Part shown: positions 1-64,000 of the stretch, piece after piece | Layout: every line of letters begins with the position of its first letter | How positions within the stretch are numbered: position 1 is the first letter of the stretch | Source: Bacteroidales bacterium | GTDB lineage: Bacteria; Bacteroidota; Bacteroidia; Bacteroidales; VadinHA17 | Length of the DNA: 64,000 nt | NCBI GenBank assembly: GCA_041740815.1 | Contig: JBGSLG010000192.1 | Span: 382 to 64,381, forward strand | Direction: 5' to 3' | The notes under the pieces: model-generated | Database searches by the model: none | What the model was told of the DNA's origin: nothing | What the model saw: the letters and a program-made list of their open reading frames with translations, nothing else | Position numbers and translations under genes: made by a program

Positions 1-293
1 AGCATAAGCATTCCCGCATATGAAGCCCAGCGACTTAAAATGCCAAGTACCAGGCCCAGTCCGATGAGTACCAGTCCCCACTCGTTCAGAAAATCAGTAA
101 CGGACAGGATCCGGTCATTGGAGGCCATGGAATGAAACAGAGTCGAGAAAGGTCCGCGGGAATCCAGCAGGTATACTCTTGCAGACCAGCCGCTGTCAAT
201 GACTTTTACCAACCCTTCATAAAGAAAATGCCACCCTATGGCAAGCCTGAGCAGCACAAGCCATATGGCCTGTCTATCGGTTAGGTTTTTCAT
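1..293 (-). CDS. DoxX-family membrane protein, N-terminal part only (gene runs off the window start)
   Basis: Absent from the ORF track because it has no stop inside the window. A reverse-strand ATG at 291-293 opens a stop-free frame to base 1: MKNLTDRQAIWLVLLRLAIGWHFLYEGLVKVIDSGW...GLVLIGLGLVLGIL. The hydrophobic helices and the N-terminal RLxxGWxFxxEG pattern match my memory of DoxX proteins. Confidence 0.5.
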   Translation of the reverse strand, partial: MKNLTDRQAIWLVLLRLAIGWHFLYEGLVKVIDSGWSARVYLLDSRGPFSTLFHSMASNDRILSVTDFLNEWGLVLIGLGLVLGILSRWASYAGMLM

Positions 294-484
294 CTGTTTT
301 AAAAATCAGGCACAATGATAATTATTTATGGCATGATTTCAAAGGGTTGCGGGTGATCTGCCCGTATTGTTTTCTTATGCCTGAAGAAGATGATGGACGG
401 GGTATCAGGGAAAAACTCCGTTTAACAGGCGCGAGAGGAAGAAGGTTGTTGTTCCTGATACTCTGATGCTTTCTGAAGGGGCAT

Positions 485-515
485 AAAAAAAGAGGGTGTC
501 GTTGAGAACACCCTC
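485..515 (-). terminator. Rho-independent terminator candidate for the 539-2167 gene
   Basis: GAGGGTGT (492-499) pairs with ACACCCTC (508-515) around an 8-nt loop. On the minus strand the hairpin is followed by a T7 run (A-run 485-491 on plus), 24 nt downstream of the stop at 539. Confidence 0.6.
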
Positions 516-538
516 CTGATTTTCATAGGTTGGTCAGT

Positions 539-2167
539 TTAAAAATGAAGGTCGACGCCAACGGCGACTACCCAGGTATCCTTGTTGAATGTCTCGGTAA
601 GAGGAACGAGAAGTCCTGAGCCTGTCATGGGGCGGCTGTAGCTCTTCTCACCTTCCTGGTAGATTGTGTAAATTCCTCCGATGTTAAGGTCGATCATCGG
701 GGTAATCCTGAATCCGAGGCCACCGCCGAAAGTGTTTGTGTTAAGGCTGTAGCTCAGCTCATCCTGGTAGTTGAGGTTGACACCGGTGCTGGTTCCTGCA
801 TAAGCAAGGCTTGCGCGGATACTCTTGGTAAAGCCGTATTCAACGCCGAATGCATACTCCAGGAAATTTTTGTCGATCATGTCAATGTCTTTGTCAGCAC
901 TGCCGTCATAGTCAATTGCCTGGTCGAAGTAGTAGTTGACGCTGCCGGTGAACATGAATTTCTCCGATGGCCTGATCTCTGCTCCTATTGCAAGCATTGC
1001 AGGCATGTCATTGATTGTCTCTGCGCCGTCGGGGAACATTGTTATGGGTGCGCCTGTCTCCGGGTTGATGCCGGTGGTAAAGTCGGATGTTGTCTCGTTG
1101 ATGACTCTCAGTTTGGTTGCAAACTCATATTTAATACCCACATTCACTATGTCAGCGAAGGTAAGGTTAACGCCTACGATGGGGGTTATGCCTGAACCTG
1201 TCTGGAGAACATCGGCTTTCTGGTTCTGCATCAGCGAGGATGTGGCTGTAGCCTGTGCTATCTGGCCGTTGAGAGTAGGGGTAGCTGTTGTGATGGTACC
1301 GCTGATCTGGTTGAGTGTCATTACCGGTATGTTTGCAGCCGGGACGCCGATGGCAGCCAGTCCGGCTTCAATGCCAGCTCTTTGTGCTGCTGTGATGTAA
1401 TTGGCGCCCTCAAGCTGGGCCAGGGTGAATCCGCCGCCACCACCTGTGATGATGGGAGCCACAGTGGCTGGAATGGCCACGATGCTGCTGAGCTGCGTGG
1501 CAACGCCTGTGAAGACTGTGCTTGCAGGAATCCAGGTGCCGCCCATATTGAGCGCAATGTTCTCAAGCTTACCCTCATAGGTGTTGCGTGCCATGACATA
1601 GCGGGCACCAACGGCAACGGAGATAATGTCATTGATCTTGTATGAGACGTTACCCTGGAAACCGTAGTATATGGATGAACCCACAAAATTGGTCTCAAGC
1701 CTGTAATCCTGCGCACCCTGAGATGAGAGGAGCGGTACGAGATCGGCTATGGGCATTTCGATCATTGCAAGACCTTCATCATATGTTGCACCGCCGCCGC
1801 CGCCAATAGGATTGAATGCTGCGGAGATTGCCACCTTACCGGTGTTGAATACCCCGTAGATGCTGGGGAAGAAGGGTGCGCTGACGGTGCCGACATATTC
1901 TCTGTCGGGAGCACCGTGAAGGTAGGGATAGGTTGTCATTACTGATCTTCCCTGTCCGATGGTCTGGTTATTGATTCCAAAATGAAATCCGGGGGCCAGT
2001 TTTGTAAGGCCTGCGGGATTGTAATAGACAGCATCAACATCTGTGGAGGCGTTTCGGCTTAGCAGTCTGATGTATTGCGCACTCTGGTTGGTGTTAGTTA
2101 CCAGTCCTCCGGCAAGGAGTGACCCGGTGATAAGAAGTGCGGAAAATGCTGAAAGGATTTTTTTCAT
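539..2167 (-). CDS. Outer-membrane beta-barrel protein, FadL/OmpP1/TodX-like (family assignment tentative)
   Basis: 542-aa ORF with signal peptide MKKILSAFSALLITGSLLAGG. It has the N-terminal motif AVYYNPAGL seen in FadL-type transporters, alternating beta-strand-like segments and a C-terminal aromatic residue (..VGVDLHF). Confidence 0.55.
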   Translation of the reverse strand: MKKILSAFSALLITGSLLAGGLVTNTNQSAQYIRLLSRNASTDVDAVYYNPAGLTKLAPGFHFGINNQTIGQGRSVMTTYPYLHGAPDREYVGTVSAPFFPSIYGVFNTGKVAISAAFNPIGGGGGATYDEGLAMIEMPIADLVPLLSSQGAQDYRLETNFVGSSIYYGFQGNVSYKINDIISVAVGARYVMARNTYEGKLENIALNMGGTWIPASTVFTGVATQLSSIVAIPATVAPIITGGGGGFTLAQLEGANYITAAQRAGIEAGLAAIGVPAANIPVMTLNQISGTITTATPTLNGQIAQATATSSLMQNQKADVLQTGSGITPIVGVNLTFADIVNVGIKYEFATKLRVINETTSDFTTGINPETGAPITMFPDGAETINDMPAMLAIGAEIRPSEKFMFTGSVNYYFDQAIDYDGSADKDIDMIDKNFLEYAFGVEYGFTKSIRASLAYAGTSTGVNLNYQDELSYSLNTNTFGGGLGFRITPMIDLNIGGIYTIYQEGEKSYSRPMTGSGLLVPLTETFNKDTWVVAVGVDLHF

Positions 2168-2318
2168 GAGTTTCGGTTTTAATTACACATTTTACGTTTA
2201 ACTGTGCATCTTTTTAAAAGTGGCCTAAAAGTATGAAAAAATATAATATATGGAACTGCATGCAGGTTAAATAGTGATTTAAAGGGTCGAGGGGAGTACT
2301 TTCCGGCATGTTTTCAGA

Positions 2319-2338
2319 GGGGATTTTTACTTTTCCCT
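2319..2338. repeat. Left copy of the exact 20-nt direct repeat GGGGATTTTTACTTTTCCCT
   Basis: Identical to 20129-20148. It covers the last 3 codons (REK), the TAA stop and 8 nt of 3' flank of the LacI gene. Confidence 0.95.
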
Positions 2339-3394
2339 CTTTACCGGTGTCTTTGGTGCTTCCCCGGCAACCATTCTTTTCGTCGATTCACGTACAATGA
2401 GATCGGTTTTAATCACCACGGTTTCGGAAGCTATGTTCACGTCGCGGTCTTCAATCTGGCGTATGAGCATACGTGCAGCTGTCTTTCCCATCTCGAATGC
2501 GCGGTCGTCTATGGTTGTCAGCGCCGGTTCGATGATTGTGGAGACGGGATAGTTGCTGAATCCTGCAACGGCAATGTCTTCAGGTATTCTGAGGTTACTC
2601 TTCTTTATTGACTGGATGGCCCCGATGGCTGTATAGTCGTTTGCACAGAAGATGCCGTCAGGTATTTCAGTCAGCTTCAGGAGCTTTCTGGTGCATCTGG
2701 AACCCTCTTCGTAGCTCAGGTCCGTAGCGCAGCACACCAGGTTGGGGTCGAAGGGGATGTTGTATCTCAGGAGGGCAGCCTTGTATCCTTCGAGCCTTGA
2801 TGCGAAGATTGATGTTGTCTGGCACCCTGCGATATGGGCAATTTTTTTGCAGCCTGTAATAATAAGGTGTTCCGTCACCCGGAAGGCAGCATCGAAGTCG
2901 TCTATGATCACCTTGCTTGCCTCGAGGTCATTGCTCACCCTGTCATAGAAGACCAGTGGGACCTTGAGACTGTTGAACCTGGTAAAGTGACTGCAGTTTT
3001 GTGTTTCCAGGGCGAGGCAGGCTATAATGCCGTCCACCATGTTCGTCTGCAGGATCCCGGTGATTGCTACCTCCCTTTCAAGGGAATCTTTCGACTGGTA
3101 TATGGTTACGTTATAGCCCATCTTATAGGCTATCTCTTCAACGCCGCTGATGACGTATGAATGGAAGGTGATATCGATGCGGGGCACGATCACCCCGATC
3201 ATATTGGTTTTTCTCCGGCGCAGATTTGATGCCACGGAGTTTGGAAGGTACCCGAGCTGCTTGGCAAGCTTCCATACCTCCCTGGTTGTCTCTTCACCTA
3301 TGCTTGGGTTGTTGTGCAGGGCCCTGGAGATGGTGGAGACGGAAAGGTTCATCCTTTTCGCGAGATCCTTGATTGTCACTCTTGTGCCGGGCAT
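2327..3394 (-). CDS. LacI-family transcriptional regulator
   Basis: N-terminal HTH VTIKDLAKRMNLSVSTISRALHN...VASNLRRRKTN, followed by a periplasmic-binding-protein-like sugar-binding core (GVIVP..., FCANDYTAIGAI). It is divergent from the susC at 3789. Confidence 0.9.
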   Translation of the reverse strand: MPGTRVTIKDLAKRMNLSVSTISRALHNNPSIGEETTREVWKLAKQLGYLPNSVASNLRRRKTNMIGVIVPRIDITFHSYVISGVEEIAYKMGYNVTIYQSKDSLEREVAITGILQTNMVDGIIACLALETQNCSHFTRFNSLKVPLVFYDRVSNDLEASKVIIDDFDAAFRVTEHLIITGCKKIAHIAGCQTTSIFASRLEGYKAALLRYNIPFDPNLVCCATDLSYEEGSRCTRKLLKLTEIPDGIFCANDYTAIGAIQSIKKSNLRIPEDIAVAGFSNYPVSTIIEPALTTIDDRAFEMGKTAARMLIRQIEDRDVNIASETVVIKTDLIVRESTKRMVAGEAPKTPVKREK

Positions 3395-3422
3395 GGTATA
3401 AAGTTACTGATATTTAAAAATG

Positions 3423-3432
3423 CAAACGTTTG
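3423..3432. promoter_or_regulatory. LacI-type operator candidate 1 (CAAACGTTTG)
   Basis: Perfect 10-bp palindrome with the central CG typical of LacI/GalR operators, 29 bp upstream of the LacI start codon. It shares the AAACGTTT core with the site at 3599-3610. Confidence 0.45.
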
Positions 3433-3598
3433 ATTAACATTGCGAATTTAAATAAAAATATGCACAGAAACACAAATAGTCATTAAATATCAATGGTAGA
3501 GCAGCATATGTATCATATTTTAGGACTCGTATAATGTCTGCCTGACCTGGTGGCGGAGGGAAAATGTTAAAATTTCATATTATATGGCAAAAATTTAC

Positions 3599-3610
3599 GC
3601 AAACGTTTGC
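3599..3610. promoter_or_regulatory. LacI-type operator candidate 2 (GCAAACGTTTGC)
   Basis: Perfect 12-bp palindrome in the LacI-susC intergenic region. It overlaps the TTTG that I read as the -33 element of the susC promoter. Confidence 0.55.
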
Positions 3611-3637
3611 TTTTTGAGTTTTAATATCATAATTTTG
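3606..3637 (+). promoter_or_regulatory. Bacteroidota-type promoter candidate for the susC operon (-33 TTTG / -7 TAATTTTG)
   Basis: TTTG at 3606-3609 and TAATTTTG (TAnnTTTG consensus) at 3630-3637 are separated by 20 nt. This would give a leader of about 145 nt before the ATG at 3789. Confidence 0.35.
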
Positions 3638-3788
3638 ATCTGTAAGGCTCAGTTCAATCAACTAAAGTACTGAAAATTAACTTGATAACTTTAAACCGAT
3701 CAACAAAACCGCTCCCGGGCACTTTGAGGATGCTTTCCGGGAGCAGGTCTGTGTCAGGATTTAAATTAAACCCTAAACAATCAAAATT

Positions 3789-6700
3789 ATGAAAAAAAAG
3801 CAAGTGAACGTGATCTTCTGTCCAGAAATGGGCTTGAAGAAACCGGTTCTGCTGTCAGGGTTAGTGATTATGCTCTCAGTTCTGCTGACATTCAGCGCTG
3901 CCGCATCTTCAACCCTCGCTTTGCAGCAGAAAAGGGTCACGGGGAAGGTCACCGATGCAACTACAGGTGAACTGCTCCCCGGAGTGACCATAGTTATTAA
4001 AGGTACCACTTCAGGCGTGGCTTCGGACCTCGACGGATCATATGTCGTCGATGTCCCGTCAAATACCACCGTGCTTCAGTTTACCTCCGTCGGATATGCG
4101 TCGCAGGAGATAGCCGTAGGCTCAAGGACCGTCATAGATGTGGCAATGCAAGCTGACGTTACTATGATAGAGGAACTGGTTGTCATAGGTTACGGCTTCA
4201 AGAAGAAGCGCGACCTCACCGGTTCAATCTCCTCTATCAGTGCTGCAAATATTGAAGACACTCCTGTCAAGGATGTACTCTCAGCATTGCAGGGACGCGC
4301 TCCGGGTGTCTTCGTGACATCCAACTCAGGTGCACCCGGCGACGGCATTACCGTCAGAGTCAGGGGATACTCGTCACTCAACTCCGGAAACGACCCGCTA
4401 TACGTCATCGACGGCGTACCTATTGAATCAAACAGCATGACTTCGCTCAACGGCTATGATATGCACGGCCTCAACCCGCTGTCAGACATCAACCCCGGTG
4501 ATATAGAATCAATTGAGGTCCTCAAAGATGCCGCCTCAACAGCCATCTACGGATCAAGAGCAGCCAACGGCGTGGTCCTCATAACCACCAAGAGAGGCAA
4601 GGAGGGCAAAGCCACCGTCAGCCTCAACTACTTCAGCGGCATAAGCCAGATAACCCGCAAACTGGGCGTCCTCAACGCAACTCAATGGCGCGAGGTGATC
4701 ATCGACTCTTATAAAAACCTCGACAGGTATAATAATGCCACTACACCTACCGAACCTCACTGGACTGCAATTGACTCACTGAACCCGATGAATAGCGGGG
4801 ATGTCGACTGGCAGAGCGTGATGTACCGCAAGGCATGGCAACACCAGGTGGAACTGGGCGTTCAGGGTGGCACAGAGGCTGCCAGATATGCATTCAGTAC
4901 ATCATACCTCGACCAGGACGGTATTTTCCTTGCATCAAACTACAAGAGAATCACATCAAGGTTAAACACCGACTTTAAGGTCTCTGACAAACTGACTATC
5001 GGGCAGAATATATCCTTTACCAACGGCAAAAACAACAGGATCAATGCCGGCGGCACCGGTAACCTCAGCCTCGTGCAATCGATCCTTGTCAGACCCCCGA
5101 TATATTCCCTGACCTATCCTGACGGATCACCCATCAATTATTTCAACGGTAAGAGAAACCCGGTTGGCATGGCCGAAGAGTGCACACACCTCAACGTGTC
5201 AAACAGGATTATAGGGAACCAGTATCTCGAGTATGATATTATGGAGGGGCTCATGTTCAGAACAAGCCTCGGCATAGATTACATAACAATGAAGGAGGAT
5301 GAGTTCTATCCAACCACAGTTGACTACCGCGCAGGTTACAACTGGGGTTCAGTAAGGGCCAGGACAAATATGACATGGGCCAATGAGAACTATCTTACCT
5401 ATACCACAACCCTCGCTGATGCACATGAGATATCTGCAATGGCCGGGTTCAGCATGCAGGACTGGAGGATGGAGACAACCGGTCTCGACGGACTCTATTT
5501 TGCCAGTGATAACATCAGAACACTCAACGGGGCAGGCACCATCTCAAACCAGGCTGTCAACCGTACCGATGAACATTCAATGGTCTCTTACTTCGGCCGA
5601 CTGTCATACAATTACAAGGGCAGGTACATCGCTGAAGCCAACCTCAGGGCTGACGGATCATCAAGGTTCGGTGCCGAGAACAGATTCGGGTATTTCCCGT
5701 CAGCCTCCGCAGCATGGAGGTTCTCCGACGAATCATTTGCCGACGGCCTGGGATTCCTGACTGACGGTAAACTGAGATTAAGCGTTGGACAGGGCGGTAA
5801 CGAGTCAATACCCAATTATGTATCAGGCGGTGAGTTCTCAATAGGAACTAACTACCTTACATACTCGGGAGCAGCTCCGACAGTCATGCCCAACCAGGCT
5901 CTCAAATGGGAGGTCACCACACAGTATAATCTCGGTATTGACCTGTCCATGTTTAATAACAGGGTAAGCTTCGTAGGTGATTTCTACATCAAGAATACAA
6001 CCGACCTGCTCTTTGCGGTTCCAATACCCGAAACAACAGGCTTCGGATACATCACCAGAAATATCGGTGACATATCAAACAAGGGGATGGAATTTGCTGT
6101 CAACACCCATAACTTCGACGGCGACTTCCAGTGGAGCACCAGCTTCAACATCGGGTTCAACAAAAACACTGTCGTCTCCCTTCCCGAGGATGTTCTTACA
6201 AACGGATACATCCAGAACGGGACCTATCACATTCTGAAAGAGGACGAATCAATAGGCACATTCTACGGATGGAAGTTCCTGGGTGTCTACTCAAGGGATG
6301 AAGACAACGTAAATGGTGTCAAGTTTGGCTCCGAGACAGGTAAGGTGTTCAAGGGCGGTGACATTATCTGGGATGATGTTAATGATGATAATATCATCAA
6401 TGACCTCGACAAGCAGATCATAGGCAATGCCCAGCCGATATTCGCCGGAGGTTTCAATAACGACTTCTCATACAAGAACTTCGGCCTCAATATCTTTCTG
6501 CAGTTCTCATACGGTAATGACATCTACAGCCACCTCAACAGCATGAGGAACTGGGTGTTTGCCTATAACAACGTCTCCACCGATGCTCTCAACAGATGGA
6601 GAGAGCAGGGCGATGTTACCGACTATCCTGCACCGGTGCGCAATGACCCGATGAGAAATGAATATCTCAGGGTTTCAGACAGGTGGATTGAGGATGGCTC

Positions 6701-6935
6701 ATACATGAGACTCAAGAATGTCACATTCTCCTATACGCTCCCCACAGCTATTACCGGCAAGGTGGGTATAAGCAGGCTCCGGGCATACGTCACCGGTCAG
6801 AACCTTATGACATTCACCCATTACACCGGTTATGACCCGGAGGTAAACTCCTACAGCGGATTACAGGTCGGTGTTGATGAGGGCGCATATCCTCAGAGCC
6901 GTACGGTAATATTTGGTGTAAACATGGAATTTTAA
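3789..6935 (+). CDS. susC: SusC/RagA-family TonB-dependent outer-membrane transporter
   Basis: 1048 aa. It has a carboxypeptidase-regulatory-like N-domain (VTGKVTDATTGELLPGVTIVIKGTTSGVASDLDGSY), a plug (DPLYVIDGVP, IESIEVLKDAASTAIYGSRAANGVVLITTKRGK) and a C-terminal barrel ending in F. A susD follows directly. Confidence 0.95.
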   Translation: MKKKQVNVIFCPEMGLKKPVLLSGLVIMLSVLLTFSAAASSTLALQQKRVTGKVTDATTGELLPGVTIVIKGTTSGVASDLDGSYVVDVPSNTTVLQFTSVGYASQEIAVGSRTVIDVAMQADVTMIEELVVIGYGFKKKRDLTGSISSISAANIEDTPVKDVLSALQGRAPGVFVTSNSGAPGDGITVRVRGYSSLNSGNDPLYVIDGVPIESNSMTSLNGYDMHGLNPLSDINPGDIESIEVLKDAASTAIYGSRAANGVVLITTKRGKEGKATVSLNYFSGISQITRKLGVLNATQWREVIIDSYKNLDRYNNATTPTEPHWTAIDSLNPMNSGDVDWQSVMYRKAWQHQVELGVQGGTEAARYAFSTSYLDQDGIFLASNYKRITSRLNTDFKVSDKLTIGQNISFTNGKNNRINAGGTGNLSLVQSILVRPPIYSLTYPDGSPINYFNGKRNPVGMAEECTHLNVSNRIIGNQYLEYDIMEGLMFRTSLGIDYITMKEDEFYPTTVDYRAGYNWGSVRARTNMTWANENYLTYTTTLADAHEISAMAGFSMQDWRMETTGLDGLYFASDNIRTLNGAGTISNQAVNRTDEHSMVSYFGRLSYNYKGRYIAEANLRADGSSRFGAENRFGYFPSASAAWRFSDESFADGLGFLTDGKLRLSVGQGGNESIPNYVSGGEFSIGTNYLTYSGAAPTVMPNQALKWEVTTQYNLGIDLSMFNNRVSFVGDFYIKNTTDLLFAVPIPETTGFGYITRNIGDISNKGMEFAVNTHNFDGDFQWSTSFNIGFNKNTVVSLPEDVLTNGYIQNGTYHILKEDESIGTFYGWKFLGVYSRDEDNVNGVKFGSETGKVFKGGDIIWDDVNDDNIINDLDKQIIGNAQPIFAGGFNNDFSYKNFGLNIFLQFSYGNDIYSHLNSMRNWVFAYNNVSTDALNRWREQGDVTDYPAPVRNDPMRNEYLRVSDRWIEDGSYMRLKNVTFSYTLPTAITGKVGISRLRAYVTGQNLMTFTHYTGYDPEVNSYSGLQVGVDEGAYPQSRTVIFGVNMEF

Positions 6936-6947
6936 ATACAGACGGAT

Positions 6948-8330
6948 ATGAAATTAAAATATATCAGGACAGTTTTAGTGGCTATCGTACTGATGCAGGT
7001 GACTGCCTGTACCGATATCCTTGACAAGGATCCCGTCAGCAGCTTTTCAGCTTCAGGGTTTTACAAGACCACCGCTGATGCACAGGCTGGAATCTACGGA
7101 ATCTATGATGCTGCACAGTCAGTCTTCAGACTTAATTTCTGCTACTGGGGCGAAGGAAGGGCTGACAATGTCCAGACCGCACAGTCGGGCGAATCTCTCG
7201 TTCTCAGTTCGAACAACCTCACCAACACAGCCTCATCGGCAGACTGGACCGCCCTCTATACAATGATCAGCAGGGCCAACTATGCAATTGCATTTATTCC
7301 AAATGTGTTTGACGCAAATGATGTCGCGGGTAAACAATTGCTGGGTCAGGCTCATGCCCTCAGGGCATTGGCTTATTTCTATCTTGTAAGGGTATGGGGC
7401 GATGTGCCTTTCATAACTGAGCCTTACACATCGGGTGATCAGGACATCTTTGTCGGAAAGACCGGTAAGGAGATTGTTCTTGACCAGGTGGAATCAGATC
7501 TGAAATATGCTGCCGCAAACTGCATTGAAAAATTCAATAGCAACAATGACCGGATAATGTTCACCAGGGGATCTGCTAACGGACTGCTCACACAGGTATA
7601 TATGTGGAGGCACAAGTACACGGAGACAGTAACAACCTCCAGCCTGGTCATGTCAAACACCCTCTACTCACTGGTTCCGATAGCCGACTGGGGCAAGATG
7701 TTCTCAAACAGCTATTCCAAGGAGAGTATCTTCGAAGTAGGTTACAATGACACAGAAACTAACGGTCTCAGAACACTCTATGCTGTAGGTTCATATGCCA
7801 TCTATACCCCATCCGTCAAATGGAAGGAATCAATTGAAGAAGGTGACCTCAGGGAAGCCTTTGTTTACGATATGGTCCCTGCCGATCCCAAGGCTATATG
7901 GAAATACCTGGGACAGGGAGTGAGTGATGAAATTGCCACCCCTGCTAAGCAGAATATTGTTCTTATCAGACTTGCTGACATCATGCTTCTCAGGGCAGAG
8001 GCGCTCAACAAGATCGGAGGAGAGGCAAACAAGACAGAGGCACTTACCCTTCTCAATACCATCAGGACAAGAGCCGGGCTTACATCCTTCGTCACCGAGG
8101 CTGATGCCATAGCAATGTACGGAGACCTGGAATCAGCAATTCTTCATGAGAGGTCGGTTGAGCTCTGCTTCGAAGGTCACCGCTGGTTCGACCTGGTCCG
8201 CACAGGCAAGGCTATCTCTACCATGGGCCCGATCAATGGCCTGAGCGCCGAGGGTAACCTTGTATGGCCGGTACATCAGAATTCTCTCAACAAGAACCCG
8301 AACATGACGCAGAATTCATTCTATAATTAA
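6948..8330 (+). CDS. susD: SusD/RagB-family nutrient-binding lipoprotein
   Basis: Lipobox LMQVTAC followed by TDILDKDP. TPR-like helical motifs are present (RALAYFYLVRVWGDVPF, LLRAEALN, ERSVELCFEGHRWFDLVR). It lies 12 bp after susC. Confidence 0.9.
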   Translation: MKLKYIRTVLVAIVLMQVTACTDILDKDPVSSFSASGFYKTTADAQAGIYGIYDAAQSVFRLNFCYWGEGRADNVQTAQSGESLVLSSNNLTNTASSADWTALYTMISRANYAIAFIPNVFDANDVAGKQLLGQAHALRALAYFYLVRVWGDVPFITEPYTSGDQDIFVGKTGKEIVLDQVESDLKYAAANCIEKFNSNNDRIMFTRGSANGLLTQVYMWRHKYTETVTTSSLVMSNTLYSLVPIADWGKMFSNSYSKESIFEVGYNDTETNGLRTLYAVGSYAIYTPSVKWKESIEEGDLREAFVYDMVPADPKAIWKYLGQGVSDEIATPAKQNIVLIRLADIMLLRAEALNKIGGEANKTEALTLLNTIRTRAGLTSFVTEADAIAMYGDLESAILHERSVELCFEGHRWFDLVRTGKAISTMGPINGLSAEGNLVWPVHQNSLNKNPNMTQNSFYN

Positions 8331-8361
8331 TTGCTGCTGAGAATCATCAAAGACACGAAAA

Positions 8362-8949
8362 ATGAAAAAGAATATTATAACTTTTCGAAAGTTGCACCTG
8401 GTAAAGATGCTTCTTCTCCCCCTTACACTTGCAGTGATGTTCGCATCATGCGAGATACAGGAGGACTATGAATACGTATACGGTAATCCCGGAGGCAAGG
8501 TCAATATGACAGCCTGGGAATTCATTCAGACAACCGATTCCCTCTCTCTGATGGAAGAGGCAATCTCCGCTACCGGGCTTCAGAGCCTCTATTCCGGAAC
8601 CACTGTCAGAACCTTCATAGCTCCAAGAAACAGCGCTTTCAGGGCATATATGAAGACCAACAGCTACGCGAATATCAGCGCCATCCCTGTTGCAACTCTT
8701 GAGACGGTACTCAAATATCACGTTGTGAATGCAAAGGTGATATTCACCGATCCGGAACTGCTCCTGAGCAACAACCCTATCTCATATCCTACAGAGAGCG
8801 GAGCAGTGATGTTCCTCTCTCACAATACCAGTTATCAGGGGTTGATCAACCAGGGGACCAAAAAAAGCTGGACTATTATTACATCTAACATTGAGCCGAC
8901 GAACGGGGTGATACATGTGACGGCAGATATCGTCTACCTGTCACTCTGA
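8362..8949 (+). CDS. Fasciclin (FAS1) domain lipoprotein, likely accessory surface glycan-binding protein
   Basis: Lipobox MFASC. FAS1 motifs are TFIAPRNSAF, LKYHVVNAKV and NGVIHVTADIV. It occupies the position just after susD. Confidence 0.75.
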   Translation: MKKNIITFRKLHLVKMLLLPLTLAVMFASCEIQEDYEYVYGNPGGKVNMTAWEFIQTTDSLSLMEEAISATGLQSLYSGTTVRTFIAPRNSAFRAYMKTNSYANISAIPVATLETVLKYHVVNAKVIFTDPELLLSNNPISYPTESGAVMFLSHNTSYQGLINQGTKKSWTIITSNIEPTNGVIHVTADIVYLSL

Positions 8950-9087
8950 TGCCGGTCAGAAGATAGAAGGTTAGTTTTTAGGTTGAAGATCAGATGGGTA
9001 TTCTGCAGTGGTGATTGGAGTACTGAAAGGCATAGCCCATCTGATTCTTTAAAATCCTTCTTGACCTGTAGTGTTTTTTTACTCTTG

Positions 9088-9107
9088 GTCCGGACACCTG
9101 TCCGGAC
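9088..9107. promoter_or_regulatory. Two copies of the 8-bp palindrome GTCCGGAC spaced 12 bp centre to centre, upstream of nagB
   Basis: GTCCGGAC at 9088-9095 and 9100-9107, about 20 bp upstream of the nagB ATG (9128) and just after a T7 run. Confidence 0.25.
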
Positions 9108-9127
9108 AGAACTAATGATTAATCACA

Positions 9128-9883
9128 ATGAGGATTAACAGATATAATCACCTTAATGTCAACGTTTTTACGACGAGGATGGAGATGGGACGTGCTGCCG
9201 GAAGGGACGTAGAGGAGCGGATAGAAGCGTTGCTAAAGGTCAAGGATGAGATAAGGATGGTCTTTGCAGCCGCTCCTTCACAGAATGAAATGCTTGATTA
9301 CCTGGCAGGCTCAGAGGTTATTGACTGGAGCAGGGTGACAGCCTTTCATATGGACGAATATTTAGGCCTCAACGGAAGGGCTGACCAGCTCTTTTCTCTC
9401 TATCTCTCGCGAAGACTATTCAGTAAGGTCAGGATGAAGAAAGTCCACCTGCTTAACGGAACTGCTGATTCCGAAGAGGAGGCACGGAGATATTCATCGC
9501 TGCTGACGGAAGCGCCAATTGACATCATATGCCTGGGGATAGGAGAGAACGGCCACATTGCCTTCAATGATCCACCGGTGGCTGATTTCGGTGACACCAG
9601 TATTGTCAAGAAGGTCAGCCTTGACAGGGCGTGTCGGATACAGCAAGTCAATGAAGGATGCTTCGCCACACTTGATGAGGTACCCAAAAAGGCACTGACA
9701 CTCACTATTCCTGTCATCTTTAATGCATCGCACCTCTTCTGTGTTGTTCCCGGAGCAAGCAAGAGAGAGGCCGTGTACAATACCCTGAACGGTCCGGTTA
9801 CTACTGCCTGCCCCGCATCGGTGCTGCAAAAACACCCCGACTGCAGATTTTATTTCGACAGGGATTCTTTCGGAGAAGTGTAA
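9128..9883 (+). CDS. nagB: Glucosamine-6-phosphate deaminase/isomerase family protein
   Basis: 251 aa with the family motif CLGIGENGHIAFNDPP and the upstream FHMDEY. No signal peptide. Confidence 0.8.
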   Translation: MRINRYNHLNVNVFTTRMEMGRAAGRDVEERIEALLKVKDEIRMVFAAAPSQNEMLDYLAGSEVIDWSRVTAFHMDEYLGLNGRADQLFSLYLSRRLFSKVRMKKVHLLNGTADSEEEARRYSSLLTEAPIDIICLGIGENGHIAFNDPPVADFGDTSIVKKVSLDRACRIQQVNEGCFATLDEVPKKALTLTIPVIFNASHLFCVVPGASKREAVYNTLNGPVTTACPASVLQKHPDCRFYFDRDSFGEV

Positions 9884-9901
9884 AATTATTATGTTTAAAG
9901 A

Positions 9902-11809
9902 ATGAGCAGAGGAAGACGAAGATTCTTAAAAAACATGGTTACAGGCACTGCCGGTGTTGCGCTGGGGGGACTATTTATTAATGCAGCACCGGCAGATGCC
10001 TTTAAGCGGATCTTCTTCAACCCGGCATCGGGAGACTCACCCGTCTTTCCGTTCCTGAGGTATGTAACCAAATACAATATAGGTGAGTATATACCAAAGG
10101 ACCAGGGCGGCAAATTTATTCAGATGACACTCATCCAGTCAGAGGAGGATGAGAAAATAGTTGCTGCCGTCAGGGGAGGACTCATCCGGGATATTTACGG
10201 GGAGCCGACAGGCTGGTCTAAATATGAAAAGAGTGAGATAGAAAAGAGTGTCTGGCTGAACAGGTTCTATATCCTTCCATCGTTTGCAAGATTGTATCAC
10301 CTGTCAGGTGACCGCAGCTATCTTGACGAAATGATGGGTATCATAAGGCAATGGATTGCTGATAACCCGCGCCTGCCTGACTCACACCGCGCTACCTATA
10401 ACTGGAGAGACATGCAGGTGGCATGGCGCTCAATCCATTTTTCATGGTGTTATTACCTTGGAGAAAAGGGGCTGACCTCTGAGGAGAAAAGTCTCATCAT
10501 AGATACACTGAAGGAACATGCCCATATCCTGATAACCGGGTTCGGAGAGGCTAAACTGAATGAGTTCAATCACCAGTCGCACGGCGCACTGGCTATGCTC
10601 TATCTCGGTGTTCTCTTCCCTATGCTGGGTGAGGCCGCAGAGCTGCGGAGCAAGGCAATGATCATCCTTAACCATCACCTTGAAAAAGCTTTTTATGCCG
10701 ATGGCGGCAACGTGGAGCAGATGTTCGGTTACTATCCGTTCGAGACACATCTTTTCCGTGATGCGTTCCTGATATGCACGGCTAACGGCCTTGAGCCCCC
10801 GGTCAACTCGCTCCCGATGCTCCGTAAGATGGTTCATTTCCTGTCTTCGGTTGAACGGCCTGACGGAACAGTACCGCAGGTTAATGATTCTTACGAGATG
10901 CCGGTGCAACCGACAATTGATACGGTAAATGAGATCCTTGGTTCAATGGCTCTGATTGAAAAGAGAGAATCGGTTTATTTTCGTGACACCCAGGTGGCGA
11001 TGATGAGAGACAAGGATCAGAGCGGATGGTATCTGCTTGCTAACCCCGCCTCCGTTATAGGGGCCCATGCACATGCCGGCCGGCTGGGCTTCGAGATGTG
11101 GCACGCCGGGGCCCCGCTCATAATAGAGAGCGGATGCTGCAACTATGATGACCCGGCACTGGTTTCATGGTACCGGACAACAAGGGCCCATAACACGGTT
11201 GTGATCGACGGCGTTACTGAGGCCGCCACATCATCAAAGCTGCTCTGGGTGCCGCGGAGAGAGACACCTAACAGGATAACCTCATGGGAGCCCGGCATTG
11301 AAATGTCATCTCTGGAAATGGTCTCACCGCCGGAGGAACTGACTAACTCATCCGTTCGCTGGACCAGGAAAATTACAATTGTCAGCGCCTCCGTGGCCGT
11401 CATAAGTGATACCTTTGAGGCTGAAGGAGAGCACAGGTATGAGATACTGCTTCACTTTCCTCCTGCATCAGTCACTGTTGACCAGTCGCGTAAATCATTG
11501 ACAGTCAATTCGGGGACAGCTACGGAAGTATTTGCGGCAGATAAAAATCTGATAACTGAAGTAGGGCTCTCCACCGGCCTGGTCAGCATCAGCGGCATCA
11601 GCAGGGAGGCCCCGGTGGCCTCATTCGTTCTTAAAGGTACGGGCACCATTCACTCACACCTGATTGTCGTGCCATCAACAGGAGAAGATGGCATACCGAA
11701 GGTGAAAGTCAGTAAAAAGAGGGATGGTACCGTCATCAGCTTAAGTGACGGAGATGGCAATAAGCGCAGGATATCAATCTCAGACAGAGGTGTCATCCTG
11801 GTAAAATAA
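9902..11809 (+). CDS. Heparinase II/III-like polysaccharide lyase family protein with Tat signal
   Basis: Twin-arginine signal SRGRRRFLKNMVTGTAGVALGG. An alpha/alpha toroid-like N-half carries NHQSHG. The C-half carries IGAHAHAGRLGFEMWHAG and RAHNTVVIDG, typical of the heparinase II/III-like domain. Confidence 0.7.
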   Translation: MSRGRRRFLKNMVTGTAGVALGGLFINAAPADAFKRIFFNPASGDSPVFPFLRYVTKYNIGEYIPKDQGGKFIQMTLIQSEEDEKIVAAVRGGLIRDIYGEPTGWSKYEKSEIEKSVWLNRFYILPSFARLYHLSGDRSYLDEMMGIIRQWIADNPRLPDSHRATYNWRDMQVAWRSIHFSWCYYLGEKGLTSEEKSLIIDTLKEHAHILITGFGEAKLNEFNHQSHGALAMLYLGVLFPMLGEAAELRSKAMIILNHHLEKAFYADGGNVEQMFGYYPFETHLFRDAFLICTANGLEPPVNSLPMLRKMVHFLSSVERPDGTVPQVNDSYEMPVQPTIDTVNEILGSMALIEKRESVYFRDTQVAMMRDKDQSGWYLLANPASVIGAHAHAGRLGFEMWHAGAPLIIESGCCNYDDPALVSWYRTTRAHNTVVIDGVTEAATSSKLLWVPRRETPNRITSWEPGIEMSSLEMVSPPEELTNSSVRWTRKITIVSASVAVISDTFEAEGEHRYEILLHFPPASVTVDQSRKSLTVNSGTATEVFAADKNLITEVGLSTGLVSISGISREAPVASFVLKGTGTIHSHLIVVPSTGEDGIPKVKVSKKRDGTVISLSDGDGNKRRISISDRGVILVK

Positions 11810-11814
11810 TCGTT

Positions 11815-13431
11815 ATGATTAATGGATTTAAGTTTAAATCAGTAAAGCAAATGGGCAGAAGAGTGTTCTATATCATTCCGGTGGTGCTGATTATTCTGGC
11901 AGGTTGCCGGAATGCCGATACAGCCGCACAGGATGTTCAGGAACCCGTACAGCTAACCGGGAATCAGTTCGGAGTAAGAGGATTCCATGTTGATCTGCGT
12001 ATCCAGGTCATGACCATGGAGGCTCTCATGGCCCTGGCAGATGAACTGGCCGGATTTGGTATAAATACTCTCGTGATGGAGTGGGAGGCATCATACCCCT
12101 ACCTTAACAATGCAACCATCTCCAACGATCTTGCCTATTCCCGGGAGGAGATCGCTTCATTCATTGACTATTGTGAGGAGCGGGGAATCGATGTCATTCC
12201 CCTTCAGCAGTGCTTCGGGCATGTAGAATATATTTTGAGGCATGACCGGTATAGCGCCCTGAAGGAGGATCGCAAGGATATCTCGCAGCTGTGCCCGCTT
12301 GAGAAAGAGGCTGACAGCCTTCTGTTTGCAGACCTCTTTGCCGATATGGCCTCAATGCATCAGTCTGATTACATTCATATCGGCGGTGATGAAACATATC
12401 TCCTGGGCCATTGTCCCGACTGCTCCCTCAAGGCTGCTACCGAAGGCAAATCCAAGCTCTTCGTCGACTACATGAAGATGATGTGCGACATAATCATAGG
12501 CCTTGGAAAGAAGCCGGTGATGTGGGCTGATATACTTCTCAAGTATCCGGAAGCTGCCGCGGAGATGCCTGATGAGACCATCTTCATAGACTGGAATTAC
12601 GGCTGGAAGACAAATTACTTTGGAGATATAACTGCCCTACAGGAGCAGGGATTTGAATTCTGGGGTTCGCCGGCTATCAGAAGCCATCCGGACAACGCTT
12701 ACGTCACATGCTGGGAGAAGCACTTTATTAACCAGCGCGAATTCATTCCGTACGCACGTGAGGCAGGATATACAGGCGTGGTGATGACATCATGGTCCAC
12801 ATCGGGAGTGTATGGCTTTCTGTGGGACGTCAACTTCGAGGTGATGGAGATGGAGCAGATACGCAACACCTATCCGCTTTCAGGCTTCAGAATACTGCTG
12901 GCATCTTATGCACAGGCTCTTAACCAGCTGGAACCGATTGATCCTCATAAGTTTGTGCTTCAGTATGCCATTGATCGCTTCGGCCTGACAGAAGCTGAGG
13001 GAGAGCTTTTATGGGAGACACTCACAATCTCACCTGAACTCATTGTGAACGGCAAACCTGCCACCTCTCCTTCAATCAGCGCCATGCGGGATACCGTTGC
13101 TGCAGCTGTCGCGAAGATGAATACCCTTAAGTCGGTGAAAAACACAAAAGAATTTGAGCATCTCAGACTTATGCTTGACATCAGGAATCACTACCTGGCG
13201 TTCAAGGAGACTGAAGCCCGCTTCAATGCACCCGGTTTTACAATTGATGGAAGGGAGAGCATTGTTGCAGACCTGGAAAAGCTTATCAAAGAATCAAGGA
13301 CCCTTGACAGGAGATTTGCCAGGCTTAACAAGGGCTATCTGTATGATACGGAGATTGCCGAACAGAATCTGATAAGGAACCGGAAGATGATGCTGCTTCA
13401 TGAGAGGCTCACCGGAAACAGGACACTTTAA
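11815..13431 (+). CDS. GH20-family-like hexosaminidase
   Basis: TIM-barrel motifs RGFHVDL, QCFGHVEYIL and YIHIGGDETYLLGHCPDC, with the GH20 catalytic D-E pair intact. Lipobox LAGC; an alternative start is the Met at 11851. Confidence 0.7.
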   Translation: MINGFKFKSVKQMGRRVFYIIPVVLIILAGCRNADTAAQDVQEPVQLTGNQFGVRGFHVDLRIQVMTMEALMALADELAGFGINTLVMEWEASYPYLNNATISNDLAYSREEIASFIDYCEERGIDVIPLQQCFGHVEYILRHDRYSALKEDRKDISQLCPLEKEADSLLFADLFADMASMHQSDYIHIGGDETYLLGHCPDCSLKAATEGKSKLFVDYMKMMCDIIIGLGKKPVMWADILLKYPEAAAEMPDETIFIDWNYGWKTNYFGDITALQEQGFEFWGSPAIRSHPDNAYVTCWEKHFINQREFIPYAREAGYTGVVMTSWSTSGVYGFLWDVNFEVMEMEQIRNTYPLSGFRILLASYAQALNQLEPIDPHKFVLQYAIDRFGLTEAEGELLWETLTISPELIVNGKPATSPSISAMRDTVAAAVAKMNTLKSVKNTKEFEHLRLMLDIRNHYLAFKETEARFNAPGFTIDGRESIVADLEKLIKESRTLDRRFARLNKGYLYDTEIAEQNLIRNRKMMLLHERLTGNRTL

Positions 13432-13474
13432 CATGCGAGGCTCACCGGAATCAGAACACAGTTATATGCGAGGC
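13400..13474 (+). repeat. 33-bp tandem repeat, about 2.3 copies, spanning the end of the GH20-like gene and the start of the esterase gene
   Basis: Unit 1 (13400-13432) is ATGAGAGGCTCACCGGAAACAGGACACTTTAAC. Unit 2 (13433-13465) is ATGCGAGGCTCACCGGAATCAGAACACAGTTAT. A partial third unit, ATGCGAGGC, starts at 13466. Confidence 0.85.
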
Positions 13475-14314
13475 AGGCTGACACGGTTTTTGTTGCTGGC
13501 AGCGCTCTTCTCATTGTCTGCTGCGATGGTTCAGGATGAACGAACAAGGTTTTTTCCCCGGAGCCAGGAGTACGTTGATGTCATGCCCCCCAGGGAAAAG
13601 GTCTGGCTCTTTGTGCTTGCCGGACAGTCGAATATGGCTGGCCGGGGCGTTGTTGAGCCGGGCGACACGGTGCCTCATCCGCGCATCTTTACGGTTACTC
13701 CGGATAACCGCTGGGTGGTGGCAAAGGAGCCCCTGCAGCTCTATCAGCCGGCACTCACCGGCCTGGGACCGGGACTGGCGTTTGCCAGGGCTTTGATTGA
13801 GGAACTTGACGAAGACATTTATATCGGACTGATACCCTGTGCCGTTGGCGGCAGTTCAGTCGGCAACTGGCTCAGTGATTCGCTCTTCAATGGTGTAAAA
13901 CTCAAGAGCAACTTCACTGATAAGGTGCTCCGGGCCAAAGAGTACGGAACGGTGAAAGGCATCATCTGGCACCAGGGTGAAGCCGATGCCACTGCCGCTA
14001 AACTACCCCGCTACAAGGCTGACATGACTCTCCTTTTTGATTACTTCAGGGGGGTGACAGGGAATGAGAATCTCCCGATAATAGCCGGTGAGCTTGGCAT
14101 ATTCCCCGGAGTTGAGAAGAACAGGCAGGAATACATGATTCTGAATGACATCCTCCTGGAAATTACCCGGGAGGATCCTGACATGGCCCTGGTTAGATCA
14201 TTCGGCCTGAAGGCGAAGGAGGACAACGTGCATTTTGATTCCCGGTCGCAACGGATCATGGGCAGGAGGTATGCATCTTCATGGCTGTCACTCACCCGTA
14301 ACATGAACAAATAA
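13466..14314 (+). CDS. SGNH/DUF303 sialate-O-acetylesterase-like carbohydrate esterase
   Basis: Catalytic motifs LAGQSNMAGRG (nucleophile Ser), WHQGEAD and DNVHFD (D-x-x-H). I prefer the third in-frame ATG (13466, MRGRLTRFLLLAALFSLSAA signal) over the track start at 13400, which overlaps the upstream gene. Confidence 0.75.
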   Translation: MRGRLTRFLLLAALFSLSAAMVQDERTRFFPRSQEYVDVMPPREKVWLFVLAGQSNMAGRGVVEPGDTVPHPRIFTVTPDNRWVVAKEPLQLYQPALTGLGPGLAFARALIEELDEDIYIGLIPCAVGGSSVGNWLSDSLFNGVKLKSNFTDKVLRAKEYGTVKGIIWHQGEADATAAKLPRYKADMTLLFDYFRGVTGNENLPIIAGELGIFPGVEKNRQEYMILNDILLEITREDPDMALVRSFGLKAKEDNVHFDSRSQRIMGRRYASSWLSLTRNMNK

Positions 14315-14324
14315 AACCACAGAC

Positions 14325-15791
14325 ATGCAGCTGATAGACTGGATAGTTCTCGCACTCTATTTTTTGTTGCTCATCTCGGTAGGCTTCTGGGCCTACAGAA
14401 GGGTTAACAATTCGGCCGATTTCTTCACCGCCGGAGGCAAGCTGCCGTGGTGGCTCTCGGGGGTATCCCACCATGTGTCAGGCTACAGCGGTGCGGTATT
14501 TGTTGCCTATGCAGGGATAGCCTACACCAACGGACTGACCATTTATATATGGTGGGCATGTGCCGTTGCTGCTGCCACCTTCCTGGGTGCGCACCTCGTA
14601 GCTCCTCGCTGGGCCCGGTTACGGATTGCTACCGGCATACAGTCGCCCACCGAATACCTCCTTACCCGGTACAATCTAAATACCCAACAGCTCATTGCCT
14701 GGTCGGGCGTCGTTATAAAAATATTTGACGTGGGGGCCAAATGGGCTGCCATAGCCATTCTTCTGAATATTTTCGCCGGAACCTCATTCCTGACCGGCAT
14801 CCTTCTCGCCGGATCCGTCTCTCTAATATACAGTACACTGGGAGGCTTGTGGGCTGATGTGGTGAACGACTTTGCACAGTTCATTGTGCAGCTTATAGCC
14901 GGGATAACAATGTTCGTGATCGTACTGATAAACCTGGGCGACGGCCCGGCAGGATTCCTGACGCTGTGGGACAGGTTGCCGGATTCGCATTCGGCTGCCT
15001 TCAGTGATCCCTATACCTGGCAGTTTCTGATTGCTATGGTTATCATTGACTTTTTCAGCTACAGCGGTGGCACCTGGCACCTGGCAACACGCTTCATCGC
15101 CTCCTCTTCGGGCCAGGTGGCCAGGAAGGCAGCCACACTCTCATCAATCCTTTACCTGTTGTGGCCCATAGTGCTTTTCTTCCCAATGTTCGCCGCTCCA
15201 CTGTTCCTCCCTGACCTGGAAGACCCTACGCGTGCCTACGGGATGCTCGCCATCAGGTTCCTGCCGGCAGGCCTGGTAGGCCTCGTGATGGCCTCGCTCT
15301 TTACAAACACCCTCTCAATGACCTCTTCGGATGCAAATACAATCTCAGCGGTAATCACACGTGATATCCTGCCCCGTTTCATCAAAGGCTTCGCTGATTA
15401 CCCCAGGAAGAAAATATTGCTCTTCGCCAGGATATCAACATTTTCCTTCACGGTACTGACAATACTTATCGCTATCAATGCCGAGAGTTTCGGAGGTGTT
15501 TTCGGACTCATTGTTTCGTGGTTCGCGGCTCTTCTGGGTCCCATTTCAATACCGATGATCCTGGGCCTGTTGCCGGCCTTCCGCAGGTGCGACAGCCGGA
15601 TAGCCATTATATCCATCCTCTCAGGAATTGGCGCATTCATTATTGTTAAACTTATACCGGGAGCTTCACTTGCCCTGGAGGTTGGGGTTCCGCTCTTTAC
15701 ATCATTAATATTGTATATTGCCGCAGGGTTACTGATCAGGAGAGAGGTACCGGAGCGGGTTGATATTCTGATGAGTTCACTTAAGAAATAG
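14325..15791 (+). CDS. Sodium:solute symporter (SSS) family transporter
   Basis: 488 aa and polytopic. The N-terminal pattern is YFLLLISVGFWAYRRVNNSADFFTAGGKLPWW and the protein is hydrophobic throughout. Confidence 0.85.
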   Translation: MQLIDWIVLALYFLLLISVGFWAYRRVNNSADFFTAGGKLPWWLSGVSHHVSGYSGAVFVAYAGIAYTNGLTIYIWWACAVAAATFLGAHLVAPRWARLRIATGIQSPTEYLLTRYNLNTQQLIAWSGVVIKIFDVGAKWAAIAILLNIFAGTSFLTGILLAGSVSLIYSTLGGLWADVVNDFAQFIVQLIAGITMFVIVLINLGDGPAGFLTLWDRLPDSHSAAFSDPYTWQFLIAMVIIDFFSYSGGTWHLATRFIASSSGQVARKAATLSSILYLLWPIVLFFPMFAAPLFLPDLEDPTRAYGMLAIRFLPAGLVGLVMASLFTNTLSMTSSDANTISAVITRDILPRFIKGFADYPRKKILLFARISTFSFTVLTILIAINAESFGGVFGLIVSWFAALLGPISIPMILGLLPAFRRCDSRIAIISILSGIGAFIIVKLIPGASLALEVGVPLFTSLILYIAAGLLIRREVPERVDILMSSLKK

Positions 15792-15800
15792 AAGTAACAG

Positions 15801-17021
15801 GTGCGAATGGCAACAGGTGATACAGTGATTTACGGACGCAGTTACCAGAGCGGTAAATCGTTACGGGTGGAACTTGCGGGCGGTATTATAAAGAGCATTG
15901 AGGAGATCGCCGAAAAAAGCATTGAGGAGGCAGGCGAAAAGAGCATTGAAGAGACCGCTGACAAAAAAGCTCCGGACTACCTGATTGCTCCCGGGCTGAC
16001 TGACCTTCAGGTCAACGGCTATGCAGGATTTGATCTCAATACTGACCCGCTTATTCCGGAAACAGTAAGGGATATCTCTGTCAGGCTATGGAGCGAGGGG
16101 GTAACTACCTTTTTCCCGACCGTCATCACCAACAGCTGTGATAATATCCTCAGTTATGTGCGTGCTATAGCCGAAGCCTGTCAGTTGTTTGCGGAGGCCG
16201 CTGCGGCTGTGGGAGGCATTCATCTTGAGGGACCCTTCATCTCACCTGAGGCTGGCGCCCGGGGAGCACATCCGGCTCAGCATGTGCGGCCCCCAGACTG
16301 GGATCTCTTCTGCCGGTGGCAGGAGGCATGCGGAGGCATGATACGCATCATCACCCTCTCACCCGAATGGCCCGGTGCTGGTGATTTTATCAGGCGGGCA
16401 TCAGAGAGCGGCGTGACAGTTGCAATAGGCCATACAGCAGCCACACCTGAACAGATAAGGGAAGCCGTGGCATCCGGGGCTACACTCTCCACTCACCTGG
16501 GCAACGGGTCTCACCAGATGCTGCCCAGACACAGAAACTACATATGGGAACAGCTCGCCGCAGACGAACTGTATGCAACCATGATATCCGACGGCTTCCA
16601 TCTCCCTGACGCGCTGATGAAGGTCTTCATGAGGACGAAACCGGGCCGGATGATCCTGGTGAGCGATGCCACCGGACTTACCGGGATGACTCCGGGAGAC
16701 TACAACACTCACATAGGAGGGGAGGTTACCCTCACCCCGGCCGGTAAGCTTCATATGAGAGGCAACCCGGATATGCTGGCCGGATCAGGCAAGTCGCTGA
16801 TACACTGCGTGGAGACACTGGCCTCTAAAGGATTGGCAACACTGGCCGAGGCACTTGATATGGCCGCCCAAATCCCTTACAGGATGGCAGGCCTGCCGGG
16901 TGAAGCTGTTCTGACTAACGGCGGGTTGGCTGACCTGATACTGATCAGGGAGGGGAGTGACGGATTAAAGGTTGTACGGACAATAAAGTCCGGGGTAACA
17001 GTTTTCAGCACGGATTTGTAA
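15801..17021 (+). CDS. nagA: N-acetylglucosamine-6-phosphate deacetylase
   Basis: Amidohydrolase motifs DLQVNGYAGFD, HLEGPF, AIGHTAA, THLGNG and SDGFH. The track start is the GTG at 15801; an ATG at 15807 is equally possible. Confidence 0.85.
   Translation: MRMATGDTVIYGRSYQSGKSLRVELAGGIIKSIEEIAEKSIEEAGEKSIEETADKKAPDYLIAPGLTDLQVNGYAGFDLNTDPLIPETVRDISVRLWSEGVTTFFPTVITNSCDNILSYVRAIAEACQLFAEAAAAVGGIHLEGPFISPEAGARGAHPAQHVRPPDWDLFCRWQEACGGMIRIITLSPEWPGAGDFIRRASESGVTVAIGHTAATPEQIREAVASGATLSTHLGNGSHQMLPRHRNYIWEQLAADELYATMISDGFHLPDALMKVFMRTKPGRMILVSDATGLTGMTPGDYNTHIGGEVTLTPAGKLHMRGNPDMLAGSGKSLIHCVETLASKGLATLAEALDMAAQIPYRMAGLPGEAVLTNGGLADLILIREGSDGLKVVRTIKSGVTVFSTDL
15891..15962 (+). repeat. In-frame 24-bp x3 tandem repeat inside nagA (KSIEEIAE/KSIEEAGE/KSIEETAD)
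   Basis: AAGAGCATTGAGGAGATCGCCGAA, AAAAGCATTGAGGAGGCAGGCGAA and AAGAGCATTGAAGAGACCGCTGAC, read directly from the sequence. Confidence 0.9.
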
Positions 17022-17046
17022 CCTGATCTTCAGAATCACAATAAAT

Positions 17047-17778
17047 ATGAATCAGATATCTCTTTTGTTATTATTGCTTGTCATTGCCGGATGCTCGGGG
17101 AAAAAGCCTGAATTTGTCATTCCTGAAGGAGCACGGGTCATCAGTTTCTCCGGTTATGAGTGGGTGGTATCCACCACCGGAGAGCAGAAGGCAGGCCCTG
17201 GACCAAATTATTTCTCTGACTCGGAGGAGAATGTCTGGGTTGATGACCGGGGGAGGCTTCACCTCAAGATCACATACCGCAACGGCAGATGGAACTGCTC
17301 AAGGGTTGAGCTTGCCAGGCATACAGGGTACGGCAAATATGTGTTTTATGTCTCGTCGAGGCCTGACAGCCTTGACCGGCAGGTGGTATGGGGACTGTAT
17401 ACCTACAAAAACGACACGGAGGAGATAGATATCGAATTCTCAAGATGGGGCTTCGACAACAACCAGGAGGCCCAGTATGCCATTCAGCCCTCGCACAAAC
17501 CAGGGAACAAGGCACGCTTCAGGATGAACCTGGAGGGAAGCTATTCGACTCATATCTTCGACTGGACAAAAAAATGGATTGATTTTGCCAGTTACCATGG
17601 CCACAGGCTTAACCCGGTCAATGAGACGGAGATAATCGCCCGCTGGCGCTATTACGGTGATGACAATCCCCCTGACAGCGATGAAAAACTGAAGATGAAC
17701 CTGTGGCTGTTCCGCGGCACGCCTCCATTAAACGGCAAGGAGACTGAAGTTGTGGTTGATCGTTTTGAAATCCTTTGA
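17047..17778 (+). CDS. GH16-like (concanavalin-fold) lipoprotein
   Basis: Lipobox VIAGCSG. It carries an E-x-D-x-E catalytic-type motif, EEIDIEFSRWG, in a beta-rich protein of about 240 aa. Confidence 0.5.
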   Translation: MNQISLLLLLLVIAGCSGKKPEFVIPEGARVISFSGYEWVVSTTGEQKAGPGPNYFSDSEENVWVDDRGRLHLKITYRNGRWNCSRVELARHTGYGKYVFYVSSRPDSLDRQVVWGLYTYKNDTEEIDIEFSRWGFDNNQEAQYAIQPSHKPGNKARFRMNLEGSYSTHIFDWTKKWIDFASYHGHRLNPVNETEIIARWRYYGDDNPPDSDEKLKMNLWLFRGTPPLNGKETEVVVDRFEIL

Positions 17779-17781
17779 ATC

Positions 17782-20109
17782 ATGAAAAAGAGACTGTTAT
17801 TCCCGGCTCTGGCAGCCATGTTTGTCCTCACTCTGTCCGGATGCACCACCGGCAATGGCGATCATGCCTATGAACCGTTTTCGGTAATCCCAATGCCTGT
17901 ATCTATGAAGGCAGGGGAGGGGGAGTTTCTGCTCAGCGCAGAGACGGGAATATTCATGGATCCCACATTTGTGGACACAGGTACCTTAGTGGAGATGTTC
18001 AACGGGTTCCTTGGTAAGCATTATGAAAAGATACAGACCAGTCAACTGCAGGAGATAAGAGCTGACAATATTATACAGGTAATACATGACAGCCTGCTTG
18101 CCTCTCCCGAGGCCTATAATCTTACGGTGGCAGGTGACGCTATCACCATTGTAGCCGGTGATGACGCCGGACTCTTTTATGCTTTCCAGACACTTATGCA
18201 GCTGGTGTGGCCCTCGCAGAAAGAGACCGGAGGAGAGATAGCAATACCCGGTGTGATTATCACTGACAGCCCACAGTATACCTGGCGCGGAATGCATCTC
18301 GACGTAGCCAGGCATTTTTTCCCGAAGGAATTCATCTTTAAGATGCTTGACGCTATGGCGATGCATAAGCTCAATACATTTCACTGGCATCTGACAGATG
18401 ACCAGGGATGGAGGATTGAGATAAAAAAGTATCCGGAGCTGACCTCCGTCGGGGCATGGAGGGATGAGACTCTCATCGGTCACGGCAGCGAGACACCATG
18501 GGTCTATGACGGCACAAGGTACGGCGGGTTTTATACTCAGGAGGATGTCCGCGAGGTGGTGGAGTACGCCCGCAGGCTTCATATCAACGTACTCCCCGAG
18601 ATAGAGATGCCGGGTCATGCCGTGGCAGCCCTGCAGGCCTATCCTGAGCTGTCATGCGGCGGGGATCCGGTGCCGCCCTTCAACAGGTGGGGAGTATCTG
18701 AAGATGTCTTTTGCGCAGGCCGGGAGGAGACTTTTGAACTCCTGTCAGGGGTGCTCGAAGAGGTGGCTGAGCTATTCCCGTATGAGTACATACATATCGG
18801 CGGCGATGAATGTCCAAAGGTGAGATGGGAAGCATGCCCTCTTTGTCAGAAGAGGATTGCTGACAACAACCTTAAGGATGAGCATAAGTTGCAGAGTTAC
18901 TTCGTGAAACGTATGGAATCTTTCCTGGCTACCAAAGGAAAAAAGATCATCGGCTGGGATGAGATACTTGAAGGAGGCATAGCCGAGAACGCAGCCGTGA
19001 TGTCGTGGCGCGGGCATGAGGGAGGCATCCAGGCAGCCAACATGGGTCATGATGTTGTAATGACACCGCACTCATTCGTATATCTCGACTACTACCAGTC
19101 GAAATATAATGAGCCCCTGGCAATCGGCGGTATGCTTGATATGAAGAAGGTCTATTCAATCGATATCATGCCCACTGAGATTGCAGAGGACAAACGGCAT
19201 CACATAATTGGTGCCCAGTCAAACGTCTGGACGGAGTACATGGGTGACGGGAGGCATGTTGAGTATATGGTCTTCCCGCGGCTTGCTGCCCTGGCAGAGG
19301 CACTCTGGACTCCGCGTGAGAAACTTGACTATGATGGTTTTACGCAGCGCATGGCAGCCCATTATGCAAGGTATGACGCAATGAACATAAACTATAGGGT
19401 GCCATACGCGTCAGGATATGAAGCCATAAACCTTGTTACGGAAGGAAGTATGTCAGTGGAGCTCTCAAACGGCATCCCGGGCTCGGAAATATATTACACC
19501 ACAGACGGCAGTGAACCGGATGCCACGTCAGATCTCTACAGCGGGCCGCTGACTCTTGAACCGCAGACGGACCTGCTTCTCAAATCTGTCACGGTTATGC
19601 CGGGAGGCAGGAAGAGTGCAGTTATGACCGGCATTTTCAGGAAATCGGAGCTGAAGGAAGCTCTCAGGACTGATACTGCAAACCTTCAGCAGGGTTTGCG
19701 CTTCAGCCTGTACAGGGGAGAATTTAATTCATCGGAGGAGATGGAGGGCATGGCCGATACGACGGGCACAGTTCCCGTGGTCAGGATCCCGGCAGGATCC
19801 CCTTCAGAAAACTTCGGACTGGTGCTGGAGGGATACATCATGATCCCCGCTGACGGAGTATACTCATTTTACACAGGCTCCGACGACGGCGTCAGGGTCT
19901 TTATTGACGATGAGCTGACAGTTGACGGCGATGAGCTTCACCACGGCATTACAAACGAAGGCCGGGCTGCGCTCAGGGCAGGATTGCACCGGATAACCGT
20001 CCGCTATTTCCAACGGCTTTACCGGCAGAGCCTGAACATGAGCTGGGAAGGACCCGGTGTTACAAGGCAGGCAGTCCCCGAATCATCACTTTTACATCAA
20101 CCGGAATAG
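17782..20109 (+). CDS. GH20 beta-N-acetylhexosaminidase with C-terminal PA14 domain
   Basis: Lipobox LTLSGC. GH20 motifs are WRGMHLDVARHF, NTFHWHLTDDQGWR, PEIEMPGH and YIHIGGDECPK. The C-terminus from about 19744 is PA14-like (LEGYIMIPADGVYSFYTGSDDGVRVFIDD). Confidence 0.9.
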   Translation: MKKRLLFPALAAMFVLTLSGCTTGNGDHAYEPFSVIPMPVSMKAGEGEFLLSAETGIFMDPTFVDTGTLVEMFNGFLGKHYEKIQTSQLQEIRADNIIQVIHDSLLASPEAYNLTVAGDAITIVAGDDAGLFYAFQTLMQLVWPSQKETGGEIAIPGVIITDSPQYTWRGMHLDVARHFFPKEFIFKMLDAMAMHKLNTFHWHLTDDQGWRIEIKKYPELTSVGAWRDETLIGHGSETPWVYDGTRYGGFYTQEDVREVVEYARRLHINVLPEIEMPGHAVAALQAYPELSCGGDPVPPFNRWGVSEDVFCAGREETFELLSGVLEEVAELFPYEYIHIGGDECPKVRWEACPLCQKRIADNNLKDEHKLQSYFVKRMESFLATKGKKIIGWDEILEGGIAENAAVMSWRGHEGGIQAANMGHDVVMTPHSFVYLDYYQSKYNEPLAIGGMLDMKKVYSIDIMPTEIAEDKRHHIIGAQSNVWTEYMGDGRHVEYMVFPRLAALAEALWTPREKLDYDGFTQRMAAHYARYDAMNINYRVPYASGYEAINLVTEGSMSVELSNGIPGSEIYYTTDGSEPDATSDLYSGPLTLEPQTDLLLKSVTVMPGGRKSAVMTGIFRKSELKEALRTDTANLQQGLRFSLYRGEFNSSEEMEGMADTTGTVPVVRIPAGSPSENFGLVLEGYIMIPADGVYSFYTGSDDGVRVFIDDELTVDGDELHHGITNEGRAALRAGLHRITVRYFQRLYRQSLNMSWEGPGVTRQAVPESSLLHQPE

Positions 20110-20128
20110 CTGACTGCCAGGGATTGTT

Positions 20129-20148
20129 GGGGATTTTTACTTTTCCCT
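20129..20148. repeat. Right copy of the exact 20-nt direct repeat GGGGATTTTTACTTTTCCCT
   Basis: Identical to 2319-2338. It covers, in the same register, the last 3 codons (REK), the TAA stop and 8 nt of 3' flank of the lipoprotein gene 20137-21039. Confidence 0.95.
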
Positions 20149-21039
20149 GTTCATGAATGCATTCCAGACCTCCCCGGTAACCTTTCTCTCCTCAAGCATC
20201 CGGTCAACGATGCCAAGGTTGTGAGCGGCTTTTCTGGCAAGCCCCGTACCCGCGTCAGCAGCCAGTTGCCGGAGTGGCTCGAGGGCATCCTCAGGGCGCC
20301 CGGCAAGTATTGAATTGCTTGTCGCCTTAAGCTGACCACCGGTATAGAGCAGTTCGGTAAAATTCTCAGTGAAAGGATAGTACTTTCCCATGCAGTCCCT
20401 GGCGGATTCTTCCGACAGCGACCTGATCAGGCCATGCCTGCCCGCCAGAGTAGGCCCTCCGATCATGCCGAAGATTGTATATTTCGATTTAACATAGGTA
20501 TATTTTTCTCCTGCACACCTGTCAATAACCTCTCCTTCTGAAGTGTAAATCGTGATGTAAGTATTGGAGAAGAGATAGAAGTCCTTGGTAAGCATTGCAT
20601 CACCCTCATCATCCTCCTCAAGGGAGATCTCCGATTCAATCCATAATCTGATTGAGTCAAGAGCCACCAGCAATCCGGCGTCCTGTTCACGGCATATTGC
20701 CTTTACGGTGTCAGCGAATTCAGGCGCCTGCATTCCCATTACTGTGAACCCGTCCCTCAGTGTATCAGCAATCAGAAATGAGGCCCCCGGATCCTTCAAC
20801 ACCAATTCTCCAAGACCTGCAGCATAACCGTTCACCGCCGCAGCATAGGCGCCCTCATGCTTGTCCTTTATGAATTCGGGTATCCGGTAATCGTAGAAAT
20901 TCACGAATGCAAACTTCTTAAGCTCCGAAGAGAGGACTTGTTCAGGAGGGTAAGTCTTCTGTAACTGGATGGGGGCCGTGCACGATGATGCCAGCGCAAT
21001 GAATAAGATCAGAGACAGTGGCGGAAATACCTGTTTCAT
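20137..21039 (-). CDS. Hypothetical lipoprotein
   Basis: The ORF track gives 20137-21078. I prefer the internal start MKQVFPPLSLILFIALASSC (signal plus lipobox). No family motif recognised. Confidence 0.6.
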   Translation of the reverse strand: MKQVFPPLSLILFIALASSCTAPIQLQKTYPPEQVLSSELKKFAFVNFYDYRIPEFIKDKHEGAYAAAVNGYAAGLGELVLKDPGASFLIADTLRDGFTVMGMQAPEFADTVKAICREQDAGLLVALDSIRLWIESEISLEEDDEGDAMLTKDFYLFSNTYITIYTSEGEVIDRCAGEKYTYVKSKYTIFGMIGGPTLAGRHGLIRSLSEESARDCMGKYYPFTENFTELLYTGGQLKATSNSILAGRPEDALEPLRQLAADAGTGLARKAAHNLGIVDRMLEERKVTGEVWNAFMNREK

Positions 21040-21103
21040 TTTCAGTGATTTTGGTTCAGAACCTGTTACTGAAACCAAAGTTATGCTAAAAAGTCCGACA
21101 TCA

Positions 21104-21142
21104 GAAAAAAAGGGGTGTTCACCGTCAAATGGCGAACACCCC
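21104..21142 (-). terminator. Rho-independent terminator candidate after the BACON-domain gene
   Basis: GGGGTGTTC (21112-21120) pairs with GAACACCCC (21134-21142) around a 13-nt loop. On the minus strand it is followed by a T8 run (A-run 21104-21111). Confidence 0.6.
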
Positions 21143-21169
21143 TGATCTCAAAAACTAACTCTGTAAACT

Positions 21170-22414
21170 CTATAAAACTATCTCGACCTTTATGTCATCG
21201 AGGAAGATTCGGTTTTTGCCGGCACCAACCCCAACCAGGTAGTAGTCATAACCCAGGAACATGATCTGGGTCGCTGAGGTTGCTCCGGTGATTGTGAACG
21301 TACGGGTAGCCACCGGATCGCTCCACATGCCGGTGCAATAGTCGAGGACAGCCCCCGCATCAGCAGGATAGACAGGCCAGTTATCAATTATGAACTGGCT
21401 CTGGCTAATTGTCCCAGGTCCTATTACGCTGACTTTAAGAATATTGTCATCCATTGTGCCTGTGGCAGTCATGTAGGGGATTGCCTTGAAGGTAACATGC
21501 AGGTCTACTGTTCCAACGATCTTACTCAGCACGGGAGAGATGAGGTCACCGCCGTAGCCTGTCTTCCCAAGCTTCACGAATCCCTGCCGGGCATAGAGCA
21601 GCGGAGTGGTACCGCTTCCTGCTGTTGTATTGACAGTGGTAGTCCATCCCTTGTCCTTCTGCTCCTGTGTCCAGTTGTCGTAACGGGTTTCACCTGTGGT
21701 TGTGTAGAACACAGCGTTTCCATATGCCAGCCAGCTGAAGTTTTCCTCAAGGACGACCGTTCCCGGCGACTGAGTAAGGACCACGGTGGCGATGGTAGTG
21801 GGGTAGGCAACCGCCGTCAGTGTCAGTGTCACCTCGCGCGGGTCAATGCTGGTGTTCTCTTCTGCCACGAAAGTGATCTTCTGGGTAGTGACAGACTGTT
21901 CCTGCAGCCATGAATCGTCGCTCAGGGTAGCACCCCATGCCACGTTTGAAACCACGTCGACGGAGAACTCTCCGCCACCGGCAGGTATAGTCACTGCGGC
22001 AGGCAGTGTGATGTAAGGCACGTTTCCCGCCTGGTCAACACGAAAGAGAACGGGCTGTTCTTTGCCGTCAACAATGAATGCATAGTTGGCTATGCGGGCG
22101 TCAAAGGTCTCATTGGCACTGACGATAATCTTGAAGATGCCGTCTGCCTCACCCTTTTCAGGGAAGACCTTGATCCATCCGGCCTCCTCTTTTTCAATAA
22201 TCTCCCATGCTTTATTTGACCGAACCACATAACTCTGTGTCTTGGCGGCCTTCGTAACTGTCAGGCCGGTAGGGCTTCCCTCGATGGAGAAGAAGGGATC
22301 CTCAGGCACTATCTTCTCCTCGCACGAGGTGAAAAGGAATGCGGTAAGGAGGAACAGAGGGATGAACCTCAGCGCCCTGTTCCGTAATCTCAATGTTTTA
22401 TCTTTTTTCATCAC
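21170..22414 (-). CDS. BACON-domain surface lipoprotein (candidate substrate-binding protein of locus 2)
   Basis: Lipobox LFTSC. Two Ig-like BACON-type segments are present (YVVRSNKAWEIIEKEEAGWIKV and FSVDVVSNVAWGATLSDDSWLQ), plus a C-terminal beta-rich domain of about 200 aa. It lies directly downstream of susD. Confidence 0.6.
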   Translation of the reverse strand: MMKKDKTLRLRNRALRFIPLFLLTAFLFTSCEEKIVPEDPFFSIEGSPTGLTVTKAAKTQSYVVRSNKAWEIIEKEEAGWIKVFPEKGEADGIFKIIVSANETFDARIANYAFIVDGKEQPVLFRVDQAGNVPYITLPAAVTIPAGGGEFSVDVVSNVAWGATLSDDSWLQEQSVTTQKITFVAEENTSIDPREVTLTLTAVAYPTTIATVVLTQSPGTVVLEENFSWLAYGNAVFYTTTGETRYDNWTQEQKDKGWTTTVNTTAGSGTTPLLYARQGFVKLGKTGYGGDLISPVLSKIVGTVDLHVTFKAIPYMTATGTMDDNILKVSVIGPGTISQSQFIIDNWPVYPADAGAVLDYCTGMWSDPVATRTFTITGATSATQIMFLGYDYYLVGVGAGKNRIFLDDIKVEIVL

Positions 22415-22430
22415 TTGACTTTTTTGCTTG

Positions 22431-24008
22431 TTATTTACCTCCGGTGATTGCCTCTTTGCTCCACCATACCGGTGTCTTCATATCATTCTCACCACCCATT
22501 TCCTGAAGCGCTGCAGAAGCGTTCGCCCCGTTGGTAAGCATGGTGATGTTCGGGTAACCGAAGCGTGTCGGAAGGATATTGTCATTATAGGTAGTTCCCT
22601 CTCCGATAGTCAGTACAGGGTATCCGGTGCGGCGGTACTCATGGTATGCCTCCATACCCACCCAGAAGAGAGCGAGGTATTTCTGGTTGCCGAGGAATTC
22701 CTCCTTGTTTGCTGCAAGATCCCATGAGCCGAGAGGTGAAGCAAGATAGGTATCAATCTCGGCTGATGTTATTGTAATGGCGGGATCAGAGAATGCTCCC
22801 TGTTCCGACCATTTCTGCATTGATGCCCTTAGGCCGGCCTCATAGTAGCTCTTGGCAGCAGCCTGTCCGCCTGTGATCTGGCCCTTCAGGGCAGCCTCGG
22901 CCAATATGAACTGTATCTCTGCATAATCCATGTAGAATGCCGGAGCATCTCTCCTGCAAAATACCTTGAAATTGAGCCATGAGGTACCCCTGTCCACTTC
23001 GCTTCTGAGAATATCCGTGACTCCTGATACGGTTCCCTTCCAGATGTTGGTAGGGTTGACCTGTGCATTCGGGTTCTTCTTGCCGATGATTGGCAGGCGC
23101 GGGTCCACATAGACCTGGTTGCCGTTGACATCGCTCTGCACGGTCATCTTTATCAGCTGTTCGGTAAGCTTCCTTCCGCTGGAGGTAAACTCGCTCTCGG
23201 TTGTAACCCCGAAGTTGCTGATGTATGGGTCGGTGCCGGAGAACTTTACCGTGGCATTGTCAGCGTTGGATGTGAATACCGGGTATTTGGCCGTGTTATT
23301 TAATATTTCAGCCATCTTAACGCCCACATTCATTTCAGTGCGTCCGCTTACCCTGCTCAGCAATCTGAGATATAGAGAGTTGTTGAACTTCCTCCAGGCC
23401 TCCATATTGCCCCCGTACATGCCATCCATTGAAGGATTGAGAAATACCGGGTTCTCTGCATAGATGTCATTGGCTTTCTCAAGATCGATGAATAAAAATT
23501 CGTAGACTTCCTTCTGCGTGTTGAACGCAGGAGTGAGGGTTCCGCCAGGCTTCCTTGCGGTAAATGCCTCCTCGTATGGTACACTCCCGAACATGTCGGT
23601 CATATTTGCATAGAAGAGCACCTTGAAGGTAAGGGCAATGGCCTCAAGCGATCTGTCTCCGTGTTCTATTGACAGTTCATACATGTGGTCAATGTTCCTG
23701 CCGTAGGTGGCATAGTGGTTCCAGAAGCCGTACCAGTCTCTAGAATCCTCAAGGAAGTACTGATGTTCCCTGCGGGTGACACCGCCCGTGAAGGCAGTGA
23801 ACTGAATAAGCTCATTGTTGTAGTAGTGTGTGCGGTTCAGCCAGTTGTTGGCTGAATTGTAGAGTATGGGTTCGAACAAGCCCGAGGGCTGTATCATACC
23901 CACGAGGGTCCTGTTTGGATTTGTGTTTATCTCCTCGAAGTTGCCGGTGCAGGAGTAGAGTGATCCGAGAACAAGCCCGCAGATGATTAATATTTTCAGT
24001 TTTTTCAT
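22431..24008 (-). CDS. susD: SusD-like (SusD_like_2 type) nutrient-binding lipoprotein
   Basis: Lipobox LGSLYSC followed by the characteristic TGNFEEINTNPN. It is helical and 525 aa, 18 bp after susC. Confidence 0.85.
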   Translation of the reverse strand: MKKLKILIICGLVLGSLYSCTGNFEEINTNPNRTLVGMIQPSGLFEPILYNSANNWLNRTHYYNNELIQFTAFTGGVTRREHQYFLEDSRDWYGFWNHYATYGRNIDHMYELSIEHGDRSLEAIALTFKVLFYANMTDMFGSVPYEEAFTARKPGGTLTPAFNTQKEVYEFLFIDLEKANDIYAENPVFLNPSMDGMYGGNMEAWRKFNNSLYLRLLSRVSGRTEMNVGVKMAEILNNTAKYPVFTSNADNATVKFSGTDPYISNFGVTTESEFTSSGRKLTEQLIKMTVQSDVNGNQVYVDPRLPIIGKKNPNAQVNPTNIWKGTVSGVTDILRSEVDRGTSWLNFKVFCRRDAPAFYMDYAEIQFILAEAALKGQITGGQAAAKSYYEAGLRASMQKWSEQGAFSDPAITITSAEIDTYLASPLGSWDLAANKEEFLGNQKYLALFWVGMEAYHEYRRTGYPVLTIGEGTTYNDNILPTRFGYPNITMLTNGANASAALQEMGGENDMKTPVWWSKEAITGGK

Positions 24009-24026
24009 TTGTCGCCTGTTTATTTA

Positions 24027-27000
24027 TTAGAATGTAAGTCTCAGGTTCATGCCTAATGTGCGTGTCATCGGATATGAGCCTGCCTCTATGCCGTTGAAGA
24101 CATTGGTGCCGGTCATCATACCGCCTTCGGGGTCAAACTGGGGCCACTTGTCCCAGCTGAAGATGTTTGTCGCAAACACAGCGATGCTTGCTCCCTGAAG
24201 TACCTTTGTCTTCTCGCAGAGCGATGAGGGCAGTGCGTACTCGAGACGTGCCTCCTTGAATTTCAGGAAGGATGTTTCGAATGTATGGGCTTCACCGTTG
24301 TAGCGGTCAAGTACCCTGGCCTGGTAGTAGGTATAGATGCTGTTTGTAACTGTATTGTTTGGCTGGCAGACAGCTGTGCCGTCTTCATTTGTCGAGAGCA
24401 CGTTGACGCCCTCTGCAACGATACCGTCATAGCGTCCCTCAAGTGAGTTGGCAAGCTTACCCTGGTAGGAGAGAATACCGTTTGTCACCGAGAACCTGTT
24501 ACCACCCATCTGATATGAGAAGAGTGCACTGAACGAAAGGTTTTTGTACCTGAGTGAGGTGCTGAAACCGCCCCTCCAGTCGGGGTTTACCTTGCCGAGG
24601 AAATGGTCGGCGGTTGACTCAACCGAGGGCAGACCTGTGGTTGCATCAAGGATCACCTGCCCGGAGCAGTCTACCTGGTTCCCGTTGGTGTCAGTGTAAT
24701 ATGAACCCTCCGGCGCTCTCTTGAGAGCGAAACCGTAGAGCTGATGCATCTCCTGCCCGACGTATGAATAGACATGAAGCCTTCCGCCGATTGTCGTTCC
24801 CATGTCGGTCTCTATAGGCTGTGTCGGGTCAATCCTCTCATGCAGGCTTACAAGTGTGTTCTTGTTTTTTGCCCAGTTAAGGCTGATGTCCCAACTGAAG
24901 TCGCTTGTCTTTACCGGTGTTGCATACATTGATATTTCTATGCCCTTGTTGTTGATCTCACCGGCGTTGATATTCATACCTCCCGCTCCGGCTATCGGAT
25001 CGATATCAAGGGAAATAATCTGGTTGGTTGTTGATGAGTTGTATAGTGCAATATCCAGTCCAAGACGGTTCCTGAAGAACTTGGTGTCGAGACCCAGCTC
25101 CCAGCTCTCCACGTTCTCGGGTTTGATCATCGGGTCAGGTATGACTGACGGAAGTGTATAACCTCCGCTGATTGATGCTGCCGAGTAGTACTGGTCAAGC
25201 GAATAGGGGCCGGTGTCATTACCCACGTTGGCCCATGAGAGACGCAGCTTTGCCAGGGAGATTGCCGGCAGGCTGGTGCGCAGGTCGAACATCTGGTCAA
25301 CAAGGACGCTTAGGGCCACTGAGGGATAGAAGTATGACCAGTTGCCCCTGGCCAGTGTGCTGGACCAGTCGTTGCGGCCCGTAATGTCAAGGTAAAAAGT
25401 GTCATCCCATCCGAGGGTGGTGAATCCGTAGAGGCTGTTGACCATCTTGTAGCTCCTGTAGCTTGAAGGATCAGGATAGATACCTGTCGGGACGTTTGCA
25501 ATATGATAAACGCCGTCAATGTCAAGCTCATCAAGCTGCACGCCGGTGCTCCTGTAGTGGTAGCTCATGTTGTTACCCCCGAAGGCAGTGGTGGTGGTAA
25601 GCCTTCCACCAAGGAAGTTGCGTTGATACCGCAGAAGGAAGTCACTGTTGGCTTCGAAGTTGGTAAAGCCCTGTTCGCGGTAGAATCCGTTTTCCCATCC
25701 GAAGGTCATCTTGGGTTTCCTCTGGGTGCGGAACTCGTTACTGAAGTCCATACCAGTCCTGAGATCAAGGGTGAGCCCCTTGGCCACGTTGATTGTGAAG
25801 CCCACGGTCCCGAAGACCCTGTCCTTGTCGGTTGAGTTGAGCTCCTCGTACAGTACCCTGTAGGGGTTGTATGAGCCGGTACCTGCGAAGACAAGACTGT
25901 TGCCGCCCTCTGAGATTGTGGCATTACGGTTGATTGAAGTGAACCTGCCCTCAAAGTACTCGTTCCTCCAGTCGCTCATTGAATTCGAGTTATAGCCCCA
26001 CATCAGGTCATACATGACCGTGGTCTGGTGATACCCGGCCATCGGCATGTTGTCACTGTCAGTGTGGTAGTAGTTCACCTTCGTCTTGAACTCGATCCAT
26101 TTATTGACCGGGGTCTCAAACGAAAATGCGTATGCCTGTTTCTCGAACCCGGTGTTGGGAAGAATCCATTTGTTGCGGGTATCGGTTACCGAGAAGCGTA
26201 TGTTCTGACCTTCGCCGTTGCTGCCGCTGATGGCCACAGAGTTGTTGTATGTCACGCCATTCTGGAAGATGCCTGTGAACCAGTCGTCCTTGTATACGAA
26301 CGGGGTTTTGACGATTTCGCCGGTCTCCCAGTTCTTTCCCTCATACTGGTAGCGGAGCTTGTCTGCGCTGAACTCCTCCCCCCATGCATAGCGCGAGATG
26401 TTTCTCGGGGGATAGTCAGTTGTACCGACCAGGCTGGGGTCAAGTGTCCAGAAGTTGTATTCTTCGATTCCCATGTCTGAGCCCGATCCGAATTGAGTCT
26501 GGAAATCGGGCCAGTATCCAGCCTTCTCCACCACCACGGATGAGTTGACGGTGACGCCTATACCTTTGGATTTGCGTCCGGACTTCGTTGTTATGACGAT
26601 GGCGCCGTTGGCTGCCCGCGATCCGTAGAGCGCTGTTGCGGCCGGACCCTTAAGCACAGACACCGATTCAATGTCCTCGGGGTTGATGTCACTGGCACCG
26701 TTGCCGTAGTCAACGGGGAAGTCGGATCCGGAGTTGGTATAACTGCTGCTTGATGATGTAGCCGTTGTTCCTGATCTGACAGGGACTCCGTCAATTATGA
26801 AGAGAGCCTCGTTTTTGCCGTAGTTAAGTGAGGCGTCGCCGCGGAGGGTCACACGCATTGAGCTTATCGGGCCTGAGCTGGCACTGTTGAATGTAAGACC
26901 TGCCACCTTGCCTGCCATACCGTTGAGCCAGTTGGTAGCAACCACCTGGGTCAGTTCTTCGCCGCCCACCCGGCTTACAGCATATCCTAGCGATTTCTCC

Positions 27001-27359
27001 TCACGTGTAAGGCCAAGAGCCGTCACAACTACTGCTGACACCTCTATCGCCTCTTCCTGAAGAGTAACGTTTATAACACTCATGGTACCGACAGGTATCT
27101 CCTGCTTCACATATCCAAGGAACTGCACCTCAATGACAGGGTTGGTCCCCGTCACCCTGATGGAATAAGCACCATTACTGTCGGTGCTTGTACCCATGGC
27201 AGTGCCCTGGAGCACAACGGTAGCACCGAACACCGGGGTGACACCGTCAGGCTCAAACACTTTACCTGTCACCTGCCTCTCCTGAGCCATCACCGGCAAC
27301 ATGACCAGTGCCATCAGGAATGTGGCAAGAACAATCTTAAGAGCTGGTTTGAATTTCAT
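24027..27359 (-). CDS. susC: SusC/RagA-family TonB-dependent transporter (no STN domain)
   Basis: 1110 aa. N-domain VTGKVFEPDGVTPVFGATVVLQGTAMGTSTDSNGAY; plug ALFIIDGVP and IESVSVLKGPAATALYGSRAANGAIVITTKSG; barrel ending LRLTF. Confidence 0.95.
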   Translation of the reverse strand: MKFKPALKIVLATFLMALVMLPVMAQERQVTGKVFEPDGVTPVFGATVVLQGTAMGTSTDSNGAYSIRVTGTNPVIEVQFLGYVKQEIPVGTMSVINVTLQEEAIEVSAVVVTALGLTREEKSLGYAVSRVGGEELTQVVATNWLNGMAGKVAGLTFNSASSGPISSMRVTLRGDASLNYGKNEALFIIDGVPVRSGTTATSSSSSYTNSGSDFPVDYGNGASDINPEDIESVSVLKGPAATALYGSRAANGAIVITTKSGRKSKGIGVTVNSSVVVEKAGYWPDFQTQFGSGSDMGIEEYNFWTLDPSLVGTTDYPPRNISRYAWGEEFSADKLRYQYEGKNWETGEIVKTPFVYKDDWFTGIFQNGVTYNNSVAISGSNGEGQNIRFSVTDTRNKWILPNTGFEKQAYAFSFETPVNKWIEFKTKVNYYHTDSDNMPMAGYHQTTVMYDLMWGYNSNSMSDWRNEYFEGRFTSINRNATISEGGNSLVFAGTGSYNPYRVLYEELNSTDKDRVFGTVGFTINVAKGLTLDLRTGMDFSNEFRTQRKPKMTFGWENGFYREQGFTNFEANSDFLLRYQRNFLGGRLTTTTAFGGNNMSYHYRSTGVQLDELDIDGVYHIANVPTGIYPDPSSYRSYKMVNSLYGFTTLGWDDTFYLDITGRNDWSSTLARGNWSYFYPSVALSVLVDQMFDLRTSLPAISLAKLRLSWANVGNDTGPYSLDQYYSAASISGGYTLPSVIPDPMIKPENVESWELGLDTKFFRNRLGLDIALYNSSTTNQIISLDIDPIAGAGGMNINAGEINNKGIEISMYATPVKTSDFSWDISLNWAKNKNTLVSLHERIDPTQPIETDMGTTIGGRLHVYSYVGQEMHQLYGFALKRAPEGSYYTDTNGNQVDCSGQVILDATTGLPSVESTADHFLGKVNPDWRGGFSTSLRYKNLSFSALFSYQMGGNRFSVTNGILSYQGKLANSLEGRYDGIVAEGVNVLSTNEDGTAVCQPNNTVTNSIYTYYQARVLDRYNGEAHTFETSFLKFKEARLEYALPSSLCEKTKVLQGASIAVFATNIFSWDKWPQFDPEGGMMTGTNVFNGIEAGSYPMTRTLGMNLRLTF

Positions 27360-27392
27360 AGGTTAGTTGGTTTTAAGTTATTTATATTTAGG

Positions 27393-29342
27393 TTATTGCA
27401 TTGACCATGTAAAAACTTTGGGACGGGTCATTGTCTCGGCGTACACATTACCGGAACGGTCAGTAACATTTACCGTCAGAGTAGAAGTCGCTGATGATGC
27501 CCTTGCCTTAAACATGTGTGAGGTGTTACCCGTTACAAAGGAGCTTGTTGGCACGGCGCCCACGTTTAGCCGTTTGGCCTCGTAGGAGATGATATGCAGC
27601 GGGTCCTTAGCCGTCACGCGTTCCACGGGCAGTACCGTACTACCCTCTTTGACCTCGATGGTCCAGCCCGGGCCATATCCCCAGACATTGATCAGAACAT
27701 CATTAACCGGGTTGGGTGAGGCATAGACGCCTGCATATTCAGCCAGCGCCGCGTCGGTAGAGTTAGGGGCGAAGGCAGCTGCCGTGATGTGCACGGTGTT
27801 GAGGTCATAAGTCCTGAACTGGTAGTTCTTCGGATAGCCAGTGCTCTTGTAATACCACTTTATGTCGCGGCCGTTTATCTCCCAGACACCGTAACCGCCC
27901 GGACTGCCGTCCTTGCAGATATGGTTGTTGGCATACCCTGTCTTGCCGGTCCACCACCAGGTAGCAGAGACCGCTGCTGTGTTGTGTTCAGTAACTGCTC
28001 CCGACTCAACGGTATAGTTAATATGGGTGTGTCCGGTAATTACATGAACCTCTTCAAATCCGGCCACAAGGGTGAGGAGGGTGCTGCCGTTATTCAATAC
28101 GATACTGCTTACCTGCTGACCGGTGCCGTCAAGCGAAGGATTTCCGTAGAGAGTGGTATGCATCAGTATGACCAGTGGCCTGCTCTTGTCGGTAATTGCA
28201 GTCAGGTCTTTTGCCAGCCAGGAGGTCTGGGAAGATACTATTACGTCGTTGTAATTGCGATCACCGATGGTCCCCTGTGATCCGCCGGAGTTGATGTATT
28301 CAACGTTGTCAAGAACCACGTAATGAACTTCGCCGAGATTGAATGAGTACCATGTCGGCCCGATCAAATCCCTGAACGGTTGTTCTGCAGCGATGTCCCC
28401 AGCTACGTAAGGATCATTATCGTGATTCCCTATCACATTGAACATATTACAGTTGATCTTTTTCATTTCTGTCAGGTAATTCTCAAGGCGGAAGTTGTTC
28501 TCATACCAGTAGGCGTCCCATGTCATGTCGCCAAGAGGTATTCCGTAAACTTTGGTGCCTGATACGGCGAAGGAGCTGATTGTGGCATTGACGTCGGGCA
28601 GGAACCCGTTGCTGAACTGCGCCAGGTCATCATTGCGGTTGGCAAGATGCCAGTCAGCCATAGGCAGAATCACATGCTTGCTATTGTCTGCCGCTACAAG
28701 CGAAAAATCGTGTTGCTCTACGGTAGTGCCACCTGCCAGCCGTTTGAAGAACTGCGGGATATTATCGCTGGCAGCAATCTCATAGTTGCCTGGCAGGGAG
28801 ATGAATACGAACTTGTTCAGTTTGGCCGACGGGAGGTAATATATGCCTTCGCTGTCGGTGACTGTTACCTCCGCACCGTCAGAGACCACCACACCTGGCA
28901 ATCCCTCACCGTCACAATAGACTCTCCCTTTGATTGTCATTCCCGGTTTATCAGGTATGCCGGTATTGACAACTACGTTAACCGTCAGGGTGCCCAGCAG
29001 TAAGCTCTCTGTGCCCCTGATGACCGTAAGCCTGTAGGTGCCTGACGGTATGCCGGCCGGCAGAATGAGCGATGCATTCTGAGCGGTGACGGCCGTTACA
29101 GTGCTGCTGTAGACTCTTCCGGGATCGGAGGTAAGCACAAACTCTATCCTGTCATTAACTGCGAATCCCTTGCCTGTTAGAATTATCTCACCACCTACAG
29201 GTACATTGATGCTTGACGGTATGGAGATGCCCGTTATCTGCAGTCCCTCATCCGGAGGAGCAGGCGGATCTTCCTTGCAACCTGAGCAGGCGGTAATCAC
29301 TGCCGCCAACAGTATGAACAGTATATTTTTGATATCTGGCAT
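27393..29342 (-). CDS. Surface lipoprotein: IPT/TIG-like and carboxypeptidase-regulatory-like domains plus a calcineurin-type metallophosphoesterase
   Basis: Lipobox ITACSGC at the internal start MPDIKNILF (29342). The track start at 29432 would overlap the GDPD gene. Metallophosphatase motifs are MADWH, GDMTWD, IGNHDND, ILMHT and TGHTH. The N-terminal segments are ITGISIPSSINVPVGGEIILTGKGF and IKGRVYCDGEGLPGVVVSDGAEV. Confidence 0.8.
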   Translation of the reverse strand: MPDIKNILFILLAAVITACSGCKEDPPAPPDEGLQITGISIPSSINVPVGGEIILTGKGFAVNDRIEFVLTSDPGRVYSSTVTAVTAQNASLILPAGIPSGTYRLTVIRGTESLLLGTLTVNVVVNTGIPDKPGMTIKGRVYCDGEGLPGVVVSDGAEVTVTDSEGIYYLPSAKLNKFVFISLPGNYEIAASDNIPQFFKRLAGGTTVEQHDFSLVAADNSKHVILPMADWHLANRNDDLAQFSNGFLPDVNATISSFAVSGTKVYGIPLGDMTWDAYWYENNFRLENYLTEMKKINCNMFNVIGNHDNDPYVAGDIAAEQPFRDLIGPTWYSFNLGEVHYVVLDNVEYINSGGSQGTIGDRNYNDVIVSSQTSWLAKDLTAITDKSRPLVILMHTTLYGNPSLDGTGQQVSSIVLNNGSTLLTLVAGFEEVHVITGHTHINYTVESGAVTEHNTAAVSATWWWTGKTGYANNHICKDGSPGGYGVWEINGRDIKWYYKSTGYPKNYQFRTYDLNTVHITAAAFAPNSTDAALAEYAGVYASPNPVNDVLINVWGYGPGWTIEVKEGSTVLPVERVTAKDPLHIISYEAKRLNVGAVPTSSFVTGNTSHMFKARASSATSTLTVNVTDRSGNVYAETMTRPKVFTWSMQ

Positions 29343-29355
29343 GCATTCTGTTTTA

Positions 29356-30543
29356 TTACTGGTTATATCCAAGGTCTGCAAGTATCTCTTGCGGCGTCTT
29401 TGTTGTTCCCAGCCTGCGAACCTTGCGCTCATGGTAGAAATTGATTGTCAGGTCGGTGCGGTTGGTGATCATTCCGTCTGCCAGCGGAGCAGCTTTTCTG
29501 CCTGTCTCCGGTCCGAAATACTTATCCATCTGCTCAACCGTGTTGATGGAGTAGATGTTTGCCTTCAATCCTGCCGCATGAACCTTCTCTGCGAAAGCAG
29601 GGGAGAGGCCGTCATTCTCATCACCCAGGTTTGTACCGATGAACTGTGCGCCGCACTCCTTCGCGAAAGCGATGATCTCATCAGTCACCTCGTCTTTGGC
29701 GAACTCGTTGGTCTTCGGGTTGCCGATGAGGAAACTGGCAAGCACCTTCTCTCCAAAAACCCTTTTGAAATTCATCATCCCCGGGCGCGAGAATGTCTGG
29801 ACAAGTATTTTGCCCCTGGTGTTTCCAACGTTGACTTTGTCCTCCTTAAAAAAGGGCTCTTCAGCACTTATCTCATCACCCTCCAGCGGGTTCCACCCGA
29901 ACCTTGTCAGCTCATCATATACCTGTTCCTCCAAACCGGGGTAGACATCCGGAATCTTTGCTTCGATATAAATCCCGGGCCTGTTGCCGTTGTCCGACGG
30001 ATCAGCTTCATATTCAAAGTGCAGGACGCCCGTCTCATCTCTCGTGAACACACGGTTACCGTTCGCATCACGTTTTATTCTTTTGCCTTCGGCGATGCGG
30101 AATACATCTTCAAATACCAGCACGTTCAGGCCTGCGAAGCTCAGCCGTGCCTGTTCAGGATTCTTATTGTTAAAGGCGCTGCCGGCATCGAGCTGCATTA
30201 TCTCTTCCCAGGTGAAGCTGCTGATGGGATCAGCTTCTCTTCCGGGGAACTTCTCTGCCACGTCGGTTGTGCGTTTGAAGGTCTTGTCGTGCATGATGAT
30301 CAGCACGCTGTCTTTTGACCTGTGCACGTCGAGCTCCATATAGTCAGCTCCCGTGTTCCGTGCCCAGCGAAAGGCTGCCTCGGTAAGCTCCGGAGCCCAG
30401 TAGATGGTTCCGCGGTGGGCTATCACAGCGTTGTCAGGCATATAATCCTGCACTTTTCCCGTTGCGGGTGCATCCTTTGACGCGCATCCTGCCAGCAGGG
30501 CTGCCAGCAACGCGGTATAAACAACTGCTCTCTTCATCATCAT
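29356..30543 (-). CDS. Glycerophosphodiester phosphodiesterase (GDPD family) lipoprotein
   Basis: Lipobox LLAGCAS. GDPD motifs are VIAHRGTIYWAPELT, YMELDVHRSKDSVLIIMHD and IYIEAK. Confidence 0.85.
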   Translation of the reverse strand: MMMKRAVVYTALLAALLAGCASKDAPATGKVQDYMPDNAVIAHRGTIYWAPELTEAAFRWARNTGADYMELDVHRSKDSVLIIMHDKTFKRTTDVAEKFPGREADPISSFTWEEIMQLDAGSAFNNKNPEQARLSFAGLNVLVFEDVFRIAEGKRIKRDANGNRVFTRDETGVLHFEYEADPSDNGNRPGIYIEAKIPDVYPGLEEQVYDELTRFGWNPLEGDEISAEEPFFKEDKVNVGNTRGKILVQTFSRPGMMNFKRVFGEKVLASFLIGNPKTNEFAKDEVTDEIIAFAKECGAQFIGTNLGDENDGLSPAFAEKVHAAGLKANIYSINTVEQMDKYFGPETGRKAAPLADGMITNRTDLTINFYHERKVRRLGTTKTPQEILADLGYNQ

Positions 30544-30546
30544 GTA

Positions 30547-31476
30547 TCATTTGGGGTTAGCTCTGTTCTGTCTTATTTTCCAATCCTCTGTGTGAAACTT
30601 CACCTTCGGGTCCCTGACATCATCGCATTTTACTATCAGTGCGCCCTCTTTCTCCCAGTAGGATTTAACCGTTTGTCCGGCCATAGGGCCGTCTTCCGGG
30701 CCGCGCACCGTCACATCATCAGGATTGACCACAATCTTCAGGCCGGCTGACTCATTGATCATATCCATGTCGCCACGGCTGTTACCGCCCACTATCAGCG
30801 GGGTTGTCTTTATAAATGTCTCTATCGTATGCGCCTTGCCGTCGTCCTGCGGGATGGGAGGAATTATCTCACCCGTTGTGACGCCGTCCCTGATAACACA
30901 TTTGGCGCCCACAATGTTGACATTTGAGATGCCGAACTCTTCTGCAACAAACTTCTGGTATAGTATCTCAGGCGAAGCGGTCAGTATGTACACTTCGAAG
31001 CCGTATTCCTTCAGGTTGGCAATCAGCTGCTTCATCTCGGGATAAAACTTACCCTGGTATGATTCGCGATAGCAGTCATAACCGATGGTCTCTATCTCTT
31101 CCGGTGTCAGACCGGCGAGGAAATGAACCCGGTCCTCAACATAAGCCTTGCCAACATTGTCGCCATTCTTTACCATCCGGTCGAGGATTTTCAGTTTTTC
31201 CCTGGCATCCTTGTCATTCCTCTCTTTCAGCACATTATCAGCATAGCGATAGAGGGCTTCATCAGCCAGGTAATATGGCACCTGACCGAAGGTGGTGCCG
31301 TCGCAGTCAAACACTGCAACCTTGCGCACTGTCATGGGGATGGTTCCGTTGAGGAATCCTTCAATCTGGTCATTGATCTCTTCAGACCATCCGTAAATCT
31401 GACGGTAGGTCTGGGCATCAAGTGTCGCCGTGAGGCCAATGATCAGAAACAGTGCTGTTGAGATGAGTCTCTTCAT
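30547..31476 (-). CDS. Exported HAD-superfamily phosphatase
   Basis: Signal peptide MKRLISTALFLIIGLTATLDAQ. HAD motif I is VAVFDCDGT (DxDxT), motif II ILTAS and motif IV GGNSRGDMDM. Confidence 0.7.
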   Translation of the reverse strand: MKRLISTALFLIIGLTATLDAQTYRQIYGWSEEINDQIEGFLNGTIPMTVRKVAVFDCDGTTFGQVPYYLADEALYRYADNVLKERNDKDAREKLKILDRMVKNGDNVGKAYVEDRVHFLAGLTPEEIETIGYDCYRESYQGKFYPEMKQLIANLKEYGFEVYILTASPEILYQKFVAEEFGISNVNIVGAKCVIRDGVTTGEIIPPIPQDDGKAHTIETFIKTTPLIVGGNSRGDMDMINESAGLKIVVNPDDVTVRGPEDGPMAGQTVKSYWEKEGALIVKCDDVRDPKVKFHTEDWKIRQNRANPK

Positions 31477-31488
31477 ATTTTTCAGTTA

Positions 31489-32940
31489 TTATCCGAGGTA
31501 TGTTGCTTTTTCTTTTTTCCATGTGGTTGCCGAGAAGACAGCTGCAAGAATGCTTGCTACGATCATTATCCAGAAGGTTGCATTCCAGCCGAGGGTTACA
31601 TTATCTGCCACAGCTCCGATGAGCACCTTTGAGAGCAGGGCATCGCCTATAAGGTATCCGAAGAGACCAACGAAGCCGGCTGCGGTGCCTGCGGCATTTT
31701 TCGGCACCAGGTTGATTGCCTGAACACCTATGAGTGCCACCGGACCGTAGATAAAGAAGCCGATGGCTATCAGGGCGGAGTAGACCACGGTGACCCTTGT
31801 AGAGTCAGGATCTGTTGAAAATACCTCTGAGAGAAAGGATGCTACCGGAGCTGCCTGCCAGTAGAGGATGACGCTCAGCAGCACAAGAAGCATAAAGATC
31901 ACGTTTGCCGGTGCACATCTGCCCTTGAAGACTTTTGATGAGATCCATCCGATCAGTATCATACCGGGGACGCCCGCATAGTTATGCAGTGAGAATGCCA
32001 TCTTACCCTGTTCGCTTGTCAGCAGACCGGCCTCCTCAGTATAGGTAGGAGCCCAGTCGGCGATGCCGTATCGTATGAGATAGACAAATACATTTGCCAG
32101 GGCTATCAGCCAGAGAATCCTGTTTTTGAAAATATACTTTACAAATAGTTCCTTAACAGGGATCTTTTTGTCTGAACTCATCTCTTTCTGTGCCGGGATA
32201 TCATTCCTGTATTTGTCTATTGAAGGCAGTCCGCACGACTGAGGAGTATCCCTGAGGGCCCACCAGCAGAAGAGGGCAATGATGAGCGCCACTGCGCTGG
32301 GCAGGACAAATACGGCTCTCCAGCTCTGTTCAACCATAACACCGCCGCCAATGTCAGCAATAAAAAAGCCACCGATAAGCAGTGTGCCCCACGCAGCCAG
32401 GTTGCCCATCAGTCCGCTGCCCACGGTGTGCGATGTGTTCCATACTCCCATCTTAAAGCTTCTCTCCTTATGCGAGAACCAGTGCACCATAACCCTTCCG
32501 CATGGAGGCCATCCCATACCTGCAAGCCAGCCTATTACAAGCATGAAGGCGAAGATGATGCCTACCGAGCTGGTAGCAAAGGGAAAAAGTCCGACGCACA
32601 TCATCAGTGAAGCTGACAGCACAAGCCCTATCACCAGAAACTTCCTTGCATCGGACCTGTCAGAGAGGGCTCCCATGAGGAACTTGCTGAAGGCGTAGGC
32701 GATTGAGATGGCAGACAGGGCGATGCCGAGCTGCAGCTTGGTGTATCCCAGCCCGCCGTTCTCCAGAGGCTGTATCATCCCGGGGATGGCAAGGGCGAGG
32801 TTCTTCCTGACAAGATAATAGGCTGCATATCCCAGAAATGCGCCGAGGAAGACCTGCAGGCGGAGTTTTTTGTAGGCAGCATCAACCTTCTCTTCCGGAA
32901 GGGGCTCTTTGTAGGGTGGCGGTTTCAGAAAGTTAATCAT
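31489..32940 (-). CDS. glpT: Glycerol-3-phosphate/phosphate antiporter (MFS, organophosphate:Pi antiporter family)
   Basis: It aligns by eye over long stretches with E. coli GlpT: FLGYAAYYLVRKN, ISIAYAFSKFLMGALSDRS, GMGWPPCGRVMVHWFS and LRDTPQSCGLPSI. Confidence 0.9.
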   Translation of the reverse strand: MINFLKPPPYKEPLPEEKVDAAYKKLRLQVFLGAFLGYAAYYLVRKNLALAIPGMIQPLENGGLGYTKLQLGIALSAISIAYAFSKFLMGALSDRSDARKFLVIGLVLSASLMMCVGLFPFATSSVGIIFAFMLVIGWLAGMGWPPCGRVMVHWFSHKERSFKMGVWNTSHTVGSGLMGNLAAWGTLLIGGFFIADIGGGVMVEQSWRAVFVLPSAVALIIALFCWWALRDTPQSCGLPSIDKYRNDIPAQKEMSSDKKIPVKELFVKYIFKNRILWLIALANVFVYLIRYGIADWAPTYTEEAGLLTSEQGKMAFSLHNYAGVPGMILIGWISSKVFKGRCAPANVIFMLLVLLSVILYWQAAPVASFLSEVFSTDPDSTRVTVVYSALIAIGFFIYGPVALIGVQAINLVPKNAAGTAAGFVGLFGYLIGDALLSKVLIGAVADNVTLGWNATFWIMIVASILAAVFSATTWKKEKATYLG

Positions 32941-33054
32941 AGGGTCACAGGTTGGGTTATTGGCTTTTCATGATTCCGGGGCCAAATATTATCATTCTTT
33001 GTTTTCTTCAGTTCTTTTAGTGATTAAGATAATGTTAAATCTTGCTACCACCGG

Positions 33055-34821
33055 TTATTCCATGTGATTGTCCCATGGCCAGGGCTTGACCTTCAGCCTG
33101 ACTGCCTCCTCCTCCCATTTTGCAGCCATCTTCTTCACCCTGTCAGGATACCTGGCTGCCAGGTTTTCGGTCTCCGAGGGGTCGCGTTCCAGGTCGTACA
33201 ACTCCCAGGCATTCTCATCCTCAGGATTGAATTTCATCTGTTCGCCGACCTTTGACACGAGCTTCCAGTTGTCTATCCTGATGGCCCTGTTACCTTCATG
33301 TTCCCATAAGAGGAACTCGCGGTCGAGCTTCTTTCCTGCAAAGGCGGGGAGCAGGCTGATTCCCTCAGGTGGTGTTGCCGCGTTGCCGTTGAACTCTTCA
33401 GGATAACTCACTCCTGCAAGCTCGAGGCATGTTGGCATGATGTCAATGAGGTGACCCGTCTGGGTGTTGATGACGCCTTTCTGCCGTAAGCCGGCCGGCC
33501 AGTGTACGATAAGGGGGGTGGTGATTCCTCCTTCATGGACCCACGACTTATAGAGCCTGAAAGGTGTGTTGCTTACGTTGGCCCAGTCTTCGCCATAGGC
33601 AACCCATGTGTCGGCGGGACCAGCCATGACACCCCTGCCGCTCCGGATGAACCGTCCGTCACGGGTGTATTCAGGTTTCCTGACAGTAAGGATCTGGTCG
33701 TATGAATAGGGTTTAAGCACCTTCTGCTCTTCGGTCAGCGGCTCTGTCATTCTGTTGGTGAGTACCGGCTCGGCGCAACCGCCGTTATCCTGCATATATA
33801 ATATAATGGTGTTATCAAGTTCTCCACTCTCATCCAGTGCGGCTATTATCCGTCCTATGCCCTGGTCCATCACGTCGATCATTGCGGCGTAGGTCTCCAT
33901 GCGGCGCGACTGCCACTCTTTCATCGGCTCATCTTCCCAGGCCTCTATAGTTTCCGGCCTCTGAGTGAGCCTGTGGTTCTCAGTCACCACACCCAGCTCT
34001 TTCTGCCTGTTGAACCGGAGCACCCTGAGTGAGTCCCAGCCAATGTCATATACTCCCCTGTATTTGGCTATTTCATCTTCAGGGGCATGAAGGGGCCAGT
34101 GGGCTGCATAGTATGCCACGTAACAGAAGAAGGGCTTGTCCTCATCACGTTCCCTGATATATTTCACCACGGTGTCGCTGATGGCGTCAGTGTAATAGAA
34201 GTTTTCACCCGGGGCTATGAAGTCATTGTTGCTTAACAGTGAAAAGGGATCCCAGTAGCTGGCTGAGCCGCTGAGGTTCCCGAAAAAACGTTCAAACCCA
34301 CGCTGCAAGGGCCAGTTGCTGGTGTCAACAGTAGTCTGGTCCGGGAGATTTGATGCATTCATCCCGTACAGGTGCCATTTGCCTGCCATCCAGGTCGAGT
34401 AACCGGCATCTTTCAGCAGTTCAGCAATTGTGGCGCTGTTATGGTTAAGATCATCAAGATAACCGGCTTCATCCCACAACGGCCTTGTTGCCAGGTGTCC
34501 CATTGCAGCCTGGTGGGGGTAAAGCCCGGTCAGGAGTGAGGCACGGCTGGGACTGCACCGCGCGGTGTTGTAGAAGTGTGTGAAGCGTATGCCGTTACCG
34601 GCCAGCCTGTCAAGATTGGGTGTCTTGATTTCAGAACCGTATGAGCCGATATCTGAATATCCTATGTCGTCTGCAAGAATTACAATAATGTTTGGCTTTT
34701 TCTCAGGAACCTCCGTCTGCCGTGGACTGCATGATGCCAGCAGGAATGCGCTAATGACCGAAGCAATGAGGCTTACTGTGCCGGCAGGCATTGCGAAGCT
34801 ATTGTTGCGTGATGTTTCCAT
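33055..34821 (-). CDS. Formylglycine-dependent sulfatase (arylsulfatase family) lipoprotein
   Basis: Lipobox LLASCSP. It has NIIVILADDIGYSD, the sulfatase signature CSPSRASLLTG and GKWH. Confidence 0.9.
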   Translation of the reverse strand: METSRNNSFAMPAGTVSLIASVISAFLLASCSPRQTEVPEKKPNIIVILADDIGYSDIGSYGSEIKTPNLDRLAGNGIRFTHFYNTARCSPSRASLLTGLYPHQAAMGHLATRPLWDEAGYLDDLNHNSATIAELLKDAGYSTWMAGKWHLYGMNASNLPDQTTVDTSNWPLQRGFERFFGNLSGSASYWDPFSLLSNNDFIAPGENFYYTDAISDTVVKYIRERDEDKPFFCYVAYYAAHWPLHAPEDEIAKYRGVYDIGWDSLRVLRFNRQKELGVVTENHRLTQRPETIEAWEDEPMKEWQSRRMETYAAMIDVMDQGIGRIIAALDESGELDNTIILYMQDNGGCAEPVLTNRMTEPLTEEQKVLKPYSYDQILTVRKPEYTRDGRFIRSGRGVMAGPADTWVAYGEDWANVSNTPFRLYKSWVHEGGITTPLIVHWPAGLRQKGVINTQTGHLIDIMPTCLELAGVSYPEEFNGNAATPPEGISLLPAFAGKKLDREFLLWEHEGNRAIRIDNWKLVSKVGEQMKFNPEDENAWELYDLERDPSETENLAARYPDRVKKMAAKWEEEAVRLKVKPWPWDNHME

Positions 34822-34930
34822 ATTCGATATTACTGATTGGCTCTTCTGTTGATCATTGTCATTTCATTTCCTGCGAACGGGCTGGATGGTTGTGTCATTT
34901 CACGGACCTCAGTCACCTTCGTCCACTACT

Positions 34931-36502
34931 TCATGCCATCACATAGGCACTGGCCATCTCCGTGTACTCCTTAACCTGATCCTGCTCCCATTTCTTGTCT
35001 CTGCCCAGTTCGGATGCGAGGACGGATGCGACTCTCGGAGCCAGGGCTATTGATGCTCTCGCATCAAGATAAAGGACGCGCACCCTGCGTGCAAGAACAT
35101 CATCAACGGTTCTTGCCATCTCTCTTCGCACTGCCCAGACCACTTCACCGACGGTAAAGTCAGTGGTTTGGTCAAGCTTCTCGGCGTAGTACGGATTCTC
35201 GCTCTGCATCTTAAGTATCGCTGCCTGGTCGCTGCCGTAAATATACATCCTGTCGTTCCTGTCAGGGTTCTCGAAGTAACCGTGTATCTTCAGTTTTGCG
35301 GTACGGCATTCCTTTACCGGCAGTTTTTTTGTCCTGACAGCAGTATTGACGGTATCCTCAGCCATCTTTCTGTAGGTGGTCCATTTGCCACCTGTGATGG
35401 TTACCAGGCCTGAGGGGGAGACAAGCATCTTGTGACTCCGTGAGATCTCTTTGGTTTTGTCACTGTCACTGCCGTTCTTTGGCGCCGCAAGGGGCCTCAG
35501 GCCTGCAAAGACGCAAAGCACATCACTGCGCTGCGGTTTCTTCTCCAGGAAGCGGCCTGCGGTCTCCAGTATGAAATCGACCTCCTCTTCCAGTGCTTTG
35601 GGTTCCAGGACAAACTCTTTGACGGGTATGTCGGTCGTTCCCAGTATGACGCGGTTGTGCCACGGTACCCCGAACATTACCCTGCCGTCACTTGTCTTGG
35701 GGATCATGATTGCATCGTCGCCCCCGAGGAAGCTTTTATCTACCACAAGGTGTACTCCCTGGCTGGGCCTGACGAGCGGTTTCTCGGACGGATTATCCAT
35801 CCTTATTATATTGTCGACGAAGATGCCTGTGGCATTGATGATGCATTTTCCTTCCGCCGTGAAGTTCACCCCGTCGAGTTCATCCCTGACCATGACGCCC
35901 GATATCTGGCCGTCTGAGCTCTTGAGCAGCTGTGTTACCTTTACATAGTTTACAACCGCGGCTCCCTGTTCGATGGCTGTCTGCATCAGGTTGACAGCCA
36001 GCCGTGAGTCGTCAAACTGTCCGTCGTGGTAGACCACACCGCCCCTCAGGTTTTCGCGGACAATGCGGGGTATTGACTTTATCACGGCGGCCCTGCTCAT
36101 TGGCAGCGAGCGCCCGAGGCTCATCCCTCCGGAGAGAAGATCGTAGAAGGTAAGGCCGATTGTATAGAAGGGCTTCTCCCACCACCTGTAGTTGCCGATA
36201 ATGAATCGCTGGTTCTTCACCAGGTGCGGTGCATTCTTTTGAAGGTAGCCTCGCTCACGCAGCGCCTCGCGCACCAGTGCCACATCGCCCTTCTGCAGGT
36301 ATCGCACCCCGCCGTGGACCAGTTTTGTGCTGCGCGATGAGGTGGCCTTGGCAAAATCCGACTGTTCAAGCAGTAGCGTGCTGTAACCCCTTGATGCGGA
36401 ATCAACGGCAATGCCCAGTCCGGTAGCGCCACCACCTATAATAATGAAGTCCCACTTCTGATTTGAGTCCTTCAGCCCGCGCAAAAAATCTTCTCTTTCC
36501 AA
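34931..36502 (-). CDS. glpD: FAD-dependent glycerol-3-phosphate dehydrogenase
   Basis: FAD-binding FIIIGGGATGLGIAVD. TSSRSTKLVHGGVRYL matches E. coli GlpD (TSSASSKLIHGGLRYL). 523 aa. Confidence 0.9.
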   Translation of the reverse strand: MEREDFLRGLKDSNQKWDFIIIGGGATGLGIAVDSASRGYSTLLLEQSDFAKATSSRSTKLVHGGVRYLQKGDVALVREALRERGYLQKNAPHLVKNQRFIIGNYRWWEKPFYTIGLTFYDLLSGGMSLGRSLPMSRAAVIKSIPRIVRENLRGGVVYHDGQFDDSRLAVNLMQTAIEQGAAVVNYVKVTQLLKSSDGQISGVMVRDELDGVNFTAEGKCIINATGIFVDNIIRMDNPSEKPLVRPSQGVHLVVDKSFLGGDDAIMIPKTSDGRVMFGVPWHNRVILGTTDIPVKEFVLEPKALEEEVDFILETAGRFLEKKPQRSDVLCVFAGLRPLAAPKNGSDSDKTKEISRSHKMLVSPSGLVTITGGKWTTYRKMAEDTVNTAVRTKKLPVKECRTAKLKIHGYFENPDRNDRMYIYGSDQAAILKMQSENPYYAEKLDQTTDFTVGEVVWAVRREMARTVDDVLARRVRVLYLDARASIALAPRVASVLASELGRDKKWEQDQVKEYTEMASAYVMA

Positions 36503-36706
36503 TGTAGTAAAGCCTTAAATATGATTTTTGTCAGAAAACAGAGTAAAAATATTACAACCTTTTTTGATATCAAAACAAAAAAGAAAGAAAATGTAACAAA
36601 ACGCAAGATTTTTATCTTTTTTAAGGATTCCGATTGCTTGCCAGGAATTACAATTATTGTTATCTTTGGTTAGTCATCAATAAATCCGGCTTGCGGTAAG
36701 GGAATC

Positions 36707-37471
36707 ATGAGAAACATCGCTCAGCGCCATAAGATAATACTTGCTGAACTTGAGAAGGATGGTTATGTGAGGGTCCGTGACCTCAGCGAACGGCTGGAGG
36801 TTTCGGAAGTTACGATTCGAAAGGATCTGAAAGAACTTGAGGAAAGGAGGATGCTGATCCGTACCCACGGCAGCGCAAGCCCCGTCAGCCCTCTGACAAT
36901 CGACCGCCATATTGATGAGAAGGAGAAAGTCCAGGTCAATGAAAAGACGAGGATTGCGGAAGCCGCTAACAGGTTGCTGCAAAAGAATGACAGGATTATC
37001 ATAGCCTCCGGAACAACTGTCCTGACCTTTGCCCAGAAGATGACAATCACCGATCCTATTACCGTAATCACTCCCTCGGTCAAGGTCTCGCTGATATTGA
37101 GCTACAAGCCGAACATTGACATTATCCAGCTCGGGGGATCACTGCGCAAAAGCTCTGCCTCGGTCATCGGTCCGTATGCCGAGAGCCTTCTTACCGAGAT
37201 GATGTGCAGCAAGCTCTTCATAGGAGTAGACGGGCTCGATCTGGACCTTGGACTCACAACCAGCAATATAGCCGAGGCTCACCTCAATCATTACATGCTG
37301 AACGCTGCGCAGGAGGTGATAGTTCTGGCTGACTCAACCAAGTTCGGCAAACGGGGATTCGGGAAGATCTGCAATCTTAACAAGGTGCACCATATAATCA
37401 CTGACAGGAATGCCCCTGCAAATATCATCCAGATCATCAGGGAAAAAGGTATCGAGGTCACACTTGTATAA
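36707..37471 (+). CDS. DeoR-family transcriptional regulator, GlpR-like by context
   Basis: HTH ILAELEKDGYVRVRDLSERLEVSEVTIRKDLKELE followed by a DeoR C-terminal sensor domain (IIASGTTV, FIGVDGLD). It is divergent from glpD across a 204-bp intergenic region. Confidence 0.85.
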   Translation: MRNIAQRHKIILAELEKDGYVRVRDLSERLEVSEVTIRKDLKELEERRMLIRTHGSASPVSPLTIDRHIDEKEKVQVNEKTRIAEAANRLLQKNDRIIIASGTTVLTFAQKMTITDPITVITPSVKVSLILSYKPNIDIIQLGGSLRKSSASVIGPYAESLLTEMMCSKLFIGVDGLDLDLGLTTSNIAEAHLNHYMLNAAQEVIVLADSTKFGKRGFGKICNLNKVHHIITDRNAPANIIQIIREKGIEVTLV

Positions 37472-37571
37472 TATGTATTGTACTATTTCTGAAGATTATT
37501 GAACCTGACCGGGTGCCACCTGATCAGGTTATTTAAATTTGTATTTACCGACACCATAAATAGTAATCATC

Positions 37572-40358
37572 ATGCCAGTAAAATCACCACTATCGGTTAT
37601 CGCAGCATTGCTGGCGGTAATGCTTGCCGGATGTTCAACCTCCAAAACTGCAGTTACGGGAGACCCTTCCGGCCGAACAGCAGGGGCCGAGAGGGAGTTT
37701 CGTGCAGCGTGGGTGGCCACCGTTGCCAACATCAACTGGCCCAGCAAACCGGGTCTCTCCGTTGAGGAGCAGAAGAGCGAAGCCTTAGCACTGCTGGATC
37801 TGCTATATAAAAACAACTTCAATGCAGTTGTATTCCAGGTGAGACCTCACGGTGACGCTATGTACAGGAGCGACCTCGAGCCATGGTCATATTACCTTAC
37901 CGGTGAAGCAGGCAAAGCCCCGGATCCTTATTATGATCCTCTGCAGTTCTGGATTGATGAGGCACATGCCAGGGGCATCGAGCTGCACGCCTGGCTTAAT
38001 CCCTATCGTGCTCATCATCCCGCAGCAGGAGAGGTGACCGATGCTTCCATCGTCAGGACACGCCCTGACCTGGTCCTGAAACTCGATGTCGAGAACTACT
38101 GGTGGATGGACCCGGCCCTGAAGGGCACACAGGATCACTCATACAATGTGGTGATGGACCTTGTACGCAGGTACGACCTTGACGGAATCCATTTCGACGA
38201 CTACTTCTATCCCTATCCCGACTATAACAATTTCAAGGATTTCCCGGATGACAAGAGCTGGCAGGCATACCAGGCCGGCGGCGGCAAGCTATCACGTTCC
38301 GACTGGAGGAGGGACGCCGTCAATGTATTTATTGAGAGACTCTATAAGGGCATCAAGGCTGAGAAGCCATGGGTGAAATTCGGACTCAGCCCCTTCGGCA
38401 TATGGCAGCCCTTTAACCCTCCTGCCATCGGAGGCGGATTCAACCAGCACGAGACCCTCTATGCCGATGCAAAGCTGTGGCTCAACAAGGGGTGGATCGA
38501 CTATTACTCGCCGCAGCTTTACTGGCCGGTAAACCAGATAGCCCAGAGCTACCCGGTGCTGCTGGGTTGGTGGAAGGAACAGAACCTGAAGGGACGTCAC
38601 CTGTGGCCGGGAATCAGCATAGGGCTGCAGCCTGTATCAAGGGCTGCCGATGAGACCGTCAACCAGATCATGATCACCAGGGGTCTTCTTCCGGAGAGCC
38701 CGGGAGTGGTGCACTGGAGCATCGGCCCGCTGGCAAGCTCACCTGAGCTGGTGAAAGCTATTGCCGAAGGCCCATACAGGAGAAAGGCCCTGGTGCCTCC
38801 CTCACCATGGCTCGATACAAATGCGCCTGCTGCACCCGGAGTGACAACCAAGGCTGAGGACGGCCGACTGCTTGTCTCATGGACTCATCCAAACCCTTCT
38901 GAGGTGGGCCGCTGGGTGGTCTATTACCGGTATGGCTCACAGTGGAACCAGAACATCCACGGAAATAGTGTCACAGATGATGCAATCCCTGCCTTCATCC
39001 CCAACCGTACTTTCCTTGCACGCACACCGCGTGAAAATGTTAAAAGCGGCGGGCAGGCGCTCATACGCCTTGACAGCATCGGTGTATCGGCTGTGGACCG
39101 TTTCGGGAATGAGAGTATGATAAAGAAGATGGCGGTGACGGAGTTCACTGTTGCCGACGCGCCTCCGTTGGAGGGAGTGCTGGCGGAGTACTATGACGGC
39201 ATGAAGCGACCGCCGGTACCGATGCCAGCCGTGACCCCCGGCATAAATGTGCTCATTGATGAACATCTTGACCTGATCAGGGGCAAGAGGGTAGGCCTGA
39301 TAACCAACCCGTCGGCTGTCGGAGCTGACATGAGAAGCGTGGTTGACATTCTCGCATCCACAGAAGGTGTAAATCTGGTGGCTCTGTTTGGCGCTGAGCA
39401 CGGCGTGCGTGGTGCTCTGCAAGGCAGGATATCCGGTGAGGGTGAACCTGATCCGGTGACAGGCATACCGGTTTACAGCCTGTACGGCGACTCGTGGGCT
39501 CCGAAACAGGAGTGGCTCGACAGCCTCGACGTGATGCTGTTCGACATCCAGGGAGTGGGCTCGGCATGGTACACATTCAAGTTCTCGATGTCGTGGGCCA
39601 TGGAAGCATGCGCCAAATCCGGCATCCCCTTCATCGTCCTTGACAGGCCCAACCCGCTTGGTGGCCGCGTGGTTGAGGGACCAATGCATGACACAATAAG
39701 TATATACAGGCACCGGCTGCCGCTGCGCCACGGAATGACCTACGGCGAGCTCGCAACGATGTGGAATGAGACAGAAGGCTACGGCGCTGACCTGACAGTC
39801 ATTAAGATGAAAGGGTGGCGGCGCAGCATGATGTGGGATGCAACAGGAATGATGTGGGTGATGCCATCACCGAATATTGACAACTGGGAGACAGCGGTTG
39901 TCTATCCGGGACAGTGCCTCTTCGAGAGAACCAATATGTCGGAAGGAAGGGGCATCACCAAGCCTTTCCTGATTACCGGAGCACCCTGGGTCAATGCCGA
40001 AAAAGCTGCCGATGATCTTAACTCAAGGGGAATAAGCGGAGCATGGTTCAGACCGGTGTACTTCATTCCCCGCTCTGCCGGGACAGGCAATACCCGCAGA
40101 AATAAGCCATGGAACGAGATGTGCGGTGGTGTTGAGATAATGCTTACTGACCCCGCCGCATTCCGGTCAGTGGAAGCATCACTCCATATTATTGACGCAT
40201 ACAGGAAGACCAGTCCGGATTCACTGGTATGGTCGCCGCCGCTGTTGATGCGGCAGCTCAACGAACCAGGCGTCACCGTGGAAGAGGTGGTGAAAGCCTG
40301 CCAGGATGATGTTAGTGAGTTCATGGAAGTAAGACAGAAATACCTGCTGTACAGATGA
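37572..40358 (+). CDS. Fusion lipoprotein: GHL10 (DUF187/YngK-like) glycosyl-hydrolase-like domain plus DUF1343/NamZ-type exo-beta-N-acetylmuramidase domain
   Basis: Lipobox VMLAGCS. The N-half carries EFRAAWVATVANINWPS, IELHAWLNPYR and GIHFDDYFYP. The C-half, from about 39235, carries KRVGLITNPSAVG, LFGAEHG, FDIQGVGSAWYTF and VLDRPNPLGG, as I remember them from YbbC/NamZ proteins. Confidence 0.75.
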   Translation: MPVKSPLSVIAALLAVMLAGCSTSKTAVTGDPSGRTAGAEREFRAAWVATVANINWPSKPGLSVEEQKSEALALLDLLYKNNFNAVVFQVRPHGDAMYRSDLEPWSYYLTGEAGKAPDPYYDPLQFWIDEAHARGIELHAWLNPYRAHHPAAGEVTDASIVRTRPDLVLKLDVENYWWMDPALKGTQDHSYNVVMDLVRRYDLDGIHFDDYFYPYPDYNNFKDFPDDKSWQAYQAGGGKLSRSDWRRDAVNVFIERLYKGIKAEKPWVKFGLSPFGIWQPFNPPAIGGGFNQHETLYADAKLWLNKGWIDYYSPQLYWPVNQIAQSYPVLLGWWKEQNLKGRHLWPGISIGLQPVSRAADETVNQIMITRGLLPESPGVVHWSIGPLASSPELVKAIAEGPYRRKALVPPSPWLDTNAPAAPGVTTKAEDGRLLVSWTHPNPSEVGRWVVYYRYGSQWNQNIHGNSVTDDAIPAFIPNRTFLARTPRENVKSGGQALIRLDSIGVSAVDRFGNESMIKKMAVTEFTVADAPPLEGVLAEYYDGMKRPPVPMPAVTPGINVLIDEHLDLIRGKRVGLITNPSAVGADMRSVVDILASTEGVNLVALFGAEHGVRGALQGRISGEGEPDPVTGIPVYSLYGDSWAPKQEWLDSLDVMLFDIQGVGSAWYTFKFSMSWAMEACAKSGIPFIVLDRPNPLGGRVVEGPMHDTISIYRHRLPLRHGMTYGELATMWNETEGYGADLTVIKMKGWRRSMMWDATGMMWVMPSPNIDNWETAVVYPGQCLFERTNMSEGRGITKPFLITGAPWVNAEKAADDLNSRGISGAWFRPVYFIPRSAGTGNTRRNKPWNEMCGGVEIMLTDPAAFRSVEASLHIIDAYRKTSPDSLVWSPPLLMRQLNEPGVTVEEVVKACQDDVSEFMEVRQKYLLYR

Positions 40359-42466
40359 GAAGATATAAAATATTACTGCTACTGGCAGCGGCTGCGCTGG
40401 CTGGATGCAGTACGGCCAGAAAGACACAGGAGACCGCGGTTACAGAACCCCCGGTTCCTGCCCTGGCGGAAAGTCATAAGAAACCGCAGGTTGTTGAACT
40501 TGACCTGACGGCCCTGTTTGACACTGTCAGTTCAGGTCGGAAGGTTTCTCTCAATAAAGGGGCCATGGTACTGACAACTGACAGTGAAGGCATAATTACC
40601 TTTGCGATGCCTGAGAAAGACACCCTTATACTGTCGCCTGATCCGTGTCCGGGGCTTAAGTCGCCCTGCAGCTTTGTCATCCCCCTGGCGGGATGGTTCG
40701 TTCCTTACAGTTATTCAGTTAAGCCCGACGGCACGGTGGAACGCAAATCGCCCTGGGTAGAGTTTCGCAGGACACCGGAGCCGGTAACAAACCAGTCCCA
40801 GTTCGATTTTCTCTGCAAGAGCGAGTACCCTGCCACAGTTAGTATTAACGGAACTGAAGTGAAGCAGTATAAGACTGGCATCTTCTTCAGTACGGTTAAG
40901 TTCACTGAGGGAGTCAACAGGGTGAGGGCAGAAGCAACTTATCCCGATGGCCGGACAGCCTCGCATGAGATGGAATTTGTATATGAGAAGAGGGACCTGA
41001 GCAGGCAGCCATACCCGCTCTGGATAGACAGGCGTTCGTTTGAGCCGGCTGCCGACGTGGTGCTGCTTCCCGGCGAGGTGGTGAAGGTCAGCTTTCGCGC
41101 TTCGAAGGGGCAGGAGGCCTGGCTGGATATCAGGCCCGGGAAGAGAACCCTGAAGTGCAGCCGTGAGGACTTTGACGACTACAGTGTCTACCGGGCCGAA
41201 CTGCCTGTGCGTGGCTTTGAGGATGGCTCTGTCACTACCCTCAGCGTCAGGCTGGTGCCGGCAGCAGGCGCGCCGGTGAGGGATTCATACAGGCCTGACA
41301 TTGCAAGAACAGTCACAGTGAAAAATCCGGAAGAGTTTCCACTTTTAAGAGTGAAAAACGAGTATTCCAGGCTGGTATACAACCTGGGTGCACCCAGGCT
41401 GGGCGGCCCTGTGAGATCAGAGCTAGTGCCCGGCGTGATACTCAAGTCCAGCGGGAAAATCGGTCGCAACTACAGGATCAGGCTGAGCAACACCGAGACA
41501 GGGTTCATCAGTGAGGATGATGTTGAGGTAATTTCCGGTAGCACGGTTCAGCCTCTATACAGTGTGACAAGCATGTCATGCGGTCCGGCTGCCGGCGCTG
41601 ATATCGTCTCAATACCCTGGCTCGAGTCGGTACCCTACGAGGTATTCCCTGATCCCGATGGTAAAAGACTTGTAGTAACACTCTTCGGCGTTGAGTCGGC
41701 GGCCACATGGGTCAGTCACAGGACCGGCTGCGAGGTTGTTGACAAGCTCACCTGGGAGCAGACCTCACCTGAGACCTTTCGGGTTTATGTGAACCTGAAG
41801 ACGGAAAACATATGGGGTTATGACATCAGACCGGTTGGCAGGAGCCTCGTGCTGCGCATCAAGTACCCGCCTGCATATGACCTTGCAGCTGAGAAGCCAC
41901 TCACCGGACTGAAGATTGCCATTGAGGCCGGTCATGGCGGGTCCGGCACCGGGGCCATCGGACTATCAGGACTGGTTGAGAAGGATATCAATCTTGACCT
42001 CTCATTCAGGCTGGGGGAGTTGTGTGCATCGATGGGGGCTGAGGTGCTGCAGGTTCGTGATTCTGACAGGGATATGGGGTTGATAGAGAAGCGGAGTATT
42101 GCCATTGAATCCGGAGCTGATATGCTGATAAGCATTCATGCCAATGCCGGCGGCAGGGGTTATCTCTCTGTGGCTGGTACTAGCACCTACTGGCACAATC
42201 CCTTCTGGGCTCCTCTGGCACAGACCATCTATGAAAGGCTGCTTGAGACCGGGCTTCCGGAGTTTGGTGTTGTGGGTTCATTTAACTACACCGTGACCAG
42301 GGCATCGCAGATGCCTGCCGTGCTGGTGGAGCAGGCCTTCATGACCCATGCCGAAGACGAGGAGAAGCTCGCAGATCCCGTCTTCCGCCAGCTGATGGCA
42401 GAGAAGATCTGTGCGGGGGTGCTTGATTACCTGGGCAACCTTAAAAGCCGGGAATCAGATTTATAG
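40355..42466 (+). CDS. N-acetylmuramoyl-L-alanine amidase (Amidase_3) lipoprotein with an N-terminal region of about 500 aa and unknown function
   Basis: Lipobox ALAGCST. The start codon overlaps the upstream stop (ATGA at 40355-40358). The C-terminal amidase motifs are KIAIEAGHGG, DMLISIHANA and PAVLVEQAFMTH. Confidence 0.85.
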   Translation: MRRYKILLLLAAAALAGCSTARKTQETAVTEPPVPALAESHKKPQVVELDLTALFDTVSSGRKVSLNKGAMVLTTDSEGIITFAMPEKDTLILSPDPCPGLKSPCSFVIPLAGWFVPYSYSVKPDGTVERKSPWVEFRRTPEPVTNQSQFDFLCKSEYPATVSINGTEVKQYKTGIFFSTVKFTEGVNRVRAEATYPDGRTASHEMEFVYEKRDLSRQPYPLWIDRRSFEPAADVVLLPGEVVKVSFRASKGQEAWLDIRPGKRTLKCSREDFDDYSVYRAELPVRGFEDGSVTTLSVRLVPAAGAPVRDSYRPDIARTVTVKNPEEFPLLRVKNEYSRLVYNLGAPRLGGPVRSELVPGVILKSSGKIGRNYRIRLSNTETGFISEDDVEVISGSTVQPLYSVTSMSCGPAAGADIVSIPWLESVPYEVFPDPDGKRLVVTLFGVESAATWVSHRTGCEVVDKLTWEQTSPETFRVYVNLKTENIWGYDIRPVGRSLVLRIKYPPAYDLAAEKPLTGLKIAIEAGHGGSGTGAIGLSGLVEKDINLDLSFRLGELCASMGAEVLQVRDSDRDMGLIEKRSIAIESGADMLISIHANAGGRGYLSVAGTSTYWHNPFWAPLAQTIYERLLETGLPEFGVVGSFNYTVTRASQMPAVLVEQAFMTHAEDEEKLADPVFRQLMAEKICAGVLDYLGNLKSRESDL

Positions 42467-42564
42467 GAGACAGTTTCGTGCATTTGTATTAAAATTCATT
42501 CCCTACAACCTGACAACTCTATGCATTCAGGTTTTAATATTATCTTGGCGTCATCCATAGTCGA

Positions 42565-43152
42565 ATGATTGTGGTTATGACAGGGGAAGATTTACATATA
42601 TGGCTCAGGGTTAAGGACGACGATCCGAAGGCATTCGAGGTGCTCTTTCGGAAGTACTTTTACACGCTTTGCCTTCTTTCAAAGAGGTATACACGGGATA
42701 TAACCACCTCAAGGGAGGTGATCCAGGACCTTTTTATACACCTATGGGAAAACAGACAGGACATAAGAATTACTTCATCATTCCGGTCTTACCTGGCTTC
42801 AGCTGCCAGGTTTAATTCAATCAGGCGAGTTAAGGCTGACCAGAAGGTGGTGATTTTTACAGATATACTGCCGGACAACAGCCAGGAGTTGACTGATCAT
42901 CTCGAATATGCAGAGTTGCAGGCTGCAATAGTAAAGGCCATTGACGGACTCCCGGAGCAATGCCGGAAGGTTTTTGAACTTAGCAGGTTTGAGCAGCTTA
43001 AGCACTCAGAAATTGCATCAAAGCTCGATATCTCCGTTAAGACCGTTGAAGCCCATATTGGAAAAGCATTAAAATTGATACAGAAGGAGATCGGATCGAT
43101 TTACAGTTTAATGGTTCTCGTTGGACTTATCGCACTGAAGTTTTTTTTATAA
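42565..43152 (+). CDS. ECF-type RNA polymerase sigma-70 factor
   Basis: Region 2 is EVIQDLFIHLWEN and region 4 is SEIASKLDISVKTVEAHIGKALK. An alternative start is at 42577. A FecR-like gene follows. Confidence 0.9.
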   Translation: MIVVMTGEDLHIWLRVKDDDPKAFEVLFRKYFYTLCLLSKRYTRDITTSREVIQDLFIHLWENRQDIRITSSFRSYLASAARFNSIRRVKADQKVVIFTDILPDNSQELTDHLEYAELQAAIVKAIDGLPEQCRKVFELSRFEQLKHSEIASKLDISVKTVEAHIGKALKLIQKEIGSIYSLMVLVGLIALKFFL

Positions 43153-43217
43153 AATTCCCGGATCACACTAAGGGTACTGCCTTGTTTTTTGTTCACACAT
43201 TATAGAGAGAGATTATT

Positions 43218-44327
43218 ATGAGTAAGAGATTATTTGAGGAATTCACTTTTGAATCCCTGATCAGGTTTATTGAAGGAGTAGCGGATGCAGATACCGTCAG
43301 GGTCATTAATGAATGGATTGAAGCCACTGAGGGCAACAGGAAAATCTATTCACAGATAAAAGAGGTATGGCTCAATCGTGCAGAACTGTCAGGACTGCTT
43401 GGTGGTACGTTGGAGAGGGACTTTGAAAATGTTGTCAGGGAGATCAATTTGCATCAGCAGGAGAAGAAAAGCAGGCTGCCTTTGAGGGCTTCCCTGTCAT
43501 TAATCAAAAAGATTGCTGCTGCCGGGTTGATTATCATTGCAATAGGGGCAGCATACTTTGCCGGGCGCAGGGCGACAACACCAGGGAATGTGGCAGAAAG
43601 CGGTTACAATGAATTGATAGTGCCCAAGGGACAAAGATCCAAAGTTGTTCTTTCAGACGGAACCTCAATATGGCTGAATGCGGGAAGCAGGCTCAGGTTT
43701 CCGAGCGATTTCAGGGGCGATACAAGGGAGGTTTGGCTTGACGGGGAGGGATTGTTCAATGTTTCGAAAGACAGTTCCAAACTCTTTTATGTTCATACCA
43801 CGGATCTCGATGTTAAGGTCCATGGCACGATCTTTAACCTGAAGGCCTACTCCTTCGAGGATATTGTCGAGACAACCGTGGTGGAAGGGCTGGTCAGTTT
43901 TGAGTCGAAGACAAACAAGGCTATTATGAAGGATGCTGTCTTCCTGGAACCAAATCATAAGGCTGTTTTTGTCAGGAGTGCTGATGCCAGGGTAACTGAG
44001 GAGGTAAAGAGGGAGATCAACAGACCGATTGAGCCAAGGAGGCTAATAGTATCCGAACCGATAAAGGTTGAGCCTGTAATATCATGGGCTGAAGGCAGAC
44101 TGATCTTCACTGATGAAACATTGGGAAACATTGTTGCGAAGCTTGAGAGGAAATATGATGTGCAGATCCTGATCGATAATGAAAGAATAAAAAACCTAAA
44201 GTATACAGGGGTTCTAAAAAGTGTATCAATAGAGCAAGCCCTCAAAGCTTTGCAGCTCACTACCGGGATTCAATACACTATTAACGAGAACTACATAAGA
44301 ATATCCGAGAAAAAAGCCAAAATGTAA
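43218..44327 (+). CDS. FecR-family anti-sigma factor
   Basis: It has one central transmembrane helix (IAAAGLIIIAIGAAYFA), the FecR motif VVLSDGTSIWLNAGSRLRF and a C-terminal domain ending IQYTINENYIRIS. Confidence 0.85.
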   Translation: MSKRLFEEFTFESLIRFIEGVADADTVRVINEWIEATEGNRKIYSQIKEVWLNRAELSGLLGGTLERDFENVVREINLHQQEKKSRLPLRASLSLIKKIAAAGLIIIAIGAAYFAGRRATTPGNVAESGYNELIVPKGQRSKVVLSDGTSIWLNAGSRLRFPSDFRGDTREVWLDGEGLFNVSKDSSKLFYVHTTDLDVKVHGTIFNLKAYSFEDIVETTVVEGLVSFESKTNKAIMKDAVFLEPNHKAVFVRSADARVTEEVKREINRPIEPRRLIVSEPIKVEPVISWAEGRLIFTDETLGNIVAKLERKYDVQILIDNERIKNLKYTGVLKSVSIEQALKALQLTTGIQYTINENYIRISEKKAKM

Positions 44328-44497
44328 ATCTTATAAACCCTAAACCAACCTAACCTCCATGCCTATGACATAATCAAAAAGAAAAAGGACCGGATCATGC
44401 GCCAACATTACCGGTCCCAGTCTGATGTTAATAACCCATATCCTGTCTTGAATGAACCGGGGTATGAATTGAACTAACATTAAAACCCTACAAAACT

Positions 44498-47400
44498 ATG
44501 AAAAAAAATCAAGATGCAGAGTATCCATCGCATCAATTCCGAATCCTAAAACTACTGCTAATTATGAAAATAAGCTTTTTTCTGTTAGCGATCAACGTTT
44601 TTGCCATATCTGCCGCCACCTTCGGACAGGGGAGCAAACTTACAATTGATATGAAAAATGCCACAGTCAAGGAAATTCTCAACGAGATTGAAAGACAGAC
44701 GGATCTTTCCTTCATATATAAATCAGATCTGATCAATCCTGAAAACAAAGTTACGGTCACCGCCGAGGATGCAAGTGTGCTTGAAGTCCTCGCAGCCCTC
44801 TTTGCAGATGAGAAGATATATCCTGAGATAATTGACAATTCTCTTATTGTGCTGCTACCTGAGAGACAGTTAAGTCAGCAACTGAAAGTGAGAGGAAGAA
44901 TAACCGACTCGTCCTCCGGTGAATTATTGCCGGGTGTGAACATTGCAATTAAGGGTACAACCATTGGTACGATAAGTGATCTTAACGGAGCCTATGAACT
45001 TGCAATACCTGATCCGAACGGTATAATTGTATTCACTTTCATAGGGTATCAATCCCAGGAGATGGAAGTAGCCGGAAGAGAGGTAATCGATGTTTCACTT
45101 GTCCTTGAGGAAATGTCACTTGATGAAGTAGTTGTGATTGGCTACGGAACCCAAAAGAAGAGCCTTGTAACTGGGGCAATTTCGAGTGTCACTGCTGCAG
45201 AAATGGAGAACTCATCTGTTTCCCGGCCGGAACAGGCTTTACAGGGAAGAAGTGCCGGTGTTCAGGTAATCACTACTTCAGGTTCTCCAGGTGGTGAACT
45301 TAAGGTCAGGATCAGGGGTTACAGCTCGAATGGTTCTGCAGACCCGCTGTATATAGTTGATGGAGTAAAGACCAATAATATTAGTTACCTCGCCCCGCAG
45401 GACATAAGTAATATGGAGGTGCTCAAGGACGCAGCATCCTCTGCCATCTATGGAGCAGAAGGCGGTAATGGTGTCATAATAATTACTACCAAGTCAGGTA
45501 AAGCCGGATACAGTTCCGTCGATTATGACTTCCAGTATGCAAGCAATAAAGTCGGAAAAACCCCTGACATGCTGAATTCTGAGGAATATGCAAACTATTA
45601 CAATGAAGCCGGATTGTTTACCATTAATCCCTCTGACATAAAGGAGGATAACGACTGGATCAATGGCATTTTTGAGCCTGCGAATGCCATGAGACACCAT
45701 TTATCTTTCAGTAGCGGCACGGGCAAATCAAACTTTCTGCTTTCAGCCACTGCTCTGACCCAGGACGGTATCGTTGTAATGGACAAGGACAAATACAGCA
45801 GATACACATTCAGGATCAATGCAGACAGCAAGGTCAAAGATTGGCTGAAGGTCGGGAACAATGTTTCATTTGGCTACACCCAGCGAAATTCAATAACTGA
45901 GGACAATGAAAGCAGAGGCGTTATCACATCTGCACTATTGATGGATCCGCTTACTCCTGTGGCTTACTACGATGGCGTTATTCCCGGTCATGTACAGTTA
46001 CTTATTGATCAGGGCAAAAAGTTGGTAAAGGACGAAGACGGCAATATCTACGGGAACTCACAATACATAAGCAAGACACCGATGAACCCTTATGTTGGCC
46101 TATCCAACAGAAGAGAGGAGACACTGGGTTATATTCTTCAGGGGAGTTTGTTTGCCGAACTGACACCCATTAAGCATATTTCATACACATCCAGACTGGG
46201 CTACGAAATTGGTAGCTGGAATGCAAAGTCATGGGAGCCGGTTTATTACTATAATTCATATAATAACTACAATGACGCTACGAGTGTAACGGTAACAAAC
46301 ACAGACAGCTACTACTGGCTATGGGAAAATTTTGCCAGCTATACCAATAATTTCAACGGACATAATATCAGTTTTCTGGCAGGGATGTCAGCGGAAGCAA
46401 GAAACAGAAGGTTCACCCAGGCTTCAGGAGGTCCGATGATCAAAGAAGACGATAACTATGCAGAGTTGAGTTTCCTTGCAACACAGGACAACAGCGCCGT
46501 GGCAGGTCAGCCATACCTTGATAAGAAAGCGTCATACTTTGGCAGGATTTCGTATGATTACCAGGGCAGGTACCTGTTGCAGGCGACAGTCAGAAGAGAT
46601 GGAGCCGGAACTTCATTGTTACCGCCGGAAAACAGGTGGGGCGTCTTCCCCTCATTTTCTCTTGGATGGGTGTTTACTGAGGAATCCTTTTTCCCGAAGA
46701 GCTTTCTCTCTTATGGTAAACTCAGAGCCAGCTGGGGAGAAAATGGAAGCCTTTCAAACCTGACGAACTACATGTACAGCTCCTCGATATACTCCACATA
46801 CCTGCTGTATCAGTTAGGCAATGGCAATATGTACACATCTTCTGTACCTAACCAGCTGAATAACCCTGAACTGACCTGGGAAACAAGCGTACAGACAGAC
46901 ATCGGACTTGATCTGAGAATGCTCAATGACAGGATTAATGTTACTATGGATTATTTCAAAAAGGTAACAACGGACCTTATCACTCCGAACACTCCTCCAC
47001 TTGAGTCAGGGAACAATGCGTCTGCAGTAAATGGTGGTGATGTGACAAACAGCGGATTTGAGTTCGAGCTGGAATTCAGGAAGTCTGTGGGTGATTTCAC
47101 TTACAGTATCAGTGGTAACTTTGCAACCCTGCAGAACGAGGTCACCTACCTGAATCCCACCATACAAAGGATAAGTGGTGGTGAGACAAGTGGTGCATCA
47201 ACATTTTATACTGCATTTGAAGAAGGACTGCCAGTATGGTATTTCAGAGGATACCAGACTAAAGGCATCGATCCTGTTACGGGACAACCAAATTTTGTCG
47301 ATCAGAATGATGATTTGATAATCAATGAGAATGACAAGACTTTTATAGGGAGTGCAATACCCAGCATTACTTATGGTGCGAACATAAACCTTGCATATAA

Positions 47401-47839
47401 AGGATTCGATGTTGTGGCAACACTGCAGGGTCAGGCGGGAAACGAAAACATGATCCTATGGATGAGGAATGACCTCCCGGGTTCGAACATTCCACAGTTT
47501 CTGTATGACGACCGCTGGACAACCGAAAATACTGATGGTTCAAGGCCAAAGGCAGGATTTGACCCGAAGACGCTGACGAGTGACCAGATGGTCTTCAGCG
47601 GATCTTATATGCGTATCAAACAGCTTCAGATTGGATACAACCTGCCGGAAAGCTGGTTAAAACAGATTAAGTTGAAGCAGACACGGGTATATATCTCACT
47701 TGAGGACTATTTCACATTTACCAGCTATCCGGGGATGGATCCTGAAGCCGGTAGTACAATAAACAGCAATCTTGGACTTGACAAGGGCATGTATCCGGTT
47801 ACGAAAAAGGCCTTGTTCGGTATTTCTGTTTCATTATAA
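44498..47839 (+). CDS. susC: SusC-family TonB-dependent transducer with N-terminal STN signalling domain
   Basis: STN domain: LTIDMKNATVKEILNEIERQTDLSFIYK. Then VRGRITDSSSGELLPGVNIAIKGTTIGTISDLNGAY, the plug DPLYIVDGV and NMEVLKDAASSAIYGAEGGNGVIIITTKSGK. 1113 aa. Confidence 0.95.
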   Translation: MKKNQDAEYPSHQFRILKLLLIMKISFFLLAINVFAISAATFGQGSKLTIDMKNATVKEILNEIERQTDLSFIYKSDLINPENKVTVTAEDASVLEVLAALFADEKIYPEIIDNSLIVLLPERQLSQQLKVRGRITDSSSGELLPGVNIAIKGTTIGTISDLNGAYELAIPDPNGIIVFTFIGYQSQEMEVAGREVIDVSLVLEEMSLDEVVVIGYGTQKKSLVTGAISSVTAAEMENSSVSRPEQALQGRSAGVQVITTSGSPGGELKVRIRGYSSNGSADPLYIVDGVKTNNISYLAPQDISNMEVLKDAASSAIYGAEGGNGVIIITTKSGKAGYSSVDYDFQYASNKVGKTPDMLNSEEYANYYNEAGLFTINPSDIKEDNDWINGIFEPANAMRHHLSFSSGTGKSNFLLSATALTQDGIVVMDKDKYSRYTFRINADSKVKDWLKVGNNVSFGYTQRNSITEDNESRGVITSALLMDPLTPVAYYDGVIPGHVQLLIDQGKKLVKDEDGNIYGNSQYISKTPMNPYVGLSNRREETLGYILQGSLFAELTPIKHISYTSRLGYEIGSWNAKSWEPVYYYNSYNNYNDATSVTVTNTDSYYWLWENFASYTNNFNGHNISFLAGMSAEARNRRFTQASGGPMIKEDDNYAELSFLATQDNSAVAGQPYLDKKASYFGRISYDYQGRYLLQATVRRDGAGTSLLPPENRWGVFPSFSLGWVFTEESFFPKSFLSYGKLRASWGENGSLSNLTNYMYSSSIYSTYLLYQLGNGNMYTSSVPNQLNNPELTWETSVQTDIGLDLRMLNDRINVTMDYFKKVTTDLITPNTPPLESGNNASAVNGGDVTNSGFEFELEFRKSVGDFTYSISGNFATLQNEVTYLNPTIQRISGGETSGASTFYTAFEEGLPVWYFRGYQTKGIDPVTGQPNFVDQNDDLIINENDKTFIGSAIPSITYGANINLAYKGFDVVATLQGQAGNENMILWMRNDLPGSNIPQFLYDDRWTTENTDGSRPKAGFDPKTLTSDQMVFSGSYMRIKQLQIGYNLPESWLKQIKLKQTRVYISLEDYFTFTSYPGMDPEAGSTINSNLGLDKGMYPVTKKALFGISVSL

Positions 47840-47850
47840 AACTATCAGAT

Positions 47851-49452
47851 ATGAAAACAAAATGTTTTTTGACTTATCTCATTATATCCCTGATGCTTTT
47901 CGCATGCTCGGAGGATTTCCTGGATACCAAGCAGAAGGGTGTTACGACTCTGGAAGATTTCTATTCGAATGAAGAAGAGGTCTTGCAGGGAATTCTGGGA
48001 TGCTATGATTTCCTCCAGAATGTCTGGTTAAATGTGGAATATACCCCCATGATGACCTATACCATGATGTCAGACGAAGTTTACTGTGGTGGCAGCCTTC
48101 GCGGTGACGCCACAAGATTGGAGGAGGTCAATGAATTCAGGTATGGATCGAACAGCCTTCTTATGTATGATCTATTCAGTCAGCCATATTTTGGTATATA
48201 CAGGTCAAATGTCATCCTTGAGAATGTTGAAGATGACTCCGATTTTAATAAGGTCGGGCGGGCTGAAGCAAAAGCTATGAGAGCTTTCTGGTATTTTCAC
48301 CTGGTGGTCAACTTCGGAGATGTACCGCTGGTAACCAAGACACTAACCCCGAGTGAGTATGCCCAGCCGCGTGCTCCCAAGAGTGAGGTGTGGGCCCAGA
48401 TAGAAATGGACCTGCAGGAGGCCATCGCGGTTTTGCCTTTGAAAAGTCAGCAAAGTACGATTGACAAACCCAGGTTTTCAAAGGGTGCAGCCCAGTCACT
48501 GCTTGGCAAGGTGTACCTGTTCCAGAAGAAGTACACTGAAGCAGCAGCTGAGTTCCAAAAAGTGATTGACTCACAAGAATATGGACTTTATCCCGATTTT
48601 TCAAAGATACTTAGGAAAGACTCGGAACTTGGGATAGAATCTGTTTTTGAAATCATGCAGCCAATATCTTCTTATTCCCGCGCTTCCGTACCTCCGAGGA
48701 TTGGTCAGGTTCAGGGCGAAAGGTCACGCTGGATGCGCTTCTATGGGCCAAAGGGTGCCGGATGGTTCGAGACCGGCACACTGGGAATAAAAGACGGTTT
48801 CAACTTCGCCCTGCCCAAATATGAAAGTTACCAGGTTTTTGTTGATGCCGGAGATGTCGTAAGACGTTCCAGCACAATTATTAATGAAGACGAACTCAAA
48901 GCCAAGGGTGGAGATATGAGAAATCCTCTTTATGCAACTCCTGCATTGCCGCAGGGTACATTGCCCTATTCTTCTGATCCGTGCATCAGACTTAAGTATC
49001 AGCAATATGTATCTGAAACAGGTCCGACAGAAGAACATTACAATTACGGTACAAATTTAAGGCTTATACGCTATGCCGATGTTTTACTTATGGCTGCTGA
49101 GGCATACAACCGGAAACCAAGTCCGGATGATGCAAAAGCCCTTCAGCTTATCAATGAGGTAAGAACAAGAGCACAGCTGCCGGCGCTCACAGTTACGGGT
49201 GATGCCCTGTTTCAGGCTTTAAAGACAGAACGGAGGCTTGAGCTCATGTTTGAAGGACACCGCTACCATGACCTTATCAGATGGGGTGATGCCATGAATG
49301 TCCTGAAAGACCAGGGCAAACAGATACCAAAAGGTGACGGTACATATTTTTCAGTGCCTGAAGCAGGATTCAAGGAGAGGAACTGGCTGATGGCTATTCC
49401 GGAACAGGAACTTGACGTTAATCCTAAAATGACACAAAACCTTGGTTATTGA
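47851..49452 (+). CDS. susD: SusD/RagB-family nutrient-binding lipoprotein
   Basis: Lipobox LMLFACSEDFLD. Motifs MRAFWYFHLVVNFGDVPL, LLMAAEAYN and ERRLELMFEGHRYHDLIRWG. Confidence 0.9.
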   Translation: MKTKCFLTYLIISLMLFACSEDFLDTKQKGVTTLEDFYSNEEEVLQGILGCYDFLQNVWLNVEYTPMMTYTMMSDEVYCGGSLRGDATRLEEVNEFRYGSNSLLMYDLFSQPYFGIYRSNVILENVEDDSDFNKVGRAEAKAMRAFWYFHLVVNFGDVPLVTKTLTPSEYAQPRAPKSEVWAQIEMDLQEAIAVLPLKSQQSTIDKPRFSKGAAQSLLGKVYLFQKKYTEAAAEFQKVIDSQEYGLYPDFSKILRKDSELGIESVFEIMQPISSYSRASVPPRIGQVQGERSRWMRFYGPKGAGWFETGTLGIKDGFNFALPKYESYQVFVDAGDVVRRSSTIINEDELKAKGGDMRNPLYATPALPQGTLPYSSDPCIRLKYQQYVSETGPTEEHYNYGTNLRLIRYADVLLMAAEAYNRKPSPDDAKALQLINEVRTRAQLPALTVTGDALFQALKTERRLELMFEGHRYHDLIRWGDAMNVLKDQGKQIPKGDGTYFSVPEAGFKERNWLMAIPEQELDVNPKMTQNLGY

Positions 49453-49587
49453 TTTTTTGCTGAACATTTAACCAATAATTGTGTACTATCCGATTTGAGA
49501 AAAGTCTCCTGACTGACAACGTCATGAAAGTGGTAAAGCCATCGGGAGACTTCTCAATCCGTTTATCTAATATTTAACTGACGAGAT

Positions 49588-51120
49588 ATGAAAAACTATA
49601 AGTTATTAATAAGTCTTGCTTTAGTCATTACTTTGGTGATGTCATGTACAGGTAAGAAAAGCAAACTGATAGCCCCCATTATAGATACAGAATATGGCAA
49701 GGTACAGGGAGCTGTCAATGAATCAGGAACTGTTGTAAGTTTTAAAGGAATTCCCTATGCCGCGCCCCCGGTGGGCGATCTGAGATGGCGTGAGCCACAG
49801 CCTCCTGCACCATGGGAAGGCGTTCGCGATGCCACCAAATTCTGTGCAAACTGTGTCCAGGTAAACAACAGAAGACTTCCATGGACGGATGAGTACATGA
49901 TACGGGGTGAGTCGAGTGAGGATTGCCTTTTTCTGAATATTTGGACACCTGCAAAGTCATCCATGGATAACCTTCCGGTTCTGGTTTACATCCATGGAGG
50001 AGGATTGAGAGAGGGCTCTGGTTCAATTGATGTGTATGACGGCGAGGAACTTGCAAAGAAAGGAATCGTCGTTGTCACAATAAACTACAGGGTTGGTGCT
50101 CTCGGATTTCTGGCCCATCCATGGCTGACAGCCGAATCGCCACATAATGCATCTGGTAATTATGGTTTTATGGACCAGATAGCCTCTCTGAAGTGGTTGA
50201 GTGCCAATATCGCAGCATTTGGCGGAAATCCGGAAAAGATTACCGTCGCCGGGCAATCAGCCGGCTCACGGTCAGTTCATCAGCTTACCGCATCACCTCT
50301 CGCTCAAGGATTAATCAGCGGTGCCGTTACGATGAGCGGCGCCAGTATGGAGAGAATTTCAACGTTTATTTCTTCCGATACCGCTCTCGCCAGGGGAGTC
50401 AGGTTCACCGATGTGCTTGGCGTATCAAGCCTGGAGGAGCTCAGGGCGAAACCGGCTACAGATCTGATAGCTGACTTCGGTGCAAGCATTGACGGTTATG
50501 TCCTGCCGGAAAGCATGGTAGTCATTTTTGAAAAAGGTCTGCAAAATGACGTTCCTGCAATGGCAGGCCTCGTCTCCGATGAAGGCAGTTCAAGGGATGA
50601 TTATGGGAAAAGCACTGTTAAGGACTTCATTAAATATGCAAAAGAGAACTACGGAGACAGGGCTGATGAGTTCCTTTCTCTATATCCGGCAAAAACAGAT
50701 GAAGAGGCCGGTATTATGTCTGTTGAGGTTGCACGTGATAAGGGCAGGGCTGACCTTTATGCCTGGGCACTCTTCAGAGCAAAGACTGCAAAGACACCTG
50801 CATATACCTACTATTTCTCAAGAGGCATACCCTGGCCTGAACACCCTGAATTCAATGCATTCCATACAGGCGATGTCATCTATTGGTTCAACAACCTTAA
50901 GAAGCTTGATCGCCCATGGACGCAAACAGATAGTATTGTTGCCGAAACCGCCGCCTCATATCTGGTGAATTTCGTGATAAATGGTGACCCTAATGGGGAA
51001 GGAGTTCCGGAATGGCCTGCGTTTGACGTAAGCAAAACCGAAACCTTGGAAATAGGGTCTGAAATTCAGGTTATTCCTGTTGCATCTGAAGAAAAGTTAG
51101 TTTTTTTCAAGGCTAATTGA
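49588..51120 (+). CDS. Type-B carboxylesterase lipoprotein
   Basis: Lipobox VMSCTG. Motifs FKGIPYAAPPVGDLRW, SEDCLFLNIW, oxyanion hole VYIHGGG and nucleophile elbow VAGQSAGS. Confidence 0.85.
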   Translation: MKNYKLLISLALVITLVMSCTGKKSKLIAPIIDTEYGKVQGAVNESGTVVSFKGIPYAAPPVGDLRWREPQPPAPWEGVRDATKFCANCVQVNNRRLPWTDEYMIRGESSEDCLFLNIWTPAKSSMDNLPVLVYIHGGGLREGSGSIDVYDGEELAKKGIVVVTINYRVGALGFLAHPWLTAESPHNASGNYGFMDQIASLKWLSANIAAFGGNPEKITVAGQSAGSRSVHQLTASPLAQGLISGAVTMSGASMERISTFISSDTALARGVRFTDVLGVSSLEELRAKPATDLIADFGASIDGYVLPESMVVIFEKGLQNDVPAMAGLVSDEGSSRDDYGKSTVKDFIKYAKENYGDRADEFLSLYPAKTDEEAGIMSVEVARDKGRADLYAWALFRAKTAKTPAYTYYFSRGIPWPEHPEFNAFHTGDVIYWFNNLKKLDRPWTQTDSIVAETAASYLVNFVINGDPNGEGVPEWPAFDVSKTETLEIGSEIQVIPVASEEKLVFFKAN

Positions 51121-51252
51121 ACTCTTCTTTGGATCGGGTTGAGGGGTGATGAAAGAGGGGATCTGATTCTGAAAGTATCACATTCTCCTCTTTCTTCAAA
51201 CTCACAAATTGGACATACTTGTCTGATATAACATAAGCTATTGTCAACCAAA

Positions 51253-52362
51253 ATGAAAACTAACAGAAGAAACTTCATTCAGACTATGGGTGTCGGTGCA
51301 GCCGGTATGGGACTGGCAGCAACTATTCCTTCATTTGCAACTCAGACTAATCGGAATACTCCGGATACCAAAACCGGGGGCAGGAAGATGGTATTCAGAG
51401 CGGATGATGTCGGTTTTTCAAAGGTGTGTAATATCGGCTCCTTCGAAGCGATTGAAAACGGCGTAGTTACTGTAGCAGCTGTAATGCTGGCTGACCCTGG
51501 TACTGAAGATGCCCTCGAAAGGCTGAAGGCCCTGCCATGGATTTCAGTCGAATGGCATATGCATATGTGGGGAGCGCCTGTGCTGGACCCAAGGCAGGTC
51601 CCTTCGCTTGTGGAAAAGGGCGGACAATTTGACGGAAGATTCAGGATGGACCTTAGCAGGGCGGAAGATGTAGTCTATGATGAAGCAGTAAGCGAGTTGC
51701 GTGCACAGCTCGACAGATGCATAAGAATCCTGGGCAGGGTGCCTGATACCGGCGGTGGGAACAGAAGCTCCTCACCATGGGGCCGAGCCGTCAAACACAT
51801 CAGCGATGAATACGGTCTTGTCTATAATTTTATAAGCGATGCTGCTCCTATAAGTGATAAGTGGATTGAACATATTAAAGCTGCTAAGAAAGCCGGTGAA
51901 GAGTGGGCAAAATACTATTCAGTTCCGGACAAAAACCTTGGCAAGTGCGACGAAAAGTGGGCAAGTCGTAAGATTTATAACCCAGGCGGTACGAATGGTA
52001 CAATTCATTTATTAACTGATTCTATTTCAGCTGTTGAGAAAAATTATGATCCTGTATTGTATTACACGGAGGACCCTAACGGTATACTGGAATATCCTGA
52101 AGACTGGATTTTTACAAAAGCGTGGCATCCAGGGTACGTGGATTATTATGTCTATCGCCTCGGTGAGCGGGTCAATCGCGCCCGTGCACAACAGTTTGTG
52201 GTAGGGCGTACACAAGATGTTGCGGCAATGTGCGACCAGAGACTAAAAAACTGGATCAAAGAAAATCGTATCGAACTGGTCAATTTCCGTGATGCCTTAT
52301 ACGGAACAAGAGAATATCAGAACCATCTGAAACTGATCGGGAGCGATCTGGCCATTGACTGA
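51253..52362 (+). CDS. ChbG/YdjC-family carbohydrate deacetylase homologue with Tat signal (paralogue 1)
   Basis: Tat-type signal MKTNRRNFIQTMGVGAAGMGLAA. MVFRADDVGFSKVCNIGSFEAIENGVVT aligns with E. coli ChbG [34 protein letters not shown] and WHPGYVD align with the ChbG His motifs. The track start at 51241 is a non-ATG codon; I use the ATG at 51253. Confidence 0.75.
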   Translation: MKTNRRNFIQTMGVGAAGMGLAATIPSFATQTNRNTPDTKTGGRKMVFRADDVGFSKVCNIGSFEAIENGVVTVAAVMLADPGTEDALERLKALPWISVEWHMHMWGAPVLDPRQVPSLVEKGGQFDGRFRMDLSRAEDVVYDEAVSELRAQLDRCIRILGRVPDTGGGNRSSSPWGRAVKHISDEYGLVYNFISDAAPISDKWIEHIKAAKKAGEEWAKYYSVPDKNLGKCDEKWASRKIYNPGGTNGTIHLLTDSISAVEKNYDPVLYYTEDPNGILEYPEDWIFTKAWHPGYVDYYVYRLGERVNRARAQQFVVGRTQDVAAMCDQRLKNWIKENRIELVNFRDALYGTREYQNHLKLIGSDLAID

Positions 52363-52436
52363 TAGTGTTTAAGGAATATTCGGTCAGGAAATTGGCTCTT
52401 GAAAATAATCAGATAAACTACTTGATATAGATCAAT

Positions 52437-53540
52437 ATGAAGACTAACAGAAGAACTTTTGTTCAAACAATAGGAGCCGGGGCAGCCGGCCTAGGACTTG
52501 CCGCAACGATTCCATCATTCGCAAGTCAGCCTGCGAAAGCAAACAGGGCGATAGCTGGCGGCAGGAAGATGGTCGTCAGGGCGGATGATGTCGGTTTCTC
52601 GAAGGTATGTAATATCGGGGCTTTCGAGACCATCGAGAAAGGTGTAGTGACATCCGCGGATGTTATGCTTGATTCGCCGGGGACAGAAGATGCCCTTGAA
52701 AGACTGAGGGCATTTCCATGGATTTCAGTCGGCTGGCATATGCACATGTGGGGAGCACCGGTTCTCGATCCAAAGCAGGTTCCTTCTCTTGTAGAAAAGG
52801 AGGGACAGTTTTCGGGACGATTCAGGCTTGACCTCAGCAGGGCTGAGGATGTGGTCTTTGATGAAGCTGTGAGAGAACTCCGTGGGCAACTCGACAGGTG
52901 CATTAAGATACTCGGCAGGGTCCCGGACACGGGCAGCGGTGGAAGAGGTAACTCACCATGGGGCAGAGCCGTCAGGCAAGTAAACGATGAATACGGTCTT
53001 CCATATGGTTTTGCAGGTCAGCCTCCCACTAATGACGAGTATGTGAAAAGGATCAAGGCTGCCCAGGAGGCTGGTGAGGAGTGGGCAAAATACTATTCAG
53101 CCACCCCCAACCCAGCTACAGTTGCCGACGAGAAGTGGGCAAGCCGCAAGATTATTAACGCAGCCGGCACTACGGCATATATAGATTTATTGACTGACAG
53201 CGTCTCTCAAGTGGAAGCAAAATACGATCCTGTGCTGTTTTACATCGAGGACCGCGCCGGGATACTAAAACATCCGGCAGACGTTATTATAACGCAATCC
53301 TGGCATCCCGGCTATGTAGACTACTATGTCTATCGGCTTGGTGAGAGGGGCAACCGGGCCCGGGCCCAGCAGTTTGTCGTTGGTCGCGTGCAGGATGTTG
53401 CGGCGCTGTGTGATGAAAGGTTAAAGAACTGGATCAGGGAGAATAGTATCGAACTGGTCAATTTCCGCGATGCACTTTACGGAACCAGAGAATATCAGAA
53501 TCACCTGAAACTGATTGGGAGCGACCTGGCCATTGACTGA
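52437..53540 (+). CDS. ChbG/YdjC-family carbohydrate deacetylase homologue with Tat signal (paralogue 2)
   Basis: MKTNRRTFVQTIGAGAAGLGLAA and MVVRADDVGFSKVCNIGAFETIEKGVVT. It is collinear with paralogue 1 over its full length, and the C-terminal 29 aa are identical (ELVNFRDALYGTREYQNHLKLIGSDLAID). Confidence 0.75.
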   Translation: MKTNRRTFVQTIGAGAAGLGLAATIPSFASQPAKANRAIAGGRKMVVRADDVGFSKVCNIGAFETIEKGVVTSADVMLDSPGTEDALERLRAFPWISVGWHMHMWGAPVLDPKQVPSLVEKEGQFSGRFRLDLSRAEDVVFDEAVRELRGQLDRCIKILGRVPDTGSGGRGNSPWGRAVRQVNDEYGLPYGFAGQPPTNDEYVKRIKAAQEAGEEWAKYYSATPNPATVADEKWASRKIINAAGTTAYIDLLTDSVSQVEAKYDPVLFYIEDRAGILKHPADVIITQSWHPGYVDYYVYRLGERGNRARAQQFVVGRVQDVAALCDERLKNWIRENSIELVNFRDALYGTREYQNHLKLIGSDLAID

Positions 53541-53663
53541 TAGCATGTACGAGGCTTATTAAGGCCTTGCCGGCATGTCTTACAAACCGGGCCTCTGATG
53601 CCAACTGATTAGCTGCTCCAGAAGAGCAGATCCGGTCAGGTATCACCAGTAACAACTAACCAG

Positions 53664-54638
53664 ATGAAAAAGTGTATGCCAATTGTTCTCATCCTATTGT
53701 TTTTTTCAGTGCAGTCTGAAGCACAGAATGAATTTCCAAAAGCTGAAATCAAGAATAGTCTGATAAAGGCAAAACTCCTTCTGCCGGACAAGGAGTCGGG
53801 TTATTACAGGGGAACAAGGTTCGATTGGTCTGGCGTCATGCCGGAGCTTGTATATAATGGCCATACATATTTCGGGCAATGGTATGATAATTACGAACCA
53901 ACTTGGCATGATGCAATCATGGGACCGGTCGAGGAGTTCGCTCCGCTGGGTTACACCGAGGCAGATCCCGGAGGCAATTTTGTGAAGATAGGAGTGGGGG
54001 TCCTACATAAACCAGAGGAAGAGCGCTATGACAGGTTTAATTATTATACGATTGAGGATTATGGCCGATGGAATATTAAGAAGAGGTCGGAACAGGTATC
54101 CTTTACTCATAATATTGAACATATTGACTACAGTTATAAATACAGAAAAACTATAAGACTGGTCCCCGGGAAACCTTTAATGGAAATCATTCACCTTCTT
54201 AAGAACACTGGGCAGCGAACCATTCAGACGAACGTTTATAACCATAATTTTTTCGTTATGGACGGGACATTTACCGGACCCGGACTTGAAGTTAATTTTC
54301 CGTTTGACCTGAAAGCAGATCCGCAGAGAATAGGAAACATTACCGATGTCATTGACAATAAAATCGCATTTAAAAGGGAATTGGGGGCAGAAGAAAGAGT
54401 AAGCCTTGGATCTCTATCGGGTTTTGGGAATAGTGCAGATAGCTATGACTTCAGGATTGAAAACCGGAAGACAGGAGCCGGTGTTAGAATTACCGGGGAT
54501 AAACCCCTGTTAAAACTTATATTCTGGGCTTCACAGAAAGTCCTGAGCCCGGAACCTTATATCGATATCCGGATTGAGCCAGGACAGGAATTAACCTGGA
54601 AAGTAGTTTATGAGTTTTATTCTATCGATATCAAATAA
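53664..54638 (+). CDS. Secreted hypothetical protein (beta-rich; possibly a mutarotase-like fold, very tentative)
   Basis: Signal peptide MKKCMPIVLILLFFSVQSEAQ. No catalytic motif recognised. The LKNTGQRTIQTNVYNHNFF segment resembles aldose-epimerase-like beta-sandwich patterns. Confidence 0.45.
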   Translation: MKKCMPIVLILLFFSVQSEAQNEFPKAEIKNSLIKAKLLLPDKESGYYRGTRFDWSGVMPELVYNGHTYFGQWYDNYEPTWHDAIMGPVEEFAPLGYTEADPGGNFVKIGVGVLHKPEEERYDRFNYYTIEDYGRWNIKKRSEQVSFTHNIEHIDYSYKYRKTIRLVPGKPLMEIIHLLKNTGQRTIQTNVYNHNFFVMDGTFTGPGLEVNFPFDLKADPQRIGNITDVIDNKIAFKRELGAEERVSLGSLSGFGNSADSYDFRIENRKTGAGVRITGDKPLLKLIFWASQKVLSPEPYIDIRIEPGQELTWKVVYEFYSIDIK

Positions 54639-54709
54639 AAATGATTTAAGTACTTGACGGTTAAAACTGTTACCAATTATACTTAATCTACTTGTATTAA
54701 ACTATAGGA

Positions 54710-57088
54710 TTGATGAGCAGGCGAAGCGCAAAACGGATTCAAGGTGAGTTTAGGGGATCTTGGGTAAGGTTTGCAGTTTTTTTTCCCGAGGTTGAATGGG
54801 GGGTTGGCCTTGTAAGTTTGCGCTTTGTCCTGCTGCTTTTTCTGTTTGCCATTCCTGCGGAAACCAGGCTCTTTTGTCAGACTGAACACGAAGTAAGCGG
54901 TACCAAGGGTTTGGTGATCAGCAGACTATCAGGCCAGATTGATTTTGATGGCATACCTTCTGAGGATGCCTGGTCTGCCATCACTCCCCTGGGACTGATC
55001 ATGCACTCCCCTGTTTTTGGCAAGGAACCCTCAGAAATATCAGATGTCCGAATTTCTTATGATAACAATTATGTGTATGTAGGGGCGTGGCTTATGTATG
55101 ACGATCCTTCACAGATAAGGTCTGCCAGCCTTAAAAGGGATTTCATGGGGCAGGGAGGTGATTTCTTCGGCATTATCCTGGATACATACAACGATGAGGA
55201 AAACGGAGTCATGTTCATGACCACCCCTGACGCCTTGCGTATTGACGCAAGTATACAGAGAGATGCAATGATCAATAACTCCAATAAGATACCGTACAAT
55301 ATCAGCTGGAATACATTCTGGGATGTTAAGACTTCAAGGAATGATCAGGGATGGTCGGTGGAAATGAGGATACCCATTTCCAGCCTGAGATTCCAGCAAG
55401 AAAATGGAATTGTTAAGATGGGAATCATTATCCAGAGATGGATTCCCGAAAAAAATGAAATGGATGTATTTCCGTCCATCCCTCCTGACTGGGGCACGTT
55501 TTCAGTCCTGAAGCCCTCCAAGGCAAATGAAGTCATCTTTCATGACATTCAGCCTCAGAGTCCGTTCTACCTGACCCCATATCTGCTGGCGGGGTACAAC
55601 AGCACCTATGTTCTTAATGATGATGCCAGTAGCTACGTTCCCGATAACAACCCGAAGTTCGAAGCAGGCCTTGACGTGAAATACGGTATAACCTCCAATC
55701 TGGTCATGGATCTGACGGTCAATACTGATTTTGCACAGGTAGAGGCTGATGACCAGCAGATCAATCTCACGAGGTTCTCACTCTATTTTCCTGAAAAAAG
55801 ACTCTTTTTTCTTGAGAGATCAAGCGTGTTTGATTTCAGCCTTGGAGGTAATAACAACATGTTCTACAGCAGGAGATTAGGATTAAGTGATGACGGAAGA
55901 CCGGTAAGAATTTACGGAGGAGTAAGGTTTGTGGGCAGGCTTGGTAATTGGGACGTAGGATTGCTGGATATGCAGACCGCGAAATACACCAACACCCTTC
56001 CGGATGGAACAGTCCATGTTTCTATGCCTTCGGAAAACTTTGGTGCTTTGCGGCTGCGAAGGCAGGTGATCAACAGCAATTCGTACATCGGGACCATGTT
56101 AACCGGCAGGCTGAGTATGAAGGGTGATTATAATGTGGTAGCCGGATTAGACGGAATCTTTAAGCTTTTCAACGATGATTACCTTGACCTGAAACTGGCA
56201 AGGTCCTTTGACAGTGATGTAACCGGAGCCTCTATGATAGGTCCGGCAAGATTATATTCACTCTGGGAAAGACGGACCACGAAGGGTCTTGGATACGCTC
56301 TCGGGATGAGTTATGTAGGGACTGACTATCAACCAGAAATGGGGTTCGAAAGGTTAAAAAATTACGGCTTGTATAGATTCGATCTCAGGTATGGCTGGCT
56401 GCCTGGCGAGAATTCAATCTTACTCCGACATTCCCCGATTATGGAAATCAGATACTTCTACTATGCCGATGAGGGTGATCTTTTAACTTTCAAGGCAAAA
56501 GCAGCTTGGGAGTTTCAGACCAAGAGTAAATGGATCGGGGAACTTTCATCCGAATATAGCCTAGAAAACCTTAAGGATACACTGGCCTTCGGGGATGGGA
56601 CTGTGTTTGTGCCTCCTTCAGTGACAGAGGGTGTCATATTCAGCATAGATGTTACCTCTCCGGACTCTAAAGCATTTTATGTAAAGACGTTGATTGAGAC
56701 AGGTTCCTATTTTGACGGTTCACGATTTTCCGTTACGGCCCAGCCAACGTGGAATATATCCAGGTATTTGGAGATCGGAGCCACATACAATTTTAATTTC
56801 ATTGAGTTTCCGTCCAGGAAACAGTTTCTGAAGAATCATCTTGCGGGCATAAAGGCCTTAATAATGATCAACACCAGGTTTTCCTTCAACGGATTTGTCC
56901 AGTATAATACATCTGACGGTACCATTTCTTCAAACTTGCGCATCAGATATAATCCGAAGGAGGGCAACGACCTTTATCTTGTATTCAACGAAGGCCGCAA
57001 TACTGATCTGACCCGTGAAACACCTCCGCTGCCTGAATACAGTGTAAGATCCTGTATGCTTAAATATACCTATACATTCGCTTTATAA
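54710..57088 (+). CDS. CBM9-like plus DUF5916-type large beta-rich protein
   Basis: 792 aa with a hydrophobic signal-like segment, LVSLRFVLLLFLFAIPA. The N-terminal SGQIDFDGIPSEDAWSAITPL and FGIILDTYNDEENG are typical of the CBM9/DUF5916 proteins I remember. The start codon is uncertain. Confidence 0.5.
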   Translation: MMSRRSAKRIQGEFRGSWVRFAVFFPEVEWGVGLVSLRFVLLLFLFAIPAETRLFCQTEHEVSGTKGLVISRLSGQIDFDGIPSEDAWSAITPLGLIMHSPVFGKEPSEISDVRISYDNNYVYVGAWLMYDDPSQIRSASLKRDFMGQGGDFFGIILDTYNDEENGVMFMTTPDALRIDASIQRDAMINNSNKIPYNISWNTFWDVKTSRNDQGWSVEMRIPISSLRFQQENGIVKMGIIIQRWIPEKNEMDVFPSIPPDWGTFSVLKPSKANEVIFHDIQPQSPFYLTPYLLAGYNSTYVLNDDASSYVPDNNPKFEAGLDVKYGITSNLVMDLTVNTDFAQVEADDQQINLTRFSLYFPEKRLFFLERSSVFDFSLGGNNNMFYSRRLGLSDDGRPVRIYGGVRFVGRLGNWDVGLLDMQTAKYTNTLPDGTVHVSMPSENFGALRLRRQVINSNSYIGTMLTGRLSMKGDYNVVAGLDGIFKLFNDDYLDLKLARSFDSDVTGASMIGPARLYSLWERRTTKGLGYALGMSYVGTDYQPEMGFERLKNYGLYRFDLRYGWLPGENSILLRHSPIMEIRYFYYADEGDLLTFKAKAAWEFQTKSKWIGELSSEYSLENLKDTLAFGDGTVFVPPSVTEGVIFSIDVTSPDSKAFYVKTLIETGSYFDGSRFSVTAQPTWNISRYLEIGATYNFNFIEFPSRKQFLKNHLAGIKALIMINTRFSFNGFVQYNTSDGTISSNLRIRYNPKEGNDLYLVFNEGRNTDLTRETPPLPEYSVRSCMLKYTYTFAL

Positions 57089-57187
57089 AAGGATTGCCTT
57101 TATCCAGGCGATGGCAGAGACATCCGCAAGGATTTGACTTACTCTCTGACGTGCCTTAAGGTATAAAGAGTCAGTATTCCTCTGATG

Positions 57188-57847
57188 TCATTCCTGCGGG
57201 AATCCCACGGTCTGAGCCAGTATAATTGCCTGCAGGGGCCTCAGACCCATCTCAGGGGCGAGCTTATCACGTGGCACCATGGCCCTGATTACGCAACTCA
57301 GACCTTCGGAGGCACAGTACAGATAGACATTCTGTGCCATGAACCCTGTATTTGCCCAGGAGGAGAAAAGGTCGGAGTCCTTTATCTCCTGGCCTTCTTT
57401 AATTCCCCTCTTTGACATGTCTGAAACGTACACCAGGTTTACGGGCGCCGTCGCAGGGAAATCTTGTGTGCCTGTAAGCGCACGGATATCCCTGTTATGT
57501 ATTTGTCTCAGGATATTTTTCTGAGCATCATATAAATACAGTCCGGTCTTCAGTGTGACATAGACATCCATTTCCTGGTAGTTATGTGAAGACGGGGCCG
57601 TTCTTTTCCCGTCAGTCTCGCGGTTGATTCCCCACGCAGCCCAAAGAAGATCGGAGAGCTGCCGGAGGGTTAGTTCCGTTTCTGAAAATAGCCTGGATGA
57701 TTCTCTTTCATTGAGAGCCTCCATAAGAGGTTTCCCGCCGCTTTTTGCAGGAGCCGGAAGAATTATATCCTGAGCTTCAACCATGATGGGCATAAGTATT
57801 AAGGCCAGTATCAGAACTGGGGATTGGATTTTCAATGCATTTTTCAT
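57188..57847 (-). CDS. Nitroreductase-family protein with N-terminal signal peptide
   Basis: Signal MKNALKIQSPVLILALILMPIMVEAQ. Nitroreductase-like RQLSDLLWAAWGINR, TAPSSHNYQ and AQNVYLYCASEGL. Confidence 0.7.
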   Translation of the reverse strand: MKNALKIQSPVLILALILMPIMVEAQDIILPAPAKSGGKPLMEALNERESSRLFSETELTLRQLSDLLWAAWGINRETDGKRTAPSSHNYQEMDVYVTLKTGLYLYDAQKNILRQIHNRDIRALTGTQDFPATAPVNLVYVSDMSKRGIKEGQEIKDSDLFSSWANTGFMAQNVYLYCASEGLSCVIRAMVPRDKLAPEMGLRPLQAIILAQTVGFPQE

Positions 57848-58038
57848 TTTGCGGATCTTTCAGATGGCGGGTAACAAACTTGTGTTTCATTTCTCCAAAC
57901 TTACTCAAATCTGTAAAAGATTTCAAGATTTTTCTCTTACCCAATTTTATGAACAAGCCTGAGATGAAGATTGTTTAATAAATATAAGGGTAAGTGTTAA
58001 AACTCAGTTTTTTTACATAAAGGATTCAAACTGGTAGG

Positions 58039-58389
58039 ATGAAAGCTGGAAACGATAAAAAAATCATGAACTTAAGCAATAAGAAATGTATCCCATGTGA
58101 AGGTGGTATAACGATACTGGATAAGGATAGGGTCGCTGAATATAAAAAACAAATTCAGGAAGGGTGGAGTGTGACGACCAACAAAAAGCTATTTAGGGAG
58201 TTTTCATTTACCGACTATAAGCATACCATGGATTTTGTGAACCGGGTAGCAGATCTTTCAGAGGAGGAAGGTCATCATCCTGTTCTGCATGTGTTCTACA
58301 GTAAAGTGATAATTGAACTATGGACACATGCCATAGGAGGATTATCAGAGAACGACTTCATTCTTGCTTCTAAAATTGATAAATTATAA
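58039..58389 (+). CDS. Pterin-4a-carbinolamine dehydratase
   Basis: Motifs EEGHHPVL and IELWTH, length about 107-116 aa. An alternative start is the Met at 58066. Confidence 0.8.
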   Translation: MKAGNDKKIMNLSNKKCIPCEGGITILDKDRVAEYKKQIQEGWSVTTNKKLFREFSFTDYKHTMDFVNRVADLSEEEGHHPVLHVFYSKVIIELWTHAIGGLSENDFILASKIDKL

Positions 58390-58417
58390 ATGAGGAGGAG
58401 ATTGGATCCTCATTTTA
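58390..58417 (+). terminator. Weak terminator candidate after the dehydratase gene
   Basis: ATGAGGA (58390-58396) pairs with TCCTCAT (58407-58413), followed by TTTT. Confidence 0.35.
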
Positions 58418-58592
58418 TATATCAGGCCTGGCCGGCAGAATAGACGGCTTAGGAACACTTTATAATCCAATTAATGCTATCAGTATAAGTTAACCCGGAC
58501 GAGGCATTTATCAGATCAGAATGGATGACCAATAATGCCTTTGGGTGTGCGCCAGTCTACTTGATGGAGGACTGCCTCATTACAAATGATCT

Positions 58593-60854
58593 TCAGGATT
58601 TATTGTTCAGGACCTCGCTCATCAGGAAATCGCGGTGCGATTTTACCATATTGACAGTATAAAGAACAAGGTTCTTTGTTTCGCTGAGAAGATTCAGATA
58701 CATAAGGGTGTTTCTGGTACCTACAGATTCTGACTTTATATACTTGATCTGCTTCTTTTTTATCCTGTTAATAAGGTCAAGAATTTTCTGCTGCTCGGCA
58801 AGAAGCCCGTCCAGATTTTTATGGCTCTGTTCCCGTATAAGGACCTCAACATGATCATAAAATGAATTGACTGACTCATTGAGTTCATGCAGGTCCTTTA
58901 CCTGTTCCGGAATGATTGAGGGATGATTATTGTCGAGATGATCATAAATGGGGTCGGCAATGTAGGTGAGGCAATGGGCTATTTCTCTCAGGTAGTCAAG
59001 TATCTGAACATAGAAAGGACCTGTTTCGATAAATTCCTCCTCAAGCTTTCTCAGGGTGGGGTAAAGATTGTATTTCAGTTCCTTCGTCCTCTGGTTAAGG
59101 TCATCCACATTCTTCTTTACCTTTTTCATTTTCCTGAAGTCCTCCTTTATCAGGTTAAGGACACTCGAAAAATAAAGTTTCCTGACTGATACCACCACAT
59201 CCATGATTGATGTGTTGCATTTATGAAGGATGTTCAGGCCGTTCAGCGTGAGCTTTTCATCAATCTCATCCTTCTTTGAAATAATGCTTATTTTTTTTCT
59301 GTGTCTGAAAGCTGACCGGATAATTATAAAAAGTGCAATTGCCAACCCTGCCAGGGCAGCGATAATTCCTCCCCAGTTTATTATAAGAGCTATCAGGAAT
59401 GCCATCGTAAAGGCGGTAATCGCAGTAAAGAACCATCCGCCGATGACCGTGACTACGCCCGTTATCCGGTAAACTGCACTTTCCCTGCCACATGCCCTGT
59501 CTGCCAGTGAAGTACCCATGGCCACCATGAACGTCACATATGTAGTTGACAGCGGCAGTTTAAGAGAGGTCCCGAATGCAATCAGGCTGGATGCCACGAA
59601 CATATTGACTGAGCCTCTCAGGAGATCAAAGGATGATACATCTGCCGGGTTCTTAAACTGCTTTTTGTAGGAAATAAAGTCGAACCTTTTTTCTATGAAG
59701 TCAGTAACACTGTCAGGGATAATATGATTGATGAATTTTGAGAACCCGACGGAATGCCTGACAACCGACCTGGATAACCTGGATGAGGAAAATCTCTCGG
59801 ATCCGGAACCCTGCCTGGCCAGGTTAATCTCAGTCTGCGAAACAGTCCTAGCTTTTTTGGATAAAAAGAGAGTCGCAACCATTATAAGCCCGGCTGCGAG
59901 AAGGAATATAGTAGGGGTTTTTACAGGCTCACTCAGGGACCCCATCAGCAAAGTGTCAGGACTGAATGAAGGATCTCCGGCGAAATGCCGGTACGATTCC
60001 AGTCCGGCGAGCGGCACTCCTATGAAATTTACCAGGTCATTACCGGCAAATGCCATTGCCAGTGAAAAGGTGCCGACCAGGACGATGATCCTGAGGATGT
60101 TTACCTTAAAGATTGAAATCAGCAACTGAAGGAAAATTGTGAGTCCTATGAAAGAATAGAGAAGAAGACTAAGAGTATTGTTACTGATCCATTCCAGTGC
60201 TTCGGGCGTTAGAAATGAAGCGCCCTTGGCTCCTTTTACCAGAATGAAATAAATGATGGCTGATATTGCTATGCCCCCCCAGGGTGCGCCGAAATACTTC
60301 ATGTTCTTCTTGTAGTTGAAAGAGAAAATGAGGCGGGTGATGAACTGTATTACAGTTCCGAAAACAAAAGCAATAACAACTGAGAAGAGGATCCCGAAGA
60401 TTATAGCCAAAGCTTTGGCCGTATTTATATAGTTGCCAATGTCTGAAAGATTGTCGGTTGAATTGGAGATTTTAATCAGGGTTATTGCCACAGCTGCACC
60501 AAGCAGTTCAAAAACAATTGAGACTGTTGTTGAGGTGGGGAAACCAAAGGAATTGAATGTATCGAGGAGGATTACATCTGTTATCATGACCGCAAGGAAG
60601 ATGATCATGATCTCAGAAAAATAGAACTGGCCGGGATGAAAAATTCCCGACCTGGCAATCTCCATCATACCGCTTGAAAAAGTTGCCCCAACCATTACAC
60701 CCAGTCCGGCAATTATCAGGATCACCTTTAACGGTGCAGCCTTGGAACCGACGGAGGAGTTGATAAAGTTGGCAGCATCATTGGAGATTCCGACCACCAG
60801 GTCGGAAACAGCCAGAATCAGGAGGGCAATTACAATTATCAGATAAACATCCAC
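58593..60854 (-). CDS. PiT-family inorganic phosphate transporter with a cytoplasmic helical C-terminal extension of about 240 aa (PhoU-like, tentative)
   Basis: Duplicated PiT signatures GISNDAANFINSSVGS and AFAGNDLVNFIGVPLAG, with about 12 hydrophobic segments. After residue 515 or so the protein is hydrophilic, Lys/Glu-rich and helical. Confidence 0.8.
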   Translation of the reverse strand: MDVYLIIVIALLILAVSDLVVGISNDAANFINSSVGSKAAPLKVILIIAGLGVMVGATFSSGMMEIARSGIFHPGQFYFSEIMIIFLAVMITDVILLDTFNSFGFPTSTTVSIVFELLGAAVAITLIKISNSTDNLSDIGNYINTAKALAIIFGILFSVVIAFVFGTVIQFITRLIFSFNYKKNMKYFGAPWGGIAISAIIYFILVKGAKGASFLTPEALEWISNNTLSLLLYSFIGLTIFLQLLISIFKVNILRIIVLVGTFSLAMAFAGNDLVNFIGVPLAGLESYRHFAGDPSFSPDTLLMGSLSEPVKTPTIFLLAAGLIMVATLFLSKKARTVSQTEINLARQGSGSERFSSSRLSRSVVRHSVGFSKFINHIIPDSVTDFIEKRFDFISYKKQFKNPADVSSFDLLRGSVNMFVASSLIAFGTSLKLPLSTTYVTFMVAMGTSLADRACGRESAVYRITGVVTVIGGWFFTAITAFTMAFLIALIINWGGIIAALAGLAIALFIIIRSAFRHRKKISIISKKDEIDEKLTLNGLNILHKCNTSIMDVVVSVRKLYFSSVLNLIKEDFRKMKKVKKNVDDLNQRTKELKYNLYPTLRKLEEEFIETGPFYVQILDYLREIAHCLTYIADPIYDHLDNNHPSIIPEQVKDLHELNESVNSFYDHVEVLIREQSHKNLDGLLAEQQKILDLINRIKKKQIKYIKSESVGTRNTLMYLNLLSETKNLVLYTVNMVKSHRDFLMSEVLNNKS

Positions 60855-61181
60855 TGAAATAAAATTATAAATTATTGACTGGAGATGAAGTGACAGCTCC
60901 TGTCCCAGTCTTATAACTCATCAATCTATTGTTAATTATCAAGTGTTTATACTATTTGTTAAGTTTTGCAGCTCCAAAATTAGTTCAATTATGAAGAAGT
61001 TCAAAGAAATCGACCGGTTACATTTTTGTTACAGTGGCTTAACTAGGGCATGAAACAATGCCGCCATTGTCAGGAATAGAATTGCCGTGGGGAACAGCCG
61101 TTAATAAACATTTGCTTATATTTATAACCTTCGCAGTGGCATGGTATCTTACAATGACGCGTTTAACAAACAGAGAGATTT

Positions 61182-62288
61182 ATGATAAAACGGAAGGGTA
61201 GTATTGCTGCATGCATATGGTTATTTCAAATGGTCCTGCTTGTCTCCTGTTCATCGGAAAAGTCTGACAGGCAGCAGGGACGGTTTATCACTGACTATAC
61301 GGGCCGTTCAGTTAATATACCTGACACCGTTAACAGTGTTATTGCCCTCAGGTCCGGTACCATGAGGCTCCTGGCCTACATGGGCGTAACTGACAGGGTA
61401 AGCCATATAGAAGGAAGTGAACAGAGGCGTAATGTACCCTATCTTCTTGCGAACCCTCACCTGCGCGGTCTCCCGGTCATTGGTGCGGGCAACCATTACG
61501 ACACCGAGTTGTTGGCTGCTGCCGCCACTGATCTTATTGTTGCCACATTCATGTCACCACAGGAGGCGGACAGGCTGCAGCGTGTCACCCGCAAACCGGT
61601 AGTTTTGCTGAATTATGGCGACCTGGGAGAAGGGCGCGATGATCTCTTCAGCACTCTCACTCTTCTGGGTGATATATTTCACCTTGAAGAGAGAGCTGAT
61701 ATAATAAAGGAATACATTGAAGCAACAATTGATGAGTGTGCATCCAGGGCCTCACGTGCCACCGAACCGCCACGGACGGCCTATGTGGGAGGGGTAGCAT
61801 ACAATGGGGCTCACGGGCTGACATCAACAGAAACCGATTATCCGCCTTTCATGATGCTGTCGGTATCCAATGCCGCCGGCATGCCTGGCTCGCGAAAAAA
61901 CAGTGACGGACCAGGCCATGAGGTTCTCTTTATTGAAGCCGAACAGCTGATCGAGTGGGACCCTGAAGTCATCTTCCTGGATGCCGCAGGCCGCCAGATA
62001 TGGGAGGAGGAGATAGCATCAGGGATAATGCAGGCCTCTCTTGCAGCCCTCCGTACAGGAGAGGTTTACACGGTGCTCCCATACAATTGGAACAGCACCA
62101 ATTTCGAGAATCTGCTTTGCAATGTGTGGTATGTGGGTTCGGTGATGATGCCCTCTACGTTTGGCGATGTTGATGTTGCCGGGAAGAGCAGGGAGGTCTA
62201 CAAGCTGTTTTACGGTACTGATATATATGACCAGGTATACGATTATTATAAACCCTTCAGCCAGATGAGAAACGAAAATCGGGAATGA
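61182..62288 (+). CDS. ABC-importer substrate-binding lipoprotein (Fe-siderophore/haem/cobalamin class)
   Basis: Lipobox LLVSCSS. It lies directly upstream of a FecCD permease and overlaps it (ATGA at 62285-62288). Its size and alternating alpha/beta pattern fit class III binding proteins. Confidence 0.7.
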   Translation: MIKRKGSIAACIWLFQMVLLVSCSSEKSDRQQGRFITDYTGRSVNIPDTVNSVIALRSGTMRLLAYMGVTDRVSHIEGSEQRRNVPYLLANPHLRGLPVIGAGNHYDTELLAAAATDLIVATFMSPQEADRLQRVTRKPVVLLNYGDLGEGRDDLFSTLTLLGDIFHLEERADIIKEYIEATIDECASRASRATEPPRTAYVGGVAYNGAHGLTSTETDYPPFMMLSVSNAAGMPGSRKNSDGPGHEVLFIEAEQLIEWDPEVIFLDAAGRQIWEEEIASGIMQASLAALRTGEVYTVLPYNWNSTNFENLLCNVWYVGSVMMPSTFGDVDVAGKSREVYKLFYGTDIYDQVYDYYKPFSQMRNENRE

Positions 62289-63361
62289 GCAGGGAGCATG
62301 AGTTGGAGAAGCAGTATACACGCTTCACGGAGCGCAAGGGCAGGTTCCTCTGGCTGTTAGCCCTGGTGACTCTGCTGCTGGGGGTGCTGGGACTGACACT
62401 CGGGCCAAGCAGCATCAGCCTCAGTGACCTGGCGGCACTTTTTACTTCAGGAGGAGATGAGCTTCATCGTGGGATAGTGATGCAGATCAGGTTGCCGAGG
62501 GTGCTGGCGGGTATAGTGAGCGGCATTGCCCTGTCGGTAAGCGGGGTGGTGATGCAGAGCGTGCTTCGCAACCCTCTCGGGTCGCCATTTACTCTTGGCA
62601 TAAGCAATGCCGCCGCCTTCGGCGCTGCCTTTGCAGTAATTATTTTCGGCGCTGGCAGCATGCACAGCAGCAGCAGTGATGCAGTACTGATAGCAAATCC
62701 TTATGTTGTCACCCTCTCTGCCTTCTTCTGGTCACTGATCGCCTGCTTCCTGATCCTGCTGGTGGCTAAGCACAAGGGGGCGACACCCGAAAACATGATA
62801 CTGACAGGCATCATTGCCAGTTCCCTTTTTACAGCGCTCACCGCGGCCATTCAATATCTGGCTGATGATGTACAGCTTGCCGCCATTGTCTTCTGGACCT
62901 TCGGTGATCTGAGCAAGGGAGGATGGCGCGAGCTGCTACTGCAGGTCATCATCCTGCTCCCGGTGATGATATATTTTTATCGTAACAGATGGAACTACAA
63001 TGCACTTGATGCCGGCGACGAGACGGCCCGCAGCCTGGGTGTCAACATCGGGAGGCTCAGGCTCACCGGAATGATAGTCGCGTCACTTGCAACAGCGGCG
63101 GTGGTATCGTTCTACGGTATCATTGCCTTTGTGGGACTGGTGGTCCCGCATATGGTCAGGAGAATTATAGGAAGTGATGAACGGTTTCTCATCCCGGGGG
63201 CTGCCCTTGCCGGCGCTGCATTTATAGTAGGATGTGATATTGTAGCCCGGACAGTGATTGCACCAATGGTATTGCCTGTAGGGATACTGACGTCGGTCAT
63301 CGGGGCCCCGCTGTTTATTCTGCTGCTGATAAAGGGGAGGGGAGGAGCACAATGGAAATGA
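62285..63361 (+). CDS. FecCD-family ABC transporter permease
   Basis: 358 aa and polytopic. Motifs IRLPRVLAGIVSGIALSVSGVVMQSVLRNPLGSPFTLGIS and GAPLFILLL. Confidence 0.9.
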   Translation: MSREHELEKQYTRFTERKGRFLWLLALVTLLLGVLGLTLGPSSISLSDLAALFTSGGDELHRGIVMQIRLPRVLAGIVSGIALSVSGVVMQSVLRNPLGSPFTLGISNAAAFGAAFAVIIFGAGSMHSSSSDAVLIANPYVVTLSAFFWSLIACFLILLVAKHKGATPENMILTGIIASSLFTALTAAIQYLADDVQLAAIVFWTFGDLSKGGWRELLLQVIILLPVMIYFYRNRWNYNALDAGDETARSLGVNIGRLRLTGMIVASLATAAVVSFYGIIAFVGLVVPHMVRRIIGSDERFLIPGAALAGAAFIVGCDIVARTVIAPMVLPVGILTSVIGAPLFILLLIKGRGGAQWK

Positions 63362-64000
63362 TAAGGCTCTCCGGGGTACAATTTGCCTATAACGGTTTCC
63401 CGGTGATAAAGGGCATCACCCACAGCTTTGCAAAGGGCTCTTTCACGGCACTGCTAGGTCCCAACGGATCGGGCAAGAGCACCCTCCTCAGACTCATCAA
63501 CGGTATCCTCACGCCGCAGTCGGGCGAGGCGGCTGTGATGGACCGGCACACCGGCAGTTACAGCGCGAGGGAGATGGCGAGGCACATGGCATACGTGCCC
63601 CAGACACAGTATAATACCTTTCCATCCACTGTGTTCGACACCGTCCTTCTGGGCCGCAATCCCTACATCAGATGGTCGCCTGCTAAGGATGACCGCAGGA
63701 TTACGGCAGAGATACTTGTTAAACTCGGACTCGATGACATCGCACTAAAGGATATCAATAAGCTCAGCGGCGGACAGCGTCAGCAGGTATTCATTGCAAG
63801 GGCGCTGGCACAACAGCCGTCAGTGATGCTCCTCGATGAGCCGACAGCTAACCTTGATCTCAGGCACCAGCATGAGATACTGCGACTCCTGAAGGAGCTC
63901 TCCGAAAGCGGCATCACGGTGCTGGTGGCCATCCATGACCTCAACCTCGCCCTCAAATACTGCAATGAGTTCATGATACTTGACAACGGTCAGGTGAGGG
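63352..64000 (+). CDS. ABC transporter ATP-binding protein (runs off the window end)
   Basis: Absent from the ORF track because it has no stop. My translation, MEMIRLSGVQFAYNG..., contains Walker A GPNGSGKST, the signature LSGGQRQ and Walker B MLLDEP. It overlaps the permease stop. Confidence 0.9.
   Translation, partial: MEMIRLSGVQFAYNGFPVIKGITHSFAKGSFTALLGPNGSGKSTLLRLINGILTPQSGEAAVMDRHTGSYSAREMARHMAYVPQTQYNTFPSTVFDTVLLGRNPYIRWSPAKDDRRITAEILVKLGLDDIALKDINKLSGGQRQQVFIARALAQQPSVMLLDEPTANLDLRHQHEILRLLKELSESGITVLVAIHDLNLALKYCNEFMILDNGQVR

Follow-up and report, generated by a model that had tools for sequence, protein, structure and literature searches.

An exact 20-bp direct repeat at both ends of a naturally present or absent Sus-like locus with a LacI-family regulator in Bacteroidales

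Gene content of the locus and its flanking repeat

The 64-kb stretch of Bacteroidales DNA analysed here (hereafter the window) carries a gene for a LacI-family regulator and eleven genes on the opposite strand (Table 1), a content proposed in an earlier note on this DNA and confirmed by open reading frames and Pfam assignments. With its SusC/SusD pair, glycan-active enzymes and LacI-family regulator, the segment has the gene content of a predicted Sus-like polysaccharide-utilisation locus. It lies between a FadL/TodX-like outer-membrane protein (OMP) gene and a convergent DUF6340-like lipoprotein gene, which closes a second Sus-like locus encoded on the minus strand, varies strongly among strains (allele divergence) and ends with the tail ...FMNREK* inside the right repeat.

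Table 1. Features of the locus and its surroundings, in window coordinates
Feature	Position	Strand	Basis and remarks
FadL/TodX-like OMP gene	539-2167	-	Pfam; left neighbour in occupied and empty forms (synteny)
LacI-OMP intergenic region (IGa), 159 nt	2168-2326	-	conserved stretch ~2160-2277 upstream of OMP gene
Left repeat copy	2319-2338	-	reads AGGGAAAAGTAA then AAATCCCC; last 3 codons of LacI, TAA and 8 nt of IGa
LacI-family regulator, 355 aa	2327-3394	-	Pfam LacI and Peripla_BP_1/3/4; orthologue tails; tail ...PVKREK* inside left repeat
Segment missing from empty-site contigs, 17,810 bp (one repeat copy and everything between)	2339-20148		BLAST break and joined-flank comparison
SusC-like TonB-dependent transporter, 1048 aa	3789-6935	+	ORF; second-strain orthologue Pfam Plug/TonB_dep_Rec
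SusD-like lipoprotein, 460 aa	6948-8330	+	ORF; second-strain orthologue Pfam SusD_RagB
Fasciclin-domain protein	8362-8949	+	Pfam
NagB-like	9128-9883	+	Pfam
Heparinase II/III-like	9902-11809	+	Pfam
GH20	11815-13431	+	Pfam
SASA esterase	13400-14314	+	Pfam
Na+/solute symporter	14325-15791	+	Pfam
NagA-like amidohydrolase	15801-17021	+	Pfam
Lipoprotein without Pfam match, 243 aa	17047-17778	+	Pfam search
GH20 with PA14 domain	17782-20109	+	Pfam
Right repeat copy	20129-20148	-	last 3 codons of lipoprotein, TAA and 8 nt of the 27-nt spacer before the convergent GH20 gene
DUF6340-like lipoprotein, 300 aa from MKQ start	20137-21039/21078	-	weak Pfam DUF6340; homologues carry PF19867

The two copies read GGGGATTTTTACTTTTCCCT on the plus strand and are identical at 20 of 20 positions, with an identity that reaches 22 of 23 nt (2319-2341 against 20129-20151) before the flanks become unrelated. 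Read on the minus strand, each consists of AGG GAA AAG TAA (the codons R-E-K and the stop) followed by the 8 nt of 3' flank AAATCCCC; the exact direct repeat, its shared register across the stop codons of the LacI and lipoprotein genes and the unrelated sequence around it are thus just as the earlier note had described them. Further matches with up to three mismatches are absent from the window, for which shuffled sequences average 0.01, and the complete 3.07-Mb assembly (203 contigs) contains two copies in total even at up to two mismatches, which shows that the 20-mer is no frequent genome-wide motif. It is also absent from the genome and JGI metagenome collections that were searched. The previous estimate of roughly 0.002 chance repeats per window is correct for uniform composition, but isolated non-periodic 20-mers are about 5 times more common in this genome than uniform expectation, raising the figure to approximately 0.01 per window, and 20-mers of this kind would therefore be no rarity in a large scan. 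The register of the repeat, anchored at the stop codon, is rare: Only 46 of 5.5 million pairs of ORF ends in the genome share their last 12 nt, and unrelated pairs that do so share 0 to 3 nt downstream, compared to 8 for the LacI/lipoprotein pair.

Occupied and empty forms

According to the earlier note, the lipoprotein gene of an empty site should end in a single 20-mer that runs straight into the sequence from 2318 downwards, and this arrangement was found in 10 independent public metagenome assemblies. These are the contigs shown, out of 18, for protein P0001, a lipoprotein allele that is 99% identical to that of the source genome and differs by one residue from the lipoprotein of a second strain described below. 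All 10 of these Logan contigs read ...ATGAACAGGGAAAAGTAA, then AAATCCCC, then TCTGAAAACATGCC..., and the resulting site is 17,810 bp shorter than the occupied form. When they are aligned to the window by BLAST, the match halts at 20129 and restarts at 2338 with 20 nt in common, the LacI-OMP intergenic region follows directly after the lipoprotein stop, and in contigs that are long enough a same-strand gene begins 159 nt past this stop.

The second occupied strain is represented by a 500-kb contig from an independent sample (ENA ERZ25039603 contig_19704) that carries the locus with both repeat copies, identical in sequence and in the same context, and the repeat is therefore not an assembly artefact. 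This contig diverges from the source genome by 0.5 to 1% within the locus as well as beyond it, and identity shows no step at the repeats. Compared to its joined flanks, the empty contigs have 0 to 2 mismatches over 1.2 to 2.2 kb (4 in one contig, and 12 extra ones at a neighbouring allele boundary in two longer contigs); by side, there are 2 mismatches in 1.4 to 2.2 kb on the left and none over the first 100 to 222 nt on the right, and the source genome is about 1% different from both the empty contigs and the second strain. The near-identical block of the empty sites adjoins SusD2 alleles that are merely 73 to 80% identical, and most empty contigs carry a poorly matching OMP allele (about 50 to 65% where aligned). 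Both forms hence occur in nature, the junction lies inside the 20-mer, and one occupied strain, apart from the segment, is almost identical to the empty form. The earlier suggestion of a recombination scar was of the right family, and the repeat bounds a naturally present or absent unit.

The occupied gene order is common in the genus (G041, G057, G076, G006, G012, G020, G067, G071 and others). In the closest species-level relatives, G041 and G057, LacI is 96% identical and the locus lies at the same position without the repeat, and in G076, G012, G067, G006 and others LacI and the locus likewise occupy this site, with ends that differ and form no repeat. The R-E-K-TAA end already belongs to LacI in the closest relatives, where it reads AGAGAAAAGTAA (G041 and G057; 11 of 12 nt), and the lipoprotein tails among relatives read AGGGAGAAGTAA or AGGGAGCAGTAA. 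Several other empty sites have kept pieces of the locus: the 3' part of the GH20 gene persists in G065 and G059, a C-terminal piece of LacI in G007, and a remnant of IGb, GH20 tail and LacI tail in P0002-type contigs, where the LacI-end state of the left copy is also present in decayed form. Such remnants show repeated loss from an occupied ancestor, and the genus displays at least four independent deletions of the locus with end points differing from the 20-mer, which makes the site a hotspot of gene-content change. In G005, G019 and G022, the lipoprotein stop lies directly before the OMP-upstream region with no clear remnant seen, and these sites could be old empty alleles. The intergenic nucleotides beside both stops show about 50% differences between genomes with 95%-identical flanks.

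Probable deletion between the copies and other explanations

It seems very likely that the locus is polymorphic for presence and absence in nature, with the two repeat copies as its end points, and that the occupied form is ancestral and the empty form arose by recombination between the copies. The ancestral arrangement would have comprised the OMP gene, LacI, the eleven genes and the convergent lipoprotein gene, with the 20-bp direct repeat lying across both stops. Recombination of the copies would then take out exactly 17,810 bp (one copy, the regulator and the eleven genes), leaving the lipoprotein reading frame intact and its stop joined to the former LacI-OMP intergenic region. Replication slippage, single-strand annealing or short-homology recombination between direct repeats could each account for such an event. 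A perfect short direct repeat is present at both parental end points in the source genome and the second strain, and 10 contigs have kept one copy with the outer flanks joined without other change. The direction from occupied to empty is suggested by parsimony: Because the empty contigs are nearly identical to the occupied second strain, the empty form is most simply a recent precise deletion and not the ancestral site. In an unrooted comparison, these contigs cluster with one of the two occupied strains, a pattern that flank recombination could mimic, and since the flanking genes recombine heavily, the identity of empty and occupied flanks could reflect gene flow and not descent. Copies of a 20-bp repeat that are 17.8 kb apart are expected to recombine at a very low rate, so that selection or some helper activity may contribute.

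We infer that no dedicated recombinase takes part. Pfam gives other assignments or none for the 12 genes of the segment, matches to tyrosine recombinases (PF00589) are absent from the locus contig and restricted to contigs C52, C171 and C83, serine recombinases (PF00239) have no match in the 98% complete assembly, and DDE_Tnp_1-family transposases (PF01609) match on other contigs and not on the locus contig; within the scope of these three families on this contig, the lack of integrases and transposases noted earlier is upheld. Terminal inverted repeats were sought at the inner ends of the segment and none were found. An integrase-mediated element should have its repeat in every occupied genome and is not supported, as G041, G057, G076, G012, G067, G006 and others are without it. 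A transposon with target-site duplication is likewise not supported, given the lack of inverted repeats, the confinement of PF01609 matches to other contigs and a repeat of 20 bp compared to the usual 2 to 14 bp.

The cassette insertion or att-like duplication put forward in the earlier note is not supported, since the closest species-level relatives and many others have the locus without the repeat, a finding that the note itself had named as speaking against it. Insertion at the lipoprotein stop of an ancestral empty site with duplication of 20 bp, whether a circle integrated at the 20-mer in Campbell fashion or the joints were staggered or illegitimate, could explain the one-copy empty site, the preservation of both reading frames as seen for elements integrating into gene 3' ends, and the deeper relatives without clear remnant, and even a deletion followed by re-insertion 8 nt past the stop includes an insertion step. 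It nevertheless appears improbable, because both junctions are shared by two occupied strains about 1% apart, the empty contigs cluster with one of these to the exclusion of the source genome, segment and flanks diverge at the same baseline, the closest species carry the locus in the same position but lack the repeats, neither recombinase nor inverted repeats were found, and the remnant-bearing empty sites elsewhere make loss the common direction. It is very improbable that the 20-mers serve a non-autonomous, CIME-like element as att-like sites, with a site-specific recombinase encoded elsewhere: The perfect direct repeats at the ends, the single copy kept at the empty site, the overlap with a gene 3' end as in many att sites and the three tyrosine recombinase genes elsewhere in the genome would fit, but the segment and contig encode no recombinase and the assembly no serine recombinase, the 20-mer occurs nowhere else in the genome or in the collections searched and is missing from the locus of close relatives, its 12 coding nucleotides are native to the LacI of relatives, and the losses in other lineages differ in their end points as illegitimate and not site-specific events would. 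Mis-joining of a repeat copy or of the empty junction at a shared k-mer might be suspected from a 203-contig assembly and from 20 nt being k-1 at k = 21, yet it is effectively refuted by both copies in the same context on the independent 500-kb contig of another sample and by the empty junction in 10 separate runs, with a contig k-mer (which we take to be 31 for Logan contigs) that exceeds the repeat length.

The origin of the repeat is weakly constrained, and changes between lineages have saturated the spacer beside the lipoprotein stop. Templated copying of at least nt 6-20 of the LacI end onto the lipoprotein end is probable and favoured over chance. Both ends would already have been alike through their R-E-K/Q-stop coding similarity, and copying may have occurred by a short conversion or template switch or, alternatively, through an earlier deletion via AGGGA microhomology, after which homology-facilitated illegitimate recombination brought the locus back 8 nt beyond the stop. 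Compared to the nearest lipoprotein allele (AGGGAGAAGTAA then GTATAAAC), the source lineage has 6 differences within nt 6-20, and all 6 changes go to the LacI-end state common to the P0002-type LacI remnant GGGAAAAGCAAATATTCCCC, with the ancestral lipoprotein-end state assumed from a single relative allele that is 82% identical. It is possible, if rather doubtful, that the 20-bp identity arose by chance on similar Lys/Arg/Glu-rich tails and later served as a deletion substrate without any templating, considering that the LacI tails (11/12 nt) and lipoprotein tails were already similar, that nucleotides by both stops change very fast, that isolated 20-mers exceed uniform expectation and that very many windows were scanned. 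Against this speak the 8 shared downstream nucleotides, where unrelated ORF ends reach 3 at most, the uniform direction of the six differences (for which we roughly estimate a chance of about 1e-5) and the fact that the two ends demonstrably recombine together. Unlikely, finally, is a recombinase-less mobile cassette that leaves via the 20-bp repeat and, in the strain it left or in others, re-enters empty sites through short-homology or homology-facilitated illegitimate recombination. The repeat would then be the footprint of a loss-and-regain cycle, in which the former deletion junction survived 8 nt beyond the lipoprotein stop; if true, the whole regulon would flicker on and off in the population without a dedicated enzyme.

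Known systems and biological meaning

Repeat-mediated deletion is a known kind of event, and this locus is a clean natural example with both forms in nature. Spontaneous large deletions between short sequence homologies were reportedly described by Albertini and colleagues in 1982 for the E. coli lacI system, and RecA-independent deletion is said to have been treated by Bzymek and Lovett in 2001. Our case shares with these the perfect short direct repeat at the end points, the one copy kept and the dispensability of a dedicated enzyme, but most deletions studied in the laboratory cover between tens and a few thousand bp, compared to 17.8 kb here, and the present event is fixed in natural populations, cleanly removed a whole regulon and preserved the reading frame of the neighbouring gene. 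Integrative elements are known to target gene 3' ends, and their recombinase-less derivatives are the CIMEs of Streptococcus thermophilus. The likeness lies in direct repeats over a gene 3' end, a gene that stays intact with or without the segment and one copy at the empty site; the differences are that no integrase lies in or near our locus, that the same locus of relatives is without the repeat and that its coding part is native to both genes. The genomic island for microcin H47 of Escherichia coli excises without a recombinase of its own (Azpiroz & Lavina 2017, PMC5426353) and is similar as a multi-gene chromosomal segment with direct repeats at its ends and no encoded site-specific recombinase, in recombination at short identical stretches (13, 11, 20 and 17 bp in H47) and in natural strains with an empty site and one recombined copy. 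It differs in its att regions, which are long (148 and 144 bp), imperfect and share four blocks of identity, compared to a single isolated 20-22-bp identity with unrelated flanks here, in the experimental demonstration of its excision and RecA-independence, whereas only natural products are seen here, and in its cargo, which here is a LacI-regulated Sus-like glycan locus of an uncultured lineage. Homology-facilitated illegitimate recombination (de Vries & Wackernagel 2002; Prudhomme et al. 2002; discussed in PMC5361080) combines one homologous and one microhomology joint and could regain a locus by a gene end while duplicating a few bases of the old junction; here it stands only as a candidate for the origin of the repeat.

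With deletion between the copies as the favoured reading, a 20-bp repeat alone can remove from a Bacteroidota-type genome a complete regulon, made up of a regulator, a transporter pair and nine other genes that mainly encode enzymes, at end points that spare the neighbouring genes, and both forms circulate in natural communities. The junctions can serve as markers (LacI-20mer-IGa and lipoprotein-20mer-IGb for the occupied form, lipoprotein-20mer-IGa for the empty form) that could be used to tally the two forms across metagenomes and to compare them with the substrates available. The locus thereby provides a sequence-level example of how glycan-utilisation repertoires diverge between very close strains.

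The 20-nt repeat and the locus between its copies

The 20-mer GGGGATTTTTACTTTTCCCT occurs in exactly two plus-strand copies in the window, where no third match is found with up to 3 mismatches (mean of 0.01 in dinucleotide shuffles), and its identity extends over 22 of 23 nt before it ends. In minus-strand reading, both copies consist of AGG GAA AAG TAA plus AAATCCCC, which covers the three final codons and the stop of a gene and 8 nt beyond it. This shared register across two stop codons, pointed out in the earlier note, is confirmed, and the genome-wide count suggested there gave just these two copies with up to 2 mismatches (3.07 Mb in 203 contigs, 98% complete). The eleven plus-strand genes between the copies form, with their LacI-family regulator, a Sus-like locus predicted for a GlcNAc-rich glycan (see table). 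To the right, a second Sus-like locus, on the minus strand, ends with the lipoprotein gene, which converges with the large GH20 gene, their stops being only 27 nt apart; because of the strong terminator-like hairpin upstream, the lipoprotein gene is probably transcribed on its own.

Features of the bracketed locus and its neighbors
Feature	Position	Strand	Remarks
FadL-like outer-membrane protein (OMP) gene	539-2167	minus	left of LacI, with a 159-nt intergenic region (IGa) between
20-mer, left copy	2319-2338	plus	at LacI gene end
LacI-family regulator	2327-3394	minus	tail ...PVKREK(stop)
SusC/SusD pair and fasciclin protein		plus	between copies
NagB-like and NagA-like enzymes		plus	between copies
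Heparinase II/III-like protein		plus	between copies
Two GH20 hexosaminidases		plus	between copies; one with PA14 domain
SASA-type esterase		plus	between copies
Sodium/solute symporter		plus	between copies
243-aa lipoprotein		plus	between copies
33-bp tandem duplication	13399-13464		82% identical; across GH20-like gene end and SASA esterase start
20-mer, right copy	20129-20148	plus	at lipoprotein gene end
Lipoprotein, 300 aa	20137-21039	minus	weak DUF6340 match; tail ...FMNREK(stop)
Terminator-like hairpin	21111-21143	minus	13 pairs, then T run; between BACON and lipoprotein genes
BACON protein	21170-22414	minus	second Sus-like locus
SusD-like protein	22431-24008	minus	second Sus-like locus

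The chance figure of 0.002 per window in the earlier note is right for uniform composition. Since isolated non-periodic 20-23-mers are about 5 times commoner in this genome than uniform expectation, an isolated 20-mer repeat in a 64-kb window is roughly a 1-in-100 event and unremarkable in a large scan. The unusual aspect is the stop-anchored register: only 46 of 5.5 million ORF-end pairs in this genome share their last 12 nt, and the apparently unrelated ones among these (at most 16 nt in common before the stop) have 0 to 3 nt in common downstream, compared with 8 for the LacI/lipoprotein pair. A terminator or other common element was rejected as an explanation, given that neither copy has a terminator-like site and the genome holds no other copy; a weak 6-bp stem (AGAGGG/CCCTCT) is present at the LacI copy only. 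Most isolated 20-24-mer repeats of this genome stem from its many dispersed arrays of degenerate 7-8-nt units (CTTCAGT, GCCTACT, AAGAATT, AAAGGTT, ACCGCAGG, and others), e.g., at C173:11832-11951, C130:202-230, and C119:200-2400, and contig C119 also has a long repeat of 258-bp period.

Empty and occupied forms of the site

A protein search with the lipoprotein yielded a 99%-identical cluster on 18 contigs, of which we fetched 10, each from a different public run (Logan assemblies ERR7336218 ... ERR7338888). All of them read ...ATGAACAGGGAAAAGTAA AAATCCCC TCTGAAAACATGCCGG...CACTATTTAA..., i.e., a single copy of the 20-mer and then the sequence found below 2318 in the window, which is the empty site that the earlier note had predicted. 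BLAST alignments to the window break at 20129 and restart at 2338 with 20 nt in common, so that the empty site is 17,810 bp shorter than the window form, and in contigs long enough a same-strand gene begins 159 nt past the lipoprotein stop. Logan contigs are built with k = 31, which exceeds the repeat length and so rules out a graph artefact at the junction. Four contigs, three with LacI (L096-L098) and one with the lipoprotein gene (L088), break off precisely 30 nt into the sequence shared by both forms (20-mer plus IGa). A k = 31 graph ends contigs in this way at a branch, which suggests that ERR7337719, ERR7337721, ERR7337942, and ERR7337720 contain the occupied and the empty form side by side. 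An exact scan of genome contigs and JGI metagenome contigs with the 20-mer gave no match, so these collections yielded no further strains and no circle junction.

An identical LacI protein is encoded by a second sample, on a contig of 500 kb (ENA ERZ25039603 contig_19704, here S2), which we walked by three protein look-ups; exact-protein look-up of the large GH20 gave no match, and that of the 243-aa lipoprotein found one 1.1-kb contig only. S2 has the same locus, the same left copy of the 20-mer, and a right copy reading ...AACAGGGAAAAGTAA AAATCCCC AACAATCCCTGG.... It differs from the window by about 0.5-1% inside and outside the locus alike, without an identity step at either repeat. The repeat is thus real and older than the split of the two strains, and the segment has diverged together with its flanks. 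Import of both copies from an empty-site donor was dropped on the same grounds. More-diverged patches look like imported alleles, e.g., 4800-9200 at 6-12% (the susC 3' half, susD, and the fasciclin gene, compared with S2 sequences L100/L102), and smaller ones lie at 15000-15800, 16800-17000, and 17905-18104. S2 additionally carries an acyltransferase-3 gene (382 aa, L102:10001-11149) between the 243-aa lipoprotein and large GH20 genes (equivalent to window 17778/17782), and gene calling divides its large GH20 into two ORFs (578 + 235 aa).

Comparison of the empty contigs with the S2 flanks, joined by script, gave 2 mismatches in 1.4-2.2 kb on the left (BACON and lipoprotein) for most contigs and none in the first 100-222 nt on the right. 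The genome studied here differs from S2 and the empty contigs by about 1% on the left (23/2292) and on the right (5/222 from empty contig L081; 10/980 from S2). The empty form hence groups with one occupied strain, S2, to the exclusion of the other, which is most simply read as the result of a recent and precise deletion between the copies in a genome resembling S2. However, the 2.3-kb block identical to S2 adjoins a SusD-like allele of just 73-80% identity and, in most empty contigs, a different OMP allele. The flanks thus recombine freely, and their identity may instead reflect gene flow. Very divergent alleles between close strains (window compared with L081-L090) affect three surface-protein genes (OMP, lipoprotein, and SusD-like), with OMP alleles at about 50-65% where alignable and SusD at 73-80% beside the 100%-identical block, and between species the lipoprotein reaches 53-72% identity, compared with 80-90% for its neighbors.

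Repeated loss of the locus among relatives

Across 65 genomes of the genus, the order OMP-LacI-locus-lipoprotein is common (G041, G057, G076, G006, G012, G020, G001, G067, G071, G070, G074, G055, and others), and none of these genomes carries the 20-mer. In the two whose LacI is 96% identical, the minus-strand LacI end reads AGAGAAAAGTAA followed by TAATATCT (G041) or TATTATTG (G057), the lipoprotein gene end differs in G057, and G041 is without that gene. R-E-K-TAA thus belongs natively to LacI in this subclade, and the locus has long occupied this site with no flanking repeat. Relatives with the locus but not the repeat were one of the outcomes that the earlier note had named as refuting its reading, which proves partly right: the copies are end points of recombination and there is an empty site, but the event was most probably a deletion from an old resident locus and not a cassette insertion with att duplication. 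A significant mutation cluster among the LacI-side differences from G041/G057 was considered and discarded, as divergence is about 50% all along 2278-2336 in these genomes, despite 95%-identical flanks, and the three genomes alone are insufficient to tell conversion from drift.

The sequence after the lipoprotein stop varies among locus-less genomes. G065 and G059 have a GH20 3'-end piece before the OMP-upstream region; G007 has about 100 nt of unassigned sequence and then the last ~35 LacI codons; and contigs with an 82%-identical lipoprotein (P0002-type) have the spacer, the region of the GH20 stop, and LacI's final six codons. In G005, G019, and G022, the IGa motif follows at +8, +20, and +13 nt, with no clear locus remnant in between. 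The locus has thus been lost four times or more, at differing end points, and the occupied state is ancestral in the genus. G041, the closest relative at species level, has lost the lipoprotein gene itself (L066, G041:C8:1-200, compared with window 20098-21060); the large GH20 end is fused to the lipoprotein start-codon region, directly followed by the BACON-lipoprotein terminator.

None of the segment's genes is recombinase-like, and no inverted repeat links its inner ends. The assembly encodes three tyrosine recombinases, all on other contigs, has DDE transposase matches elsewhere, and gave no serine recombinase match. Different lineages lost sequence here at different short homologies, such as the shared ...CTGTTTCAT... 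at the G041 fusion. This pattern is one of illegitimate, homology-length-dependent events, not of site-specific recombination, and from it, i.e., from the products only, we infer deletion by short-direct-repeat recombination, which could proceed by slippage, annealing, or short-homology exchange.

Origin of the repeat and comparison with known systems

On the minus strand, the LacI end of this lineage reads AGGGAAAAGTAA and then AAATCCCC, the decayed LacI remnant of P0002-type contigs reads GGGAAAAGCAAATATTCCCC, and the P0002-type lipoprotein end reads AGGGAGAAGTAA and then GTATAAAC. The LacI-end state looks native to the LacI side, since the P0002-type remnant has it in common. Compared with the P0002-type, six positions within nt 6-20 differ in the lipoprotein end of this lineage, and every change is to the LacI-end state (one being a synonymous GAG-to-GAA change), which looks like one templated event. 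The LacI and lipoprotein ends may have undergone a short conversion or a template switch. Alternatively, an earlier deletion through AGGGA microhomology would give exactly this junction, and the locus could then have been re-acquired 8 nt past the stop by homology-facilitated illegitimate recombination (a concept described in PMC5361080). Chance identity is the less likely option, with the caveat that the spacer is saturated with substitutions and that the comparison is with a single allele, just 82% identical. Duplication-collapse and simple double-crossover schemes, worked through on paper, produced no duplicated 8 nt.

Large deletions between short homologies are a classical phenomenon, reported for instance by Albertini et al. 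in 1982 and by Bzymek & Lovett in 2001. Defining features of integrase-driven elements and of transposons are absent here. The closest described analogue is the H47 genomic island of E. coli, likewise a segment without its own recombinase, whose excision takes place at identities of 11-20 bp within its flanking repeats, also in recA and recombinase mutants, and which has empty sites in natural strains (PMC5426353). Loss of the Sus-like locus is an unusually clean natural case of this known phenomenon.

Follow-up and report, generated by a model that had tools for sequence, protein, structure and literature searches.

Overall organization of the block

The 22-kb block at positions 20137-42466 of the analyzed window (the whole stretch of 64,000 nucleotides, from a contig of a Bacteroidales bacterium) fairly probably comprises two separable units, which are neighbors by descent in one uncultured environmental Bacteroidales clade. 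With moderate confidence we read them as a glp regulon equipped with a SusCD front end and an inserted peptidoglycan-stripping operon. The first-pass annotation had suggested a single island for scavenging Gram-positive cell envelopes, with a DeoR-family regulator between a glycerol-phosphate and a muramidase/amidase module. Its open reading frames and their domains were all recovered exactly as placed there (ORF check, Pfam, NCBIfam), and the predicted activities of both modules, the SusCD importer and the catabolism of glycerol-3-phosphate (G3P) were supported. A single functional or regulatory island was not, since a separate promoter box precedes the NamZ gene, the spacer there is variable and each module can be found without the other. 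Domain content, synteny patterns, the promoter box and the hairpin are direct observations; activities, localization, regulation and the sequence of evolutionary events are inferred.

The glycerol-phosphate array and its regulator

The proposed unit A (20137-37471) would consist of the GlpR gene and a divergent array of ten genes (glpD, sulfatase, glpT, HAD, GDPD, metallophosphoesterase, susC, susD, BACON, DUF6340). Domains were assigned with Pfam and NCBIfam profiles, and N-terminal lipoprotein and signal sequences were judged by eye:

20137-21078, minus strand: DUF6340-like lipoprotein (Pfam, 19.8 bits, below cutoff; lipobox ASSC), last gene of the array
21170-22414, minus strand: BACON-domain predicted surface lipoprotein, candidate substrate binder (PF13004, 42.7 bits)
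22431-24008, minus strand: SusD-like outer-membrane lipoprotein (SusD-like_2, 260.7 bits)
24027-27359, minus strand: SusC-like TonB-dependent transporter (Plug, CarboxypepD_reg)
27393-29432, minus strand: ORF of a calcineurin-like metallophosphoesterase (MPE) lipoprotein (MetallophosN/Metallophos/MetallophosC)
29356-30543, minus strand: GlpQ-like glycerophosphodiester phosphodiesterase lipoprotein (GDPD, 79.9 bits)
30547-31476, minus strand: secreted HAD-IB phosphatase (Pfam HAD; signal peptide ending in AQ)
31489-32940, minus strand: GlpT-type G3P:phosphate antiporter, MFS (TIGR00712 glpT, 526.8 bits)
33055-34821, minus strand: S1 formylglycine sulfatase lipoprotein, accessory (Sulfatase, SGSH_C; formylglycine motif CSPSR)
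34931-36502, minus strand: GlpD, FAD glycerol-3-phosphate dehydrogenase (DAO, DAO_C), first gene of the array
36503-36706, no strand: divergent glpD/glpR control region (conserved blocks 36529-36549 and 36571-36591, 26-relative alignment)
36661-36668: -7 box of glpR, TATCTTTG (alignment of 26 relatives)
36707-37471, plus strand: DeoR-family regulator, assigned GlpR (HTH_DeoR and DeoRC, Pfam)

The sulfatase, the HAD phosphatase and the BACON and DUF6340 lipoproteins had been missing from the first-pass annotation. By-eye reading revealed lipoprotein boxes in the GDPD, MPE, sulfatase, BACON protein and SusD, as well as in the NamZ fusion and the amidase described below, and a signal peptide in the HAD phosphatase, in agreement with the earlier claim that the enzymes of both modules are exported. 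The MPE carries C-K-E-D directly after the lipobox, and the acidic N-terminus of the BACON protein (C-E-E-K), as in surface lipoproteins, suggests a surface location. The true start of the MPE is probably M31 at position 29342 (gene 27393-29342), whereupon its overlap with the GDPD gene disappears. The best solved relatives of the GDPD are GlpQ of S. aureus and B. subtilis (2OOG, 5T91), to which only its N-terminal 110 residues align; the nearest structures of the sulfatase are arylsulfatases (7ALL, 1HDH), and the MPE has no solved-structure relative by sequence. Several NCBIfam matches fall under the model cutoffs: TIGR00712, the best one for GlpT (cutoff 632), glycerol-3-phosphate dehydrogenase, the best one for GlpD, and TIGR01490/01488 for the HAD-IB phosphatase.

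Parts of this array recur elsewhere. SusC orthologues (68-91% identity) adjoin the MPE gene in L026, L028, L098, L099, L110, L122 and L130, and Proteiniphilum (order DeoR-GlpD-GlpT-porin-MPE-SusC) and Mariniphaga likewise show linkage of the MPE gene with SusC and GlpD/DeoR; in Mariniphaga MPE-SusC-SusD-BACON lie near the DeoR gene (in L081 the BACON gene follows SusD). The sulfatase gene is absent in L002, L009, L019, L021, L026, L028 and L031.

The description of the regulator as GlpR-like was supported, as 70-99% identical orthologues adjoin glpD in 36 of 38 informative loci; by identity band of DeoR in the metagenome survey, GlpD was present in 20/20, 8/8 and 8/10 loci. NamZ followed DeoR in 16 of 18 loci at 85% identity or above and in 0 of 18 below it (0/7 and 0/11). 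In outgroups the orthologues are directly followed by glpK-glpF, without peptidoglycan genes: GlpK (FGGY, 810 bits, above cutoff) comes after DeoR in L110, L122 and L133, with GlpF (MIP) next in the first two. One 7.4-Mb genome has the order GlpT-GlpD/DeoR, and other Bacteroidales orthologues stand with glpD, glpT and MPE-SusC genes or with glpK-glpF. The DeoR gene thus belongs to the glp side; in these other Bacteroidales its orthologues never accompany NamZ or the amidase. Both conserved blocks of the glpD/glpR region occur once in the window; upstream of NamZ neither a copy of them nor TTCGAAA-like words were found.

The NamZ/amidase pair and its promoter box

The proposed unit B (37534-42466) would be an operon of two genes under a -7 promoter box of its own; the gap between the DeoR and NamZ genes is, as had been reported, exactly 100 bp:

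37502-37530, plus strand: terminator-like hairpin with a T-rich run, 3' of glpR (dG -15.5 kcal/mol; z -3.9 against shuffles)
37534-37541, plus strand: Bacteroidetes-type -7 box of the NamZ operon, TAAATTTG (pattern TAnnTTTG)
37572-40358, plus strand: GHL10, NamZ_N and NamZ_C lipoprotein, 928 aa (Pfam, 199.8, 231 and 121.9 bits)
40355-42466, plus strand: N-acetylmuramoyl-L-alanine amidase lipoprotein, 703 aa (C-terminal Amidase_3, Pfam)

The two ORFs overlap by 4 bp (ATGA). The first product was assigned as a fusion of a GHL10 glycan hydrolase of the Cwp19/DigH type (PDB matches 5OQ2 Cwp19 at 1.7e-68 and 4K05 at 1.9e-65) with a GH171 NamZ exo-N-acetylmuramidase. The amidase comprises about five beta-sandwich domains and a compact Amidase_3 domain of the 175-aa type (model pLDDT 77; Foldseek matches AmiC, AmiC2cat and CwlV), which lacks the auto-inhibitory insert of AmiA/B/C; its residues H527, E542, H595 and E659 are invariant. 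AmiE belongs to a family other than Amidase_3. Neither lipoprotein of the pair has acidic residues after the lipobox Cys and, judged by this feature only, both probably face the periplasm, in which case their substrates would be muropeptides brought in by import or fragments from cell-wall turnover, and not intact foreign cells.

Of 26 relatives, 25 have a TA[AT]ATTTG box, which in 23 stands 28-31 nt 5' of the ATG; L014 and L033 retain it despite having no DeoR gene. The hairpin occurs in most relatives with differing stem sequence and is weak in some (z above -1 in 7/25). The DeoR-NamZ spacer ranges from 96 to 1185 bp and in many relatives holds 0.2-1.2 kb of tandem repeats.

Linkage and separation of the units in relatives

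The adjacency of the modules is conserved in about 30 related species and confined to this one shallow clade. Upstream DNA is visible in 29 species-level relatives; DeoR adjoins the NamZ fusion in 25 of them, and some glp gene is found there in 28. The fusion also lies downstream of DeoR in 16 of the 18 metagenome contigs whose DeoR is at least 85% identical.

Separation goes both ways. Four metagenome lineages (L110, L122, L128, L130) possess the whole SusCD/phosphodiesterase/GlpT/GlpD locus but not the pair, and Proteiniphilum has much of the glp locus, likewise without the pair. Conversely, L014, L015, L033, L137, L138 and the P0240 context carry the pair beside a glp locus that has decayed, or with none at all; GDPD is the sole remnant beside it in L015, and a DUF6340 homologue still adjoins the fusion in L014, L033 and L138. 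Farther away, GHL10 and amidase genes are adjacent without glp genes in nine Ignavibacteriota loci, form one 1355-aa ORF, again without glp genes, in Saprospiraceae/Flexithrix (L034, L035), and in Melioribacter precede genes for a BadF-type kinase, an MFS transporter and an NlpC/P60 peptidase.

In L087 and L020, the nearest relatives, the order is glpD/DeoR-NamZ-Amid-GlpK-GlpF, a tighter linkage than the first-pass annotation had noted, and L138 has NamZ-Amid-GlpK. Their amidase-glpK gaps span 8-53 bp (8 bp in L138) without a -7 box, so that, as read from sequence, their transcripts probably join peptidoglycan and glycerol genes. L129 shows a second arrangement, NamZ-Amid followed by GlpD(-)/DeoR. 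L133 and the outgroups have no pair between DeoR and glpK, which means that it is dispensable there at least. The window lacks glpK-glpF, which, with parts of the glp locus, has been lost repeatedly while the pair stayed. Directly 3' of the amidase, 12 relatives have murA(-)/murB(+) and two more have murB alone; guilt by association would equally tie the pair to these genes.

Alternative explanations

It is possible, but in our judgment unlikely, that the glp locus and the pair form, within this clade, one G3P/GlpR-induced island for necromass, which would strip teichoic acid and peptidoglycan from Gram-positive walls and pass G3P, glycerol and amino sugars to catabolism. Consistent with it are the adjacency in 25/29 species and 16/18 contigs, its persistence over about 30 species, the position of the pair in L087 and L020, where it shares a strand with glpR on one side and glpK-glpF on the other, and the L129 neighborhood kept in another order. 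All its enzymes are predicted to be exported, and the GDPD is nearest, among solved structures, to Gram-positive GlpQ enzymes, which are reported teichoic acid degraders (PMC7086022). Judged by record titles, the relatives live in digesters, sludge and sediments, habitats in which necromass serves as food (PMC7511781). Against this stand the promoter box and hairpin before NamZ, the missing glpD/glpR control elements there, the repeat-filled variable spacer, the two-way parting of the modules with repeated loss of glp genes from beside a retained pair, and the equal nearness of murA/murB in 12 relatives. Moreover, the sulfatase is not needed for teichoic acid, the pair lacks acidic surface-export residues, and none of the analyses run pointed specifically to Gram-positive walls.

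We find it quite improbable that the pair instead serves, together with the neighboring LacI-type Locus 1, the salvage of peptidoglycan or amino-sugar glycans, the glp block lying between them unrelated:

3789-20109: LacI-type amino-sugar Locus 1 (SusCD, two GH20, NagA, NagB, sodium symporter, esterase)

The two GH20 genes and the NagA- and NagB-like genes noted earlier are indeed present, and full use of NamZ products needs beta-hexosaminidase and NagA/NagB; in B. subtilis amiE, nagZ and namZ share one operon (PMC8054146). A GH20/NagA block also lies 0.4-3.5 kb from the pair in L015, L016 and L033, because the glp locus is reduced there. Synteny accounts for the adjacency in the window just as well, genes of the MurQ, MurK and MurT types were not found in the window, and the heparinase II/III-like lyase, fasciclin protein and SASA esterase of Locus 1 point to another glycan. 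In distant taxa GHL10-amidase pairs are not beside GH20 genes, except for weak GH20-like matches in L044, L053 and L061, all without the amidase.

Equally doubtful is a purely housekeeping role (daughter-cell separation and own-wall recycling, as with E. coli AmiA/B/C and DigH) devoid of nutritional function: the pairing is kept across phyla, murA/murB or murB follow it as described, both lipoproteins have N-termini of a periplasm-facing kind and DigH works on denuded glycans at the septum (PMC12288456), but the catalytic domain lacks the auto-inhibitory insert, L133 and the outgroups have DeoR and glpK without the pair between them, and the Melioribacter pair beside a sugar kinase, a permease and a peptidase resembles salvage.

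Comparison with known systems and proposed function

Unit A resembles the E. coli glp regulon (GlpR, glpD, glpT-glpQ, glpF-glpK) in the DeoR-family regulator divergent from glpD, the GlpT-type antiporter, the GlpQ-type GDPD and, in outgroups, glpK-glpF directly after the regulator. It differs in lacking glpK-glpF, in the added SusC/SusD, BACON, DUF6340, MetallophosN/C phosphoesterase, HAD phosphatase and sulfatase, and in a regulator whose sequence scores higher with the AgaR and SrlR models than with that of E. coli GlpR. Flavobacterium PusCD clusters likewise combine a SusCD-like pair with phosphodiesterases/phosphomonoesterases in place of carbohydrate-active enzymes (Lidbury et al., 2020, PMC8115612), including a calcineurin-like phosphodiesterase, with lipid head groups as the proposed substrate. 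They are, however, defined by induction upon phosphate depletion, whereas the GlpR-type regulator and G3P catabolism (GlpT/GlpD) of the window suggest use of carbon as well as phosphorus. With GlpQ of B. subtilis and S. aureus, which acts with PhoD (PMC7086022), the array shares a secreted GDPD, but the partial alignment, the absence of PhoD and the Gram-negative host with SusCD import set it apart, and activity on poly(glycerol phosphate) is putative here.

The BACON protein and the MPE would bind and cut glycerol-phosphate-containing phosphodiesters at the surface, candidate substrates being deacylated phospholipid head groups and poly(glycerol phosphate) polymers. The fragments would be imported through SusCD, and the periplasmic GDPD and HAD phosphatase would free sn-glycerol-3-phosphate and phosphate; G3P would then be taken up via GlpT, oxidized to DHAP by GlpD and, presumably, lift the repression by GlpR.

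Unit B shares with the B. subtilis murQ-murR-murP-amiE-nagZ-namZ operon and the T. forsythia NamZ1 cluster a NamZ (GH171) beside a MurNAc-L-Ala amidase, the characterized NamZ acting on peptide-free glycans (PMC8054146; bioRxiv 10.1101/2021.12.02.470905). It differs from them in the fusion to GHL10, the multidomain Amidase_3 enzyme and the absence of MurQ, MurP/MurT, MurK and NagZ genes; the relatives have murA/murB and are therefore not MurNAc auxotrophs. In the septal pathway of E. coli (AmiA/B/C-DigH) and in C. difficile Cwp19 (5OQ2), an Amidase_3 enzyme likewise denudes glycans and a GHL10 enzyme, in DigH specific for denuded strands, cuts them (PMC12288456). Here, in contrast, the genes are physically coupled (Saprospiraceae and Flexithrix have them fused), the regulatory helix insert is missing from the amidase, and the GHL10 polypeptide additionally contains an exo-muramidase. 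By analogy, the amidase would remove stem peptides, the GHL10 half would cleave the resulting denuded strands and the NamZ half would take MurNAc off the new non-reducing ends, leaving GlcNAc to GH20 enzymes encoded elsewhere.

Historically, unit B may have entered the glp operon at the root of the clade, with glpR on one side and glpK-glpF on the other; the lineage of the window would later have lost glpK-glpF. Since the pair lies inside an old glp operon, it may be co-expressed with glp genes, whether by read-through from glpR or by GlpR control of the namZ promoter. The loci themselves are ordinary; it is the insertion that is noteworthy.

Gene Content of the Block

From gene content alone, the first-pass annotation had suggested that 20137-42466 is one 22-kb island for scavenging Gram-positive envelopes. 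All of its named genes, with their coordinates and domains, were confirmed by the ORF list and the Pfam and NCBIfam scans, as was the gap of exactly 100 bp between the deoR gene and that of the NamZ fusion. The content and adjacency of the modules hold and the functional reading of each is reasonable, while the comparative evidence presented below does not support a single island directed at Gram-positive envelopes. Ten co-directional minus-strand genes run from 36502 down to 20137 with intergenic gaps of 3-114 bp; between them and deoR, which is divergently oriented, is a control region of 204 bp. Beyond deoR lies the pair, consisting of a 928-aa lipoprotein (GHL10 fused to NamZ_N/NamZ_C) and a 703-aa lipoprotein ending in an Amidase_3 domain, the genes of which overlap by 4 bp.

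Features of the block and of the locus upstream of it
3789-20109: Locus 1, with SusCD, two GH20, NagA-like and NagB-like proteins, sodium symporter, SASA esterase, heparinase II/III-like and fasciclin proteins; LacI regulator
Array end, 20137, minus strand: DUF6340 lipoprotein (weak match)
Array, after SusD, minus strand: BACON lipoprotein (Pfam)
22431-24008, minus strand: SusD-like_2 (Pfam)
24027-27359, minus strand: SusC (Pfam)
Array, after GDPD, minus strand: MetallophosN/C phosphoesterase lipoprotein (Pfam)
Array, after HAD, minus strand: GDPD lipoprotein, GlpQ-like (Pfam)
Array, after GlpT, minus strand: secreted HAD-IB phosphatase (Pfam)
Array, after the sulfatase, minus strand: GlpT-like antiporter (best NCBIfam match glpT)
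33055-34821, minus strand: S1 sulfatase (CSPSR motif, Sulfatase domain)
First gene of the array, from 36502, minus strand: GlpD (DAO and DAO_C)
36707-37471, plus strand: DeoR, divergent from the array
37572-40358, plus strand: GHL10-NamZ fusion
40355-42466, plus strand: Amidase_3 protein

Domain scans also bore out the GH20, NagA-like and NagB-like content of Locus 1, where the amino-sugar genes are mixed with those of heparinase II/III-like, fasciclin and SASA-type esterase proteins. This locus almost abuts the pair in three relatives (L015, L016, L033). Within it, a 243-aa lipoprotein (17047-17778) without a Pfam match carries EEIDIEFS, resembling the GH16 catalytic ExDxE motif; its homologues adjoin glpK, on the minus strand, in L133 and L138.

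The SusCD/Phosphodiester Locus

The SusC and SusD-like_2 genes lie 18 bp apart within the array, which thus qualifies as a SusC/SusD utilisation locus, and they are flanked by Metallophos, GDPD and HAD genes, i.e., by the co-localisation characteristic of Pus clusters; no glycoside hydrolase was found within 20137-36502 by the Pfam scan. Pus clusters are induced by phosphate depletion, whereas the locus described here has a local regulator of the DeoR/GlpR type and not PhoB. The top-ranked NCBIfam matches are glpT for the GlpT candidate (526.8 bits, under the cutoff of 632.55) and glycerol-3-phosphate dehydrogenase for the GlpD candidate (287.6 bits, under the cutoff of 360; DAO_C present). 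The array would follow glpTQ-glpD logic under GlpR, together with an outer-membrane front end. In the BACON protein (C-E-E-K) and the phosphoesterase (C-K-E-D), the lipobox is followed by acidic residues, which weakly suggests surface exposure.

The nearest solved relatives of the GDPD protein are Gram-positive GlpQ enzymes, the alignment covering 110 residues only. Compared with teichoic-acid GlpQ plus PhoD systems, GDPD is present and a PhoD domain was not found in any window ORF scanned; the metallophosphoesterase had no match among solved structures in a sequence search. The substrates could be either poly(glycerol phosphate) or deacylated phospholipid head groups, the latter having been proposed for the Pus clusters of Flavobacterium (PMC8115612), and the sequence favours neither. 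The literature searched yielded no Bacteroidota locus with demonstrated use of teichoic acid or peptidoglycan. The sulfatase has the S1 formylglycine motif CSPSR at residues 88-92, a Sulfatase domain scoring 218 bits and arylsulfatases as its closest structures (7ALL, 6e-117; 1HDH). It is an accessory gene, absent from seven close relatives, and within a phosphodiester locus it could be either a promiscuous phosphodiesterase or a passenger.

The Regulator and Its glp Context

Family models alone leave the identity of the regulator ambiguous, because AgaR tops the list and is still under its cutoff (222.6 bits against 260), followed by haloarchaeal GlpR (178) and E. coli DeoR/GlpR (116.9). The gene context of the regulator is that of a GlpR: GlpD lies beside the DeoR orthologue in 36 of 38 informative loci, linking the regulator to the glp regulon. 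Orthologues with 70-80% identity occur in other families. The order in Proteiniphilum is DeoR-GlpD-GlpT-phosphate porin-metallophosphoesterase-SusC; a 7.4-Mb genome has DeoR divergent from GlpT-GlpD, with unrelated genes beyond; and in Mariniphaga a metallophosphoesterase-SusC-SusD-BACON set lies 4 kb from the orthologue. In L110, L122 and L133 the glycerol kinase gene glpK directly follows deoR with a gap of 25-43 bp and without a promoter box, the aquaglyceroporin gene glpF coming next in L110 and L122.

Two blocks of the glpD/glpR control region, 36529-36549 and 36571-36591, are conserved within the clade, and words resembling TTCGAAA(C)/AACGnAA recur in the glpD-glpR intergenic regions of L084, L111, L113, L116, L118, L122, L128, L129 and the window (36503-36706); both the blocks and the words are candidate GlpR operators. 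An operator shared by glpD/glpR and NamZ was considered and rejected. Each block occurs once in the window, with no second copy upstream of NamZ, and the words are absent from 37472-37571, a weak negative given that they are candidate operators only.

Putative Promoter and Terminator Between deoR and the Pair

The first-pass annotation had raised the possibility that 36707-42466 is one transcription unit. When the 85 nt preceding the NamZ start were aligned for 26 relatives, TA[AT]ATTTG was present in 25, lying 28-31 nt ahead of the ATG in 23; it fits the Bacteroidetes -7 promoter consensus, TAnnTTTG, as in Bacteroides promoters. The box is retained in L014 and L033, both of which are without DeoR. 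Just upstream of it is a hairpin followed by a T-run (37502-37530; dG -15.5 kcal/mol, z -3.9), whose stem sequence varies between sub-clades with the pairing kept, which is the behaviour of a terminator and not of an operator. This internal box and hairpin, together with the separate inheritance of deoR and the pair, speak against one operon or regulon. A sigma-70 promoter/terminator scan is uninformative where the promoters of Bacteroidota are concerned, and the hairpin escaped its terminator rule. Rfam and tRNA scans of the window found nothing, so the junctions show no sign of a riboswitch or an integration site.

The deoR-NamZ spacer, about 100 bp in the window and there without tandem repeats, reaches 220-1185 bp in many relatives, where it holds tandem arrays of 7, 53 and 57 bp. 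The repeats comprise 53 bp x4.4, 57 bp x10.1 and the heptamers ACTGCCA/TTGCCTA in about ten copies; such hotspots precede NamZ in L132 (10762-11870) and in L007, L010, L017, L022, L025 and L032.

Separate Inheritance of the Pair and the glp Locus

A scan for the NamZ fusion with one genome per species yielded 33 full-fusion loci (76-93% identity) and 47 further loci matching the GHL10 half only; a metagenome scan anchored on DeoR added 51 loci, and the window proteins were mapped to all of them by tblastn. According to the record titles, all 33 full-fusion loci belong to MAGs of uncultured Bacteroidales, the sources being biofilms, bioreactors and other environmental samples. Conservation of the block, which the first-pass annotation had proposed as a check, proved partial: the NamZ fusion lies downstream of deoR for most of the closest orthologues and for none of the more distant ones, GlpD persisting in nearly all loci.

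GlpD and the NamZ fusion in the DeoR-anchored survey
DeoR identity 85-100%: GlpD in locus 20/20; NamZ fusion downstream 16/18
DeoR identity 75-85%: GlpD in locus 8/8; NamZ fusion downstream 0/7
DeoR identity 65-75%: GlpD in locus 8/10; NamZ fusion downstream 0/11

DeoR occurs without the pair in L110, L122, L128, L130 and L133, the first four of which carry the full SusC-metallophosphoesterase-GDPD-HAD-GlpT-(sulfatase)-GlpD locus with divergent DeoR. Conversely, the pair occurs without DeoR in L014, L015, L021, L033, L137 and L138. It is kept beside a reduced glp locus, namely GDPD alone (L015), GDPD-GlpD-DeoR (L016), GDPD-HAD-GlpT-GlpD without DeoR (L021), or a GlpD fragment or the DUF6340 gene (L014, L033). 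It is also found with no glp gene nearby, in L137 and on the P0240 contig, and with glpK as the only one left in L138.

Downstream, murA (minus strand) and murB (plus strand) immediately follow the amidase gene in 12 relatives as found by tblastn (L010, 14894-17331; L002, L004, L011, L014, L017, L018, L025, L026, L028, L104, L107), and murB only in L031 and L092. The L010 proteins pass the NCBIfam cutoffs, and the window carries a different insertion at this place. These genes indicate that the relatives synthesize MurNAc themselves, and their adjoining the amidase means that neighbourhood arguments easily point elsewhere. The nitroreductase, PHO4 transporter, binding protein and FecCD genes found past the amidase in relatives correspond to window 57188-63361. 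The intervening 42565-57088 block (ECF sigma factor, FecR anti-sigma factor, SusC with STN, SusD, carboxylesterase, two YdjC, an unknown protein, DUF5916) has a GC3 of 0.43-0.52 vs 0.59-0.65 for the glp genes; its 5' part, from ECF to the esterase, which is as far as the 10-kb flank reaches, follows the amidase only in L030 among the relatives, and the block is probably a recent insertion. The region as a whole is a backbone of conserved synteny in which insertions and deletions have occurred. Selection need not be invoked for the glp-NamZ junction to have been kept among close relatives.

Proposed Insertion of the Pair Into a glpR-glpK-glpF Operon

Of the relatives whose loci extend far enough past the amidase, the closest are L087 and L020 (NamZ 92%, DeoR 98% identity, the L020 DeoR copy being partial); in these, divergent glpD is followed by DeoR-NamZ-Amid-GlpK-GlpF. 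L087 (2861-10883) shows all five plus-strand genes, and the L020 contig (1-7489) starts inside deoR. The gap between the amidase gene and glpK is 53 bp, without a -7 box, in these two, and 8 bp in L138 (7208-13955; NamZ-Amid-GlpK). A direct search found glpK downstream of the amidase only in these three relatives, and found neither glpK nor glpF in the window. A gene cluster following the amidase in relatives was considered as glpK and rejected, being class II aldolase by Pfam. Given the outgroup order DeoR-GlpK-GlpF, the simplest history would be that the ancestor of the clade acquired, between glpR and glpKF, a cassette of two genes that brought its own promoter. Most lineages, including that of the window, would later have lost glpKF. 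The GC3 of the NamZ and amidase genes (0.62-0.63 vs 0.59-0.65 for glp genes) gives no compositional sign of recent foreign origin. Rearrangements were also observed around the junction: NamZ-Amid (917 aa) lies beyond glpD in L129 (1-6250; order NamZ-Amid, then minus-strand GlpD with divergent DeoR), an amidase 3' end is followed in L090 (1-4161) by glpD and deoR fragments and then by a full deoR, and in L020 the glpD/glpR control block recurs as a copy located between deoR and NamZ.

The peptidoglycan and glycerol genes are probably co-transcribed in L087, L020 and L138, judging from these gene orders, which keeps a regulatory link between them conceivable. That the array and the pair form one island aimed at Gram-positive envelopes appears unlikely to us, and it retains some probability because the pair lies inside an old glp operon. 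Decidedly doubtful is the further proposal that in digester and sediment Bacteroidales the cassette was captured into a G3P/glycerol-responsive operon, where glycerol phosphate from teichoic or lipoteichoic acids would trigger the dismantling of the peptidoglycan to which these are attached.

Enzymes of the Pair

The NamZ part of the fusion belongs to GH171 by its domains (NamZ_N 231 and NamZ_C 121.9 bits, both over cutoffs) and matches the B. fragilis structures 4K05 and 4JJA. The GHL10 part, a TIM-barrel domain (PF02638, 199.8 bits), aligns with Cwp19 (5OQ2) at 1.7e-68 over residues 32-397. In the Amidase_3 domain (PF01520, 114 bits), 21 homologues all retain H527, E542, H595 and E659, which presumably represent the zinc ligands and the catalytic Glu. 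Foldseek returned TM scores of 0.73-0.78 vs AmiC2cat, CwlV and LytH. The catalytic domain of about 175 aa aligns end-to-end with CwlV, 5EMI and 4RN7, and AmiA, AmiB and AmiC align with it only over the first ~80 residues or in two pieces; unlike these division amidases, it is devoid of the auto-inhibitory helix insert. About five beta-sandwich domains precede it in the structure model analyzed with Foldseek, for which the fold search gave generic Ig-like/beta-sandwich matches only and no specific binding function; the family of this N-terminal module is small (447 clusters among 1.84 billion representatives; 570-1355 aa).

A compact Amidase_3 enzyme would denude glycan strands, GHL10 would then cut the denuded strands, and NamZ would remove the terminal MurNAc. 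The GHL10 enzymes Cwp19 and DigH (PMC12288456) cut denuded glycan strands, and NamZ takes terminal MurNAc off peptide-free glycans (PMC8054146). The GHL10-NamZ fusion of the window and the GHL10-amidase fusions of L034 and L035 argue that the three activities are sequential on one substrate. The latter fusion, which a Saprospiraceae MAG and Flexithrix dorotheae encode as one ORF of about 1355 aa (L034, 9905-14008; L035, 9941-14008), is at the sequence level a Rosetta-stone link joining an amidase to a predicted hydrolase of denuded glycans. In nine Ignavibacteriota loci (among L037-L049), GHL10 is also followed by a protein homologous to the long amidase (42-49% identity). In a Melioribacter MAG (L038, 9977-19196), genes for a BcrAD_BadFG-type kinase, an MFS permease and an NlpC/P60+SH3 peptidase come after the GHL10-amidase pair, and the region looks like a peptidoglycan salvage cluster. 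A second GHL10 upstream there has a type IX secretion tail and lies beside a hybrid sensor kinase. In the two lipoproteins of the window pair, none of the residues after the lipobox Cys is acidic (C-S-T-S-K and C-S-T-A-R), which makes the periplasm a more likely location than the cell surface.

Biological Meaning

Both the array and the pair belong to known kinds of systems; what stands out in them is the proposed insertion of the cassette and the two fusions of GHL10, with NamZ and with the amidase. Adjacency is a weak guide to function in genomes rich in utilisation loci, and in relatives the pair has glp genes on one side and murA/murB on the other. Bacterial necromass is a large pool of carbon and phosphorus in digesters and sediments. 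The combined island, if true, would provide a genetic handle on its recycling by anaerobic Bacteroidales, and capture into a glycerol-responsive operon, if true, would represent a regulon dedicated to the consumption of dead Gram-positive walls, the first such regulon known among SusCD-type systems. The results place a DeoR regulator that is widely conserved in Bacteroidales within a glp regulon with an acquired SusCD importer, and add to the Pus-type organophosphate loci a form that is G3P-catabolic and linked to GlpR. GHL10 and the long multi-domain Amidase_3, joined by NamZ in the clade of the window, constitute a tightly coupled module, adjacent or fused, in Bacteroidota and Ignavibacteriota, and this module is a candidate for the missing amidase step of peptidoglycan salvage in Bacteroidota.

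Follow-up and report, generated by a model that had tools for sequence, protein, structure and literature searches.

Two members of the GHL10 family are already known to act on peptidoglycan. In C. difficile, the GHL10 protein Cwp19 works as a peptidoglycan lytic transglycosylase (PMC6016235, 2018; structure, PMC5765458), and E. coli DigH (YddW) is given, in the account of PMC12288456 citing Yakhnina & Bernhardt 2020, as a hydrolase specific for denuded glycan. Accounts of the bond that GHL10 enzymes cut do not agree: for DigH the wording is "either glucosaminidase or muramidase", whereas Cwp19 was assigned lytic transglycosylase activity. The NamZ enzymes (GH171) act at the end of the chain. 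Their glycan substrates must be peptide-free, with the lactyl carboxylate unblocked, and NamZ and NagZ jointly convert denuded oligosaccharide to monosaccharides. The initial annotation of the present DNA stated that B. subtilis NamZ releases terminal MurNAc from peptidoglycan fragments and sits in the murQ/amiE/nagZ recycling cluster, and this background is correct according to PMC8054146.

Here we describe a locus from an uncultured member of the Bacteroidales in which the two enzyme families meet in one lipoprotein, followed by the gene of a coupled amidase. The whole stretch of DNA analysed, 64,000 nt long, is called the window. It is the gene arrangement that is novel: the fusion is common within its clade and narrow outside it, and both enzyme families are already known as cell-wall-active.

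One reading frame, three domains

The fusion gene (37572..40358, + strand) starts with ATG and encodes 928 aa with zero internal stops. Pfam recognises GHL10 (PF02638) at aa 42-339 (E 7e-59; 199.8 bits against a curated cut-off of 27.9), NamZ_N (PF07075) at aa 574-772 (E 1e-68; 231 bits, cut-off 26.9), and NamZ_C (PF20732) at aa 777-927 (E 5e-35; 121.9 bits, cut-off 25). All three scores are far above chance level; an NCBIfam search of the same protein matched zero models. On the GHL10 side the translation contains EFRAAWVATVANINWPS (aa 42-58) and HAWLNPYR (aa 139-146), and on the NamZ side RVGLITNPSAVG (aa 573-584), LFGAEHG (aa 605-611), DIQGVGSAWYTF (aa 658-669), and VLDRPNPLGG (aa 689-698). 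The initial annotation had proposed such a 928-aa protein from these very motifs, and its reading frame, its domain calls and their borders, and every motif that it quoted are borne out.

It could be argued that the single ORF is an artefact of assembly or sequencing that joins two genes, and the broken alignments of three relatives (L020, L029, and L033) do resemble local sequencing errors. However, no stop or frameshift separates the domains, and the same continuous ORF is found on 27 independent MAG contigs. The uninterrupted architecture of ~928 aa recurs in at least 120 clusters at 90% identity, which come from several sources, and the stretch between the GHL10 and NamZ domains is itself folded and conserved. 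The comparative data rule out the artefact, to which we give a practically negligible probability.

The middle domain, an Ig/FN3-like beta-sandwich (38814..39161, + strand; aa ~415-530), lies between the GHL10 and NamZ halves. AlphaFold places its strands at aa 423-521 with a pLDDT of 82-92, and a Pfam search of aa 401-573 gave no match, even at E <= 1. The same domain accompanies stand-alone GHL10 proteins, with 27-44% identity (tblastn). Because the full-length AlphaFold model, built with 44 close relatives as input, is mediocre (pLDDT 66.7, pTM 0.42), we do not read the packing of the domains or a shared cleft from it.

The GHL10 half and its substrate

The GHL10 half is a TIM-barrel catalytic domain (37695..38771, + strand; aa 42 to ~400) homologous to Cwp19 and DigH. 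Cwp19 (PDB 5OQ2) matches aa 32-397 in sequence (E 1.7e-68), and 5OQ2/5OQ3 are the top Foldseek matches to the model of the domain, in which AlphaFold confidence is uneven (target TM 0.71-0.73, 35% identity). DigH, itself GHL10 by Pfam (E 6e-136), is 34% identical to the domain over 332 aa (E 1e-59). The active-site list of Cwp19 comprises W36, Q77, W127, R132, D195, D196, Y197, S250, Q295, Y297, G328, F367, and S368 (PMC5765458). From W36 to G328, this set is identical in the fusion (W47, Q89, W141, R146, D209, D210, Y211, S273, Q315, Y317, and G347), in DigH, and in 13 further homologues. Only the F367/S368 pair varies across the GHL10 homologues; it is W382-S383 in the fusion, with Phe replaced by Trp and Ser kept.

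Homology, together with the coupling to an amidase gene, predicts that the GHL10 half of the fusion acts on peptidoglycan glycan. The initial annotation made the same prediction from the fusion to NamZ, which agrees with the peptidoglycan-active relatives Cwp19 and DigH. Its premise that GHL10 proteins have no established substrate is outdated, and the fusion is not the rare functional handle for which it was taken: because Cwp19 and DigH already act on peptidoglycan, it confirms a known substrate class and does not open up an uncharacterised family. In other words, comparative genomics independently agrees with experiment that GHL10 enzymes act on peptide-free peptidoglycan glycan.

On the contrary, one may suppose that the GHL10 half acts on another polysaccharide, such as an alpha-glucan or a PNAG-like polymer, and that its fusion to NamZ is functionally meaningless. 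DogH, a distant GHL10 protein of Deinococcus, is reported to hydrolyse starch, and PgaB is the nearest structural neighbour of Cwp19 (PMC5765458). Against this view, the domain is ~35% identical to both Cwp19 and DigH and keeps the full active-site set, whereas DogH is only ~21% similar to Cwp19. GHL10 also goes together with a MurNAc-L-Ala amidase in two phyla and with NamZ in two orders. We consider a substrate other than peptidoglycan very improbable.

The NamZ half

The C-terminal part of the fusion consists of NamZ_N, the Rossmann-like catalytic domain of GH171 (39291..39887, + strand; aa 574-772), and the auxiliary domain NamZ_C (39900..40352, + strand; aa 777-927), which includes E791-G-R793-G. 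In the PDB it matches BfNamZ1 (4K05, E 1.9e-65) and BfNamZ2 (4JJA, E 1.4e-39), and overall it is nearer to the NamZ1 branch (224 bits for 4K05 versus 139 for 4JJA). E609, H610, and G611 are invariant in the clade alignment and common to 4K05, 4JJA, and the stand-alone NamZ proteins. The fusion keeps E609-H-G, the DRPN motif, H720, N768, and R793, as do 4JJA and stand-alone NamZ. R793 of the G-R-G motif is invariant in the clade and the same in 4JJA and most stand-alone NamZ proteins; in 4K05 it is replaced by Val.

In BsNamZ, a conserved Glu92 stands at the tip of beta-strand 2, and Arg279 is exposed on the C-domain (PMC8054146). E609, which directly follows the strand at aa 600-606 in the AlphaFold model, and R793 would correspond to these two residues, matched here by the published description and not by an alignment with BsNamZ. 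The subtype of the half, MurNAc-releasing or disaccharide-releasing, could be suggested only by active-site residues that are like those of 4JJA and unlike those of 4K05; the NamZ authors hold that the released product is not predictable from sequence.

Might one of the two glycosidase domains be catalytically dead, and serve as a mere glycan-binding module for the other? This seems to be so in P0122, a divergent fusion from the Saprospiraceae, in which NamZ_N is detected in part only and E-H-G, along with further conserved positions, is missing from the NamZ-like part. In the fusion described here and in its clade, however, every conserved active-site position of both families is retained and invariant, which makes a dead domain improbable.

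Lipoprotein signals and location

The fusion begins with a lipoprotein signal peptide (37572..37634, + strand) that ends in the lipobox LAGC. The lipobox had been noticed in the initial annotation, and its Cys21 proves invariant in 44 aligned homologues. An activity outside the cytoplasm, as was also proposed, is not distinctive, being normal for the GHL10 and NamZ families alike. Database source names label YddW (DigH) a lipoprotein, and Cwp19 is located at the surface; on the NamZ side, BsNamZ is a secreted enzyme, and signal peptides are present in the TfNamZ proteins.

In Bacteroidota, acidic residues near the lipidated Cys form the surface export signal of lipoproteins (PMC5080379), a statistical rule that we scored within ~5 residues after the Cys. 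The Cys of the fusion is followed by STSKT, without an acidic residue, and the amidase partner likewise has LAGC and then STARK. No D or E occurs at +1 to +5 in 42 of the 44 fusion homologues. Acidic clusters do follow the Cys in the control lipoproteins of the window (SusD, BACON, and fasciclin). Since neither the fusion nor the amidase has the acidic export signal, we infer that both face the periplasm.

An amidase gene coupled to the fusion

The part of the locus that tells us most is absent from the initial annotation. The ATG of the next gene (40355..42466, + strand) overlaps the TGA of the fusion gene (ATGA), and this gene encodes a 703-aa lipoprotein with an uncharacterised N-terminal region of ~510 aa, followed by a C-terminal Amidase_3 domain (nt 41915-42421, + strand; aa 521-689; Pfam E 1e-32, 114.1 bits). 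The amidase domain aligns from end to end, over ~175 aa, with the PDB entries 5EMI, 4RN7, and 1JWQ, and the putative zinc-ligand motifs AGHGG and SIHAN were spotted by eye in the translation. All clade loci that extend far enough have the amidase gene downstream of the fusion, with the 4-nt stop/start overlap in 20 of 24 loci. From the overlap and the conserved order, the two genes are predicted to be co-transcribed and translationally coupled.

The upstream neighbour is a gene for a DeoR-family regulator (36707..37471, + strand; HTH_DeoR and DeoRC), whose AgaR/SrlR/GlpR-like matches in Pfam and NCBIfam are all under the curated cut-offs. It is present in most clade loci and missing in L014, L015, L084, and L085, and it is more probably part of the divergent glycerol-3-phosphate cluster than of the fusion operon. 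An imperfect 29-nt hairpin (37502..37530, + strand; stem AACCTGA.CGGGT/ACCTG.TCAGGTT), followed by a T-rich stretch, is a possible terminator of the DeoR gene; the fold z-score of the whole 100-nt spacer between DeoR and the fusion is only -1.7. The -7 element of Bacteroidetes promoters has the consensus TAnnTTTG. A putative element of this kind, TAAATTTG, lies at 37534..37541 (+ strand), 30 nt before the ATG of the fusion, and we take this predicted site to fit the consensus. Gene transfer, considered as a cause of the higher GC of the operon, was rejected, as its GC3 of 0.62-0.63 equals that of the upstream genes; the lower GC3 lies in the downstream ECF/SusC locus. MurQ, MurK, AmpG, and a GH3 NagZ were sought across the whole window, and none was found.

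The surroundings also invite a different view, in which the fusion is a surface-exposed foraging enzyme that makes the first, endo-acting attack on foreign walls (necromass) for a polysaccharide-utilisation system. Bacteroidetes NamZ enzymes have been proposed in the literature to scavenge peptidoglycan, SusC/SusD loci for amino sugars and glycerophosphodiesters flank the operon, and a GH20-PA14 gene is located 1.5 kb upstream in L084 and L085. The amidase domain is, moreover, of the compact CwlV/AmiC2 type, which aligns end to end with chains of ~180 aa. On the other hand, both the fusion and the amidase lack the acidic export signal (PMC5080379) that the window's SusD, BACON, and fasciclin lipoproteins carry. 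The conserved core consists of the fusion and the amidase only, without the SusC/SusD pair by which a polysaccharide-utilisation locus is judged, the flanking SusC/SusD loci differ between relatives, and the pair of GHL10 and amidase is kept in lineages that have no such context. Foraging at the surface therefore seems unlikely to us.

Spread and origin of the fusion

Within one clade of environmental, uncultured Bacteroidales, 27 species-level MAGs carry the fusion intact, and the best 120 database matches have all three domains each, with ~926-928 aa. In a search of representatives, the GHL10-NamZ architecture was shared by P0038 and P0122 only. Other proteins with matches in several stretches were rejected as additional fusions, being tandem NamZ-NamZ or multi-GHL10 proteins. 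A pair of GHL10 and amidase genes without NamZ occurs at 11 loci in Saprospiraceae, Flexithrix, and Ignavibacteriota, and in one singleton protein (P0121) GHL10 is fused to the amidase itself. No NamZ gene was detected within 8 kb of stand-alone GHL10 genes (47 loci, E <= 1e-8). The pairing of stand-alone GHL10 with the same amidase in these other lineages marks NamZ as a late add-on.

A proposed route for denuded glycan

We think it fairly likely that the fusion, as an outer-membrane lipoprotein facing the periplasm, and its coupled amidase process the peptidoglycan backbone in three successive steps; the substrates and the order of action given here are those that we infer. First, the amidase would strip the stem peptides and leave denuded glycan. 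It would be the gatekeeper, because DigH-type GHL10 and NamZ enzymes accept peptide-free MurNAc only. [quoted passage not shown] NamZ may take turns with a beta-N-acetylglucosaminidase, for which the GH20 enzymes of the adjoining locus are candidates, and the end products would be monosaccharides for recycling or catabolism. The glycan could come either from turnover of the cell's own wall or from imported fragments.

A further proposal is more speculative. The operon may work on its own in the periplasm as a machine for the disposal or salvage of denuded glycan, with wiring that carries new information; we regard this as less likely than not. A permanent tether to NamZ would fit best if GHL10 cut as an endo-N-acetylglucosaminidase, because MurNAc must stand at the non-reducing end for a BsNamZ-like exo-muramidase to act. 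If true, this would bear on the bond specificity of DigH-type enzymes, and the fusion offers a concrete route to a question that the DigH literature leaves open. One protein and one partner also make a compact system for studying endo/exo cooperation on denuded glycan, and they are candidate enzymes for two uncharacterised steps of peptidoglycan turnover or salvage in Bacteroidota, the amidase step and the endo-glycosidase step.

Comparison with known systems

DigH resembles the fusion in its GHL10 domain, with the same conserved active-site residues, and in its lipoprotein-type N-terminus. By the account of PMC12288456, DigH acts downstream of amidases on denuded glycan, and the same role is proposed for the GHL10 half of the fusion. 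Unlike the fusion, it is a single-domain protein of 439 aa, without a beta-sandwich or NamZ, and its gene does not adjoin an amidase gene. Cwp19 is likewise a GHL10 peptidoglycan degrader and the best match to aa 32-397 in both structure and sequence. It differs in being a Gram-positive surface protein held by three CWB2 repeats, in converting peptide-bearing peptidoglycan to anhydro-muropeptides, and in having no fused exo-enzyme.

The GH171 enzymes (BsNamZ, TfNamZ1, TfNamZ2, 4K05, and 4JJA) share NamZ_N and NamZ_C, E-H-G, G-R-G, and a secretion signal with the fusion, whose NamZ half should, by homology with them, require a peptide-free substrate. BsNamZ is also like the fusion in being overall nearer to the NamZ1 branch, yet having 4JJA-like active-site residues. 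The characterised NamZ enzymes are stand-alone proteins of ~400 aa, whereas the NamZ of the fusion is the C-terminal third of a lipoprotein. The NagZ-AmiE-NamZ set of the B. subtilis murQ operon follows the same logic, an amidase and exo-glycosidases acting on wall fragments outside the cytoplasm, but it is made of separate genes and includes no endo-acting GHL10. The window locus, unlike that set, has no NagZ, MurQ, or transporter gene; it joins the endo- and exo-acting domains in one lipoprotein, and its amidase is an Amidase_3 enzyme with a large N-terminal extension.

Fusion lipoprotein and its domains

The gene at 37572..40358 on the forward strand of the window starts with ATG and encodes 928 amino acids without interruption. 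Its product begins with MPVKSPLSVIAALLAVMLAGC, a lipoprotein signal with the lipobox LAGC, the Cys of which (Cys21) is invariant in an alignment of 44 homologues. Pfam places a GHL10 domain (PF02638) at residues 42-339 (E 7e-59; 199.8 bits versus a cut-off of 27.9), NamZ_N (PF07075) at residues 574-772 (E 1e-68), and NamZ_C (PF20732) at residues 777-927 (E 5e-35). In a PDB sequence search, residues 32-397 match Cwp19 of C. difficile (5OQ2, E 1.7e-68), and the C-terminal part matches two DUF1343 structures from Bacteroides fragilis, 4K05 at E 1.9e-65 and 4JJA at E 1.4e-39; the same three are the top Foldseek matches for the AlphaFold model. A Pfam search finds no match between the catalytic halves, where AlphaFold models a beta-sandwich with good confidence at residues of about 420-530 (pLDDT 82-92). 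The reading frame, lipobox, and both domain assignments of the initial annotation are thus borne out, with Pfam support for the domain borders, and all the motifs it quoted are found in the translation.

The 120 best database matches (68-93% identity) all have the same three domains in about 926-928 amino acids and carry the JGI label 'YbbC (DUF1343)/YddW (UPF0748)', and the unbroken frame is seen again in 27 independent species-representative MAG contigs. An artefact, such as the stop codon or frameshift between the domains that had been considered at the outset, is ruled out by this comparison.

Distribution of the architecture

Within the collection of species-representative genomes, loci L001-L033 are the only ones with the full-length fusion; they belong to uncultured environmental Bacteroidales (labelled Bacteroidales, Rikenellaceae, or 'Rikenella sp.'). 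In the remaining 47 loci, from Saprospiraceae, Flexithrix, Chitinophagaceae, Ignavibacteriota, Balneolaceae, Chryseobacterium, and others, the match is limited to residues of about 1-520, that is, GHL10 and the beta-sandwich, and the stand-alone GHL10 has no NamZ within 8 kb. Among 1.84 billion cluster representatives scanned exhaustively with HMMER, two clusters have the fusion architecture: P0038, the cluster of the window's own clade, and P0122, an 895-aa form with 43% identity, the cluster of which holds the Saprospiraceae MAG protein NRB62034.1. The remaining long multi-stretch matches are either multi-GHL10 proteins or NamZ-NamZ tandems that also carry SLH or LysM domains. The fusion is therefore abundant inside one clade and rare across the Bacteria.

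The large proteins P0128, P0129, P0197, P0240, and P0264 combine two tandem NamZ units with SLH, LysM, FIVAR, or Ig-like domains, a different mode of multiplying exo-muramidase modules that looks Gram-positive in style.

Partner amidase

The TGA of the fusion overlaps the ATG of a second gene (ATGA; 40355..42466, forward strand), which encodes a 703-aa lipoprotein with the lipobox LAGC, the Cys being followed by STARK. Its C-terminal Amidase_3 domain (residues 521-689, E 1e-32), assigned by Pfam as a MurNAc-L-alanine amidase, aligns end to end with the compact catalytic domains 5EMI, 4RN7, and 1JWQ, whereas its alignment with the longer AmiA/B/C type is fragmentary. Residues 1-510 (window 40355-41884) form a large conserved region without family assignment, except for a weak Glucodextran_B-like match at residues 160-205. 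In two phyla this region is kept alongside the amidase domain, and it may serve in targeting, regulation, or glycan binding.

Wherever a clade locus extends far enough beyond the fusion, the amidase gene comes next, and 20 of 24 loci have the ATGA overlap. Because the same amidase lipoprotein is also encoded 3' of a stand-alone GHL10 in 11 loci (Saprospiraceae, Flexithrix, and Ignavibacteriota), GHL10 and the amidase are the older module, which NamZ joined in one lineage. A singleton metagenomic protein of 1355 aa, P0121 (L083:1330-5397), has GHL10 and the beta-sandwich fused to the amidase, with 59% identity to the N-terminal half of the window fusion and 49% over 649 aa to the window amidase; found on one Logan contig only, it could be genuine or reflect a local error. 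In the Ignavibacteriota loci L037, L038, L042, L043, L045, L047, and L049, a second GHL10 paralogue (40-45% identity) lies near the GHL10-amidase pair, about 5 kb upstream of the matched gene on the opposite strand.

Known relatives and active sites

The initial annotation held that GHL10 proteins have no established substrate. [quoted passage not shown] E. coli DigH is described as a hydrolase specific for denuded glycans that acts after amidases, its bond specificity being left open ('either glucosaminidase or muramidase'; PMC12288456). The digH product of MG1655 is a strong GHL10 member (Pfam, E 6e-136) and is 34% identical to the window fusion over 332 aa (E 1e-59). Function transfer across the whole family is not automatic, since the distant member DogH (Deinococcus) has reported activity on starch. 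The observation of the fusion stands, and its interpretation is supported only in part, because the central claim of novelty rested on an outdated premise: the substrate class of both fused families was already known, and their combination is a predictable one. No description of a GHL10-NamZ fusion was found in the literature searched, so that the architecture and its coupling to an amidase are undescribed.

Among the window fusion, Cwp19, DigH, and 13 further homologues, the conserved GHL10 active-site positions (W47, Q89, W141, R146, D209, D210, Y211, S273, Q315, Y317, and G347, numbered as in the fusion) are all identical, the sole variable position being the Phe/Ser cis-peptide pair. In BsNamZ, a secreted exo-beta-N-acetylmuramidase (GH171), Glu92 at the tip of strand 2 is the putative catalytic residue, and Arg279 is exposed (PMC8054146). 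In the AlphaFold model of the fusion, E609-H-G comes directly after strand 600-606, and the DRPN motif, H720, N768, E791, and R793 are all conserved. Judged by these residues, both glycosidase domains are likely to be active. The NamZ domain is closer overall to 4K05 (BfNamZ1) and has H720, N768, and R793 in common with 4JJA (BfNamZ2), the corresponding residues of 4K05 being Y, H, and V; BsNamZ follows the same pattern, being nearer BfNamZ1 overall but with BfNamZ2-like residues (PMC8054146). This pattern leads us to lean, tentatively, toward a MurNAc-releasing type. In the NamZ part of P0122, the E-H-G motif is missing, as are several other conserved positions, which suggests that this part is probably an inactive pseudo-enzyme; the P0122 locus (L082:5720-8407) has a divergently oriented ROK-family kinase gene upstream and lacks a neighbouring amidase gene.

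Location and genomic context

Surface-exposed lipoproteins of the Bacteroidota have an acidic residue cluster right after the lipidated Cys (PMC5080379). Such clusters are present in the SusD-like, BACON, and fasciclin lipoproteins of the window, whereas the fusion (CSTSKT) and the amidase (CSTARK) have none, and D/E are absent from +1 to +5 in 42 of 44 homologues. From this difference, both proteins are predicted to face the periplasm.

Upstream, a DeoR-family regulator gene (36707..37471, forward strand) stands beside a divergent glycerol-3-phosphate/glycerophosphodiester locus. This context is gone in L014, L015, L084, and L085, where the fusion and amidase are still together, and the 100-nt spacer upstream of the fusion has a hairpin with a T-run and a TAAATTTG box; we infer that the two genes form a separate operon. 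The divergent locus (22431-36502, reverse strand; SusD, SusC, metallophosphoesterase, GDPD, HAD, MFS, sulfatase, and FAD-dependent glycerol-3-phosphate dehydrogenase) is found in synteny with the fusion operon in some 25 MAGs, and looks like a glycerophosphodiester-utilization locus, possibly serving teichoic-acid or phospholipid head groups. An amino-sugar PUL at 2327-20109 (LacI, SusC/SusD, fasciclin, NagB-like, heparinase II/III-like, GH20, SASA esterase, SSF transporter, amidohydrolase, and GH20-PA14) directly adjoins the fusion operon in L084 and L085, where one of its two GH20 genes is only 1.5 kb from the fusion; the GH20 enzymes are candidates for the missing glucosaminidase step. Downstream, the genes at 42565-53540 (ECF sigma factor, FecR anti-sigma factor, SusC, SusD, carboxylesterase, and two YdjC-like putative deacetylases) have a GC3 of about 0.47, clearly below that of the upstream genes (0.62-0.65).

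Proposed pathway and comparison with known systems

We propose that the amidase would first remove the stem peptides, that GHL10 would then cleave the denuded strand internally, and that NamZ would remove MurNAc from non-reducing ends, either new or already trimmed of GlcNAc, in alternation with a hexosaminidase. Because both glycosidase families reject peptide-bearing MurNAc, the amidase would be the gatekeeper, a role that would explain the tight translational coupling. Surface foraging by the two proteins is argued against by the periplasmic prediction and by a conserved core without a SusC/SusD pair; these features do not decide between the cell's own glycan and imported fragments as the substrate.

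Denuded oligosaccharides are converted to monosaccharides by NamZ and NagZ acting together (PMC13627109). Of the Tannerella enzymes, TfNamZ2 liberates MurNAc and TfNamZ1 liberates GlcNAc-MurNAc; all NamZ enzymes of this organism require peptide-free glycan and have signal peptides, and the authors mention an 'unidentified MurNAc-L-Ala amidase' as part of the pathway (bioRxiv 10.1101/2021.12.02.470905). By analogy with this pathway, the substrate may be imported fragments; by analogy with DigH, it may be the cell's own septal or turnover glycan.
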